DNA from: Sulfurisphaera javensis
Lineage (GTDB): Archaea > Thermoproteota > Thermoprotei_A > Sulfolobales > Sulfolobaceae
DNA: 24,000 nucleotides
Direction of reading: 5' to 3'
Assembly (NCBI RefSeq): GCF_041154675.1
Contig: NZ_AP031322.1
Coordinates: forward strand, 1,711,812-1,735,811
Positions 1 to 24,000 of the stretch are shown one piece after another. Positions within the stretch are counted from its first letter, which is position 1, and every line of letters begins with the position of its first letter. The position numbers and the translations under genes were made by a program. The notes under the pieces were generated by a model that had not been told where the DNA came from, did no database searches, and saw nothing but the letters and a program-made list of their open reading frames with translations.

Positions 1-1885
1 TAGGAACTGTTGGACCACTTCCTAAGGCTATAACTTCAGAGTGCCATTGTGCACCTCTTGGGGCTTCCTTAAGTCCAACTCCTATTGCAACATCTGTATT
101 TGTGTTTTTCTTATAAGTCCAGTCATACTGATTACCTCTACTGACTGCTGTTTGACCATTCTTTATATAATTCAAGGCAGAGAACCAAGCTATCCATGCA
201 CCTCCAGCATCTAAAGCACATGCATGAGCTCTAGCTCTCATCCTTTCTACAGCATTAGTAGCTACAGTTATACTTCCATTAGATAATTTAGATGACAACA
301 TCCAAGGCGATACATACTTTATCTCAATCTCACCTTGAAGTTCCGGAGGTAGCACAATTCTAGAAGAAATAGTTTGAGGTAAGTTCCATGTAACAGACTG
401 TTCATTGCTGTTATATTGAATTTCTATGCCAGCTGAAGAATATACCGCAGTATAAATAGGATCTGGAGCTTGTGGTTGTAAAACTTGTGCCCACATTACA
501 GCCTGAGGATCAGCCTCTACATTGAAGAAATAATTCATTACTGGCTTATGTCCAGCATATGGAACTAATCTTGGAGACATTGCCCAACTATATTTACCTT
601 GTGAATTACCAGAACCAAATGGATAACCTCTAGCCAAAGGCTGTGGTATAGTCCATTTTCTCCATGGATGATATGGGCTTACTGAATTGCCTATTGGATC
701 CTGAGATATGCCAGACACTTCTGATGGAACTTCTGAATTGTTAACCCAATCTTCATAAAATGAGGATTCAACAAATTCTCTCATTCCTAAATTAATATCA
801 ATTAAACTATTAGTTACCAATTCTGGTGGAGAAGTTGCACTCTTTTGGATCACTAATCCCGGTTTAACTACTCTAGCTCTTCCCCATGCCCCCATATTTT
901 CATAAGTAGCATCATATGGAGATACTGGAGTTGACGAAGGAGTTACACTAGGAGCCTCAGAAACATCGCTTTGCCCATAGCACAAGAAGTTACCTGGTCT
1001 ATTACCCATTTCAGCAAATCCTAGATTATTAAAGTTCTTATCATAATAGGCTTGTACACCAAATACATTACCATAATCATTTAGGAATAAGTTTAGGATC
1101 TCCCAAATTGCAACTTGCTTCTTTGCATACGCTGTACCATCAACTAATCTTTGTAAATATCTTTGTAAGTTTTCTACTGTTGCTGGAACTCCTATTCCTC
1201 CTGGAACCATTGAAATTGGATGTGGAATTCTTAGATAGTATAATACTTCTGCCTCATGCATAATTCTCCATACATAAGCACCTTCTAGCCATATAGCCCC
1301 AATTATTGGCACTAAACCATCCATAATATCTGCTACAGTTCTCATTGTAACACCGCTAAATTTCAACTCGCTAGGAGCACCATTTGGAAAAGCTTCAGAA
1401 TATTCTAATACTTTGCTTATTGGAGTCTGCTGTGCTAACTGATAAATCTCTGGAGGATAATAGCCAGCTATCTTAAAGAATAATGAACTCCAATCTGGTC
1501 CTCCTAATGCTGTTAGATGTACTGTTGCATCATAAACCATAGCGGCATCATTAGCTAACATAATTGTCTCTAAACCTAATGGTGGAGGAGCATAACCACC
1601 CATAGCCATTTCTTGTGCAATTCTCTCTATAAACTGATGATGTTCTCCACATATTCCGCATTCTCTTGATGCTAGCATTATAACATCTGGTGCTGGCTTG
1701 TTTCTTAAGAAAATCTCAAACCCTCTAAACATTCCAGCTCCAGCATAAGCCTCAGTAGCCCTAACTTGATTTTCACCTTCTATATTTACTGTTACTTGAA
1801 TTCCTAGTTCTGGCTTTATTCTTACTATAGGTTCTATTACAACTGGTTTTGTCCAATCATATTTAAACAAATAGGAAGAAGCCAT
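1..1885 (-). CDS. [NiFe]-hydrogenase large subunit, hydrogenase A (partial; C-terminus lies beyond the window start)
   Basis: ATG at 1883-1885, 1 nt after the small-subunit stop. The frame stays open to the window edge. Hand translation gives MASSYLFKYDWTKPVVIEPIVRIKPELGIQVTVNIEGENQV...GMFRGFEIFLRNKPAPDVIMLASRECGICGEHH (L1 motif RxCGxCxxxH), RIPHPISMVPGGIG (about 1180-1240) and KEAPRGAQWHSEV (about 30-70). More than 628 codons are visible. Confidence 0.9.
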   Translation of the reverse strand, partial: MASSYLFKYDWTKPVVIEPIVRIKPELGIQVTVNIEGENQVRATEAYAGAGMFRGFEIFLRNKPAPDVIMLASRECGICGEHHQFIERIAQEMAMGGYAPPPLGLETIMLANDAAMVYDATVHLTALGGPDWSSLFFKIAGYYPPEIYQLAQQTPISKVLEYSEAFPNGAPSELKFSGVTMRTVADIMDGLVPIIGAIWLEGAYVWRIMHEAEVLYYLRIPHPISMVPGGIGVPATVENLQRYLQRLVDGTAYAKKQVAIWEILNLFLNDYGNVFGVQAYYDKNFNNLGFAEMGNRPGNFLCYGQSDVSEAPSVTPSSTPVSPYDATYENMGAWGRARVVKPGLVIQKSATSPPELVTNSLIDINLGMREFVESSFYEDWVNNSEVPSEVSGISQDPIGNSVSPYHPWRKWTIPQPLARGYPFGSGNSQGKYSWAMSPRLVPYAGHKPVMNYFFNVEADPQAVMWAQVLQPQAPDPIYTAVYSSAGIEIQYNSNEQSVTWNLPQTISSRIVLPPELQGEIEIKYVSPWMLSSKLSNGSITVATNAVERMRARAHACALDAGGAWIAWFSALNYIKNGQTAVSRGNQYDWTYKKNTNTDVAIGVGLKEAPRGAQWHSEVIALGSGPTVP

Positions 1886-1886
1886 T

Positions 1887-3236
1887 TTAACTCACCCCCT
1901 TAGCTTTGGGAATTACGGGTTTACCTCTTCTTCTAGATAAGAAATACGAACCAACACCTACAACTATTCCAGCACCCACAGCTGCTGCTAATAACGTTGT
2001 TGAAGGTAATGTTGGTGCATTCGGAGGAGCATAGAATGGTTCATATAAATCTGGAAATCCTGGAGCAGTACAAGCTATACATACTCCCCCTCTCGTACAT
2101 CCCCCAACTCCTCCAACCCAGCCTAGACGCGGTGCTGGACTATTTGCTTCTGTTCCTTTACATCCTAAACTATAAGTGCATTGCGGATCTCCGAAGTTTT
2201 TAGCAAAAATTCCTTGAGCGAAAAATCCAGCTCTGGGACAGTTCTGATGAGTCTCATTTCCATAAAAGAATTTTGGTCTATTAAATATATCTAAGTAAGT
2301 AGAAGGGGCAGGAGCTAATCCTCTCGCATATAATACTCCGGCTACTAATGTTCTCATAATCCAATCTCCAGCTGGTGGATCAGCAGCTATAGCAACAATT
2401 GGCTGTCCTAATTTACTTAACCAATGATAACTTGGTCCAGGGTAAGCAGTATTATAAGGAGAGTTTGTAACAGAGTATATATCCTCATCAATTACTTGCT
2501 CTCCTCTGAAATAACCTAGATCTTTTTCATATACCTCATGGATGTAAGCAGGAAAACCTAGAATTCCTCTGTAAGGATCATCTAACATTCCCATCACATA
2601 TGTAGGAGATCTGTAACCTAAACCGTTTGTAGTTGCAGGAATTCCACCATAGGTTGCACAAGCACCAGTAGCGTAAACTAATGCAGCTTTTTTCATTAAG
2701 TTAAACACGAACTCATCGCATAGCAATACATGTCCAGATGGAGTTCTCCCAGCAGAACACCAGAAAGAACCAGATGGCTTCTCGTAATATAAGCCAAACT
2801 CATCAAACATTGTACCTTCAACAACTAATACATAAGGATCAAAAACACCAGCTAATGCAGCTTCCATAGTTGGATATGCCATATCGTCTTGTGGCATTAA
2901 AATTGGATGGTACACTAGATTTATGTTTCCTAGGTTTGTTATTGATGGAGCCCTTAAGGTTATCGGTTGTAAATTAAATGTGACTTGTGTCACTACGTCT
3001 TCAACAGCAGGATTCATTGCATCTATGAAAGCTATTGTATTTCCTCCACACCATCCGTTTCCTGTCCAGATTATGTTTATTGGATCTGATAGAGCGTCAT
3101 TAGCCATGTTAAATAAGTCCTTCCATGTTAGTCCCTTTTCTATCATCCATGTTGTAAGACCAGTAATCCCAGCTAATTTCATGAAATCTCTTCTACTAAT
3201 CCCTATCTTAACTTGTTTTGGCTTCGGTTCCTTCAC
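1887..3236 (-). CDS. [NiFe]-hydrogenase small subunit, hydrogenase A, with twin-arginine (Tat) signal and C-terminal transmembrane anchor
   Basis: GTG start preceded by AGGGGAT (SD-like). N-terminal SRRDFMKLAG Tat motif. Small-subunit motifs IIWTGNGWCGGNT, ATGACATYGG, HQNCPR, CTYSLGCKG and CTRGGVCIAC. Hydrophobic C-terminal stretch LLAAAVGAGIVVGVGSYFL followed by RRRGK. Lies directly upstream of the large subunit. Confidence 0.88.
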   Translation of the reverse strand: MKEPKPKQVKIGISRRDFMKLAGITGLTTWMIEKGLTWKDLFNMANDALSDPINIIWTGNGWCGGNTIAFIDAMNPAVEDVVTQVTFNLQPITLRAPSITNLGNINLVYHPILMPQDDMAYPTMEAALAGVFDPYVLVVEGTMFDEFGLYYEKPSGSFWCSAGRTPSGHVLLCDEFVFNLMKKAALVYATGACATYGGIPATTNGLGYRSPTYVMGMLDDPYRGILGFPAYIHEVYEKDLGYFRGEQVIDEDIYSVTNSPYNTAYPGPSYHWLSKLGQPIVAIAADPPAGDWIMRTLVAGVLYARGLAPAPSTYLDIFNRPKFFYGNETHQNCPRAGFFAQGIFAKNFGDPQCTYSLGCKGTEANSPAPRLGWVGGVGGCTRGGVCIACTAPGFPDLYEPFYAPPNAPTLPSTTLLAAAVGAGIVVGVGSYFLSRRRGKPVIPKAKGVS

Positions 3237-3316
3237 TTTAATCCCCTTTACTAGGTATCTTTTAGTATACCAGATTTATAAATTTTACTTATAAACTAAT
3301 GATATCTTATTTTTTA

Positions 3317-4318
3317 TTACTTATATTCAAATTTACTAAAATAGTAATAAATTGTTGGTATGAGTGATATAATAAAAGAGCTAAATGATAAAGCATAAGT
3401 AGCTGGAATTAAATTATAAAAATAGGCTACAGAAGCACCAAAAAATAATTCTGCAATAGAGGGAATTAGTGTAAAATGAGGAATTACTTTTATGTTTTCA
3501 CTTTTTCTATCAACGTAGTAAAAGAGAATTGAAAGTGATACAAGAGTTATAAGTGCATATGGAATTTCGTTTATGGTTAGAGAATAGTAGAATTCTGTTA
3601 CGGAAAGAGATAAAGTAATTAGGCCAAATAAAAGATAATAAAATAGGCTAATTTTTCCTTTTATATACCTATATGAAAAATATACGGAGAGAAATAACGA
3701 AAGAAGCAATTCTAGTACTGAAGCCTCATTTATTGGATCATGAGATAAGGGTAGAATCGAATGAGTCATTTCTGAAGCTATATTAGGGCCTGCAAAAATA
3801 AGTAACGAAAGAAGTAAAATATCCCTATTTTTAAACTTATAAGATAAATAAGCTATTTCAGGGAAAATCATTAGAAAAAACATAAATGAATTTACTACCT
3901 CAAGGATAGCTGGGACTACAATTTGAGATATTGAGAGTGAAAAACTAGGTATGTCTGTCCCATAAAAATAAAGGCTATATAATGCGTTAGTTAAATTATT
4001 TCTCACAATTGCATAATAAAGTAAACTCATAACAATTTCTTGGAAAATGAGAGAAGATACTATTGCAAATTTATATTTTCCTAGGTTATAACTTAATTGC
4101 ATGATTAACCAAAAGTAGACTGAAATTAGGAGGGTTAAAATAAGATCTGAAGGAGAAACAAGAACGAGGAAAACCACTGTAGTTATGTAACTCATAAGAA
4201 GAAATAAGTATCCAAGCTTATTTTTCAATGCAAACTCAAATGAGATAGTGACTGTTATGGTCATTATAATAATGTACACTATATATAGAAGGACTAAATT
4301 GTGGATTTCACCGTTCAT
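3317..4318 (-). CDS. Polytopic integral membrane protein of unknown function, same strand and immediately upstream of the hydrogenase A genes (possible membrane partner, unproven)
   Basis: 333-aa ORF that is almost entirely hydrophobic, with roughly 9-10 predicted helices by eye. I recognise no family motif. Only 80 nt separate it from the small-subunit start. Confidence 0.5.
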   Translation of the reverse strand: MNGEIHNLVLLYIVYIIIMTITVTISFEFALKNKLGYLFLLMSYITTVVFLVLVSPSDLILTLLISVYFWLIMQLSYNLGKYKFAIVSSLIFQEIVMSLLYYAIVRNNLTNALYSLYFYGTDIPSFSLSISQIVVPAILEVVNSFMFFLMIFPEIAYLSYKFKNRDILLLSLLIFAGPNIASEMTHSILPLSHDPINEASVLELLLSLFLSVYFSYRYIKGKISLFYYLLFGLITLSLSVTEFYYSLTINEIPYALITLVSLSILFYYVDRKSENIKVIPHFTLIPSIAELFFGASVAYFYNLIPATYALSFSSFIISLIPTIYYYFSKFEYK

Positions 4319-4402
4319 ATAATTACTCTTATCAAAAATAATTATAAAGTTTACTATAATATACCTAGTATAGCTTATTAACTGTGAAAATAAATTATAT
4401 TT

Positions 4403-5656
4403 ATGAACTTTCTTTCATGGAATCAGGCAATTTATAAAAATAAAGAATTAATTGCACTCTTCATGATAACTTCTTGGTGCGAGTATTGTGAAGAACAAGA
4501 AAAAGAGTTTGACTTCGAGATCAATGACAAAGTTTCTTTAGTAAAAGAAGATGCCGATGAGAGAATAGATTTAGCTGTAAGATATACACCACAGATTTAT
4601 CCATGCATCAGTTTAATAGCTAAAGATTCTGTTATAGGTGGTACATACGGTTTAGTTAAAAAAGATAAAATAAAAGAGATGGTTAATGATGCACTAGAAC
4701 TAATCAGCGGAAAAGGCAAAATTATAACACCTCCTGAAATTTCTCATAAAGTTGATAAGTTTACTCCTAATTATGCCTTAAATCATATATTAAGAGTATG
4801 TGAAGGTTATTTTGATTGGAAAGAAGGAGGATTTGAAAAAGAACCAAAATATGTTTCTCCAGAGGTTTTACAATTATTTTTGCATTTTAATGATTATTAT
4901 CATAAACTAATGGTAGAGGTTACTTTAGATAATGCTATAGAATACTTATGGGATAATGGATTTTATTTATTTTCTAAGACAATTGATTGGAAGGAACCTT
5001 ACAAGGCTAAACTACTAGATTATAATGCAGAAATGGTAAGAACTCTTTTAAAGGCTTATGAAGTAGTTAAAGATGATACTTACTTGGATTATGCTATAAA
5101 AACAATAGAGTGGATTCTTAAGAAGAAGGATAACCAAGGCTACTTTATTAACTCTGAATTCCTTGGGAAGGAGGATAAAAGACCATTTTTAAATGTAAAC
5201 TCTAACGTAGGTAACGCCCTTATAGAAGCTTATAAATTTACTGAGGATGAAAAGTATATTGAAGAAGCTAAAGAGTTATCTGATAAGCTAGTAATTTCTC
5301 ATAGAATTGACACTCTAACTCCACCTTATTTAATAGATATTGCATCTTACCTTAGTTTTCTATCCAAATTGGATATTAATAAAGCAAAGAGACTTAGTGT
5401 AATTCTTCAGGATTATAAAGGAGATAAAGCGTACTATGATGTAACTCTGAATTATGCAAAAGAGAATTTAATAGGAAGATATCATTTCCTTTATGATAAT
5501 ACTCTATTAGCTGAGGCTTTCATGAACTTAGGCTTTATTGATGAGGCCAAGAAGATTATTGATAGTTTTCTAGCCTCTTATGGTATTTATACGTATTATA
5601 ATCAGGCAAAATATGCTATTATTCTAGGTGAGCTTTATGGTTTATTTACTCACTAA
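4403..5656 (+). CDS. Thioredoxin-fold protein with a long helical C-terminal domain (YyaL/DUF255-like architecture)
   Basis: N-terminal ALFMITSWCEYCEEQEKEF (CxxC in a thioredoxin-like context, followed by VKEDADERIDL..Y). About 300 aa of helical repeat-like sequence follow. The family call rests on resemblance only. Confidence 0.5.
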   Translation: MNFLSWNQAIYKNKELIALFMITSWCEYCEEQEKEFDFEINDKVSLVKEDADERIDLAVRYTPQIYPCISLIAKDSVIGGTYGLVKKDKIKEMVNDALELISGKGKIITPPEISHKVDKFTPNYALNHILRVCEGYFDWKEGGFEKEPKYVSPEVLQLFLHFNDYYHKLMVEVTLDNAIEYLWDNGFYLFSKTIDWKEPYKAKLLDYNAEMVRTLLKAYEVVKDDTYLDYAIKTIEWILKKKDNQGYFINSEFLGKEDKRPFLNVNSNVGNALIEAYKFTEDEKYIEEAKELSDKLVISHRIDTLTPPYLIDIASYLSFLSKLDINKAKRLSVILQDYKGDKAYYDVTLNYAKENLIGRYHFLYDNTLLAEAFMNLGFIDEAKKIIDSFLASYGIYTYYNQAKYAIILGELYGLFTH

Positions 5657-6110
5657 AATTTTCTTTGGATTATTGGCATTAGATCAAGTAGTCTTTATAT
5701 TTGAAGTTTTAAGTATACTTAACAATTCCAGCTTTTCTCCTTTAACTGAAATTAATTATATTCTAGGTTTATTAACAATCTTAATATTAATAGCAAGGTT
5801 ATTCATATTGTTTAATGGCTATCCTAGATATGTTTCAATACTTCTCTTTATACCAATAATTAATGTATTTGCTGTGCCTTACATTTCTTACAAACTTACA
5901 TCTTCTAAGTTATTGTCTGGCATAACATTTGGATTATGGTTTGTCAACTTAGTCTTTACGTTAATAGCTAATATACCACCAATAATTTACTTCGGAGAGG
6001 GATATTATTTCCTAAACCAGTTTGTAATACTTGATTTATTTTCTTTAGCATCGCTCCTGAGTTTAGGCTATTGTGTGATATATAGAGAGAAAAAGATGAA
6101 AAGTACTTAA
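5628..6110 (+). CDS. Small hypothetical membrane protein
   Basis: 160-aa hydrophobic ORF with about 4-5 helices. It overlaps the 3' end of the previous gene. GTG start at 5628, or ATG at 5637. Confidence 0.45.
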   Translation: MSFMVYLLTKIFFGLLALDQVVFIFEVLSILNNSSFSPLTEINYILGLLTILILIARLFILFNGYPRYVSILLFIPIINVFAVPYISYKLTSSKLLSGITFGLWFVNLVFTLIANIPPIIYFGEGYYFLNQFVILDLFSLASLLSLGYCVIYREKKMKST

Positions 6111-6130
6111 TTCACTTTATAATCGAAATA

Positions 6131-6143
6131 AAAGTTTATATAT
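6131..6143 (+). promoter_or_regulatory. BRE/TATA-like element (AAAGTTTATATAT) upstream of the permease gene, with AGGTGG SD at 6166-6171
   Basis: AT-rich TATA-like box about 40 nt upstream of the ATG at 6179, and a GGTG-type SD 8 nt upstream of the start. Confidence 0.4.
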
Positions 6144-6178
6144 CAGTAATACCGACTATACTATTAGGTGGGAAAAGT

Positions 6179-7630
6179 ATGGGTATATTAAGCAAAAAGG
6201 TAGGATGGCTTGAGAAAGAAGTTCTGCACATTTTAGATCTAATACCACTCTCGACCTCTAGTGTTGCACCTACATTCAGCATAGCTGCCGCCTATGGAAG
6301 CATGGTAGCATTAATGGGTCCTTCAGCAATTATGGCTGTGATAACTTCATTCCCCTTCTTCCTTTTTGCATCTATTATATTTAGACAATTAAATAAAAAA
6401 GCTCCTCATTGTGGAGCTTCTTATCATTGGGGTGCCAAGTTAGTTAGTACGAGGTATGGTGCTTTTCAATTTTGGATTGTTACTTTAGCTTATTTCTTAT
6501 CACTACCACCCATAATTATACCAGCTGGTGAATATACTCTTGATTTACTTTATAGACTTGGTTTAATAAGTAGGGGAATGGAGTTAAGCGTATTTTGGGA
6601 TTCTATTGTGGGAATAATTTGGGCTTTAATTGCAGCAATACCATTATTATTGGGGGCAAAACCAACAGCAAGATTTACAGAAGTATTCCTTGCAATAGAG
6701 TTAGTAATACTTTCTTCATTTGTAGTAATCGGAATTATCTCTTTACCTACTCATGCTGTAAATCAATTTAATTGGTCATGGTTCTTTAATCCTAAGTGGT
6801 TCTCAACCCCCTCATACTTTTTAACTTTAGCCGCAACAATGGTAATAGTAGCAACAATACTTGACGGTTGGGAGATTGATAGTTACGCATCAGAAGAATC
6901 TAAAAAACCCTATCACTGGCCAGGTTTATCTGGTATAGTGGGGCTAATTAGTGTGTTCATAATTTATATAATTACGATGCCTATTATGACTATCGAGACG
7001 CCAATATCGGCCTTAGCTTCAAGTGTTGATCCTTTAGCCAGATGGGCTTCTTACGTAATTCCGCAATATGTTTGGTTAATGGATATTGCTGTAATTGCTT
7101 CTACAGCCTCTTCTTTATGGCTTACAGCATTTATACTAACTAGGGCATGGTATGCAGCTGGAAGAGAAGGATTATTGCCAAAACCATTTGGATGGGTAAG
7201 TGAAAAATTCAAATCACCATGGTTTTCAATATTAATAGCAACTCTCTTCGAAGTTATAGTGCAATTACTGGAGCTTACATCTCCAAGCGTTCAATCATTT
7301 TTCGGGCTAGTATTAACTGGGGCTGGCGCATTCTTATTGACGGAATTTGGAATGGATTCACTAACAGCTACAATAACTTGGTGGAGAAACTATAGAACAA
7401 GTATAAAAGACTGGATAATTCGTATAATTGCCCCTATTACCTCACTAGGGATGTTTGGAATTATAATTATGGGTGTAATTAATGCCGGACCGGCATTTGG
7501 ATATAGTACTATAGAATATAGCTTAACACTTTTGATATTAACCTTAATAGGAGTTCCGTTTATCTTTAGACATTATAATATAATAACACCTAATTGGTTA
7601 CACCAAGTAACAAAGAAAGAGTTAAGATAA
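6179..7630 (+). CDS. APC-superfamily amino acid/polyamine permease
   Basis: 483 aa with about 12 hydrophobic segments. The N-terminal region LIPLSTSSVAPTFSIAAAYG and the overall layout are typical of APC transporters. Confidence 0.7.
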   Translation: MGILSKKVGWLEKEVLHILDLIPLSTSSVAPTFSIAAAYGSMVALMGPSAIMAVITSFPFFLFASIIFRQLNKKAPHCGASYHWGAKLVSTRYGAFQFWIVTLAYFLSLPPIIIPAGEYTLDLLYRLGLISRGMELSVFWDSIVGIIWALIAAIPLLLGAKPTARFTEVFLAIELVILSSFVVIGIISLPTHAVNQFNWSWFFNPKWFSTPSYFLTLAATMVIVATILDGWEIDSYASEESKKPYHWPGLSGIVGLISVFIIYIITMPIMTIETPISALASSVDPLARWASYVIPQYVWLMDIAVIASTASSLWLTAFILTRAWYAAGREGLLPKPFGWVSEKFKSPWFSILIATLFEVIVQLLELTSPSVQSFFGLVLTGAGAFLLTEFGMDSLTATITWWRNYRTSIKDWIIRIIAPITSLGMFGIIIMGVINAGPAFGYSTIEYSLTLLILTLIGVPFIFRHYNIITPNWLHQVTKKELR

Positions 7631-7643
7631 AAGTTTTTATATA
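7629..7643 (+). promoter_or_regulatory. BRE/TATA-like element (AAAAGTTTTTATATA) for the beta-helix protein gene
   Basis: Centred about 26 nt upstream of the GTG at 7663, consistent with a leaderless transcript. Confidence 0.4.
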
Positions 7644-7662
7644 CAAAAAATAATGCATTTCT

Positions 7663-8598
7663 GTGACTTTAAAAACTCTGATTTTACTCTTTATCATTAC
7701 GGTATCTTCCTTTACTATCTGTGCTGTTACAAATCAAGTTAATCATTCAGTTATTATAATTGGAAAGAAAAATCTAACTATTTCCGGGCTAAATATAGTA
7801 AATGGTAATATAACAATTATTAACTCAAGTAATATAGTAATAGAAAATAATATGATATATAACAGTATCTATTTTGGCATATTCGTGTATAATTCTACTA
7901 ATATTACGATAGAGCATAATGTGATATCTAATTCTTATTATGATGGAATATCTATAAGAAAATCAAGTAGTGTAATTATAAAATATAACATTATATCAAA
8001 TGATACAAATGGTAATGGAATATCTATATGGGATAATAGTAAAAATGTAATTATTAGTAATAATCTTCTATCTAATGATGATTACGGAATTTTTATACTT
8101 ATGAGTTCTATTGTTAATATATATAATAATACTCTCTTTAAGATATATTATTATGGAATTTATCTTTATCAAGTTAGTGATATAAAAGTGTTGAATAATT
8201 CCATTTCTTTCTCTGACGTTGGAATTGAAACTGAATACGGAAATATAATCCTTATCCTTTCAAATATAATTAAATATGATCTAGTTGGCGTTTATATAGG
8301 AGATGGTTTAGAAAACTTTAGCTTGATAAATAATATAATTCAAAACTCTAGGTTTTTTGGCATTTTAATTAAATATTATCCTGAAGAATTTGAATATGAA
8401 GAGAATAGTTTTCTTAATAATACAGCTAATCTTTTTTATGAGTATAATAGTACTTTACCTAAACAACAAGTTATAGGAGCAGTTCCTCCAACTACTACAT
8501 CAGAAGAAATAAACAGGACTAATTATCTTTATTATTTTTTAGTTATAGTTCCAGTATCTCTCATCATAGCATATCTACTGAGGAGGAGAAGAAAGTAA
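7663..8598 (+). CDS. Secreted, membrane-anchored right-handed parallel beta-helix repeat protein (NosD/PbH1-like), probably heavily N-glycosylated
   Basis: N-terminal hydrophobic signal. Repeated ~22-aa units of the type NxxIxxNxI (IENNMIYNS, IEHNVISNS, IKYNIISND, ISNNLLSND, LNNSISFSD, INNIIQNS). About 13 N-x-S/T sequons. Ser/Thr-rich linker PPTTTSEE, then a C-terminal TM helix plus RRRRK. Confidence 0.7.
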   Translation: MTLKTLILLFIITVSSFTICAVTNQVNHSVIIIGKKNLTISGLNIVNGNITIINSSNIVIENNMIYNSIYFGIFVYNSTNITIEHNVISNSYYDGISIRKSSSVIIKYNIISNDTNGNGISIWDNSKNVIISNNLLSNDDYGIFILMSSIVNIYNNTLFKIYYYGIYLYQVSDIKVLNNSISFSDVGIETEYGNIILILSNIIKYDLVGVYIGDGLENFSLINNIIQNSRFFGILIKYYPEEFEYEENSFLNNTANLFYEYNSTLPKQQVIGAVPPTTTSEEINRTNYLYYFLVIVPVSLIIAYLLRRRRK

Positions 8599-8808
8599 TT
8601 CCCTCATTTCTTTTTCATATTTAATCATCTCAAGGTATTCTTTCTCACTAATTTTACTTACAATCATACCATAGCTTACTACTACATAATCTCCTTCCTT
8701 TATGTCATCCTCATTATTTATAACTGGTTCTACTATACCATTTCCATAATCAACAAATGCAATCATTCCCTCAATTTGTACAACTTTCGCAGGTAAACTT
8801 ATGCACAT
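8575..8808 (-). CDS. hypC: Hydrogenase maturation chaperone HypC/HupF family
   Basis: 77 aa. N-terminal MCISLPAKVVQIEG carries the essential Cys2, and the beta-barrel-like core GDYVVVSYG is present. Confidence 0.85.
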   Translation of the reverse strand: MCISLPAKVVQIEGMIAFVDYGNGIVEPVINNEDDIKEGDYVVVSYGMIVSKISEKEYLEMIKYEKEMRELLSSPPQ

Positions 8809-8851
8809 AAAATAATAATATTTTTTATACTTTTAAATCTTCATATATTTT
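8809..8851. promoter_or_regulatory. 43-bp bidirectional promoter region between hypC (minus) and the large-subunit-like gene (plus)
   Basis: TATA-like TTTTTATAC lies about 25 nt upstream of the ATG at 8852. On the other strand TTTAAAAGTAT lies about 25 nt upstream of the ATG at 8808. There is no room for 5' leaders. Confidence 0.4.
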
Positions 8852-10018
8852 ATGAGTTTATATGATTTAGAGATTATTGACCTTGATGTCTTCGTTAAAG
8901 AGGGAAAAGTAGTTAAAGCAAAATGTTCTGGTAATAAAATTAGAGGATTTGAGAAGTCTTTTATAGGAAAGGAAGCTAAAATATTTTATGAAATTTTACC
9001 TAGAGTTTTAGCAACGTGTAGTCAATCCCACTTATATGTATATCTACAACCTCATATGAATACTCCAATAACTGAAATACTTATGACCCTCGAAATAGTT
9101 GATAGCCATTTAAAGCATCCCTATGCCTATTGGTTTCCTCATTTAATAAAAGATGAGCAGTTCTCTTTTCCATCCGGTGATAAATTTAAAAGAGTTAGTT
9201 TAATTTCAAGAAAGATAAAAGAATTAATGGAAAAGATAGGAGGAAGATGGCCTCATATTGACTATATAAAAGAAAATAAAGAGATAAGATTAAGAAAAGA
9301 TGATATAAAAGATATTACAAGTTTCATAGAGAATGAATTATTGGGAATGAGTATTGAAGATTTTTTAAGCGTAAAAAACATAGAGGATTTTTCTGGCGAT
9401 ATGAAGTTATTGATTGAAAAAGGAATTGAAGCATTAGACTGGAATACTGGTCTTAGAGATCATTTAGTCGTAGGATATCCATTTTCTGGTAATTTTGATT
9501 ATAATAAAATAGAGGATAAAGGTATTGAAGTACTCTATGATGGTAAAAAAGTAGAAGTAGGGCCTTTGGCTCAAGCATTAACTTTTGATCAACTAGTTAA
9601 AAATTATTTTAATAAATATGGACCTTCTCCTCTTTTAAGAGAAATATCTAGAGTGAAAGTCCTTGCAAAATTATTAAATAATATTAGAGATACTGAGTTA
9701 AAAAGTGAGAAATTCGAACCTCAAGACGGACATTTTATTTCATTTGCTGAATCAATAAGAGGGTCACTAATTCATGATTACATAATAAAAGATGGTAAGA
9801 TTTTATCGTATAAAATTATTCAACCAACAACATTTATAGCATCACCTAATGGTGCTTTAGAAAAATCAGTGGTAGGATTACATATTAAAAATCCTAAAGA
9901 TCCAGTTGAATTAGCATTAACTGTTTCTTCATTGGATACATGCTTCGTAACAAGAGTTAAAGTATTTGATGATAATAATAATCTATTAACAACAAAAAGA
10001 ATTGGAGGTTTTTGCTAA
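8852..10018 (+). CDS. [NiFe]-hydrogenase large-subunit-like protein lacking half of the active-site ligands (candidate HupK/HoxV-type maturation scaffold)
   Basis: 388 aa. [31 protein letters not shown] aligns to RGxE..L.GR...RxCGxCxxxH with the first Cys replaced by Leu. GGRWPH and [27 protein letters not shown] align to GGQWPH and APRGALGHWIVIKGGKILNYQIVTPTQ of the 13279..14808 large subunit. C-terminal [11 protein letters not shown] replaces DPCxxCxxH (second Cys to Thr, His to Lys). The N-terminal RxEGH motif is absent. Confidence 0.75.
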
Positions 10019-12237
10019 ATAAATGTTGCATAATATGCCTGGCCAAGAGCTATTCCACCGTCACCAGCTGGTACCCTTTTTGGAGTTATTATTTCTACTC
10101 CTTCAGAGTTCTCTATCATCCCTTTCAATATATATTCATTAACTGCAGCACCTCCCGAAACTAAAATTCTTTCGGGGTTAAGTTTTAATGCAGCTTTTAC
10201 TAAACTTTTACCAAGCTTATATTGGACTGTAATAGCTAAATCATTTAGAGGTTTATCTCTGTTTTCGAGTAACCATTTAAAAATTAATGTTGTGTCTATC
10301 TCTTCCCCTACAATAGGGATTTCAAGATCTAATATTTTTCCTCCTCTAGCTACTGCTTCTAATTTCATTGCTGGCTCACCTTCATAAGTTCTATGGTCAC
10401 ACACGCCAAGAAATGCTGATACAGAGTCTAATACTCTACCAGTACTTGAAGTAAATATAGTAGCTTTTTTAGATAATTTTTCAAGGATATTTAGTTCCCT
10501 TTCATCTAATTTAACAATATTTTTTATTTCTTCCCAATCCATAAATGTTGATAAAAATAAAGCTAGCATCCTCCTAGGTTTAATTGCATTTATATCTCCA
10601 CCTATATAAGGAACATATTTTAAGTGATATTTTCTCTCATATTTTTCTCCACTAAATTTAATTATTTCTCCTCCCCATCCGTTTCCGTCATCGCCATAAC
10701 CTATTCCATCTATAGCAATTCCTACACCATCTTCATAACCATAATCTGCAGCAACGCTTAGTATGTGAGCATAATGATGCTGTACTTGAATTAACTCTGC
10801 AGAGAACTTTTCAGCCAACTTGGAAGCTAAATAAGTACTTTGATATGCTGGATTCTTATCAGCTACCACAACCTTAGGTCTTATGTTATACCAAGAAATT
10901 AGTAAATTTAAATATTTATCTAGATCATTTAAAGTTTCTAATTCATCTGTATCTCCTATGTATTGTGTTAGAACTACTTTATTATTAAAAGCTATTGAAC
11001 CAGCATTCTGTAACTCGGCTCCTACAGTAACTACTGGTTCCTTAACATATCTCTTTAACTTTATCCACGTTGGTGCATAGCCCCTACTCCTCCTTAATAA
11101 AATTGGCCTTCCAGCAGAGACTCTTACAACACTATCATCAACTCTATTTACGATCTTTCTATTATGATATAACACATAGTCAACTATTCCCTTTAGTTTC
11201 TCTCTAACACAGTTTTCATCTATACACATTGGAAATCCATGTTTATTACCACTAGTCATAATTAGTAAATGAGTTTTTACTTCATTTAGTAAGAGATAAT
11301 GAAGAGGAGTGTAGTACAAGAAGAACCCTTCTTTATCTAAACCTGGAGAGATATATTTAGATAATTCGTAAGGATCTTTTTTATTAAGGAGAACTATTGG
11401 TCTTTGAGGAGATAAAAGTAAATCTTTCTCAATAGGTGATATGATAGCATATTTTTCCACTATAGGTAAATCTAATGCCATTACTGCAAATGGCTGTTGT
11501 GGTCTGTTTTTTCTTTCCCTTAATTTTAATACAACATCGTCATTAAATGGATCCGCAGAAATATGAAAACCTCCAATACCTTTGATTGCTACAATGTATC
11601 CCTCCATAAGTAGTTTCGCTGTAGTAACTATTGGATCTCCTTCTAATCTTTCTCCATCTATTGTTTCTAAAAACAATGAAGGTCCACATTTTGGACAACT
11701 AATTCCTTGAGCGTCAAATCTTCTTTCATCAGATGGATTATAATATTCAGCCTTACAATCTTCACATAAAGGAAAATCATTCATCGCTGTATTTTCTCTA
11801 TCATAAGGAAGCTTATATATCATTGAAAATCTAGGTCCACAATAAGCACAGCTATTAAAAGGATATCTATATCTTCTATTTTTTGGATTAAGCACTTCTC
11901 TCATACATTCCTCGCATACAGAAAAATCTGGTGGAATCTCACTTGGTTCTTTGATTTCACTTCCACTAGGTAAAATTTTAAAGTCAGAAAAAAGTTTAAT
12001 ATCTGATTCTTCTATTTCGATATTTTCTATTTTCGCTGTTGGAGGCAACTTAGAAAATAATAATTTAATGAAATATGCTATTTCTTCTCTTTCACCTTCG
12101 ATGTGTACTTCAACTTCACTACCACCCATATTTTTTACATATCCTTTTACATTAGATTTTATAGCTATTCTATATATGAATGGCCTAAATCCTACTCCTT
12201 GTACTATACCACTTATAATTATCCTATAAGCTTCCAT
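10015..12237 (-). CDS. hypF: Carbamoyltransferase HypF
   Basis: 740 aa. Acylphosphatase-like N-terminus [18 protein letters not shown]. Two zinc-finger pairs ([17 protein letters not shown] and [14 protein letters not shown]). A YrdC-like region and a Kae1-like C-terminal domain. Confidence 0.95.
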
Positions 12238-12259
12238 ATTTTATCATATAACAAGGGTG

Positions 12260-12274
12260 ATATATAACTTTAAA
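12260..12274 (-). promoter_or_regulatory. BRE/TATA-like element (minus strand TTAAAGTTATATAT) for hypF
   Basis: Centred about 30 nt upstream of the hypF ATG at 12237. Confidence 0.35.
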
Positions 12275-12397
12275 TAACAATAATGAATTTCATAAAACTT
12301 CTAAAAAATTACTTATAATTTAATACTTTTATCATTTTAAATTGCAAAAAGTATCATATAATCAAATTTATATTTTGAAGAAATATACATTGTATCT

Positions 12398-12910
12398 ATG
12401 AAAGAAAACAATTATGAGGAAGATGAGGAGTATAAAGAGGGAATTAAGAAATTAGCAGAAATTGTTATTTATTTAAATAGTAGTGGCATCCTTGATTCAA
12501 TACTTGACTTACTGAAATCTGGTAAATTACTTAAAATAATTAGATCTCCTACATTTAGGGCAGTAATAGAACTATTAGGAGACTTGCAACAAATGATTGA
12601 TTCTGGAGAAGTGAATCCGGACGATTTTATTAATGGCATAATAGCTATTGCTAAACATTTAGATAAGATAGGTAAAATAGTTAGTACTTTAGAAAAACAT
12701 GGAATACTTGATGTAATGACCAATGGATTATCAAAAGCAGCTGAAAAAATTGTTAAAGAAAATAGTGAATCTAATATTGTACAATTATTAGCTTCTTTTG
12801 ATGACCCAGATGTAAAGATGACACTCGCTTATCTTCAGTATATGTTAAAAGAACTAGGAAAATCTACTCGGCCTTTAATAGAGAAAAATAATAATGGAAG
12901 CTCAACATAA
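12398..12910 (+). CDS. DUF1641-like helical protein (hypothetical)
   Basis: 170 aa. The repeated motifs SGILDSILDLLKSG and HGILDVMTNGL, and the C-terminal LLASFDDPDVKMTLAYLQYMLKELGK, resemble the DUF1641 pattern. TATA-like AAATTTATATTTT lies about 27 nt upstream of the ATG. Confidence 0.4.
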   Translation: MKENNYEEDEEYKEGIKKLAEIVIYLNSSGILDSILDLLKSGKLLKIIRSPTFRAVIELLGDLQQMIDSGEVNPDDFINGIIAIAKHLDKIGKIVSTLEKHGILDVMTNGLSKAAEKIVKENSESNIVQLLASFDDPDVKMTLAYLQYMLKELGKSTRPLIEKNNNGSST

Positions 12911-13258
12911 ATATGCGTCCTTGTTATTATCAAGTAAGTTTATTAAACTGATTAATATCTGAAGAGCATTCTTTACTGCCTTTCCTTCGGTAGTTATTGA
13001 ATAGTAAACCTTTATAGGTTCTGAGGAATCCACTTCTCTTTTAACTAACTTAGCTTTCTCTAACTCCTTTAATCTTATTGATAAGGTCCTTTGAGTTAAA
13101 CCTTTAATCTTCCTTTGAATCTCATTAAATCTCATTTTTCCATATTTATCTAAAATAACTAAAATTGCGTACGTATATTTTTTCATTATTAATTCCAGTA
13201 ATTTAGAAGAATATAAAAAACATAATTCTTTATCTTCAGCTATGCAACATTCAACCAT
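12902..13258 (-). CDS. HxlR/MarR-type winged-helix transcriptional regulator
   Basis: MRFNEIQRKIKGLTQRTLSIRLKELEKAKLVKREVDSSEPIKVYYSITTEGKAV matches the HxlR-type wHTH pattern. The start is more likely the ATG at 13186 (MKKYTYAIL), which has TTTTTATATT about 28 nt upstream. Lies 21 nt downstream of the hydrogenase B large subunit on the same strand. Confidence 0.65.
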   Translation of the reverse strand: MVECCIAEDKELCFLYSSKLLELIMKKYTYAILVILDKYGKMRFNEIQRKIKGLTQRTLSIRLKELEKAKLVKREVDSSEPIKVYYSITTEGKAVKNALQILISLINLLDNNKDAYLC

Positions 13259-13278
13259 AACAAAATATTTGAAAATTA

Positions 13279-14808
13279 CTAAATAAGCTTTAGCATGTGC
13301 ACATTACATACCATACAAGCATCATGAGACCTAACTATATGATAAACCTCAATTGGATTATCTACATTAGAAACTTCAGTACCTATTAAAGCTAAAGGTA
13401 AATGACTCTTATTACCTAAAGGATCCTCTGGACCCATGTTAATTTGAGTAGGAGTCACAATTTGATAATTTAAGATCTTACCACCTTTAATTACTATCCA
13501 ATGACCTAATGCACCTCTTGGAGCTTCAACTAACCCATATCCTTTTCCTTCAATAACATCGTTCGGTTTCTTATAAGTAGGCTTACCGAACTTAAAATTA
13601 TTTAACTCATTAATCATAAGTTCATTATAAATTATTATTCTTATTATCCTGGCAATTATTCTTGAAAGTACACTTGGACCAATCTTATCGACCATATCAA
13701 AGACTATAGGATTTTTTGAAATAGTTAACATTGCTAATGCGCCAACTTCTGGTGCCAATAACTTACCATCATATTTATATCTAAAGCACTTAGTCAATGA
13801 ATATTTTCTTTTATCATCTGTTAAGTTGGGATTTGTCTCACCTTGAAAAGGATGTAAACCAATATTATCTCCTAAAGTATATGTGTAATATGAAGAATTA
13901 ACGAATTCTAGTATATTCTCTTGATTAAATTCCTTAAATTCCTTCTCTTTTACAAAGAAAATACCAGGTTTAAAATATTTCTTCCTTGGAACTCCTACAT
14001 ATTCTTCTGATGGTAAATGACCATAACTGAGGAAAATTCCAGAACCATATCCCAATTTATGCCAATTAGCTTCTAATCCAAATTCGATTATTTTTGATAA
14101 GTCTCCTTGTTTATAATCTTCAGCCCATTGTAATAAGTCTTTATAACTTTTAACGGTGCTCATAAATTGCTCTACTGGTCCTCCTAAGATAGTTTTTTCT
14201 AAATAATTTTGTTTAATATTTATCAATATTGATATTGCTTTATTTATCTCATTAGGTAAAGGATCTGATGTGACCCCTCCAGGAATTATAGCTGAACCAT
14301 GAGGCCATTGACCTCCAAAAATAGCATAAACTTCAGTATACTTTTTTGACCATCTAAAACATTCTTTGTATGATGAACCATTAATAGGGGCCCATCTCTT
14401 TAAAGCTTCATCAAAAATCGCATAATCTTGGTATTTTCTGTTCACAACATCAATTAAAAACATAAAATAAGTATGCCTTAAATCATTTTGACAACTTTCA
14501 GCCATACTCAATACATTTCTTATCCTTACAGCATTTTCTGGGACTTCAGCATTATAAATCATATCTAATGCTGAGGCTGATGCATATAAATGAGAGGCTC
14601 CACATATACCACAGACTCTTGGGGTTATAACTAAAGCGTCTAAAGGATTTTTACCTTTAAGAATTATTTCTATACCTCTAAATAATCTTGAGATTATTTT
14701 AGCATCAACAACTTTATTCTTTTCAAACTTTACCTCAACATCTAAATCTCCTTCAACTCTATTAAATGGAGAAATAATTTTATTACTCAAGCCACTCCAC
14801 CTTTTCAT
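13279..14808 (-). CDS. [NiFe]-hydrogenase large subunit, hydrogenase B
   Basis: 509 aa. Motifs NRVEGDLDV, FRGIEIILKGK...PRVCGICGASH (L1), GGQWPHGSAIIPGG and EAPRGALGHW. C-terminal HDACMVCNVH (L2 variant with DAC instead of DPC) is followed by only MLKLI. An alternative TTG start at 14790 follows GGTGGAG. Confidence 0.92.
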   Translation of the reverse strand: MKRWSGLSNKIISPFNRVEGDLDVEVKFEKNKVVDAKIISRLFRGIEIILKGKNPLDALVITPRVCGICGASHLYASASALDMIYNAEVPENAVRIRNVLSMAESCQNDLRHTYFMFLIDVVNRKYQDYAIFDEALKRWAPINGSSYKECFRWSKKYTEVYAIFGGQWPHGSAIIPGGVTSDPLPNEINKAISILINIKQNYLEKTILGGPVEQFMSTVKSYKDLLQWAEDYKQGDLSKIIEFGLEANWHKLGYGSGIFLSYGHLPSEEYVGVPRKKYFKPGIFFVKEKEFKEFNQENILEFVNSSYYTYTLGDNIGLHPFQGETNPNLTDDKRKYSLTKCFRYKYDGKLLAPEVGALAMLTISKNPIVFDMVDKIGPSVLSRIIARIIRIIIYNELMINELNNFKFGKPTYKKPNDVIEGKGYGLVEAPRGALGHWIVIKGGKILNYQIVTPTQINMGPEDPLGNKSHLPLALIGTEVSNVDNPIEVYHIVRSHDACMVCNVHMLKLI

Positions 14809-15757
14809 CTTTCTTGTACAAAGGTTTCACTAAGAAATTAGGCGCAGAAGCTCTAGCTATAGCTGAGTAAGTAGTATAAGCACCTCTACTCACTCCTAAG
14901 GGTAACCTCTTCGGTAAACCACTTCTGTTTTTTTCAGTTACGAAAAAGTTAAATGTAGGGAAATCAAACTCTGTACACCCAAAACATGGAGTACCAACTC
15001 TAGTCTTACTACTCTGATTATTCCAGAGAATTATATTACATGGACTTTTAGTGAATGAACCCCTACAACCTAAGTCAAAATATAAACATCCTTCTCTATG
15101 TCCGAACTCTTTTAAAGATATTTTATATGAGAAGTATAAACTCCTTGGACAACCAAATTGTGTAGTTGTACTATAAATTATTTTTAATCTTTGGTACTCA
15201 TCTAAATCCTCTTCAGATAAGCTATCTGTCAATATTTTAGATAATGTTGTAGTAATCCACTCTGGATGAGCTGGACATCCAGGAATATTTATTACTGGAA
15301 AATTCTTTCTAGATCTGTAATCTTTCCCTAAAAATCCTCCTTTTTCTTTTTTATGAAATTATAAACCAGTAGATTCTGTTGGATTTGGCTCAGAAGCCGG
15401 AACACCACCAAAACTTGCACAATCTCCAACAGCTACAACATAATTTGCTACTTTCGAAATCTCATAAACCCAGTCCTTCATAGGCTTTCCAGCAAAAATA
15501 TTAAACTTTCCAGTACCATTTGGACCTAAAACTACAGTACCTTCAAATATAAATACGTCTAACTGAATTTTCTCTTTAATAATTTGTTGCAAAATTTCTC
15601 TTACTTTATCACCAGTTTCTAAAGATAATGATGGATGCCATAATAACTTTGCATTATACATTTCGAAGAACTCTAATACATCTGGATTTTCTGCATTAAG
15701 AAATGAAAGTGTGTTACCACCACATGCTCCTCCTTGAAGCCATAAAATTGTTCTCAT
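14783..15757 (-). pseudogene. [NiFe]-hydrogenase small subunit, hydrogenase B (no Tat signal), interrupted by one in-frame TAA at 15359-15361
   Basis: ORF fragments 15359..15757 and 14783..15232 share one frame. Translation across the gap reads ...NPTESTGL*FHKKEKGGFLGKDYRSRKNFPVINIPGCPAHPEWITTTLSKIL.... The N-terminal part has WLQGGACGGNT and VGDCASFGG. The C-terminal part has GCPR, CLYFDLGCRG, SPCN and TPCFGCTEFDFP. Confidence 0.85.
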
Positions 15758-15778
15758 TATTTAACTTTATATAATTAA

Positions 15779-15793
15779 AGTATAAAACTTTAT
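15779..15793 (-). promoter_or_regulatory. BRE/TATA-like element (minus strand ATAAAGTTTTATACT) for the hydrogenase B operon, inside a 44-bp divergent intergenic region
   Basis: Centred about 28 nt upstream of the ATG at 15757. The opposite-strand box CTTTATATAA (about 15766-15775) lies about 27 nt upstream of the ATG at 15802. Confidence 0.4.
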
Positions 15794-15801
15794 ATATATA
15801 T

Positions 15802-16329
15802 ATGAAAATAGAGGAATTATTTGCAGGAATTATACTTCCTCTTATCGTTATACCAGAAGAATTTTTTGTTTACTCTGTCATACATAATTTTACAGCAATT
15901 TACGTTGTTGGTATAATAGTAATTATAGGTGAAATAATATCTGCATTTCTGGCTAAAATTCTGACTAAGAAAAAATTAAAAATAGAAATTAACAAAGGCC
16001 TAGTCTTTCTAGTCCTTATAATACCTTTATCATTTTTCCCCGGGTTAACACAAACTTCTTCCCCTTCTTTTTATACTATCTTAATACCGGCTGGAATTGT
16101 TGGAGGTATTTGTGAAGAAATAATTTACAGAGGTTATGTTTTATCTGATACAACTAGTATATTTATCCAAGGAATTTTATGGGGGATTCTTCATATATTT
16201 GACGGTTTACTATTCTTCCTATGGACAATTGTTATAGGTATAATTTTTGGTTTCATAGCTAAACGATATGGAATTTTACCTACAATGTTAATTCATGTAA
16301 TTTCAAATATTCTTCGAATTTTATTGTAA
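15802..16329 (+). CDS. CPBP-family (CAAX-type) intramembrane metalloprotease
   Basis: 175-aa membrane protein with CEEIIYRGYV (EExxxR motif), GILHIFDG and LIHVISNI (HxxxN/D motif). Confidence 0.75.
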   Translation: MKIEELFAGIILPLIVIPEEFFVYSVIHNFTAIYVVGIIVIIGEIISAFLAKILTKKKLKIEINKGLVFLVLIIPLSFFPGLTQTSSPSFYTILIPAGIVGGICEEIIYRGYVLSDTTSIFIQGILWGILHIFDGLLFFLWTIVIGIIFGFIAKRYGILPTMLIHVISNILRILL

Positions 16330-16346
16330 TTTTATTTTATATTATT

Positions 16347-16378
16347 TATTTTAAATTTTCAATATTTTAAATTTTGAA
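16347..16378 (+). repeat. Tandem 16-nt direct repeat TATTTTAAATTTT(C/G)AA x2, upstream of the hyp operon
   Basis: 16347-16362 and 16363-16378 are identical except for one position (C vs G). They lie between the CPBP stop (16329) and the likely hypE TATA box. Confidence 0.6.
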
Positions 16379-16385
16379 GGGAAAT

Positions 16386-16396
16386 CTTTAATATAT
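16386..16396 (+). promoter_or_regulatory. TATA-like box (CTTTAATATAT) for the hypE operon
   Basis: Centred about 28 nt upstream of the ATG at 16420, consistent with a leaderless first gene. Confidence 0.4.
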
Positions 16397-16419
16397 GCTA
16401 AATCAACTTTAATATTGAT

Positions 16420-17475
16420 ATGAGTGATCCAAAAAGTGTGATAACTCTCTTACATGGTGCTGGAGGAGCTTATATGCATAATCTCATTAAAGAGTATTTT
16501 TTAAAGCTTGATGACAACTTTGGAGAAGTCGGTTTAGGTGTGTTAGATGACGCAGCAGTAATAAACGGAATAGTGTTCACAACTGACTCATATACAGTAA
16601 GGCCTATATTCTTTAGAGGTGGAGATATTGGAAGATTAGCTGTCAGCGGAACTGTTAATGATATAGCAATGATGGGAGGAGATCCTATAGCTTTAAGTTT
16701 AGCAGTTGTTATAGAAGAGGGTTTCTCCAAATCGGACTTAGCAAAGATTGTGGAAAGTATTAAAAGAACATGTGAAGAAGCTAACGTTCATATAGTAACT
16801 GGGGATACTAAAGTTATGGAAAGGAACTCACTTGATAAAATAGTAATAAACACTGGTGGTATTGGTATTGCTTCAGAGGAGTTAAAACATAACTTTAATG
16901 TGTTAAGAAAAAGTAGGGAAGTAAAATATGAATGGCTAGTTCCAATGAATATTAGAGATGGCGACAAAATAATCGTATCCGGGACAATAGGCGATCATGC
17001 AATAGCAATACTATCATCAAGAGAAGGTGTAGAATTCGAATCCAATATCCAATCAGATGTTATGCCTTTAAACAAAATGATGAAAAAAGTTTTAGAGGTA
17101 GGTGGAATAGCAGATGCAAAAGATCCTACGAGAGGAGGATTAGCCGATTTATTAAATGATTGGGCCGAAAAGTCAGGCTTAGGTATATATATAAAGGAGA
17201 GTGAGATACCAGTTAAAGAAGAAGTAAGTAGTGCGATTGAGTTTTTAGGATTGGATTTGTTAGAACTTGGAAATGAAGGAAAAGCTGTTTTGGCTGTATC
17301 ACCAGAAATGGCTAGAGATGTATTAGAGACTTTACATAGCACACCATGGGGTAAAGATGCCTCAATAATTGGGGAAGTAAGAAAAGATATTGAAGGTGTG
17401 ATATTAGAAACTGTTGTAGGGGGGAAGAGATTAGTAACAAGACCAACTGGAGACCCCGTGCCTAGAATATGTTAA
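16420..17475 (+). CDS. hypE: Hydrogenase maturation protein HypE (carbamoyl dehydratase)
   Basis: 351 aa with a PurM-like fold pattern (GDIGRLAVSGTVNDIAMMGG, VTGDTKV) and the diagnostic C-terminal PRIC. Confidence 0.95.
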   Translation: MSDPKSVITLLHGAGGAYMHNLIKEYFLKLDDNFGEVGLGVLDDAAVINGIVFTTDSYTVRPIFFRGGDIGRLAVSGTVNDIAMMGGDPIALSLAVVIEEGFSKSDLAKIVESIKRTCEEANVHIVTGDTKVMERNSLDKIVINTGGIGIASEELKHNFNVLRKSREVKYEWLVPMNIRDGDKIIVSGTIGDHAIAILSSREGVEFESNIQSDVMPLNKMMKKVLEVGGIADAKDPTRGGLADLLNDWAEKSGLGIYIKESEIPVKEEVSSAIEFLGLDLLELGNEGKAVLAVSPEMARDVLETLHSTPWGKDASIIGEVRKDIEGVILETVVGGKRLVTRPTGDPVPRIC

Positions 17476-17742
17476 ATGGTGAGTAAAGTGGGAAAACTTG
17501 TATGTTTAATATGTGAACATGAAGAGGAAGTACCTAAACATTGTGGAGTTGAAATGGATTATATTCTAAAAGGAAATTTTAGAAAAATAGAGTATTTAAA
17601 ATGTAAGATCTGTGGAGTAGAAAGGGAAGTCCCTAGGCATTGTGGTGTTCCTATGCTCTATATTGACGAAGATTATTTCCCTGTAAGTAAGTTAACTAAA
17701 TCAGAAATAGAGGAGATGAAAAAGCTTTATTCAGGTGAGTGA
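17476..17742 (+). CDS. Small Cys/His-rich protein with two tandem CxxC-x9-HCG-x2-M modules (putative metal-binding hydrogenase accessory protein)
   Basis: The ATG directly abuts the hypE stop, and the stop lies 1 nt before the hypC ATG. Internal duplication: VCLICEHEEEVPKHCGVEMDYI and KCKICGVEREVPRHCGVPMLYI. Confidence 0.6.
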   Translation: MVSKVGKLVCLICEHEEEVPKHCGVEMDYILKGNFRKIEYLKCKICGVEREVPRHCGVPMLYIDEDYFPVSKLTKSEIEEMKKLYSGE

Positions 17743-18022
17743 AATGTGTGTAGCCTATCCTGGGAAAGTAATTGAAATACATGGTGAATTTGCAAAAGTA
17801 GATTTCGGTGCGGGAACAATTAGAGATAATATACTCATAAGTCTAGTTAATGTTAAAGTTGGTGATTATGTTCTAGTTCATGCTGGATATGCTATTCAAG
17901 TAGTGGATGAAGATGAAGCAAGAAAGACTATTGAGATGTGGGAGGAGATGACTAAAGAATTAGATGAGGAACAGAAGAAAAAAGATTTATATGAAGCTAT
18001 AGGTAGTGGTGCAAATGAGTGA
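17735..18022 (+). CDS. hypC: Hydrogenase maturation chaperone HypC
   Basis: The true start is most likely the ATG at 17744, giving MCVAYPGKVIEI with the essential Cys2. GGTGAG SD lies just upstream. Conserved core GDYVLVHAGYAI. Confidence 0.9.
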   Translation: MSEMCVAYPGKVIEIHGEFAKVDFGAGTIRDNILISLVNVKVGDYVLVHAGYAIQVVDEDEARKTIEMWEEMTKELDEEQKKKDLYEAIGSGANE

Positions 18023-19145
18023 GAGACTACCACAAATTTTAAAATATTATAGAAATCCGACACTTGCCAAAAGCATAACAGAAAAAATTAACGAATTAGC
18101 AAAGAAAATTGAGGAAAATATATCAATTATGCACGTTTGTGGTTCACACGAATGGACCATAACACATTACGGTATTAGAGCATTATTGCCAGATAATGTT
18201 CAAGTAAGAGCAGGACCGGGATGTCCAGTATGTATAACTCCAGCAAAAGATATTGATGATGCAGTAAAGTTAGCATTAGACGGAATTGTTGTGATGACAT
18301 ATGGAGATATGAGCAGATCTAAAGGAACTAAAATGAGTTTACAAGATGCAAAAGCTTTAGGTGCTGACGTTAGAGTAGTTTATGGTGTACAAGATGCTGT
18401 ACAAATGGCAAGAAAAGAACCAAATAAAGATTTTGTATTCTTTGCTGTAGGAATGGATACTACAGCACCAGCAACTGCTTATGAAATACTCTCTGGCGTT
18501 CCACCTAATTTAAGCTTCTTGGTATCTTATAGATATACTCCATCAATACAAGGTTCTGTGATGGAATCTAACGTTTTAGGAATTGACGCTTTTATCTCCG
18601 CTGGCCATTCAGCTACAATTACTGGAATGAAACCGTATTACGAATACTTCTTAAGAACAAAAAAACCGGTAGTATTTTCAGGCTTTGAACCACTAGATAT
18701 ATTGCTTTCTGTTTATATGTTACTAAAGCAAATTTATGAGAATAAACCTAAACTTGAAAACGAATATACAAGGGCTGTAACATGGGAAGGAAATGTAAAA
18801 GCACAAAATGCAATGGAAAAAGTGTTTGAACTTGAAGACGGTTATGTAAGAGGAGTAGCTGTATTTCCAAAAGCTGGATTTAGGCTTAAAGATGAGTTTA
18901 AACATGCAGATACAAGGGAGAAATATGGCTTAAAGAAAGGGATTTCGACAGAAGATGAATATGTTACCGGGGCAAGATGCGGAGAAGTTGTCATGGGACT
19001 TATAGATCCGCCAGAATGTCCATTATATATGACTGTTTGTAAACCAGATGATCCTAAAGGAGCACCTATGGTATCTCAAGAAGGTACATGTTGGATTTGG
19101 GCACATCACAAAATAACTAACCTTGTGCCTAAGTGTAAGAGGTGA
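18006..19145 (+). CDS. hypD: Hydrogenase maturation protein HypD
   Basis: Motifs CGSHEW, GPGCPVCITP and GMDTTAP (GFETT variant), plus the C-terminal Fe-S motif CGEVVMG..PPECPLYMTVCKPDDPKGAPMVSQEGTC. Likely start is the ATG at 18015. Overlaps hypC. Confidence 0.95.
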   Translation: MVQMSERLPQILKYYRNPTLAKSITEKINELAKKIEENISIMHVCGSHEWTITHYGIRALLPDNVQVRAGPGCPVCITPAKDIDDAVKLALDGIVVMTYGDMSRSKGTKMSLQDAKALGADVRVVYGVQDAVQMARKEPNKDFVFFAVGMDTTAPATAYEILSGVPPNLSFLVSYRYTPSIQGSVMESNVLGIDAFISAGHSATITGMKPYYEYFLRTKKPVVFSGFEPLDILLSVYMLLKQIYENKPKLENEYTRAVTWEGNVKAQNAMEKVFELEDGYVRGVAVFPKAGFRLKDEFKHADTREKYGLKKGISTEDEYVTGARCGEVVMGLIDPPECPLYMTVCKPDDPKGAPMVSQEGTCWIWAHHKITNLVPKCKR

Positions 19146-19873
19146 CAAAAATAGTCTACATGATTGGTAATACATATTGTAAATTATGCCAAACAAATGA
19201 ACAACAATTAAAGGAAGAGCTTGTTAAAACTGTAAAAGCATTTTATTATAAAGGATTAGTAACAAATGCTGGTGGAAATCAGAGTGCTAGATTACCCGGA
19301 AGTAACAAAGTTTGGCTAACTCCTTCTGGCTATCCCAGAATGAGTTTGTCTCCAGAAGATTTAATAGCAGTTGATCTTGAAGGAAATGTTATAGAAGGAG
19401 ATTTAAAACCCTCTATTGAAGTTTATGCTCATCTAGAAGTTTATAAGAGAAGACCAGATGTAAATGCAGTAATTCACGCACATGTACCTTATGTAATGGG
19501 AGCAACAATATCTGGATTTTTGGAAATAACCCATGGAGAAGCGGCAGCAATATTAGGGGAAGTAAAGATTATCCCATACTATCACCCAGGGACTAAGGAG
19601 TTAGCTAAAGCTGTAGGCGAAGCATTTCAGGGTACAGGAATGAAGGTACCCAGAGTAGTAATAACATTAAACCACGGTGCGTTTTCAGCTGGAGCATGTA
19701 TTCATGAGGCTAGAGCTTTTATGGAAATTTTAGATGAGTGGGCTAGGTTTAATATTGCAGCTAAGGCGTTAGGAGGAATAAAACATAAATTAACGTTAAT
19801 CGACTTAAGAAAACCAGGAGCAGGGTACATTAGGGCGGTAAAATTTGGAGGAAGAGCAGGTAAAGTGTCTTGA
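19142..19873 (+). CDS. Class II aldolase/adducin-domain protein (FucA/MtnB-like), translationally coupled to hypD
   Basis: GGNQSARLPGSNKVWLTPSGYPRMSLSPEDLIAVDLEGNVIEGDLKPSIEVYAHLEVYKRRPDVNAVIHAHVPYVMG matches the class II aldolase pattern (GN.S.R..ITPSG...PS.E...H..IY..RPD..AV.H.H). The GTG at 19142 overlaps the hypD TGA. An alternative ATG is at 19160. Confidence 0.8.
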   Translation: MTKIVYMIGNTYCKLCQTNEQQLKEELVKTVKAFYYKGLVTNAGGNQSARLPGSNKVWLTPSGYPRMSLSPEDLIAVDLEGNVIEGDLKPSIEVYAHLEVYKRRPDVNAVIHAHVPYVMGATISGFLEITHGEAAAILGEVKIIPYYHPGTKELAKAVGEAFQGTGMKVPRVVITLNHGAFSAGACIHEARAFMEILDEWARFNIAAKALGGIKHKLTLIDLRKPGAGYIRAVKFGGRAGKVS

Positions 19874-20150
19874 GAATTTAAAGAATGTAATAGAACCAGA
19901 AACTGGGTTACCAATAACAGAGTTAGGACTTGTGAGAATTGCAAAAGAAAATGGAGAATTAGTTATAACTTATATACCAATTTCAGCTTACTCTCCTCAA
20001 ATCTTAGTCATTTCTGTTGGAATTCAATTAGTAAAAGAATGCAATGCTAAGGTTAAAATAGAGAATTATTATTTAGAAGAAGAAATAAATAAAAGACTGG
20101 AGGAACTAAGGAATGAACTCTCACGTGTACTTAGCAAAACATCTTCTTGA
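19845..20150 (+). CDS. DUF59/MIP18-like small protein (Fe-S assembly-related fold), atypical
   Basis: LKNVIEPETGLPITELGLVRIAKENGELVITYIP resembles the DUF59 N-terminal pattern (L..V.DPE.g..i.eLGlv). The usual T..CP cysteine position reads SAYSP. The only in-frame start is the TTG at 19845, which overlaps the aldolase-like gene by 29 nt. Confidence 0.45.
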   Translation: MEEEQVKCLENLKNVIEPETGLPITELGLVRIAKENGELVITYIPISAYSPQILVISVGIQLVKECNAKVKIENYYLEEEINKRLEELRNELSRVLSKTSS

Positions 20151-20424
20151 ATTATCAAAAAACTCAAGTGATAATATAATTAAGCTTCAAGCACTTCTTA
20201 GATGCGTAGAGGAGTTAGCTATATATAAGTACAAAATTGATGATTCTATGGAAAATTATCAGAAAATAACAATAAATTTCATTAAAAATGATAAGGAATT
20301 ATATGATTTATATTCTATTGTTCTCGATCTAATATTTTACTATTTATTGGGAGGAGAAAATATTAATGTTAGTGAAATAGAGGAAAAAATAAATGAGAAG
20401 ATCAATCAGATAAAAGAGATTTAA
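20113..20424 (+). CDS. Hypothetical helical protein, last ORF of the hyp operon
   Basis: 103-aa ORF whose ATG overlaps the previous ORF by 38 nt. I recognise no family motif. Its 3' end overlaps the convergent HypC-like gene by 23 nt. Confidence 0.35.
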   Translation: MNSHVYLAKHLLELSKNSSDNIIKLQALLRCVEELAIYKYKIDDSMENYQKITINFIKNDKELYDLYSIVLDLIFYYLLGGENINVSEIEEKINEKINQIKEI

Positions 20425-20632
20425 TCTTATCTTTCAAATCTTCTTCTATCTCATTAGGATTTAGAACTTTGATTGCATATCCAGCATGAACTAAAACATA
20501 ATCACCAACTTTAGCATTAACTAGAGAGATCTTAACCCCTCTTATTATTCCGTTAAAATCAACTTTAGCCTCATCACCTTTAATTTCTATTATACGTCCA
20601 ACATATGCCATATCATAAGGATCATATTCCAT
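20402..20632 (-). CDS. HypC-family paralogue lacking the N-terminal cysteine
   Basis: MEYDPYDMAYVGRIIEIKGDEAKVDFNGIIRGVKISLVNAKVGDYVLVHAGYAIKVL aligns to the 17744 HypC (MCVAYPGKVIEIHGEFAKVDFGAGTIRDNILISLVNVKVGDYVLVHAGYAIQVV). It has neither Cys2 nor any other Cys, and it carries a 7-aa N-terminal extension. Lies downstream of the hydrogenase C endopeptidase. Confidence 0.75.
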   Translation of the reverse strand: MEYDPYDMAYVGRIIEIKGDEAKVDFNGIIRGVKISLVNAKVGDYVLVHAGYAIKVLNPNEIEEDLKDKIKSLLSD

Positions 20633-20637
20633 ACTTT

Positions 20638-21126
20638 CTATTTATCTTCCAAAATATTTAGACATTTCTCTTTTACCAGTTTTTCAATATCTGAAACCTC
20701 TAAATTTATTTTTACACCAAATTTCTCCATAAAAAGTTTAAATATAGGAAATAATTTTACCATTCTATTTATACATTCTTCCGATAATCTAAAGTTAATA
20801 TCTACAATATATGGCTTACAAGCAACTACATAAAATTTTTTATCCTCATATAGTTTTAAGACTAGATTTAATCCTAAATCATGTAATGAAAAATCATAAT
20901 CTGAACTCCTTTTCACCTCATATATCCCATACTCTGAATCAATATTAGCTATATCTAAAAGGACTACTATATCATATTTATTTATATCAATATTAAGTAA
21001 ATTTGATGTATCAAGATCTATTACCTCAGCTCCTAGTGTGTTATCTTTAATAATTTCAGCTAAACAAGAACCAAAACCATCATCTCCCATCAACCTATTT
21101 CCAACACCTACAATAGCCACTTTCAT
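20638..21126 (-). CDS. Hydrogenase maturation endopeptidase (HybD/HoxM/HycI family)
   Basis: 162 aa. [24 protein letters not shown] (GxGNxxxxDDGxG) and the later SLHDLG His motif. Overlaps the stop of the large subunit by 4 nt. Confidence 0.9.
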
Positions 21127-22646
21127 AATAATTTCTCTAATATATGGTCTTTAGTAATTATATGAACTGCGCATGCTGAACAAGGATCAAAACTTCTAAT
21201 AATTCTTAAAGCATCTAAGCCACTAACCTTTTCAACCTCTTCAGTAACCTTTTGTCCTATTATGCTCTCTTCTACTGGGCCACCATTACTACTAAAGTTC
21301 CTATCCGTGGGAGTAATTATTTGATATCGAGATATAATCCCATCCTTTTGAAGTATCCAATGAGCATTTCCACCTCTAGGAGCATCATGAGCCCCAACAG
21401 CTAAATTAGTCCCTTTACCTTTATATTGATTAATTTCCTTACTCTCCTCTAAATTCATAATATAGTCGTAAAGTAAACCTACAGTAAACATTCTTGCAAA
21501 AAGCCTTTCTACTACATCATTGGCTATATAATCCCATTCATAGTTAAATGCCTTTGGCTTTCCCCTTTGTAATCGATATGAGTAAAGCCTGGCAATATCA
21601 CCAGTAGTAGGCATAAACTCCTCTGAAGAGAAAACTTGTTTGACAGTAAATAAATAATTACCAGACAATTGCTTTAATTTAGTCTCTTTATTCCATGGAT
21701 GATGCAAATCAACCTTATTTCCTAAAGGATCTTCAGATACTGTTTGCTCCCAATTGTCATAGGCAGTTCCTTCAGTGTAAACTCTCACACCCAAAAGAAT
21801 ATCAATTAAATTTCTACTTAGAAGCTCTCCTTTACGTATTAACGCTGGAGGAATAAATCTCTTTATACCCCAATTATTCATATCTTCATAATTAGCATTA
21901 TAATCATGTGAATCTAAGAGTCCGTAAGTTATGAAATTTGCACCTAGATCTTTATAAATATTTTTATAAAATTCTCTTAATTCCGCAGTTACATAGAATA
22001 ACTTTTCTATATCCTTCTCTATTTCTTTAAGTCCTTGCTTAATCTTTGTAATAACATCTTTATCCCTAATCTCAATACCTCCGACTTTTAAAGAAAGTGG
22101 TTGAGGATATCTTAACCATATTAATGTTGCTAAGTCCCTTAATTTCGTTGATATCTTTAGTGCCGTTTTGTAAATTTCCCCTTTGTAATATAAATTATCC
22201 ATTATGTCTGAAACTTTAGTATATCCATGAATATCACGATATATACTATAAGTATTCAAAGCTTTTTCAAATTGAGACGGAGTAAAAGATGCAACTATAG
22301 GTGAAGAGAAATCAATACCTTCAAATATAAACGCAACAGTCACATTATTATACATAATATCTGCTAAAGCATAGGCAACATTTCTTAAATCAATCACACC
22401 AGAAGAAGGGTAAATACCAGAAGCCATTTCTAAAGCTTCAATGGAAACTAAAGTATGAGTAGCACCACAAACACCACATATTTTCCCAGCAATATTAGGT
22501 GCTAAGTTCAGCTTCTTATTCTTTAAAAGTAACTCAAATCCTCTGAACATTGTTATTTTAACTTTGGCAAAAGTATAATATCCATTCTCTATCTTGGTTT
22601 CAATTCCTAAATGACCTTCAACTCTAGTAATTGGCTCTATCTTCAT
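21123..22646 (-). CDS. [NiFe]-hydrogenase large subunit, hydrogenase C
   Basis: 507 aa. Motifs [21 protein letters not shown]...[11 protein letters not shown] (L1) and [11 protein letters not shown]-terminal [10 protein letters not shown] is followed by a 12-aa tail, [12 protein letters not shown]. Confidence 0.92.
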
Positions 22647-22648
22647 TG

Positions 22649-23191
22649 CTAACCACCAGAAGTTAAAGCATAGTAAATTGCTGCAATCATCATTTTATCC
22701 GAAGCTGGACAACCAGGCACTTCATAAACTCTTTTACCTAAAAATTCGCTTACTCCTACGTAACCTAATTCCCTTATAATTCCCCCATTTACAGCACAAG
22801 AACCTACAGCAACAATTGCCTTAGCTTTTTCAGCTAATTTTTTGATTAACTCATTACAAGTCATATCTCCAACATAACAAAGTCCATCTTTATCCTTTGG
22901 AATCGCTCCTTCTATCACTAGAACAAAATCTTTTTGTGAAAGAATTTCGTCTAAGTATTCCTTCCCACATTTCTCTTCACAAATGTTAGAGTAAAGTTTG
23001 AACGGAGAAGAATGAAAGAAAAGATTTTCCAAAGACTTACAGCCACTTTTCAGTATATTTACACTTTCACCAGAACATGATTGAGCCTCAATCCAAACTA
23101 TATTACTCTTTAATACTTTCTCTAACGCTTCACAATAATCCATAATAACTTTTTTACATAAAAAAATATATGTTTTTCTGAAGACTTTCAT
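22649..23191 (-). CDS. [NiFe]-hydrogenase small subunit, hydrogenase C; short form with only the proximal-cluster domain and no Tat signal
   Basis: Motifs [22 protein letters not shown] and EVPGCPAS. No medial or distal cluster region is present. The start is more likely the ATG at 23143 (MDYCEALEK), which has CATATATTTTTTTA about 25 nt upstream, giving about 164 aa. Confidence 0.85.
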
Positions 23192-23552
23192 CTAGGTATC
23201 AGATAAGCATATATTGTATTTAAAAAGAACAAAGAAAAGAAAAATAATTAATGATTAGAGATGATAATAAATATAAACATAGAAAAATTTCAGCACTTTA
23301 CTAACTCTTTTCTCTATAAATAGAATAACAGAAATCATTAGCAGAATAAATGAAACTGTAAGAAGAAATAGAAACAACATATACAGAGAAGTAATGTTAG
23401 TATTAAGACTTCTCTTTTATTTAGTTAACATTAAATAAATCGTTTTTAACCTACATGTATGGATCTTATTTATTTGATCTTATGAAGAGATAAACTTATT
23501 TTGCGTCAATAACTAGGATAAAAATATAATCTGAAACATTACATTTCTCTCC

Positions 23553-23984
23553 ATGAGTGGTTATAAAGTACAAATAATGAAGAAAACTGCCTTACAGTTT
23601 TTGAAAGATGCAAAGAGAGACTTAGAGGAAGGAGGTTATAATAATGCAATATTTTATACTGAGGAAGCAGTTCAATTATACATAAAGGCTGTGCTATTTG
23701 AGCTTTTTGCTACTGAAATTAGATCTCATGACTTACGTTCTCTACTTTCTTCTCTTTCCTTAAGCTTAGAGGAAAGTGGATATACAAGATTTTCCCAAGA
23801 AATTAAGGATTTGACACGAATTTACAGAAACGCTTTAATAGACCTTGAGGATGCATATATTGATAGTAGATATGGAGGGATAGAATATAGTAAAGAACAA
23901 GTGGAAGAGTTAATTGAAATTGCCGAAAAGATTATTAATAAACTGGAGGAAATAAGCAAAAATGTCAAGCTGGGTAAAGAATAA
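23553..23984 (+). CDS. HEPN-domain protein (HEPN/MNT toxin-antitoxin-type)
   Basis: 143-aa helical protein with FLKDAKRDLEEGGYNNAIFYTEEAVQLYIKAVL, RSHDLRSLL and EDAYIDSRYG, which is the HEPN (PF05168-like) pattern. A new ORF (ATG 23962, MSSWVKNKFKHLA...) overlaps its 3' end and runs off the window. Confidence 0.6.
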   Translation: MSGYKVQIMKKTALQFLKDAKRDLEEGGYNNAIFYTEEAVQLYIKAVLFELFATEIRSHDLRSLLSSLSLSLEESGYTRFSQEIKDLTRIYRNALIDLEDAYIDSRYGGIEYSKEQVEELIEIAEKIINKLEEISKNVKLGKE

Positions 23985-24000
23985 ATTTAAGCACTTAGCC

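What the first reader, a model, noticed from the sequence alone, without database searches (positions are those of the whole stretch)
1887..23191. All three small subunits replace the second cysteine of the N-terminal CxxC proximal-cluster motif (CGGN, CGGN, CSGE)
I aligned the canonical W-x5-C-x2-C motif (for example WLHNAECTGC in Desulfovibrio-type enzymes) by eye. It reads WTGNGWCGGN in A (about 3040-3070), WLQGGACGGN in B (about 15715-15745) and [10 protein letters not shown] in C (about 23060-23090). The second Cys is therefore Asn, Asn and Glu respectively. The GxCxxxGG cysteine is kept in all three. The GCP cysteine is kept in B and C. In A the equivalent block reads VAIAADPPAGDW, which places an Asp where the Cys should be. 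Non-cysteinyl or three-ligand proximal clusters are known to tune redox potential and O2 tolerance in aerobic uptake hydrogenases (Asp ligation in actinobacterial-type enzymes, and [3Fe-4S] chains in high-affinity enzymes). A consistent loss across three paralogous enzymes suggests a lineage-specific cluster chemistry.
Basis: partly seen in the sequence, partly recalled or inferred. Interest (0 to 1): 0.7.

Follow-up and report, generated by a model that had tools for sequence, protein, structure and literature searches.

The report
Non-cysteine proximal-cluster ligands in three archaeal hydrogenases
Three unrelated oxygen-associated [NiFe] hydrogenases of the archaeon Sulfurisphaera javensis really do lack the second cysteine that normally holds the iron-sulfur cluster next to the active site; this is a known hallmark of one of them, but a second shows a previously undescribed two-cysteine-plus-aspartate site.

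Summary
CGGN (A, 3039-3068), CGGN (B, 15713-15742) and CSGE (C, 23066-23095) sit exactly where solved small subunits have CxxC. A also has Asp286 in place of the GCP cysteine.

The "lineage-specific loss in three paralogues" reading is not supported. The three subunits are only 22-25% identical to each other and belong to three old hydrogenase clades.
- **B** is a group 2e (Hys) enzyme, E = 5e-111 to M. smegmatis HucS. HucS carries the same CxGN and has three [3Fe-4S] clusters by cryo-EM and EPR. Asn is invariant in 121/121 relatives. B is therefore already explained.
- **B also carries an in-frame TAA** where 120/120 relatives have Gln. An independent assembly shows the same stop, so B is probably a pseudogene in this strain.
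- **C** is the truncated, single-cluster SUL1 (Hsu1) subunit, and its CSGE is invariant in 20/20 relatives. Glu also occurs at this position in many group 1h-like relatives.
- **A** is SUL2 (Hsu2), the dominant aerobic enzyme in Acidianus brierleyi. Its combination of Cys63, Asn66, Cys193 and Asp286, plus a medial cluster lacking its first Cys, is clade-wide. It was absent from about 380 other small subunits, and I found no description of it in the literature I could search. I predict a three-ligand or carboxylate-ligated high-potential cluster. This is untested.

The parts
1887..3236 (-). Small subunit A, SUL2/Hsu2-type, 449 aa. It has a Tat motif (RRDFMKL) and a C-terminal membrane helix, and only 10 Cys in total.
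   Evidence: It matches PF01058 and PF14720. Its best solved relative is 5aa5_A HofK, E = 3e-40. The AlphaFold model has pLDDT 88 and its best fold match is 5aa5_A.
3039..3068 (-). WTGNGWCGGN in A. Cys63 is kept, and Asn66 sits at the second CxxC position.
   Evidence: In the model, N66 lies at the N-terminus of helix 65-71, directly after strand 53-60, which is the canonical geometry.
2361..2387 (-). AADPPAGDW in A. Asp286 replaces the Cys of the GCP motif.
   Evidence: The ungapped alignment to HofK 'PGCPVQPD' is. Asp is found in 10/10 SUL2 sequences and in none of 108 other hits. It lies in the loop between strand 281-283 and helix 290-304.
2658..2660 (-). Cys193 codon of GACATYGG in A. This is a retained proximal ligand.
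   Evidence: It is an invariant column.
2130..2147 (-). ANSPAP in A. Ser366 sits where 1h relatives have the first medial-cluster Cys ('ARCNVP'). There is no Cys anywhere between C359 and C380.
1..1885 (-). Large subunit of A, which runs off the window. It carries the RECGICGEHH motif.
   Evidence: The translation is. It is 75% identical to A. brierleyi HsuL2.
14783..15757 (-). Small subunit B, group 2e/Hys-type and Huc-like. It has no signal peptide and is split by an in-frame stop.
   Evidence: E = 5e-111 to HucS 7uur/7utd across the stop. It matches PF01058 and PF14720.
15713..15742 (-). WLQGGACGGN in B, with Cys12 and Asn15.
   Evidence: HucS has WFQGGACSGN. Asn is invariant in 121/121 sequences.
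15359..15361 (-). In-frame TAA in B, at a position that is Gln in all relatives.
   Evidence: Gln is found in 120/120 relatives. The same TAA is present in an independent Logan assembly of run DRR537969.
13279..14808 (-). Large subunit of B, with RVCGICGASH and DACMVCNVH motifs.
22649..23191 (-). Small subunit C, SUL1/Hsu1-type. It is truncated to the N-terminal flavodoxin-like domain, and its likely true start is Met17 at 23143.
   Evidence: It matches PF01058 only. It is 100% identical to SJAV_19150 of Sulfurisphaera javensis. The clade is isolated, with 2 representatives below 1e-30 and the next hit at 7.6e-15.
23066..23095 (-). [10 protein letters not shown] in C, with Cys39 and Glu42.
   Evidence: The motif is invariant in the clade.
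21123..22646 (-). Large subunit of C, with [10 protein letters not shown] and DPCSACAVH motifs.
   Evidence: It is 58% identical to a Sulfolobales (Acd1) sequence that falls in the SUL1 clade of Leung et al..
20638..21126 (-). Hydrogenase maturation protease that follows C's large subunit.
   Evidence: It matches TIGR00072 at 7e-20.

Best explanation
The window comes from Sulfurisphaera javensis. It carries three deeply divergent uptake [NiFe] hydrogenases of aerobic Sulfolobales: A is SUL2/Hsu2, B is group 2e/Hys and C is SUL1/Hsu1. In each one, the missing second CxxC cysteine is a fixed, selected signature of its own clade. It is not a shared Sulfolobales-specific event.

Mechanistic predictions:

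- **B.** By direct homology to HucS (same CxGN, same Gln in place of the distal His), B would bind three [3Fe-4S] clusters. The proximal one would be held by Cys12, Cys113 and Cys161, with Asn15 as a non-ligating neighbour, giving a high-potential relay. In this strain the gene carries a CAA-to-TAA nonsense mutation, so B is probably not made. The homology is shown. The cluster type is inferred.
- **C.** Its single cluster would be held by Cys39, Cys132 and Cys161, with the Glu42 carboxylate as fourth ligand to a [4Fe-4S]. This would be analogous to the Asp or Glu at this position in group 1h. The alternative is that Glu42 does not ligate and the cluster is [3Fe-4S]. This is inferred.
- **A.** Only two canonical cysteines remain (Cys63, Cys193). 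Asp286 takes the place of the GCP cysteine, and Asn66 occupies the position that is Asp in 1h and Asn in Huc. The most likely result is a three-ligand (2 Cys + 1 Asp carboxylate) [3Fe-4S]-like cluster, or an Asp-ligated labile [4Fe-4S]. The medial cluster has three Cys (C380, C386, C389) and the distal cluster is the normal His330/Cys333/Cys353/Cys359 site. This again suggests a raised-potential, oxidation-biased and O2-robust relay. This is inferred and is the novel part.
For: **Identity of the enzymes.**
- C is 100% identical to an S. javensis protein.
- A's large subunit is 75% identical to A. brierleyi HsuL2.
- C's large subunit is 58% identical to a SUL1-clade sequence.
- B matches HucS at 5e-111.
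- Leung et al. 2024 define these four Sulfolobales clades, and report Hsu2 as the constitutive, dominant aerobic enzyme (PMC11018855).

**Independence.** The small subunits share 22-25% pairwise identity.

**Conservation.**

**Structural precedents.**
- HucS has three [3Fe-4S] clusters, assigned from density, the fourth coordinating residue and EPR (PMC10017518).
- The 1h proximal [4Fe4S] has 3 Cys + 1 Asp, and substituting that Asp abolishes O2 insensitivity (PMC11023054).
- Asp (42) and Glu (22) interchange at this position in 1h-like relatives.

**Fold of A.** The confident model (pLDDT 88, above 90 around residues 60-70, 190-200 and 280-290) keeps the canonical strand-loop-helix positions for C63/N66, C193 and D286. 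Its best match is 5aa5_A.

**The stop in B.**
Against: - No coordinates could be inspected, so no ligand geometry was measured.
- A has two further clade-invariant cysteines. C160 is in FWCSAG. C173 is in LLCDEF and sits at the N-terminal cap of helix 173-181, on the cofactor side of the sheet. Either could in principle reach the cluster.
- C has four more clade-conserved cysteines (C20, C51, C105, C112) of unknown role.
- A [3Fe-4S] or [4Fe-4S] cluster with only two cysteinyl ligands has no precedent in hydrogenases that I know of.
- Leung et al. simply call the HsuS1 cluster a [4Fe-4S] and do not comment on ligands.
- I did not see the A. brierleyi small-subunit sequences themselves. They were not held in the stored supplements.
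Confidence: 0.7

Rival explanations
1. A compensating cysteine elsewhere supplies the missing ligand or ligands, so the proximal clusters are ordinary cysteine-ligated [4Fe-4S]. Candidates are C160 or C173 in A, and C20, C51, C105 or C112 in C.
For: These cysteines are invariant or nearly invariant within their clades. In the model, C173 caps the N-terminus of helix 173-181, on the same side of the sheet as the cluster-binding loops.
Against: - C160 aligns with the 'YC' cysteine of 1CC1, a solved enzyme that keeps all four canonical proximal Cys positions. It is also present in many hits with a full Cys set.
- C173 and C160 are also present in P0010, which keeps the GCP cysteine. They therefore predate the loss and are not specifically compensatory.
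- Asp286 and Asn66/Glu42 are themselves under strict conservation at the exact ligand positions.
- C51 lies about 9 residues along helix 1, away from the cluster.
Confidence: 0.2
2. One reading: Sulfolobales evolved one lineage-specific proximal-cluster chemistry that was imposed on three paralogous hydrogenases.
For: All three enzymes in one genome lack the second Cys. All three clades are associated with aerobic thermoacidophiles.
Against: - The subunits are only 22-25% identical.
- B's Asn is shared with bacterial and cyanobacterial group 2a enzymes, including the solved HucS.
- The replacing residues differ (N, N, E), as does the rest of each ligand set.
- The same substitutions occur in many unrelated small subunits.
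Confidence: 0.05
3. The altered motifs mark decaying, non-functional genes.
For: B has an in-frame TAA, confirmed in a second assembly.
Against: - The N, E and D residues are invariant across many genomes with intact genes.
- The orthologous Hsu2, Hsu1 and Hys proteins are detected by proteomics in A. brierleyi, and Hsu2 is the dominant hydrogenase there.
- The large subunits keep their Ni-Fe cysteine motifs.
- The stop in B is unrelated to the motif.
Confidence: 0.05

Closest known systems
Huc, group 2a [NiFe] hydrogenase of Mycobacterium smegmatis (PDB 7UTD/7UUR/8DQV), and group 2e Hys of Sulfolobales
   Same: B aligns end to end with HucS at E = 5e-111. It shares the CxGN proximal motif, Gln at the distal-His position, every other cluster cysteine, and the lack of a signal peptide.
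   Different: B is archaeal (2e clade). It is interrupted by a TAA stop in this strain. No HucM/HysM partner was verified in the window.
Actinobacterial-type group 1h hydrogenase (C. necator AH, PDB 5AA5)
   Same: It is the closest solved relative of A by both sequence and fold. It has a non-cysteinyl residue at the second CxxC position, and three clusters.
   Different: - AH has C-x-x-D plus two Cys, giving 3 Cys + Asp on a [4Fe-4S].
- A has Asn at that position and moves the carboxylate to the GCP position (Asp286), leaving two Cys.
- A lacks the first medial Cys.
- A has a Tat signal and a membrane anchor, and about 28-34% identity to 1h enzymes.
SUL2 (Hsu2) and SUL1 (Hsu1) hydrogenases of Acidianus brierleyi (Leung et al. 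2024, PMC11018855)
   Same: A and C are orthologues of these clades. C is the truncated single-cluster subunit described there.
   Different: - The paper does not describe the cluster ligands and calls the HsuS1 cluster [4Fe-4S].
- Here the SUL1 genes are flanked by HEPN/nucleotidyltransferase genes, not by SdhB2C2D2.
Standard group 1 small subunits (D. gigas, D. vulgaris, E. coli Hyd-1/2)
   Same: They share the fold, the GxCxxxGG motif and the distal His/3Cys site found in A.
   Different: They have four (or six) cysteines on the proximal cluster. Their medial [3Fe-4S] lacks the Cys380-equivalent (it is Pro), not the first Cys as in A.

Membership tests
[NiFe]-hydrogenase small subunit superfamily | The N-terminal flavodoxin-like Oxidored_q6 domain (PF01058), next to a large subunit that carries the RxCGxC and DPCxxC motifs. 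| tested here: met
   PF01058 matches A at 1e-10, B at 9e-29 and C at 1e-16. PF00374 large subunits lie adjacent.
[NiFe]-hydrogenase small subunit superfamily | The C-terminal domain carrying the medial and distal clusters (PF14720). | tested here: met
   Met for A (6e-23) and B (5.5e-21). Absent in C, which ends after the GCP helix.
Group 2a/2e (Huc/Hys-type) | Close full-length homology to HucS, with CxGN and three 3-Cys sites. | tested here: met
   B matches at E = 5e-111. N15, C12, C113, C161 and the medial and distal Cys are invariant across 121 sequences.
Group 2a/2e (Huc/Hys-type) | An intact reading frame. | tested here: not met
   There is a TAA at 15359-15361 where relatives have Gln. 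The same stop is in an independent assembly.
Group 2a/2e (Huc/Hys-type) | A HucM/HysM scaffold subunit encoded nearby. | not tested
   The divergent upstream gene here is an Rce1-like membrane protein. The 170-aa ORF at 12398-12910 was not compared with HysM.
Group 1h (actinobacterial-type, AH/Hhy) | A proximal cluster with 3 Cys plus Asp (or Glu) at the second CxxC position. | tested here: not met
   A has Asn66 and Asp286, so only 2 Cys. In contrast, the 64 1h-like hits have D or E at position 66 and Cys at position 286.
Group 1h (actinobacterial-type, AH/Hhy) | Four-Cys medial cluster ligation. | tested here: not met
   A has Ser366 in place of the first medial Cys.
SUL2 (Hsu2) clade of Sulfolobales | A large subunit orthologous to A. 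brierleyi HsuL2. | tested here: met
   75% identity over about 400 aa.
SUL2 (Hsu2) clade of Sulfolobales | Gene order of small subunit, large subunit, isp1, isp2. | not testable with these tools
   The window ends inside the large subunit.
SUL1 (Hsu1) clade of Sulfolobales | A truncated small subunit with a single cluster site, and a SUL1-type large subunit. | tested here: met
   C is 164-180 aa and matches PF01058 only. Its large subunit is 58% identical to a SUL1-clade member.

The most novel reading that the evidence does not exclude
The SUL2 (Hsu2) hydrogenase is the dominant aerobic, atmospheric-H2-scavenging enzyme candidate of Sulfolobales. It may carry a proximal iron-sulfur cluster of a kind not seen in any hydrogenase. 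The cluster would be held by only two cysteines plus an aspartate carboxylate at the former GCP position, with Asn66 as a second-sphere residue. It would be combined with a medial three-Cys cluster that lacks a different cysteine from the one missing in standard enzymes. This would represent an independent archaeal solution to high-potential, O2-insensitive electron relay.
Probability: 0.4. Interest if true: 0.7.

Novelty: new variant of a known kind. Interest (0 to 1): 0.45.

Why it matters
Proximal-cluster ligation is one of the few features experimentally tied to O2 insensitivity and to the oxidation bias of high-affinity hydrogenases. The Asp of group 1h is one example, and the all-[3Fe-4S] relay of Huc is another. 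The window puts three natural variants side by side (Asn with 3 Cys, Glu with 3 Cys, and Asn with Asp and 2 Cys).

The third variant belongs to the enzyme thought to drive aerobic and trace-gas H2 oxidation in thermoacidophilic archaea. If the two-cysteine/aspartate site is real, it widens the known chemistry of hydrogenase relays. It also gives clear mutagenesis targets (N66D/C, D286C, S366C) for thermostable, O2-robust biocatalysts.

The part concerning B adds nothing new beyond confirming group membership.

Tried and rejected
1. The first AlphaFold run on A used a 20-sequence alignment and gave pLDDT 57.9, with the ligand loops below 50, so it was unusable. A 128-sequence alignment gave pLDDT 88.2. 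Model coordinates are not exposed to scripts, so candidate fourth ligands could not be measured.
2. I searched the Leung et al. supplements for the A. brierleyi small-subunit motifs. The sequences are not held. Only large-subunit sequences were retrievable.
3. An exact-sequence look-up of B's large subunit found nothing on record. A look-up through P0118 worked.
4. The genome-contig scan with the SUL2 alignment returned only four Sulfolobales loci, because of strict patterns. This was enough to confirm the motifs in named species, but it is not a census.
5. One literature query timed out. A search for cyanobacterial HupS ligand papers found nothing explicit. My recollection that an Asn at this position was noted for Nostoc HupS (Raleiras et al. 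2013) is therefore from memory only.
6. Selenocysteine or read-through at the stop in B was considered and rejected. The codon is TAA, not TGA, and all relatives have Gln.
7. Assembly error as the cause of the motifs was rejected, because they are conserved across dozens of independent assemblies.

Full report
**What is in the window**

The window is low-GC (about 32%) and carries a hydrogenase island on both strands. Protein C is 100% identical to SJAV_19150 of Sulfurisphaera javensis, so the source is that Sulfolobales archaeon.

There are three small/large subunit pairs, all on the minus strand:
- **A:** small subunit at 1887-3236. Its large subunit starts at 1885 and runs off the left edge.
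- **B:** small subunit at 14783-15757, large subunit at 13279-14808.
- **C:** small subunit at 22649-23191, large subunit at 21123-22646, followed by a maturation protease at 20638-21126.

HypF, HypE, HypC and HypD lie between them. Pfam and NCBIfam confirm the assignments. A and B have both small-subunit domains, whereas C has only the N-terminal Oxidored_q6 domain.

**Checking the observation**

HMMER alignments to solved small subunits are ungapped and high-confidence through the motif.
- A 'WCGGN' aligns with HofK 'GCDGD' (5AA5) and with 'GCTGC' of 1CC1.
- A 'AIAADPPAGDW' aligns with HofK 'NVPGCPVQPDNF', which puts Asp286 on the GCP cysteine.
- B 'ACGGN' aligns with HucS 'ACSGN'.
- C 'SCSGE' aligns with Hyd-2 'ECTGC'.

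The GxCxxxGG cysteine is kept in all three, and the GCP cysteine is kept in B and C.

1. B is interrupted by an in-frame TAA at 15359-15361, and its GCP motif lies downstream of that stop.
2. The true start of C is almost certainly Met17, because every homologue starts at MDYC.

**Are the substitutions selected?**

Yes, in all three cases.
- **B-type enzymes:** among the 120 best relatives of B (Sulfolobales group 2e plus bacterial and cyanobacterial group 2a), Asn15 is invariant. So are all nine cluster cysteines, with a single exception at one position.
- **C-type enzymes:** in 20 full-length relatives of C, AQSCSGE(S/T) is invariant.
- **A-type enzymes:** in the nine close relatives of A, plus named genomes (Metallosphaera yellowstonensis MK1, Ca. 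Acidianus copahuensis, Sulfolobaceae RB850M), CGGN is kept, with one CGGD. A(A/G)DP(P/A) is kept throughout.

**What the three enzymes are**

The three small subunits are only 22-25% identical to each other, so they are not recent paralogues. Leung et al. 2024 (PMC11018855) described four hydrogenase lineages in Acidianus brierleyi:
- group 1g Hca;
- group 2e Hys, which is Huc-like;
- SUL1 (Hsu1), a Sulfolobales-only clade with a truncated small subunit carrying one cluster;
- SUL2 (Hsu2), a Sulfolobales-only clade nearest to group 1h. It is constitutively produced and made up 58-98% of hydrogenase protein under oxic conditions.

The window's enzymes map onto three of these:
- A's large subunit is 75% identical to A. 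brierleyi HsuL2.
- C's large subunit is 58% identical to a member of the SUL1 clade.
- B matches HucS at E = 5e-111.

An exhaustive HMMER scan shows that the SUL1 small subunit is an isolated clade. It has two representatives below 1e-30, and the next hit is at 7.6e-15.

**B is already explained**

HucS has the same CxGN. Grinter et al. 2023 assigned all three HucS clusters as [3Fe-4S], from 1.5 Å density, the identity of the 'fourth coordinating residue' and EPR (PMC10017518). B shares every ligand position, including Gln at the distal-His position. B would therefore carry a three-cysteine proximal [3Fe-4S].

In this strain, however, a CAA-to-TAA change truncates it at residue 133. An independent Logan assembly of run DRR537969 has the same stop, and it calls the same two fragments of 132 and 149 aa. 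B is probably a pseudogene here.

**C is a mild variant**

Glu at the second position is not unique to C.
- Among the hits to A, 1h-like small subunits carry Asp (42) or Glu (22) there.
- At least one distant relative of C has CAGE.

In the solved 1h enzyme, the Asp ligates a [4Fe-4S] together with three Cys, and replacing it abolishes O2 insensitivity (PMC11023054). The simplest reading is a carboxylate-ligated [4Fe-4S] in C. That agrees with the '[4Fe-4S]' label in Leung et al., although they do not mention the ligand. Four further clade-conserved cysteines (C20, C51, C105, C112) remain unexplained.

**A is the interesting case**

A has only ten cysteines. The ligand positions are as follows.

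| Cluster | Residues at the ligand positions in A | Comment |
|---|---|---|
| Proximal | Cys63, Asn66, Cys193, Asp286 | Two Cys, one carboxylate, one amide |
| Medial | Ser366, Cys380, Cys386, Cys389 | No Cys between 359 and 380. Cys380 sits where standard [3Fe-4S] medial clusters have Pro |
| Distal | His330, Cys333, Cys353, Cys359 | Canonical |

Asp at the GCP position occurs in all 10 SUL2 sequences. It occurs in none of the 108 other hits to A, none of the 120 relatives of B and none of the distant relatives of C. A more distant fragment, P0010 (51% identity), still has GCP. This suggests the Cys-to-Asp change arose within the clade.

With a 128-sequence alignment, AlphaFold gives a confident model (pLDDT 88.2, above 90 around the ligand loops). 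It has the canonical strand-loop-helix geometry for C63/N66, C193 and D286. Its best PDB match is 5aa5_A, and no closer solved structure exists.

By analogy with Huc (Asn means no fourth ligand) and with 1h (a carboxylate can ligate), I predict a three-ligand, 2Cys+Asp cluster. It would be [3Fe-4S]-like, or a labile Asp-ligated [4Fe-4S], and would contribute to a high-potential, oxidation-biased relay.

The main rival is that Cys173 or Cys160 reaches the cluster. Cys173 is clade-specific and sits at the N-cap of helix 173-181.
- C160 aligns with the 'YC' cysteine of 1CC1, a solved enzyme with all four canonical proximal Cys positions.
- Both C160 and C173 also occur in P0010, which keeps the GCP cysteine, so neither is specifically compensatory.
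- C173 still cannot be excluded.

**How common is the substitution?**

Among the 147 nearest 50%-identity cluster representatives of C, the second CxxC position is Cys in about 104, Asn in 19, Asp in 5 and Glu in 1-2. Non-cysteine residues at this position are therefore a recurrent, polyphyletic feature of [NiFe] small subunits. A 2015 review also notes that Asp, His, Asn and Gln occur as alternative residues at ligand positions in a broad survey (PMC4463661). The co-occurrence of three such enzymes in one genome reflects the aerobic hydrogenase repertoire of Sulfolobales, not a single lineage-specific event.

**Verdict**

The link to Asp-ligated and [3Fe-4S] proximal clusters is apt, but the claim of a lineage-specific, paralogue-wide loss is not supported.
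- B is a known kind and is probably dead in this strain.
- C is a minor variant.
- A carries a ligand set that I could not find described in the papers available or in any solved structure. It is a new variant of a known kind and merits experimental follow-up.

Noticed in passing
window 15359-15361 (minus strand): There is an in-frame TAA in the group 2e small subunit (…TESTGL*FHKKEKGG…). All 120 relatives have Gln here, which is consistent with a single CAA-to-TAA change. An independent Logan assembly of run DRR537969 (L012) has the same stop. hysS is probably a pseudogene in S. javensis.
   Followed up: yes
window 2130-2147 (minus strand; A residues 364-369) and Cys380 (2097-2099): The SUL2 small subunit lacks the first medial-cluster cysteine (Ser366 in 'ANSPAP'). 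It has Cys380 at the position that is Pro in standard medial [3Fe-4S] clusters. This gives a three-Cys medial site with a different cysteine missing, and the pattern is conserved across the clade.
   Followed up: partly
window 8852-10018 (+): This is a 388-aa protein resembling a large subunit. Only its C-terminal part matches PF00374 (1.8e-14). Its motifs are degenerate ('ATCSQSH' and '[11 protein letters not shown]'), so it keeps one Cys of each Ni-Fe pair. It lies next to HypF and may be a HupK/HoxV-like maturation scaffold.
   Followed up: partly
window 22649-23191 (C residues 20, 51, 105, 112): Four extra cysteines are conserved across the SUL1 small-subunit clade, outside the proximal-cluster motifs. 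They could form a second metal site or disulfides. This was not resolved.
   Followed up: partly
window 23553-23984 (+) and L012 95-854: In S. javensis the SUL1 operon is preceded by a HEPN/nucleotidyltransferase pair. In A. brierleyi it is preceded by the SdhB2C2D2-like genes that were proposed as its electron acceptor. This weakens that proposed coupling as a general feature.
   Followed up: partly
window 19142-19873 (+): A class II aldolase/adducin-domain protein (PF00596, 6e-44) is encoded immediately after hypD and overlaps its end, inside the hyp cluster. Its role is unknown.
   Followed up: no
window 17476-17742 (+): An 88-aa protein lies between hypE and hypC. It has an internal duplication, each half carrying CxxC…HCG. 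It is a possible small zinc- or nickel-binding maturation factor and has no solid family match.
   Followed up: no
window 12398-12910 (+) and 15802-16329 (+): In A. brierleyi a HucM-like gene (hysM) lies divergently upstream of hysS. Here that position holds an Rce1-like membrane protease. A 170-aa ORF with a weak DUF1641 hit lies beyond hysL and an HxlR-family regulator (12902-13258). Whether it is HysM was not tested.
   Followed up: no
window 4403-5656 (+): A thioredoxin-like N-terminal domain is fused to a domain with weak hits to GH127, GH88 and C5-epimerase folds. The gene lies divergently beyond an intervening minus-strand membrane-protein ORF (3317-4318), upstream of the SUL2 small subunit.
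   Followed up: no

Follow-up and report, generated by a model that had tools for sequence, protein, structure and literature searches.

A probable recent nonsense mutation in the small-subunit gene of a Huc-like [NiFe]-hydrogenase of Sulfurisphaera javensis KD-1T

In [NiFe] hydrogenases, the Fe-S small subunit is the relay that carries electrons from H2 to the acceptor. The closest solved structure for the protein described below is HucS, from the group 2a enzyme Huc of Mycobacterium smegmatis (PDB 7UTD, 7UUR, 7UUS and 8DQV; PMC10017518). The Huc small subunit holds three clusters, all of which are [3Fe-4S] (Grinter et al. 2023, PMC10017518). In archaea, the HysS type of Acidianus brierleyi and Metallosphaera (Leung et al. 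2024, PMC11018855) combines an Oxidored_q6 and a NiFe_hyd_SSU_C domain and has no N-terminal signal extension; its gene lies directly upstream of, and overlaps, that of a large subunit of ~503 aa, and hyp maturation genes adjoin. All these features are shared by a gene of Sulfurisphaera javensis which, unlike every orthologue seen, is interrupted by a TAA at codon 133.

The window analysed here is a stretch of 24,000 nt from the genome of S. javensis KD-1T. A sequence-only reading of this DNA had recognised in it a Sulfolobales [NiFe]-hydrogenase small subunit split by a stop codon, and Pfam domains as well as full-length homologues agree with that identification. The best homologues are found in the Sulfolobales, at 67–86% identity (Sulfurisphaera ohwakuensis, Saccharolobus shibatae, Stygiolobus, Acidianus and Metallosphaera counterparts), followed by bacterial group-2a-like proteins at ~52–57%. 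From these best hits and from the description of the carriers (PMC11018855), the protein is tentatively placed in group 2e, the archaeal Hys type that is the sister of Huc of mycobacteria. It aligns with HucS over residues 3–309 (E = 1e-111), and shares with it the local motif STGLQFHK(K/R)EKGGFLG and nine cysteines, which match the three [3Fe-4S] clusters of HucS. It differs from HucS in being archaeal, ~55% identical, endowed with another C-terminal tail, and truncated by the stop. No stalk subunit resembling HucM was identified. In S. shibatae, a different hydrogenase is found in fragments.

The whole frame of the hysS-like gene runs over positions 14783..15757 of the reverse strand (324 codons, from the ATG at 15757 to the TAA at 14783). 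The premature TAA (15359..15361), at a position occupied by a Gln codon in relatives, closes an N-terminal fragment (15359..15757, codons 1–132 plus the stop) in which only Cys12 and Cys113 of the nine conserved cysteines are present. What remains of the frame (14783..15358, codons 134–324 plus the natural stop) contains Cys161, 203, 224, 231, 240, 258 and 261. The translation reads ...NPTESTGL, then the TAA (15361..15359), then FHKKEKGGFLGKDYRSRKNFPVINIPGCPAHPEW..., and the residues beyond codon 133 include FHKKEKGGFLGK and NFPVINIPGCPAHPEWITTTLSK. In GenBank the locus appears as two coding sequences, SJAV_19030 (BFH73959.1; 15359..15757, 132 aa) and SJAV_19020 (BFH73958.1; 14783..15232, TTG start, 149 aa), both labelled ‘hypothetical protein’ and neither marked as a pseudogene. 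The two lie in one frame, as had been proposed, the 525 nt between their upper ends making 175 codons.

An in-frame scan from the TAA to the TTG at 15232 found no ATG, GTG or TTG, as the earlier reading had it; the only candidates in this interval are the near-cognate starts AAG 15307, ATA 15292, ATT 15286, ATT 15256 and ATA 15235. The first possible restart is TTG 15232, 42 codons past the stop, which rules out a rescue by restarting downstream. The TGT codon of Cys161 (15275..15277), within the INIPGCP motif and invariant in 123 of 123 homologues, is indeed stranded between the stop and this TTG. This cysteine had been described as the fourth ligand of the proximal cluster, which holds for canonical group-1 enzymes and not here: given nine conserved cysteines as in HucS, Cys161 is probably one of three proximal-cluster ligands. 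The early closure of both other frames was also borne out, at TAA 15353 (~2 codons past the stop) and TAG 15330 (~10 codons). As the homology, moreover, stays in frame 0 on both sides, frameshift rescue was ruled out.

Homology on both sides of the stop indicates an interrupted gene rather than two chance ORFs. The translation read through the stop matched full-length small subunits of 320–326 aa with E = 2.5e-197 and 100% coverage, and Pfam placed PF01058 (Oxidored_q6, 100.2 bits) at residues 12–174, across the stop, and PF14720 (NiFe_hyd_SSU_C, 75.2 bits) at residues 195–270. Upstream, a 44-nt AT-rich region (15758..15801) separates hysS from a divergent Rce1-like gene. TATA-like sequences (TTTATA and TTATATAAA) lie ~20–30 nt upstream of the hysS ATG, and the region is a probable promoter, from which the broken hysS would probably still be transcribed.

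The sense codon that belongs at the interrupted position was apparent from the alignment of orthologues. Glutamine was found in 21 of 21 homologues, then in all 123 members of a larger set of homologues from archaea and bacteria, and HucS reads GLQFHKREKGGFLG at this site. The codon is CAA in two of the related loci (L052 and L002) and CAG in a third (L053), so that a single C>T transition at window position 15361, read on the coding strand, accounts for the lesion. Each of the 123 homologues is one chain, about 286–332 aa long, and none has a stop at codon 133 or a split there; an orthologue made as two polypeptides divided at this point, which would have spoken against an interruption, was thus not encountered among them. 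In JGI metagenome contigs, a TAR pattern at codon 133 gave no match, while a CAR pattern matched 21 of 55 fetched loci; a 32-nt pattern, exact except for an N at the mutated base, likewise found nothing in the JGI metagenomes. S. javensis is represented by one genome only. No wild-type S. javensis allele was present among the homologues, the closest match being 86% identical; the 90% clusters containing the fragments held no full-length javensis-type sequence, and a scan of genome contigs for a conspecific returned none.

Apart from the stop, the gene is undamaged. The codons of all nine Fe-S cysteines (Cys12, 113, 161, 203, 224, 231, 240, 258 and 261, each kept in 122–123 of 123 homologues) are present, seven of them after the stop. 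At otherwise invariant columns the S. javensis small subunit has no private substitution, against 0–10 in intact homologues, and dN/dS relative to related genes is 0.03–0.11 both before and after the stop. A long-standing pseudogene was ruled out on these grounds. With a TAA at codon 133 and no single polypeptide of ~320 aa, the locus is nevertheless a disrupted member (pseudogene) of the group 2 [NiFe]-hydrogenase small-subunit family, not a working one.

The cognate large subunit (hysL-like, reverse strand) proved intact, as had been thought from its sequence, by its motifs, Pfam match and orthologues. Its gene spans 13279..14808, or 13279..14790 if the start consistent with orthologues, TTG 14790, is used. 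The latter gives a protein of 503 aa and an overlap of 8 nt with the small-subunit stop, and a GGTGG Shine-Dalgarno-like motif lies just 5′ of it. The [NiFe] motifs RVCGICGASH (residue 58) and DACMVCNVH (residue 490) were found, PF00374 scores 258 bits, and the 12 private changes are all conservative, compared to 6–14 in close relatives. All neighbouring genes are matched in length by counterparts in L052 or L053. Of the three hydrogenases of S. javensis, the other loci in the window are intact, as are the shared hyp maturation genes. A syntenic metagenomic relative carries a frameshift in the same small-subunit gene.

A sequencing or assembly error, with CAA as the true codon and an intact gene, has to be considered, as a single-base lesion in an otherwise pristine gene is just what an error would resemble. 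The finished genome (AP031322), however, is a short-read-first Unicycler hybrid of 482x NovaSeq Illumina and ONT reads (PMC11636327), a depth at which erroneous substitutions are very rare. The same TAA is found in the independent Logan de novo assembly of run DRR537970 (L001), whose sole differences from the window are two A-homopolymer deletions. Such errors point to an ONT run, so that two chemistries probably agree; both assemblies come from one DNA preparation. The usual errors of ONT and Illumina are in any case homopolymer indels, not a C>T change in a TTA-C-AAT context. One more contig, of 20–50 kb, was counted as having the same 132-aa product though its sequence was not displayed. 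Further look-ups in raw-read assemblies, with the 149-aa fragment, HypE and the 509-aa large-subunit ORF, returned no record, so that independent support consists of L001 and this contig. The TAA being present in both the finished hybrid and the Logan assembly, an artefact is unlikely, and we give an intact gene hidden by an error only about one chance in twenty.

Equally improbable, to our judgement, is a leaky stop, at which the UAA would be decoded at low frequency by a near-cognate tRNA, tRNA-Gln being the most plausible, to yield wild-type high-affinity hydrogenase in an amount that is small yet matters physiologically, possibly in a regulated manner. Glutamine is ancestral at the site and, outside archaea, is one of those that can be wrongly inserted at UAA, so the product could be fully wild-type if Gln were inserted; the frame past codon 133 is undamaged, a modest hairpin lies 21 nt downstream (dG = −19.3 kcal/mol at 37 °C, z = −1.8), and the group-2e enzyme of A. 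brierleyi is normally expressed at a very low level. Yet recency accounts equally well for the intact downstream frame, the AU-rich hairpin would be unstable at the growth temperature of 80–85 °C, and of 20 long ORFs in the window 12 naturally end in TAA, more than in any other stop. No sign of a programmed site was seen, a stop at this codon occurring in none of the 123 homologues nor in any JGI metagenome contig. No Rfam element was matched in 14500..16000 and no tRNA gene lies within the window; recoding by Sec or Pyl was ruled out, the codon being TAA and not TGA or TAG, with no Rfam element. Slightly less credible still is the further step that a low but useful decoding of UAA by near-cognate tRNA-Gln restores the exact wild-type small subunit and leaves KD-1T with a small residue of Huc-like hydrogenase, possibly of high affinity. 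If true, functional readthrough of UAA would be documented for the first time in a crenarchaeon; to our knowledge, UAA decoding has no archaeal precedent. Archaeal readthrough has been demonstrated for UGA (Sec) and UAG (Pyl) only (PMC8211752). The most improbable proposal by far is a natural split, in which two separately synthesised pieces would come together as a functional small subunit. The two coding sequences of the GenBank annotation and the conserved sequence kept in both pieces are in line with it, but the only start available to the second piece lies past Cys161 and leaves untranslated FHKKEKGG...INIPGCPAHPEW, a stretch that varies little or not at all among homologues; the break also falls inside the Oxidored_q6 domain, and 123 of 123 homologues are single-chain. 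A conserved enzyme gene seen as two ORFs in a Sulfolobales genome recalls fucA1, the alpha-L-fucosidase gene of Saccharolobus solfataricus, whose expression through a programmed −1 frameshift has been demonstrated (PMC1616953, PMC8211752). There, however, the ribosome shifts on a slippery heptamer, whereas the S. javensis gene has an in-frame UAA with the frame unchanged, and its interruption is not conserved in relatives.

We consider it highly probable (about 0.88) that the group-2e Huc-like hydrogenase of the sequenced KD-1T culture is disabled by a genuine nonsense mutation of very recent origin in its small subunit. Of the three possibilities that the sequence-only reading had left side by side, a recent nonsense mutation is the one favoured by the invariant Gln, the CAA and CAG codons of relatives, the undamaged state of the gene and the second assembly. 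Under this explanation, a single C>T transition would have turned CAA (Gln133) into TAA. Translation from the ATG at 15757 would stop after 132 residues, giving a product that keeps two of the nine cluster cysteines, and the other seven, among them the proximal-cluster ligand Cys161 and every medial and distal ligand, lie downstream, unreachable from any start codon. The intact large subunit, missing its Fe-S relay, would then have no route by which electrons from H2 could reach an acceptor, and we infer from established knowledge of [NiFe] hydrogenases that the group-2e hydrogenase of KD-1T is functionally lost. S. javensis uses H2 with S0 (PMC8551704), and the intact state of the other hydrogenase loci and hyp genes fits this reported growth. 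The lesion is an ordinary knockout, and no new decoding or other mechanism is involved.

This observation serves mainly as a warning to those who annotate genomes or infer metabolism from them. In surveys of hydrogenases, organisms are usually assigned to a class by the large subunit alone. Scored in this way, KD-1T would count as the carrier of an intact group-2e enzyme, and as a candidate for Huc-like uptake of atmospheric H2, despite a broken electron-relay subunit. Together, the stop in KD-1T, the frameshifted metagenomic relative and the fragmented S. shibatae hydrogenase suggest that hydrogenase sets turn over quickly in the Sulfolobaceae. If the mutation arose in heterotrophic culture, the type strain may differ in this respect from the natural population.

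Translation of the minus strand from the ATG at 15757 gave 132 sense codons ending in ...NPTESTGL, followed by a TAA at 15361..15359, beyond which the frame was stop-free through FHKKEKGGFLGKDYRSRKNFPVINIPGCPAHPEW... until the natural TAA at 14783. The pieces 15359..15757 and 14783..15232 thus share one frame, and all factual elements of the sequence-only reading of this gene were borne out by translation of 14783..15757: the cysteine of the INIPGCP motif is encoded by TGT at 15277..15275, no in-frame ATG, GTG or TTG occurs from the premature stop to the TTG at 15232, and stops at 15353 and 15330 close the other two frames. Both fragments are already in the public record without a pseudogene flag, as hypothetical proteins of Sulfurisphaera javensis: the 132-aa piece is BFH73959.1 (SJAV_19030, exact match) and the 149-aa piece BFH73958.1 (SJAV_19020). 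GC content of the window (32%) agrees with that of the genome (31.7%).

The read-through translation, with X at the stop, was matched over 100% of its length by full-length proteins of 320-326 aa, the best with E = 2.5e-197 and 86% identity. Next came proteins of Saccharolobus shibatae, Stygiolobus caldivivus, ‘Candidatus Acidianus copahuensis’ and Metallosphaera yellowstonensis, all Sulfolobales (67-83% identity), and then bacterial uptake-hydrogenase small subunits (about 52-57%). Pfam reported Oxidored_q6 at residues 12-174, spanning the stop, and NiFe_hyd_SSU_C; the nearest solved structure was HucS, the small subunit of Mycobacterium smegmatis Huc (7UTD/7UUR, E = 1e-111). Judged from these similarities, the gene encodes the Fe-S electron-relay (small) subunit of a Huc-like [NiFe] hydrogenase of group 2, the type known in Sulfolobales as group 2e or Hys (PMC11018855); the subgroup label is based here on best hits rather than on a tree.

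The cognate large subunit lies directly 3′ of the small-subunit gene, at 13279..14790 (or 14808). It had been described as looking intact, and both Ni-Fe ligand motifs were indeed found; its 12 private changes are all conservative and within the range of close relatives (6-14). The longest ORF starts at ATG 14808 (509 aa), a product for which the protein collection looked up has no entry. Orthologues and a GGTGG motif just before it favour a start at TTG 14790 (503 aa), with which the small-subunit stop is overlapped by 8 nt.

The sole product translatable from the small-subunit gene's own start comprises 132 aa, with Cys12 and Cys113 as its only cluster cysteines. The codons for Cys161 (the INIPGCP residue) and for the six cysteines that belong to the other clusters lie downstream of the stop, and the first restart codon is 42 codons past the stop, beyond Cys161. 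The stranded position of this cysteine therefore stands; the designation as fourth ligand of the proximal cluster, given for canonical enzymes, probably does not extend to it. Because HucS has three [3Fe-4S] clusters (PMC10017518) and nine cysteines in common with the javensis subunit, Cys161 is most likely, by analogy, one of three proximal-cluster ligands, unlike the “fourth” ligand of canonical group-1 enzymes. Whichever role holds, no complete cluster could form on the 132-aa fragment. Translation of the large subunit may continue, given the GGTGG motif preceding TTG 14790, but with no outlet for its electrons the enzyme is expected to lack activity.

Could the TAA be a sequencing or assembly artefact? 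The published genome (AP031322) is a Unicycler hybrid assembly of NovaSeq (482x coverage) and MinION R9 reads (DRR537969, DRR537970), built on, and polished with, the Illumina data (PMC11636327). The exact 132-aa product occurs on a Logan contig of 1,044 bp, an independent assembly of run DRR537970; a second contig, of 20-50 kb, was counted as carrying it too. The short contig is identical to window positions 14929..15974, TAA included, but for two A6>A5 single-base deletions, one of which sits 8 nt past the TAA and alone would shift the frame. These deletions are Nanopore-type errors and no real variation; together with the shortness of the contig, they point to the Nanopore run. The TAA is thus probably supported by two chemistries and two assemblers alike, which makes an artefact very improbable. 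Since the published assembly and DRR537970 come from one DNA preparation, this agreement is uninformative on when the mutation arose.

Programmed or useful readthrough of the TAA is very improbable: none of 123 homologues has a stop at this codon, and a degenerate DNA pattern with TAA/TAG at the site had 0 matches in 241 million JGI metagenome records (the pattern recovers the window itself, and its CAR version matches 21 of 55 fetched loci). Moreover, 12 of the window's 20 long ORFs end naturally in TAA, more than in any other stop codon, and published work on archaeal recoding records readthrough at UGA (Sec) and UAG (Pyl) only (PMC8211752). There is no Rfam element at the locus and no tRNA in the window; the one hairpin close to the stop is AU-rich and weak (z = −1.8 at 37 °C), in an organism growing at 80-85 °C. 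Background near-cognate misreading could reinsert Gln, as noise and not as a mechanism. A small subunit naturally made as two polypeptides is likewise contradicted: a start codon is missing, a conserved segment would stay untranslatable, and no homologue split at this point was found among the 123.

The alternative retained is a nonsense mutation. Aligning orthologues, one of the checks that had been proposed, showed Gln at the stop column in 21 of 21, then 123 of 123 homologues, including bacterial group-2a-like proteins; HucS reads GLQFHKREKGGFLG there. At the three nearest loci the codon is CAA (an S. ohwakuensis-like Logan contig), CAG (S. shibatae) and CAA (Sulfolobaceae archaeon RB850M), versus TAA in javensis. 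A single C>T transition on the coding strand thus accounts for the lesion. In a hyperthermophile, G:C>A:T transitions by cytosine deamination are expected to be the dominant spontaneous change. The stop aside, the gene has 0 private substitutions at otherwise invariant columns, both among all 22 sequences and among the 17 of Sulfolobales type, where intact homologues have 0-10. Nei-Gojobori dN/dS against relatives was 0.07-0.11 upstream of the stop and about 0.03 downstream, values that are upper-bound indications only, synonymous sites being near saturation. All nine cluster cysteines are still encoded in frame, and the flanking hypF, hypE, hypC, hypD, HxlR-type regulator and other hydrogenase genes match their S. 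ohwakuensis-like (L052) and S. shibatae (L053) counterparts in length. Gene, large subunit and flanks being undamaged, sequence comparison indicates that the stop is very recent relative to the divergence from any available relative.

Other hydrogenase loci remain in the window, namely a 449-aa small subunit (1887..3236, minus strand) and a pair of 180-aa small and 507-aa large subunits (21123..23191), and growth of S. javensis with S0 + H2 has been reported (PMC8551704), which accounts for the hyp genes being intact. In the 449-aa protein, Oxidored_q6 (128 columns) matches residues 63-298, so that some 110 extra residues are implied within the domain. The protein's own large subunit is outside the window; at the S. 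shibatae equivalent, Isp-like and Fer4 genes separate the two subunits. The 180-aa protein is minimal, with Oxidored_q6 only and without the C-terminal cluster domain; its locus (20638..23191, minus strand) also encodes a 162-aa protein whose S. shibatae counterpart weakly matches HycI endopeptidase. On the plus strand, 8852..10018 encodes an unusually short large-subunit-like protein of 388 aa, in which NiFeSe_Hases matches the last ~100 residues only (54 bits). L052 has a 387-aa counterpart in the same position; in the window, the gene's end and that of hypF overlap by 4 nt. An 88-aa protein in the hypE/hypC interval (17476..17742, plus strand) carries the motif CxxC...HCG twice, as KLVCLICEHEEEVPKHCGVEMDY and YLKCKICGVEREVPRHCGVPMLY, has no Pfam family above threshold, and is kept at 84-85 aa in L052-L054; it is a candidate for a small, metal-binding factor in maturation.

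Further lesions were seen in relatives. In a syntenic metagenomic relative (L054:7517-8520, ENA ERZ1684502 NODE_132, cov 287; L055, Logan SRR10484890), the small-subunit gene has a 1-nt A-run deletion near its 3′ end (GAG-AAAAT versus GAGAAAAAC), cutting the product to 286 aa, with the conserved tail NRSGIPKKLPLGVSRG...KVDWLE still encoded in the shifted frame. This is either a second, independent, apparently recent lesion or a homopolymer error common to two assemblies of probably one sample. The L054 counterpart of the 388-aa gene (L054:13228-14397) was called as two pieces of 127 and 213 aa, which suggests a further disruption. In S. shibatae CP077713 (L053:1796-3598), the counterpart of the 180-aa/507-aa third hydrogenase is broken into a 57-aa Oxidored_q6 piece and NiFeSe_Hases pieces of 169 and 354 aa; transposase genes are close by. 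Hydrogenase decay seems recurrent in Sulfolobaceae.

In sum, a gene of a well-known enzyme family has been disrupted by the most ordinary type of mutation, with nothing outside known kinds. Hydrogenase censuses usually rely on the large subunit, and those would overcount strain KD-1T. The recurrent, recent hydrogenase-gene lesions in this family hint at selection that is often relaxed, and the type strain may not represent the wild population in this hydrogenase trait.

Follow-up and report, generated by a model that had tools for sequence, protein, structure and literature searches.

The six proteins HypA to HypF are regarded as the full core machinery that builds the [NiFe] active site of hydrogenases, and most of what is known about this Hyp pathway comes from E. 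coli, Cupriavidus and Thermococcus. One of its members, HypA (PF01155; about 110–140 aa), combines an MHE nickel site with a Cys-knuckle zinc site, in which the knuckles are spaced as C-x2-C-x12–13-C-x2-C. In proteobacteria with O2-tolerant [NiFe]-hydrogenases, which build the enzyme in air, the hydrogenase accessory genes also include HoxR or HupI; these are true rubredoxins with four Cys ligands, whose genes adjoin the small-subunit maturation genes and which act on the proximal Fe-S cluster, HoxR being required for aerobic maturation (PMC10583674). A further point of comparison is offered by desulforedoxin and the N-terminal domain of desulfoferrodoxin (PF06397; 1DXG, 1DFX), in which a C-x2-C-G knuckle is followed by an adjacent pair of ligands, read as C-C-G-x-x-M in desulforedoxin and as C-C-N-x-x-M in desulfoferrodoxin.

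The hydrogenases of the Sulfolobales have to be assembled in air, at 70 °C and at low pH. In Sulfurisphaera javensis, the maturation operon holds a small gene between hypE and hypC, here called X, of which the product (the knuckle protein) is a testable candidate for an extra step or an adaptor in this assembly. In full-text literature searches, no description of a small zinc-ribbon or Cys-rich protein encoded between hypE and hypC came up. A study on the hydrogenases of Acidianus brierleyi labels the unnamed small genes of such clusters only as 'hypothetical cytosolic protein' (PMC11018855); oxidation of atmospheric H2 by Sulfolobales hydrogenases was recently shown (PMC11018855). The family of the knuckle protein is undescribed, and the protein makes a good candidate for a so far unnoticed helper in [NiFe]-hydrogenase maturation. 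Its knuckle with adjacent His and Cys would be a motif new to the small metal-binding domains; if the protein is a plain structural Zn adaptor, the gain will be modest, namely one better-annotated gene family. Unless another contig is named, coordinates below refer to the window, which is the whole 24,000-nucleotide stretch of DNA that was analysed.

Gene, neighbours and start codon

The longest open reading frame at this position, its neighbours and its motif are as the sequence-only reading had described them (Table 1). The ATG at 17476 follows immediately on the stop codon of hypE (TAA, 17473–17475), and the frame ends with TGA (17740–17742) just before the hypC ATG at 17744. Judged from the signals around it, the true start is likely to be the GTG at 17488 rather than the ATG at 17476. 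The hexamer GGTGAG that precedes this GTG is found again at 17734–17739, with the same spacing of 4 nt, before the ATG of hypC. Homologues start nearly all with ATG, and in one case with TTG, at the position that aligns with GTG 17488 (M(A/G)KL), and their start codons lie 9–13 nt 3' of the hypE stop and are mostly preceded by a GGTGA-like motif. With a start at GTG 17488, the coupling to hypE is tight, but probably not of the type in which stop and start abut. Of the translational coupling that had been proposed on both sides, the junction with hypC holds, whereas the ATG abutting the hypE stop is probably not a real start. Residues are numbered according to the 84-aa form that begins at GTG 17488.

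Table 1 Features of the hypE-X-hypC-hypD region in the window
Feature	Position	Strand	Remarks
hypE	16420..17475	+	351 aa, C-terminus PRIC; AIRS and AIRS_C domains; conserved upstream partner gene
HypE insertion	16882..16938	+	about 18 residues (about 155–173); marks the HypE subfamily of this operon type
Longest ORF of X, as first described	17476..17742	+	88 aa, stop codon included
Shine-Dalgarno-like GGTGAG	17478..17483	+	4 nt before GTG 17488
Most likely coding sequence of X	17488..17742	+	GTG start, 84 aa; identical to called protein P0001
Module 1	17494..17571	+	residues 3–28; putative ligands C6 (17503–17505), C9 (17512–17514), H18 (17539–17541), C19 (17542–17544)
Module 2	17593..17670	+	residues 36–61; putative ligands C39 (17602–17604), C42 (17611–17613), H51 (17638–17640), C52 (17641–17643)
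Clade-specific tail and predicted C-terminal helix	17671..17739	+	tail D-E-D-Y-x-P...; helix residues 71–81, SEIEEMKKLY
hypC	17744..18022	+	MCVAYPGK...; starts 1 nt past the stop of X
hypD	18006..19145	+	same operon

By its pattern of substitutions, the reading frame is a real gene under purifying selection: in comparisons with three orthologues (73% amino-acid identity), dN was 0.14–0.20 and dS was saturated.

Tandem modules, predicted fold and putative metal sites

The two halves of the protein, LVCLICEHEEEVPKHCGVEMDYI and LKCKICGVEREVPRHCGVPMLYI, are identical at 15 of 23 positions, and the score of this internal-repeat alignment was reached by none of 5000 shuffled sequences. The two tandem copies of one module that had been seen by eye are a clear internal duplication at the level of sequence. 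In an alignment of 18 hyp-linked members the residues C9, P16, H18, M23, G29, K33, C39, C42, P49, H51, C52 and M56 are invariant, with C6 nearly so, and all Cys residues fall within the motif (six in the Sulfolobaceae, five in the other clade). Position 19, the fourth putative ligand of module 1, is Cys in the Sulfolobaceae and His in the Nitrososphaerales-type clade. Positions 18 and 51 are His almost everywhere, Cys being found there in one distant member (P0023), which has C-C at the adjacent pair. Both hyp-linked clades conserve the tail and helix behind the modules, which the homologues that are not linked to hyp genes lack; they form a candidate element for docking to a partner.

Scans of the knuckle protein against Pfam and NCBIfam gave nothing above threshold, the best hits being generic zinc-finger models below their cut-offs. 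When the PDB was searched by sequence, either with the family profile or with an alignment of 42 single modules of 27 residues, only the first C-x2-C-G knuckle was matched, at E 0.011 or worse; its counterparts there belong to rubredoxins, ribosomal ribbons and proteins of a similar kind, with rubredoxins best (E 0.011–1.5, not significant). AlphaFold2, supplied with the family alignment, gave a fairly confident model (pLDDT 84.5, pTM 0.68) that is made up of two modules, each a three-stranded ribbon, an acidic linker of lower confidence and a helix spanning residues 71–81. A Foldseek comparison of this model with the PDB yielded no significant match (best E 0.48), and the top, non-significant hits were the tandem zinc ribbons Rpb9, TFIIS/C11 and Rpp21. 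In the predicted fold, two modules that resemble zinc ribbons precede a C-terminal helix, and the predicted secondary structure is compatible with the zinc-ribbon class. The claim that the protein falls outside the known zinc-ribbon, rubredoxin and HypA families agrees with the Pfam, NCBIfam, PDB profile and Foldseek results. With the zinc-ribbon and rubredoxin-knuckle class it shares the tandem arrangement of two modules, each with two predicted beta-hairpin knuckles of which the first is C-x2-C-G. It differs from that class in its second knuckle, where the adjacent ligands of P-x-H-[C/H]-G take the place of C-x2-C, in its mostly acidic to neutral character and its origin from a maturase operon, and in the lack of a significant match in sequence or fold.

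Two zinc-binding members of the Hyp pathway were considered as relatives. Like HypA, the knuckle protein is encoded in a hyp operon and has a (here predicted) Cys-knuckle zinc site. The HypA pattern is not matched, as had been noted from the sequence: the N-terminus is MGKL, there is neither an MHE nickel site nor the HypA spacing of the two CxxC pairs, and HypA gave no match in the Pfam and NCBIfam scans. The zinc finger of HypF (zf-HYPF, PF07503) was absent from the Pfam matches at E up to 10, and the HypF that is encoded in the window has both its own zinc fingers.

The sequence-only reading had further pointed to rubredoxins, and to HoxR/HupI in particular, and this idea fares less well. 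As with HoxR/HupI, a small Cys-knuckle metalloprotein (here predicted) is found among hydrogenase accessory genes in hosts that build the enzyme in air. In contrast to these proteins, the knuckle protein is not a rubredoxin by sequence, and its gene is tied to hypE. Its second knuckle reads V-P-x-H-[C/H]-G where a rubredoxin has C-P-x-C-G, and no Pfam rubredoxin match appeared at E up to 10. Since position 19 is Cys or His depending on the clade, and an Fe(Cys)4 centre is not expected to tolerate this, a redox role of the HoxR type is not supported.

Desulforedoxin comes closer by eye. The second knuckle, P-x-H-[C/H]-[G/N]-x-x-M, recalls the adjacent ligand pair and the G/N-x-x-M of desulforedoxin and desulfoferrodoxin, the modules have a similar length of about 30 residues, the two modules in one chain could mimic the desulforedoxin homodimer, and the one distant member mentioned above even has the C-C pair. 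On the other hand, His takes the place of the first Cys of the pair, and the two knuckles are separated by a loop that has about 7 residues fewer. The desulforedoxin domain (PF06397) itself, with C-C where the knuckle protein has H-C or H-H, gave no Pfam match at E up to 10, and in hhalign a desulforedoxin chain (1CFW/1DXG) was aligned over the first CxxC knuckle only (15 columns, probability 59%). Since the alignment is limited to this knuckle, homology to desulforedoxin is not demonstrated, and the likeness to desulforedoxin-type knuckles that had been noted is a lead at the level of the motif only.

These likenesses bear on the possibility that the protein carries mononuclear iron and is redox-active, its two sites being distorted versions of those in rubredoxin or desulforedoxin. 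It would then supply or withdraw electrons in cofactor assembly, for example at the [4Fe-4S]/disulfide relay of HypD, or would protect intermediates against O2 as HoxR/HupI do for proteobacterial hydrogenases. The rubredoxin matches of the first knuckle, the desulforedoxin-like second knuckle and the need for HoxR in aerobic maturation (PMC10583674) speak for such a protein. The missing Pfam matches and the restricted hhalign result weigh against it, as do a third ligand that is His almost everywhere with a fourth that is Cys or His, and the linkage of the gene to hypE, for which no need for electrons is known, instead of to small-subunit maturation genes. To our knowledge, rubredoxin-type centres have four Cys ligands, and we regard this explanation as rather unlikely. 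Also unlikely, and somewhat more so, is a related and bolder proposal, namely that the protein is a new Hyp-type factor with two desulforedoxin-like Cys2-His-Cys centres, a pseudo-dimer in a single chain, which would act directly with HypE. The cyano group that HypE bears on its C-terminal cysteine might be shielded or passed on by such a factor, or HypC-HypD might receive iron or electrons from it; in both cases, it would enable hot, acidic and oxygen-exposed cells to build the Fe(CN)2CO cofactor.

The exchange of Cys for His at position 19 between clades favours structural Zn over Fe of the rubredoxin type. Exchange of Cys and His at ligand positions is common and well tolerated in structural Zn sites, and we know of no case in the Fe(Cys)4 centres of rubredoxins. 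Each module of this small, cytoplasmic protein would bind one metal ion through Cys-x2-Cys and the adjacent His-Cys (or His-His), and the ion would most likely be a structural Zn(II).

Linkage to hypE and the proposed role

The family is very small: searching 1.84 billion representative proteins with HMMER gave 23 matches at E up to 0.001, and a profile search of 5.8 billion clusters gave 39, all of them unnamed or annotated as 'hypothetical protein', among which is B6F84_04380 of Acidianus manzaensis. A 1766-aa match (P0024) that was considered as a fusion partner contains an Ig domain only and is uninformative. Within the class of the window organism (351 genomes), strong matches were confined to its own family, where 13 of 47 genomes have the gene. 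All 13 of these Sulfolobaceae genomes have a hypE-X-hypC-hypD operon with the same tight spacing, and the gene is absent from five genomes of the family that have only the other type of hypD. A scan of genome contigs with the single protein gave Metallosphaera yellowstonensis MK1 as its sole match, with the order hypE-X-hypC-hypD-aldolase, and X was found directly 3' of hypE on metagenomic contigs too. A contig assigned to a MAG from another family of the phylum (L060; G589:C11) carries hypE-X-hypC-hypD at 70–86% identity to the window, either by recent lateral transfer or because it is a mis-binned Sulfolobaceae contig.

The members at 37–47% identity come from MAGs outside the class of the window organism, one of which is labelled Nitrososphaerales. 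The three Nitrososphaerales-type contexts show hypF-hypC-hypD-aldolase-protease, then a divergent large and a truncated small subunit, and then hypE-X followed by one further gene; X lies about 10 nt 3' of hypE there, although hypC and hypD have moved elsewhere. In G652, a complete genome of 1.6 Mb from another class, the order is hypC'-hypE-X, a gap, and hypC-hypD. Every examined member above about 37% identity is located directly 3' of hypE, and since the hypE-X pair is kept where hypC and hypD have moved, the conserved neighbour of X is hypE and not hypC. The linkage to hyp genes was conserved across lineages in all loci of the hyp-linked clades that were examined. In the genome to which the window belongs, a second hyp operon (hypD-hypC-hypE, alongside a group 1g-type hydrogenase) does without the knuckle gene, and the ORF 3' of its hypE is unrelated and encodes no Cys.

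A distribution that is random with respect to hyp genes had been named beforehand as an argument against a maturation role, and it was not found for the closer homologues, all of which follow hypE directly, in two archaeal classes. Whether homologues always sit in hyp operons had been put forward as a check; this holds for the closer ones, and fails for the distant homologues (34–36% identity), which lack the tail, have a degenerate second module in some cases, and are encoded outside hyp contexts: two bacterial ones directly after PAS-HisKA_3 kinases, the others in a Thorarchaeota MAG, near a hybrid kinase, and in one unrelated context. Given these contexts, the domain itself is not specific for hydrogenases. 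The two bacterial homologues (L048 4131–4382 and L051 4075–4263; 62–83 aa) start 30–100 nt after their sensor kinases, on unrelated contigs, and occupy the position in which one would look for a response regulator.

This last arrangement raises the possibility of a small regulator or sensor of a metal, a redox signal or a nucleic acid that tunes expression or activity of the hyp operon. The repeated kinase neighbourhood on two unrelated bacterial contigs, the hybrid kinase near the Thorarchaeota homologue, and the transcription-related zinc ribbons among the nearest folds would suit a regulator, but those ribbons were matched without significance, the pI is mostly acidic to neutral, a DNA-binding motif is missing, and the tight translational coupling in the middle of a maturase operon suggests a stoichiometric partner. 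We consider a regulatory function very doubtful.

It could also be argued that the gene is a conserved passenger with no role in maturation, which stays beside hypE through inheritance or transfer of the operon as a block. The identities between classes are 55–59% for HypE and 53–64% for HypD, so that one ancestral or transferred operon is possible, to which the linked loci may trace, and the number of independent observations is small. In addition, a 98% complete genome (G179) has a hypC-hypD-hypE-hypF operon and the knuckle gene nowhere, and this organism evidently lives without it. Against a mere passenger stand the persistence of the hypE-X pair through rearrangement of the operon in the Nitrososphaerales-type loci and in G652, and the strong purifying selection with invariant ligands across members at 37–47% identity. 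We regard the passenger explanation as highly improbable.

The partner gene has a mark of its own, the insertion of about 18 residues in HypE. Neither the second HypE of the genome nor the next-best HypEs of the class have this insertion, and the solved structures 3VTI, 2Z1E and 2Z1T lack it too, but the X-linked HypEs of the Nitrososphaerales type do carry it. The HypE of G179 carries the insertion as well, and it follows that the knuckle protein is dispensable for this type of HypE, and that the insertion marks a HypE subfamily without depending on the knuckle protein. An obligatory docking site for the knuckle protein, as which the insertion was considered, is weakened by this genome. A read-through model of a HypE-X fusion, with the in-frame TAA read as Gly and an alignment of 17 rows, was uninformative about an interface (pLDDT 42.7, pTM 0.35).

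Since the protein matches no known zinc-ribbon, rubredoxin or HypA family and its closer homologues are all encoded 3' of hypE, a new accessory factor of archaeal [NiFe] maturation with putative metal-binding sites, as proposed in the sequence-only reading, remains the best interpretation. In a more specific form, which we hold tentatively and at somewhat under an even chance, the knuckle protein would be a two-site metal-binding adaptor that is made together with HypE, and a candidate maturation factor as judged from its gene context. The ribbon-like model, the clade-specific tail and helix, the coupling to hypE, the exchange of ligands, and a pI that is acidic to neutral (mostly 5.4–6.9 across the family, unlike typical nucleic-acid-binding ribbons) together point to an adaptor of tandem ribbons with two Zn ions. 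It would be translated from the mRNA of HypE, starting 9–13 nt behind hypE, and would present the conserved acidic and aromatic tail and the amphipathic helix that follow the modules. As an adaptor or stabiliser of HypE, or as a bridge from HypE to HypC-HypD, it may assist in the synthesis of the cyanide ligands and their transfer to the iron scaffold on HypC-HypD, in a hyp system that would serve the hydrogenases of aerobic or facultative thermoacidophiles. The adjacent His-Cys ligand pair is unusual for a plain structural Zn ribbon and counts against such an adaptor, as do the genome without the gene, the distant homologues without hyp genes and the small number of independent loci.

HypA, HypB and the surrounding island

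It is true that hypA and hypB are missing from the window itself. The hint that the knuckle protein might stand in for them is not borne out, because both functions appear to be encoded about 7 kb upstream of the window in the same island, by a HypA that scores 81.6 bits, which exceeds the Pfam cut-off, and by an ATPase of the Mrp/NUBPL type. ATPases of this kind act as HypB in Thermococcus, and the one found here is likely to be the HypB analogue. With HypA and an Mrp-type HypB upstream, the knuckle protein is no replacement for them. The island is extended by this upstream region, in which HypA, the Mrp/NUBPL-type ATPase and a HycI-type protease are found at about 5–7.5 kb upstream (L055 4300–5407, which is genome C1:1704299–1705406, and 6719–7246). 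A further match to a HypB-like GTPase, below cut-off, lies about 25 kb downstream.

This gene content also bears on the proposal that the knuckle protein is a metallochaperone, which would store or deliver Ni(II) or Fe(II), either as a supplement to HypA and HypB or as an iron supply for HypC-HypD. A small soluble protein with Cys/His-rich sites in a hyp operon would fit this task; mixed sets of Cys and His ligands are common in proteins that handle Ni, and the source of the iron for HypCD is not known. With HypA and a HypB-like ATPase of the Mrp type nearby, there is no gap to fill, and the linkage is to the cyanation enzyme and not to nickel genes. The knuckle protein also has no MHE N-terminus, His-rich tract or N-terminal CxxCGC as in known nickel chaperones, and in the model its sites look buried and ribbon-like instead of exposed. 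A role in metal delivery is quite improbable in our opinion.

Several other genes of the island deserve mention. In this type of operon in the Sulfolobaceae, hypD is followed by a gene for a class II aldolase/adducin-domain protein (19142–19873 in the window), and one or two copies of such a gene, at 40–45% identity, are found in the Nitrososphaerales-type hyp clusters (L043 2937–3674 and 7627–8277; L045, L047). The aldolase/adducin gene may be a conserved member of this maturation module. It is followed by an ORF of 101 aa (19845–20150) with a weak, sub-threshold match to PF01883, an Fe-S assembly protein domain (E 0.0019); the Nitrososphaerales-type clusters yielded no equivalent of this ORF. 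The next ORF, at 20113–20424, shows weak similarity (25% identity, E 0.017) to the gene behind X in those clusters. On the other side of hypE, the small subunit gene of the neighbouring hydrogenase (14783–15757, minus strand) is interrupted by one in-frame TAA, with the same frame continuing on both sides. On a related metagenomic contig (L002 3803–4605) the small subunit is split as well, and the interval that separates it from the HxlR gene lacks the large subunit. It appears that more than one lineage is losing this neighbouring hydrogenase by decay.

Follow-up and report, generated by a model that had tools for sequence, protein, structure and literature searches.

The window analysed here, a stretch of 24,000 nucleotides of Sulfurisphaera javensis DNA, contains a compact [NiFe]-hydrogenase gene set that we refer to as hydrogenase C (Table 1). 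Pfam and TIGRFAM searches found all four genes that had originally been assigned to this operon, namely those coding for the small subunit, the large subunit, an endopeptidase and a Cys-less HypC-like protein. The flanks are also as first described, with 361 bp of non-coding DNA separating the small-subunit reading frame from a HEPN gene, a gap of 409 bp when measured from the conserved start. The endopeptidase start overlaps the large-subunit stop codon, and an endopeptidase gene occupies the same position in Sulfurisphaera S-194. The HypC paralogue of S-194 likewise lacks Cys, the N-terminus MEYDPYD(M/I)A being conserved, and alignment of the S. javensis paralogue with the HypC that is also encoded in the window (17735..18022) places an Asp opposite the essential N-terminal Cys. 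The boxes upstream of the small subunit were picked by eye and represent candidate promoter elements. When this upstream region was compared by blastn with the corresponding intergenic region of S-194 (locus L081), the coding start alone matched, and the same comparison revealed no nicO remnant in the window. The upstream neighbour of the pair is a HEPN/MNT gene pair in S. javensis and a NicO nickel permease gene in S-194.

Table 1. Features of the hydrogenase C locus (positions within the window).
Feature	Position	Strand	Remarks
Small-subunit ORF, 180 aa	22649..23191	-	Maximal frame; N-terminal extension beyond 164 aa without conservation
Small subunit (HsuS1 orthologue), 164 aa	22649..23143	-	Flavodoxin-like N-terminal [NiFe] small-subunit domain only
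Proximal-cluster motif C23-S-G-E26	23066..23077	-	Invariant Glu replaces second Cys of CxGC (orthologue alignment)
Further proximal-cluster ligand C116	22796..22798	-	Alignment
Further proximal-cluster ligand C145	22709..22711	-	Alignment
Large subunit (HsuL1 orthologue), 507 aa	21123..22646	-	PF00374
RVEGH, large-subunit residues 8-12	22611..22625	-
C57GVC60, large subunit	22467..22478	-
DPCSACAVH, large-subunit residues 487-495	21162..21188	-
Large-subunit C-terminal tail, 12 residues after last Ni-ligand motif	21126..21161	-	Presumed endopeptidase substrate
Hydrogenase maturation endopeptidase, 162 aa	20638..21126	-	TIGR00072, 71.5 bits vs cut-off 47.45
HypC/HupF-family paralogue, 76 aa, Cys-less	20402..20632	-	PF01455, 65.9 bits; TIGR00074 above cut-off
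Upstream non-coding region	23144..23552	.	A/T-rich TATA-like boxes ~25-30 nt upstream of both candidate starts
HEPN gene	23553..23984		PF05168

The small subunit starts at the internal Met (MDYC...) at 23143, which is also the start in the NCBI and Logan gene calls and is common to all orthologues; at the syntenic S-194 locus, stop codons lie directly upstream of MDYC. Its sole Pfam domain is PF01058 (Oxidored_q6), which spans residues 39-173 when the 180-aa ORF is searched; the PF14720 C-terminal domain was not found. The match to TIGR00391 (hydA) covers positions 33-210 of 365, the alignment with E. coli HybO spans HybO residues ~12-171, where the small subunit ends, and only 19 residues separate the Cys of the PGCPAS motif from the C-terminus. 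Nor does the small subunit contain an RRxF motif, and it lacks a Tat signal. These results bear out the original prediction of a roughly 165-180-aa subunit that carries the proximal cluster only, has no Tat signal and ends soon after PGCPAS, and hydrogenase C is a cytosolic-type heterodimer without a signal peptide. The prediction had also allowed for the gene being truncated relative to its orthologues; these were found to be 129-176 aa long in 25 of 25 clusters. Since all of them are equally short, the truncation is ancestral. The small-subunit alignment contains 59 invariant columns that are kept in Sulfurisphaera, Stygiolobus, Acidianus, Metallosphaera and Ca. Aramenus.

The large subunit was described at the outset as a full-length 507-aa protein with L1 and L2 motifs and a 12-aa tail, and this is what we find. 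It contains exactly four cysteines, which are the four Ni-Fe ligands; the Ni-Fe site is complete, with all catalytic motifs intact. Cleavage of the tail is presumed, as [NiFe] large subunits generally mature in this way. The NCBI entry for S. javensis matches the protein at 100% identity. Over its first 399 aa, the protein shows 79% identity to the S. ohwakuensis protein CP045484.1_1129 and 59% to HsuL1 of A. brierleyi (CP029289.2_757). Both of the latter proteins are members, with 100% support in the published tree, of the SUL1 (Hsu1) clade defined by Leung et al. (2024, Nat Commun 15:3219; PMC11018855). The contigs of five of the loci that we compared (L003, L004, L005, L006 and L081) are also tips of this clade. 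Large-subunit identity is at least 51% within the Sulfolobales only and is at most 33% beyond this order. Based on these identity gaps, together with the published tree containing close orthologues, hydrogenase C is very probably the S. javensis orthologue of the SUL1 [NiFe]-hydrogenase, a lineage confined to the Sulfolobales. In a search of 1.84 billion representatives only two clusters exceeded 1e-30, with the next match at 91 bits versus 290, and the SUL1 family forms one isolated cluster among them.

The suspicion that the enzyme belongs to a poorly characterised lineage was therefore sound, the lineage being the Sulfolobales-restricted SUL1 described in 2024. In that study, SUL1 is portrayed as encoded by "lone pair" genes, with a truncated HsuS1 that carries a single [4Fe-4S] cluster and with an electron carrier that is unclear (Leung et al., 2024). 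Hydrogenase C resembles SUL1 of A. brierleyi and other Sulfolobales in having a truncated small subunit with a single cluster, in being encoded by a lone pair with no isp or other electron-transfer genes, and in lacking a Tat signal. Because Leung et al. published the lineage, the short subunit and the acceptor question, all known since 2024, the reading of this locus is correct but not new. Rather than a new lineage, the window provides a clean syntenic Sulfurisphaera case of SUL1 that has its own protease and Cys-less HypC paralogue. The neighbours of the pair differ from those in the published system: in S. javensis and S-194 the pair is followed by these two genes, and no Sdh-like genes lie upstream. 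More generally, SUL1 is a group 1/2-type [NiFe]-hydrogenase that is devoid of the entire medial and distal cluster domain and yet is retained across an archaeal order.

The small subunit has one cluster site, composed of Cys23, Cys116, Cys145 and the invariant Glu26. The CTGC of HybO aligns with C-S-G-E, with Glu26 at the position of the second Cys, and the group 1h protein HofK reads C-D-G-D at this location. Glu26 thus parallels the Asp of the Cys3Asp proximal cluster documented for group 1h, the carboxylate being Asp in that group and Glu in hydrogenase C. In the published AlphaFold (AF2) model of the A. brierleyi orthologue, which is an apo model, distances of 4.9-6.5 A separate the carboxylate of the Glu from the SG atoms of the three ligand Cys, a geometry that puts the equivalent of Glu26 at the fourth-ligand corner of the proximal cluster site. 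Candidate clusters for such a Cys3Glu site are a [4Fe-4S] cluster with a Glu ligand and a [3Fe-4S] cluster. Being conserved, the site lends itself to study by mutagenesis and spectroscopy. Four further invariant cysteines, out of seven in the small subunit (C4, C35 and C96 being SUL1-specific), raised the possibility of a hidden second cluster. This was rejected, as the same model contains two predicted disulfides: the pairs C4-C35 and C88-C95 (C89-C96 in S. javensis) are each 2.04 A apart, with distances to the cluster ligands of 22-24 A and 11.6-14.2 A, respectively. Disulfides inside cells are common in Crenarchaeota. The Cys-to-Glu replacement at CxGC and the two modelled disulfides go beyond what is described in the portions of Leung et al. 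(2024) used here.

Groups 1h and 1l contain the closest characterised large subunits, with SUL1, which is set apart from every HydDB subgroup, having ~30% identity to them in HydDB (Leung et al., 2024), and the best solved relative is 5AA5_C (group 1h, actinobacterial-type Hhy/AH; E 2.6e-54). However, there are several differences. The small subunits of groups 1h/1l are ~350 aa in length and carry three clusters, whereas SUL1 has one cluster and no C-terminal cluster domain. Their large subunits are ~570-600 aa long with C-G-I-C, as compared to 507 aa with C-G-V-C in hydrogenase C. Finally, groups 1h/1l work aerobically on trace H2, in contrast to SUL1, which peaks anaerobically and is present in the strict anaerobe Stygiolobus azoricus. 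The three clusters and Cys3Asp ligation by which group 1h is recognised were thus not found in hydrogenase C.

We compared the locus with 11 further SUL1 loci, in which no electron-transfer partner adjoining the pair was conserved and only the small and large subunits were kept. Diaphorase, Fe-S or membrane modules adjoining the pair were absent from all 12 loci. A contig scan yielded seven SUL1 loci, none of them from a complete genome. The lack of a conserved partner agrees with the original view that no acceptor is obvious from the locus. That view had been qualified by the thought that the large subunit might fall firmly within a known group whose partner genes lie just outside the window; the first part of this holds, as the protein falls firmly within SUL1, and the second does not, as SUL1 is without conserved partners. 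A partner just beyond the window was also rejected: the gene past the small subunit in the syntenic S-194 genome is that for NicO, and the window bears no trace of nicO. The Logan contig stops ~400 bp past the window.

The physiological role proposed for the S. javensis enzyme is transferred by analogy from proteomics of A. brierleyi. Both SUL1 subunits were detected in A. brierleyi as a minor enzyme that constitutes 3-5% of hydrogenase protein, is enriched in the cytosolic fraction and is most abundant during anaerobic H2/S0 autotrophy (Leung et al., 2024). We propose that H2 would be oxidised at the Ni-Fe site and that electrons would pass to the single small-subunit cluster, which, given the absence of the C-terminal domain, would have to sit near the protein surface. 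From this cluster they could go straight to an acceptor whose gene lies in another part of the genome. Maturation of the large subunit would involve the neighbouring Hyp proteins, the dedicated endopeptidase and the Cys-less HypC-like chaperone. As acceptor we tentatively prefer a soluble carrier of low potential, for instance ferredoxin, which would supply cytoplasmic reductant, the main group 1g enzyme facing outward; counting against ferredoxin is that the thermodynamics of its reduction by H2 are marginal except at high H2. It is possible, if rather doubtful as a complete proposal, that SUL1 is a self-sufficient dimer whose one surface-near Cys3Glu cluster exchanges electrons directly with a carrier of this type. 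If true, no free-standing uptake [NiFe]-hydrogenase would be smaller than SUL1, which would also provide, in the cytoplasm, the low-potential reductant with which Sulfolobales growing on H2/S0 fix CO2. Enzyme engineers may also take an interest in a [NiFe] dimer that is minimal, soluble and thermostable.

One alternative is that the dimer docks on a membrane quinone-reducing module (SdhB2C2D2, sulfur-reductase or Isp proteins) and so feeds the respiratory chain, as Leung et al. (2024) proposed for A. brierleyi, where sdhB2C2D2 lies upstream. Some loci are congruent with this idea, with the A. manzaensis pair coming immediately after sreABCDE, in the same orientation, and a group 1g/isp cluster being located within 10 kb of the pair in four other loci. 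However, neither the window nor any of the 11 other loci examined contains Sdh-like genes, although one of these loci is that of A. copahuensis, which is closely related to A. brierleyi, and the neighbours of the pair vary between genomes. The Sdh-like partner put forward for A. brierleyi is therefore not conserved. The A. brierleyi enzyme also fractionates with the cytosol, and the AlphaFold predictions of Leung et al. (2024) gave no stable interface. Docking on such a module consequently appears unlikely.

A second alternative is that the dimer is a regulatory hydrogenase that, on binding H2, passes a signal to a regulator, and that therefore needs no electron-transfer partner. Groups 2b/2c (HupUV/HoxBC) resemble SUL1 in being cytosolic and of low abundance, in having no Tat signal and in being encoded in operons without a respiratory partner. 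The low share of SUL1 in A. brierleyi hydrogenase protein, the missing partner in the 11 further loci and the location of the pair within hydrogenase/hyp islands in most genomes are all in keeping with such a function. These sensors nevertheless have three clusters, a large subunit without a tail or dedicated protease and linkage to a histidine kinase, and hydrogenase C differs in each, possessing the 12-aa tail and an adjacent protease and having, like the 11 other loci examined, no kinase linked to the pair and no conserved regulator beside it. Sensor hydrogenases have Ile at the Val position of C-G-V-C, and hydrogenase C has Val as in standard enzymes. Note that Ile at this position is also present in group 1h and in the SUL2 and 2e enzymes of the same window. 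We also know of no archaeal H2-sensing pathway, which counts against a sensor. These differences make a sensor role quite unlikely, and the minimal dimer as a first archaeal H2 sensor is best seen as a less likely variant of the self-sufficient dimer proposed above.

A third alternative, that of a group 3 or 4 type enzyme with diaphorase or membrane subunits encoded elsewhere, draws on the fact that single-cluster small subunits are typical of these groups and that the small subunit gives weak matches to NuoB, FrhG and VhuG. Indeed, group 3d (HoxY), group 4 (HycG/EchC/MbhJ) and NuoB proteins resemble SUL1 in domain (PF01058), in size and in having a single proximal [4Fe-4S] site, but they always occur in co-encoded multisubunit complexes and their similarity to SUL1 is marginal. 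The small subunit fits models of groups 1/2 at 1e-19 to 1e-20 but those of group 3/4 and NuoB at 1e-4 to 1e-5. Among large subunits of solved structure, the group 1h protein noted above comes closest, group 3 giving ~1e-15 to 1e-19, and the published tree places SUL1 among groups 1 and 2 (Leung et al., 2024). A group 3/4 assignment is thus very improbable. Finally, although the small subunit of the group 2e hydrogenase of the same window is interrupted by a nonsense codon and Saccharolobus shibatae has a large-subunit fragment of 354 aa, it is scarcely credible that the locus is a non-functional remnant with a decayed or mis-annotated small-subunit gene, a pseudogene reading of the truncation being effectively refuted by the conservation of length and 59 invariant columns across five genera, by the intact catalytic motifs and by the proteomic detection of both A. 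brierleyi subunits.

The hydrogenase C genes of the window belong to SUL1 (Hsu1), which together with SUL2 makes up the two new Sulfolobales-only [NiFe] clades of Leung et al. (2024, Nat Commun 15:3219, PMC11018855). This sequence-based assignment is secure because the large subunit, compared across the 399 residues that the Leung et al. supplement gives, shares 79% identity with the SUL1 protein of S. ohwakuensis, 62% with that of S. azoricus and 59% with A. brierleyi HsuL1, and because the Sulfurisphaera S-194 locus (L081, on CP035730.1) shows gene-for-gene synteny with the window. The published tree, where SUL1 has 100% support and a long stem, holds close orthologues as its tips, namely A. 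brierleyi DFR85_RS19415, Stygiolobus azoricus, Sulfurisphaera ohwakuensis CP045484.1_1129 and Sulfurisphaera sp. CP035730.1_1430, and the contigs of the independently fetched loci L003-L006 also sit in this clade. For A. brierleyi CP029289.2_757 the best match is group 1l at 31.4%, the figure that the Leung et al. text gives for HsuL1. The original prediction suspected a poorly characterised lineage, and this is what was found: SUL1 lies outside the HydDB groups, and large-subunit relatives above 50% identity come only from Sulfolobales (Sulfurisphaera, Stygiolobus, several Acidianus and a Saccharolobus fragment), with the next at no more than 33%. The large subunit of the window matches an S. 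javensis protein in NCBI at 100% identity. Leung et al. already describe the SUL1 genes as a pair standing on its own, with a shortened HsuS1 that has one [4Fe-4S] cluster, and call the electron carrier unclear. The genome note on S. javensis, a thermoacidophilic, facultatively anaerobic crenarchaeon, makes no mention of hydrogenases, so this SUL1 copy is previously unreported; it is no new kind of enzyme.

The predicted gene anatomy also holds. The small-subunit ORF codes for 180 aa, or 164 aa from the conserved Met17 (MDYC..., window 23143), a start that is picked by gene callers, is shared by all orthologues in the family alignment and has stop codons immediately upstream in the syntenic S-194 locus. 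As expected of a subunit with only a proximal cluster, its sole Pfam match is PF01058, the PF14720 C-terminal cluster domain is absent, it covers positions 33-210 of the 365-position NCBIfam hydA model, and the family profile aligns to residues ~12-171 of the E. coli small subunit HybO and then ends. There is no twin-arginine motif, in agreement with the claimed lack of a Tat signal. The large subunit is complete, with RVEGH, C57-G-V-C60 and DPCSACAVH plus a 12-residue tail, and the only cysteines it contains are the four that ligate Ni-Fe. Next in the operon come a maturation endopeptidase that scores above the TIGR00072 cut-off and a HypC/HupF-family protein without any cysteine, and 361 bp separate the small-subunit ORF from the HEPN gene. 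By analogy, the tail is predicted to be cleaved by the dedicated adjacent protease. Twelve residues follow the last His in Sulfurisphaera (window and S-194), Stygiolobus CP850M (L008) and Acd1 (L004), but only 4 do so in RB850M (L002) and M. yellowstonensis (L003); no protease family member was present among the clustered ORFs of the latter two loci.

Coordinates of the features discussed, in the window unless another locus is named
Feature	Position	Strand	Detail
Hydrogenase A small subunit, Tat signal, 449 aa	1887..3236	(-)	proximal motif C-G-G-N
HypC-like gene	8575..8808	(-)	start MCISLP
388-aa protein	8852..10018	(+)	
Group 2e small subunit	14783..15757	(-)	in-frame TAA at 15359..15361
88-aa protein	17476..17742	(+)	between hypE and hypC
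Class II aldolase/adducin-family gene	19142..19873	(+)	directly 3' of hypD
Same gene, S-194	L081 13265..13978		directly 3' of hypD
Same gene, Stygiolobus caldivivus	L084 3536..4264		directly 3' of hypD
Hydrogenase C HypC-like	20402..20632	(-)	
Hydrogenase C endopeptidase	20638..21126	(-)	
Hydrogenase C large subunit	21123..22646	(-)	
Hydrogenase C small subunit	22649..23143	(-)	
HEPN gene	23553..23984	(+)	
HEPN/nucleotidyltransferase pair	L001 95..854		extends past the window
Large subunit, RB850M	L002 10488..11975		tail VFKP
Large subunit, M. yellowstonensis	L003 10458..11957		tail LFRP
Lone pair, bacterial metagenome contig	L086 1065..3001		

A search of 5.8 billion proteins gave 25 small-subunit clusters that are at least 61% identical and, except for one 129-aa fragment, all 162-176 aa long. 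When 1.84 billion cluster representatives were searched exhaustively with a profile, only two clusters scored better than 1e-30, and the first match beyond them had 91 bits versus 290. From these sequences the short small subunit is the ancestral state of its family, and both Hsu1 subunits have been found as protein in A. brierleyi (PMC11018855). Truncation of the ORF relative to its orthologues was checked, and a broken gene is ruled out by equally short orthologues throughout this narrow, isolated family. An unrelated lone pair on a bacterial metagenome contig (L086) combines a 182-aa small subunit, with a standard CTGC and an end soon after PGCPAS, with a 466-aa HoxH-type large subunit beside rubrerythrin and ECF sigma factor genes. 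Minimal [NiFe] heterodimers may have more than one evolutionary origin.

The claimed lack of an adjacent electron-transfer partner extends to 11 further loci (L002, L003, L004, L006, L007, L008, L081, L083, L084, L085 and L087), where only the small/large-subunit pair itself is conserved. HypA and an Mrp/MinD-type ATPase, which serve nickel insertion and not electron transfer, lie directly upstream on the same strand in Metallosphaera yellowstonensis and Stygiolobus CP850M, and ~1.7 kb upstream on the opposite strand in L007. The pair is surrounded by unrelated genes in Sulfolobaceae RB850M, in Acd1 and in a JGI metagenome contig syntenic with Acd1 (L085). It follows a sreABCDE sulfur-reductase operon in A. 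manzaensis, lies between hypE-D and hypF in Stygiolobus caldivivus, and adjoins hyp genes and a group 1g cluster in Acidianus HS-5 and A. copahuensis. Recurrent linkage is to maturation genes and to the anaerobic group 1g/sulfur-reductase island. The SdhB2C2D2-like genes upstream of the pair in A. brierleyi, for which no confident interface was predicted (PMC11018855), are absent from all 11 loci. In S-194 the same protease and HypC-like genes lie downstream and a divergent NicO nickel permease upstream; the S. javensis site is occupied by the HEPN gene and, just past the edge of the window, a nucleotidyltransferase, a pair of toxin-antitoxin type. No nicO remnant was found within the window, and the intergenic DNA upstream of the small subunit is not conserved relative to S-194.

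Seven small-subunit cysteines are invariant in the family alignment (C4, C23, C35, C89, C96, C116 and C145). Alignment to HybO places C23, C116 and C145 at three of the four proximal-cluster ligand positions, C89 at a conserved non-ligand Cys, and an invariant Glu at the second Cys of CxGC (C-S-G-E). The nearest solved relative, a group 1h enzyme (5AA5), reads C-D-G-D, and its proximal cluster has three Cys and one Asp as ligands, an arrangement needed for O2 insensitivity. Both therefore carry a carboxylate at this position, Asp in group 1h whereas Glu in SUL1; the nearest non-SUL1 small subunits have C, N, D or E. Geometry was taken from atom records of the published AlphaFold-Multimer model of A. 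brierleyi Hsu1 (SUL1.pdb, chain A), an apo model of an orthologue. The three ligand Cys have SG-SG distances of 5.3-6.4 A, and the carboxylate oxygens of Glu26 come to 4.9-6.5 A from every ligand SG, a modelled position that makes Glu26 the fourth corner of the cubane pocket and a candidate ligand. The cluster would be either a Glu-ligated [4Fe-4S] or a [3Fe-4S]. C4-C35 and C88-C95 (C89-C96 in S. javensis) are modelled disulfides since each pair is 2.04 A apart; the first lies 22-24 A and the second 11.6-14.2 A from the ligands of the cluster. The model thus suggests that three of the seven cysteines serve as ligands and the other four pair into two structural disulfides, and a hidden second cluster is ruled out on this model by that pairing. 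The invariant LFFHSSP segment (residues 38-47 of the A. brierleyi HsuS1 model) has a pLDDT of ~48-68, with the rest at ~85-95.

Hydrogenase C has a complete Ni-Fe site, a single cluster site, no export signal and no conserved partner gene. H2 oxidation would feed one cluster, probably near the surface since the small subunit lacks the C-terminal domain by which standard enzymes keep their relay buried, and electrons would pass straight to a separately encoded acceptor. A. brierleyi Hsu1 is enriched in the cytosol, reaches its maximum under anaerobic H2/S0 autotrophy and makes up ~3-5% of hydrogenase protein, and SUL1 occurs in the strict anaerobe Stygiolobus azoricus (PMC11018855). Hydrogenase C also has the standard Val in C-G-V-C, whereas group 1h, SUL2 and 2e have Ile. 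By analogy, these observations point to an anaerobic cytoplasmic role. As originally predicted, the physiological acceptor is not obvious from the locus, with no conserved partner gene at the window or the 11 other loci; we tentatively favour a soluble carrier of low potential, for example ferredoxin. A membrane quinone module is an unlikely acceptor, and it is quite improbable that hydrogenase C is instead an H2 sensor.

Relative to the parts of Leung et al. (PMC11018855) drawn on here, the additions are the Glu ligand position with its group 1h parallel, the pair of predicted disulfides, the finding that the Sdh-like neighbours are not conserved, and a Sulfurisphaera-specific module of protease and Cys-less HypC.

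The window as a whole is a hydrogenase island of SUL2-type genes, a 388-aa large-subunit-like protein, HypF, a group 2e pair, hypE/hypC/hypD and the hydrogenase C operon. The hydrogenase A large subunit (1..3236 region, minus strand) begins MASSYLFKYDWTKPVVIEPIVRIKPELGIQ and its gene continues beyond the window edge. This start is near-identical to an S. ohwakuensis protein in the Leung et al. dataset, making hydrogenase A SUL2 type; the best HydDB match of that protein is T. roseum, group 1h, at ~30%, and this is also the match given for SUL2 (PMC11018855). By BLAST the 388-aa protein falls among [NiFe] large subunits, yet it lacks the C-terminal DPCxxC motif, and it and the adjoining HypC-like protein resemble, and may be, a HupK/HoxV-type scaffold with HupF/HoxL. 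The group 2e small subunit has one in-frame TAA, at Gln133 of the intact 325-aa S-194 orthologue, leaving ORFs of 132 aa and 149 aa; elsewhere the frame is unchanged at 85% identity, and the TAA is explained by a sequencing error or by a nonsense mutation (pseudogene). The 88-aa protein has a C-x-I-C-x(6,7)-VP-[KR]-HCGV motif twice and no Pfam match, has similar-sized counterparts at the same place in S-194 (84 aa) and Stygiolobus caldivivus (83 aa), and may act in maturation as a small metal-binding factor. The hypD-aldolase arrangement is shared by two Sulfurisphaera species and one Stygiolobus species, and two small ORFs follow the aldolase/adducin-family gene, one with a weak FeS_assembly_P match.
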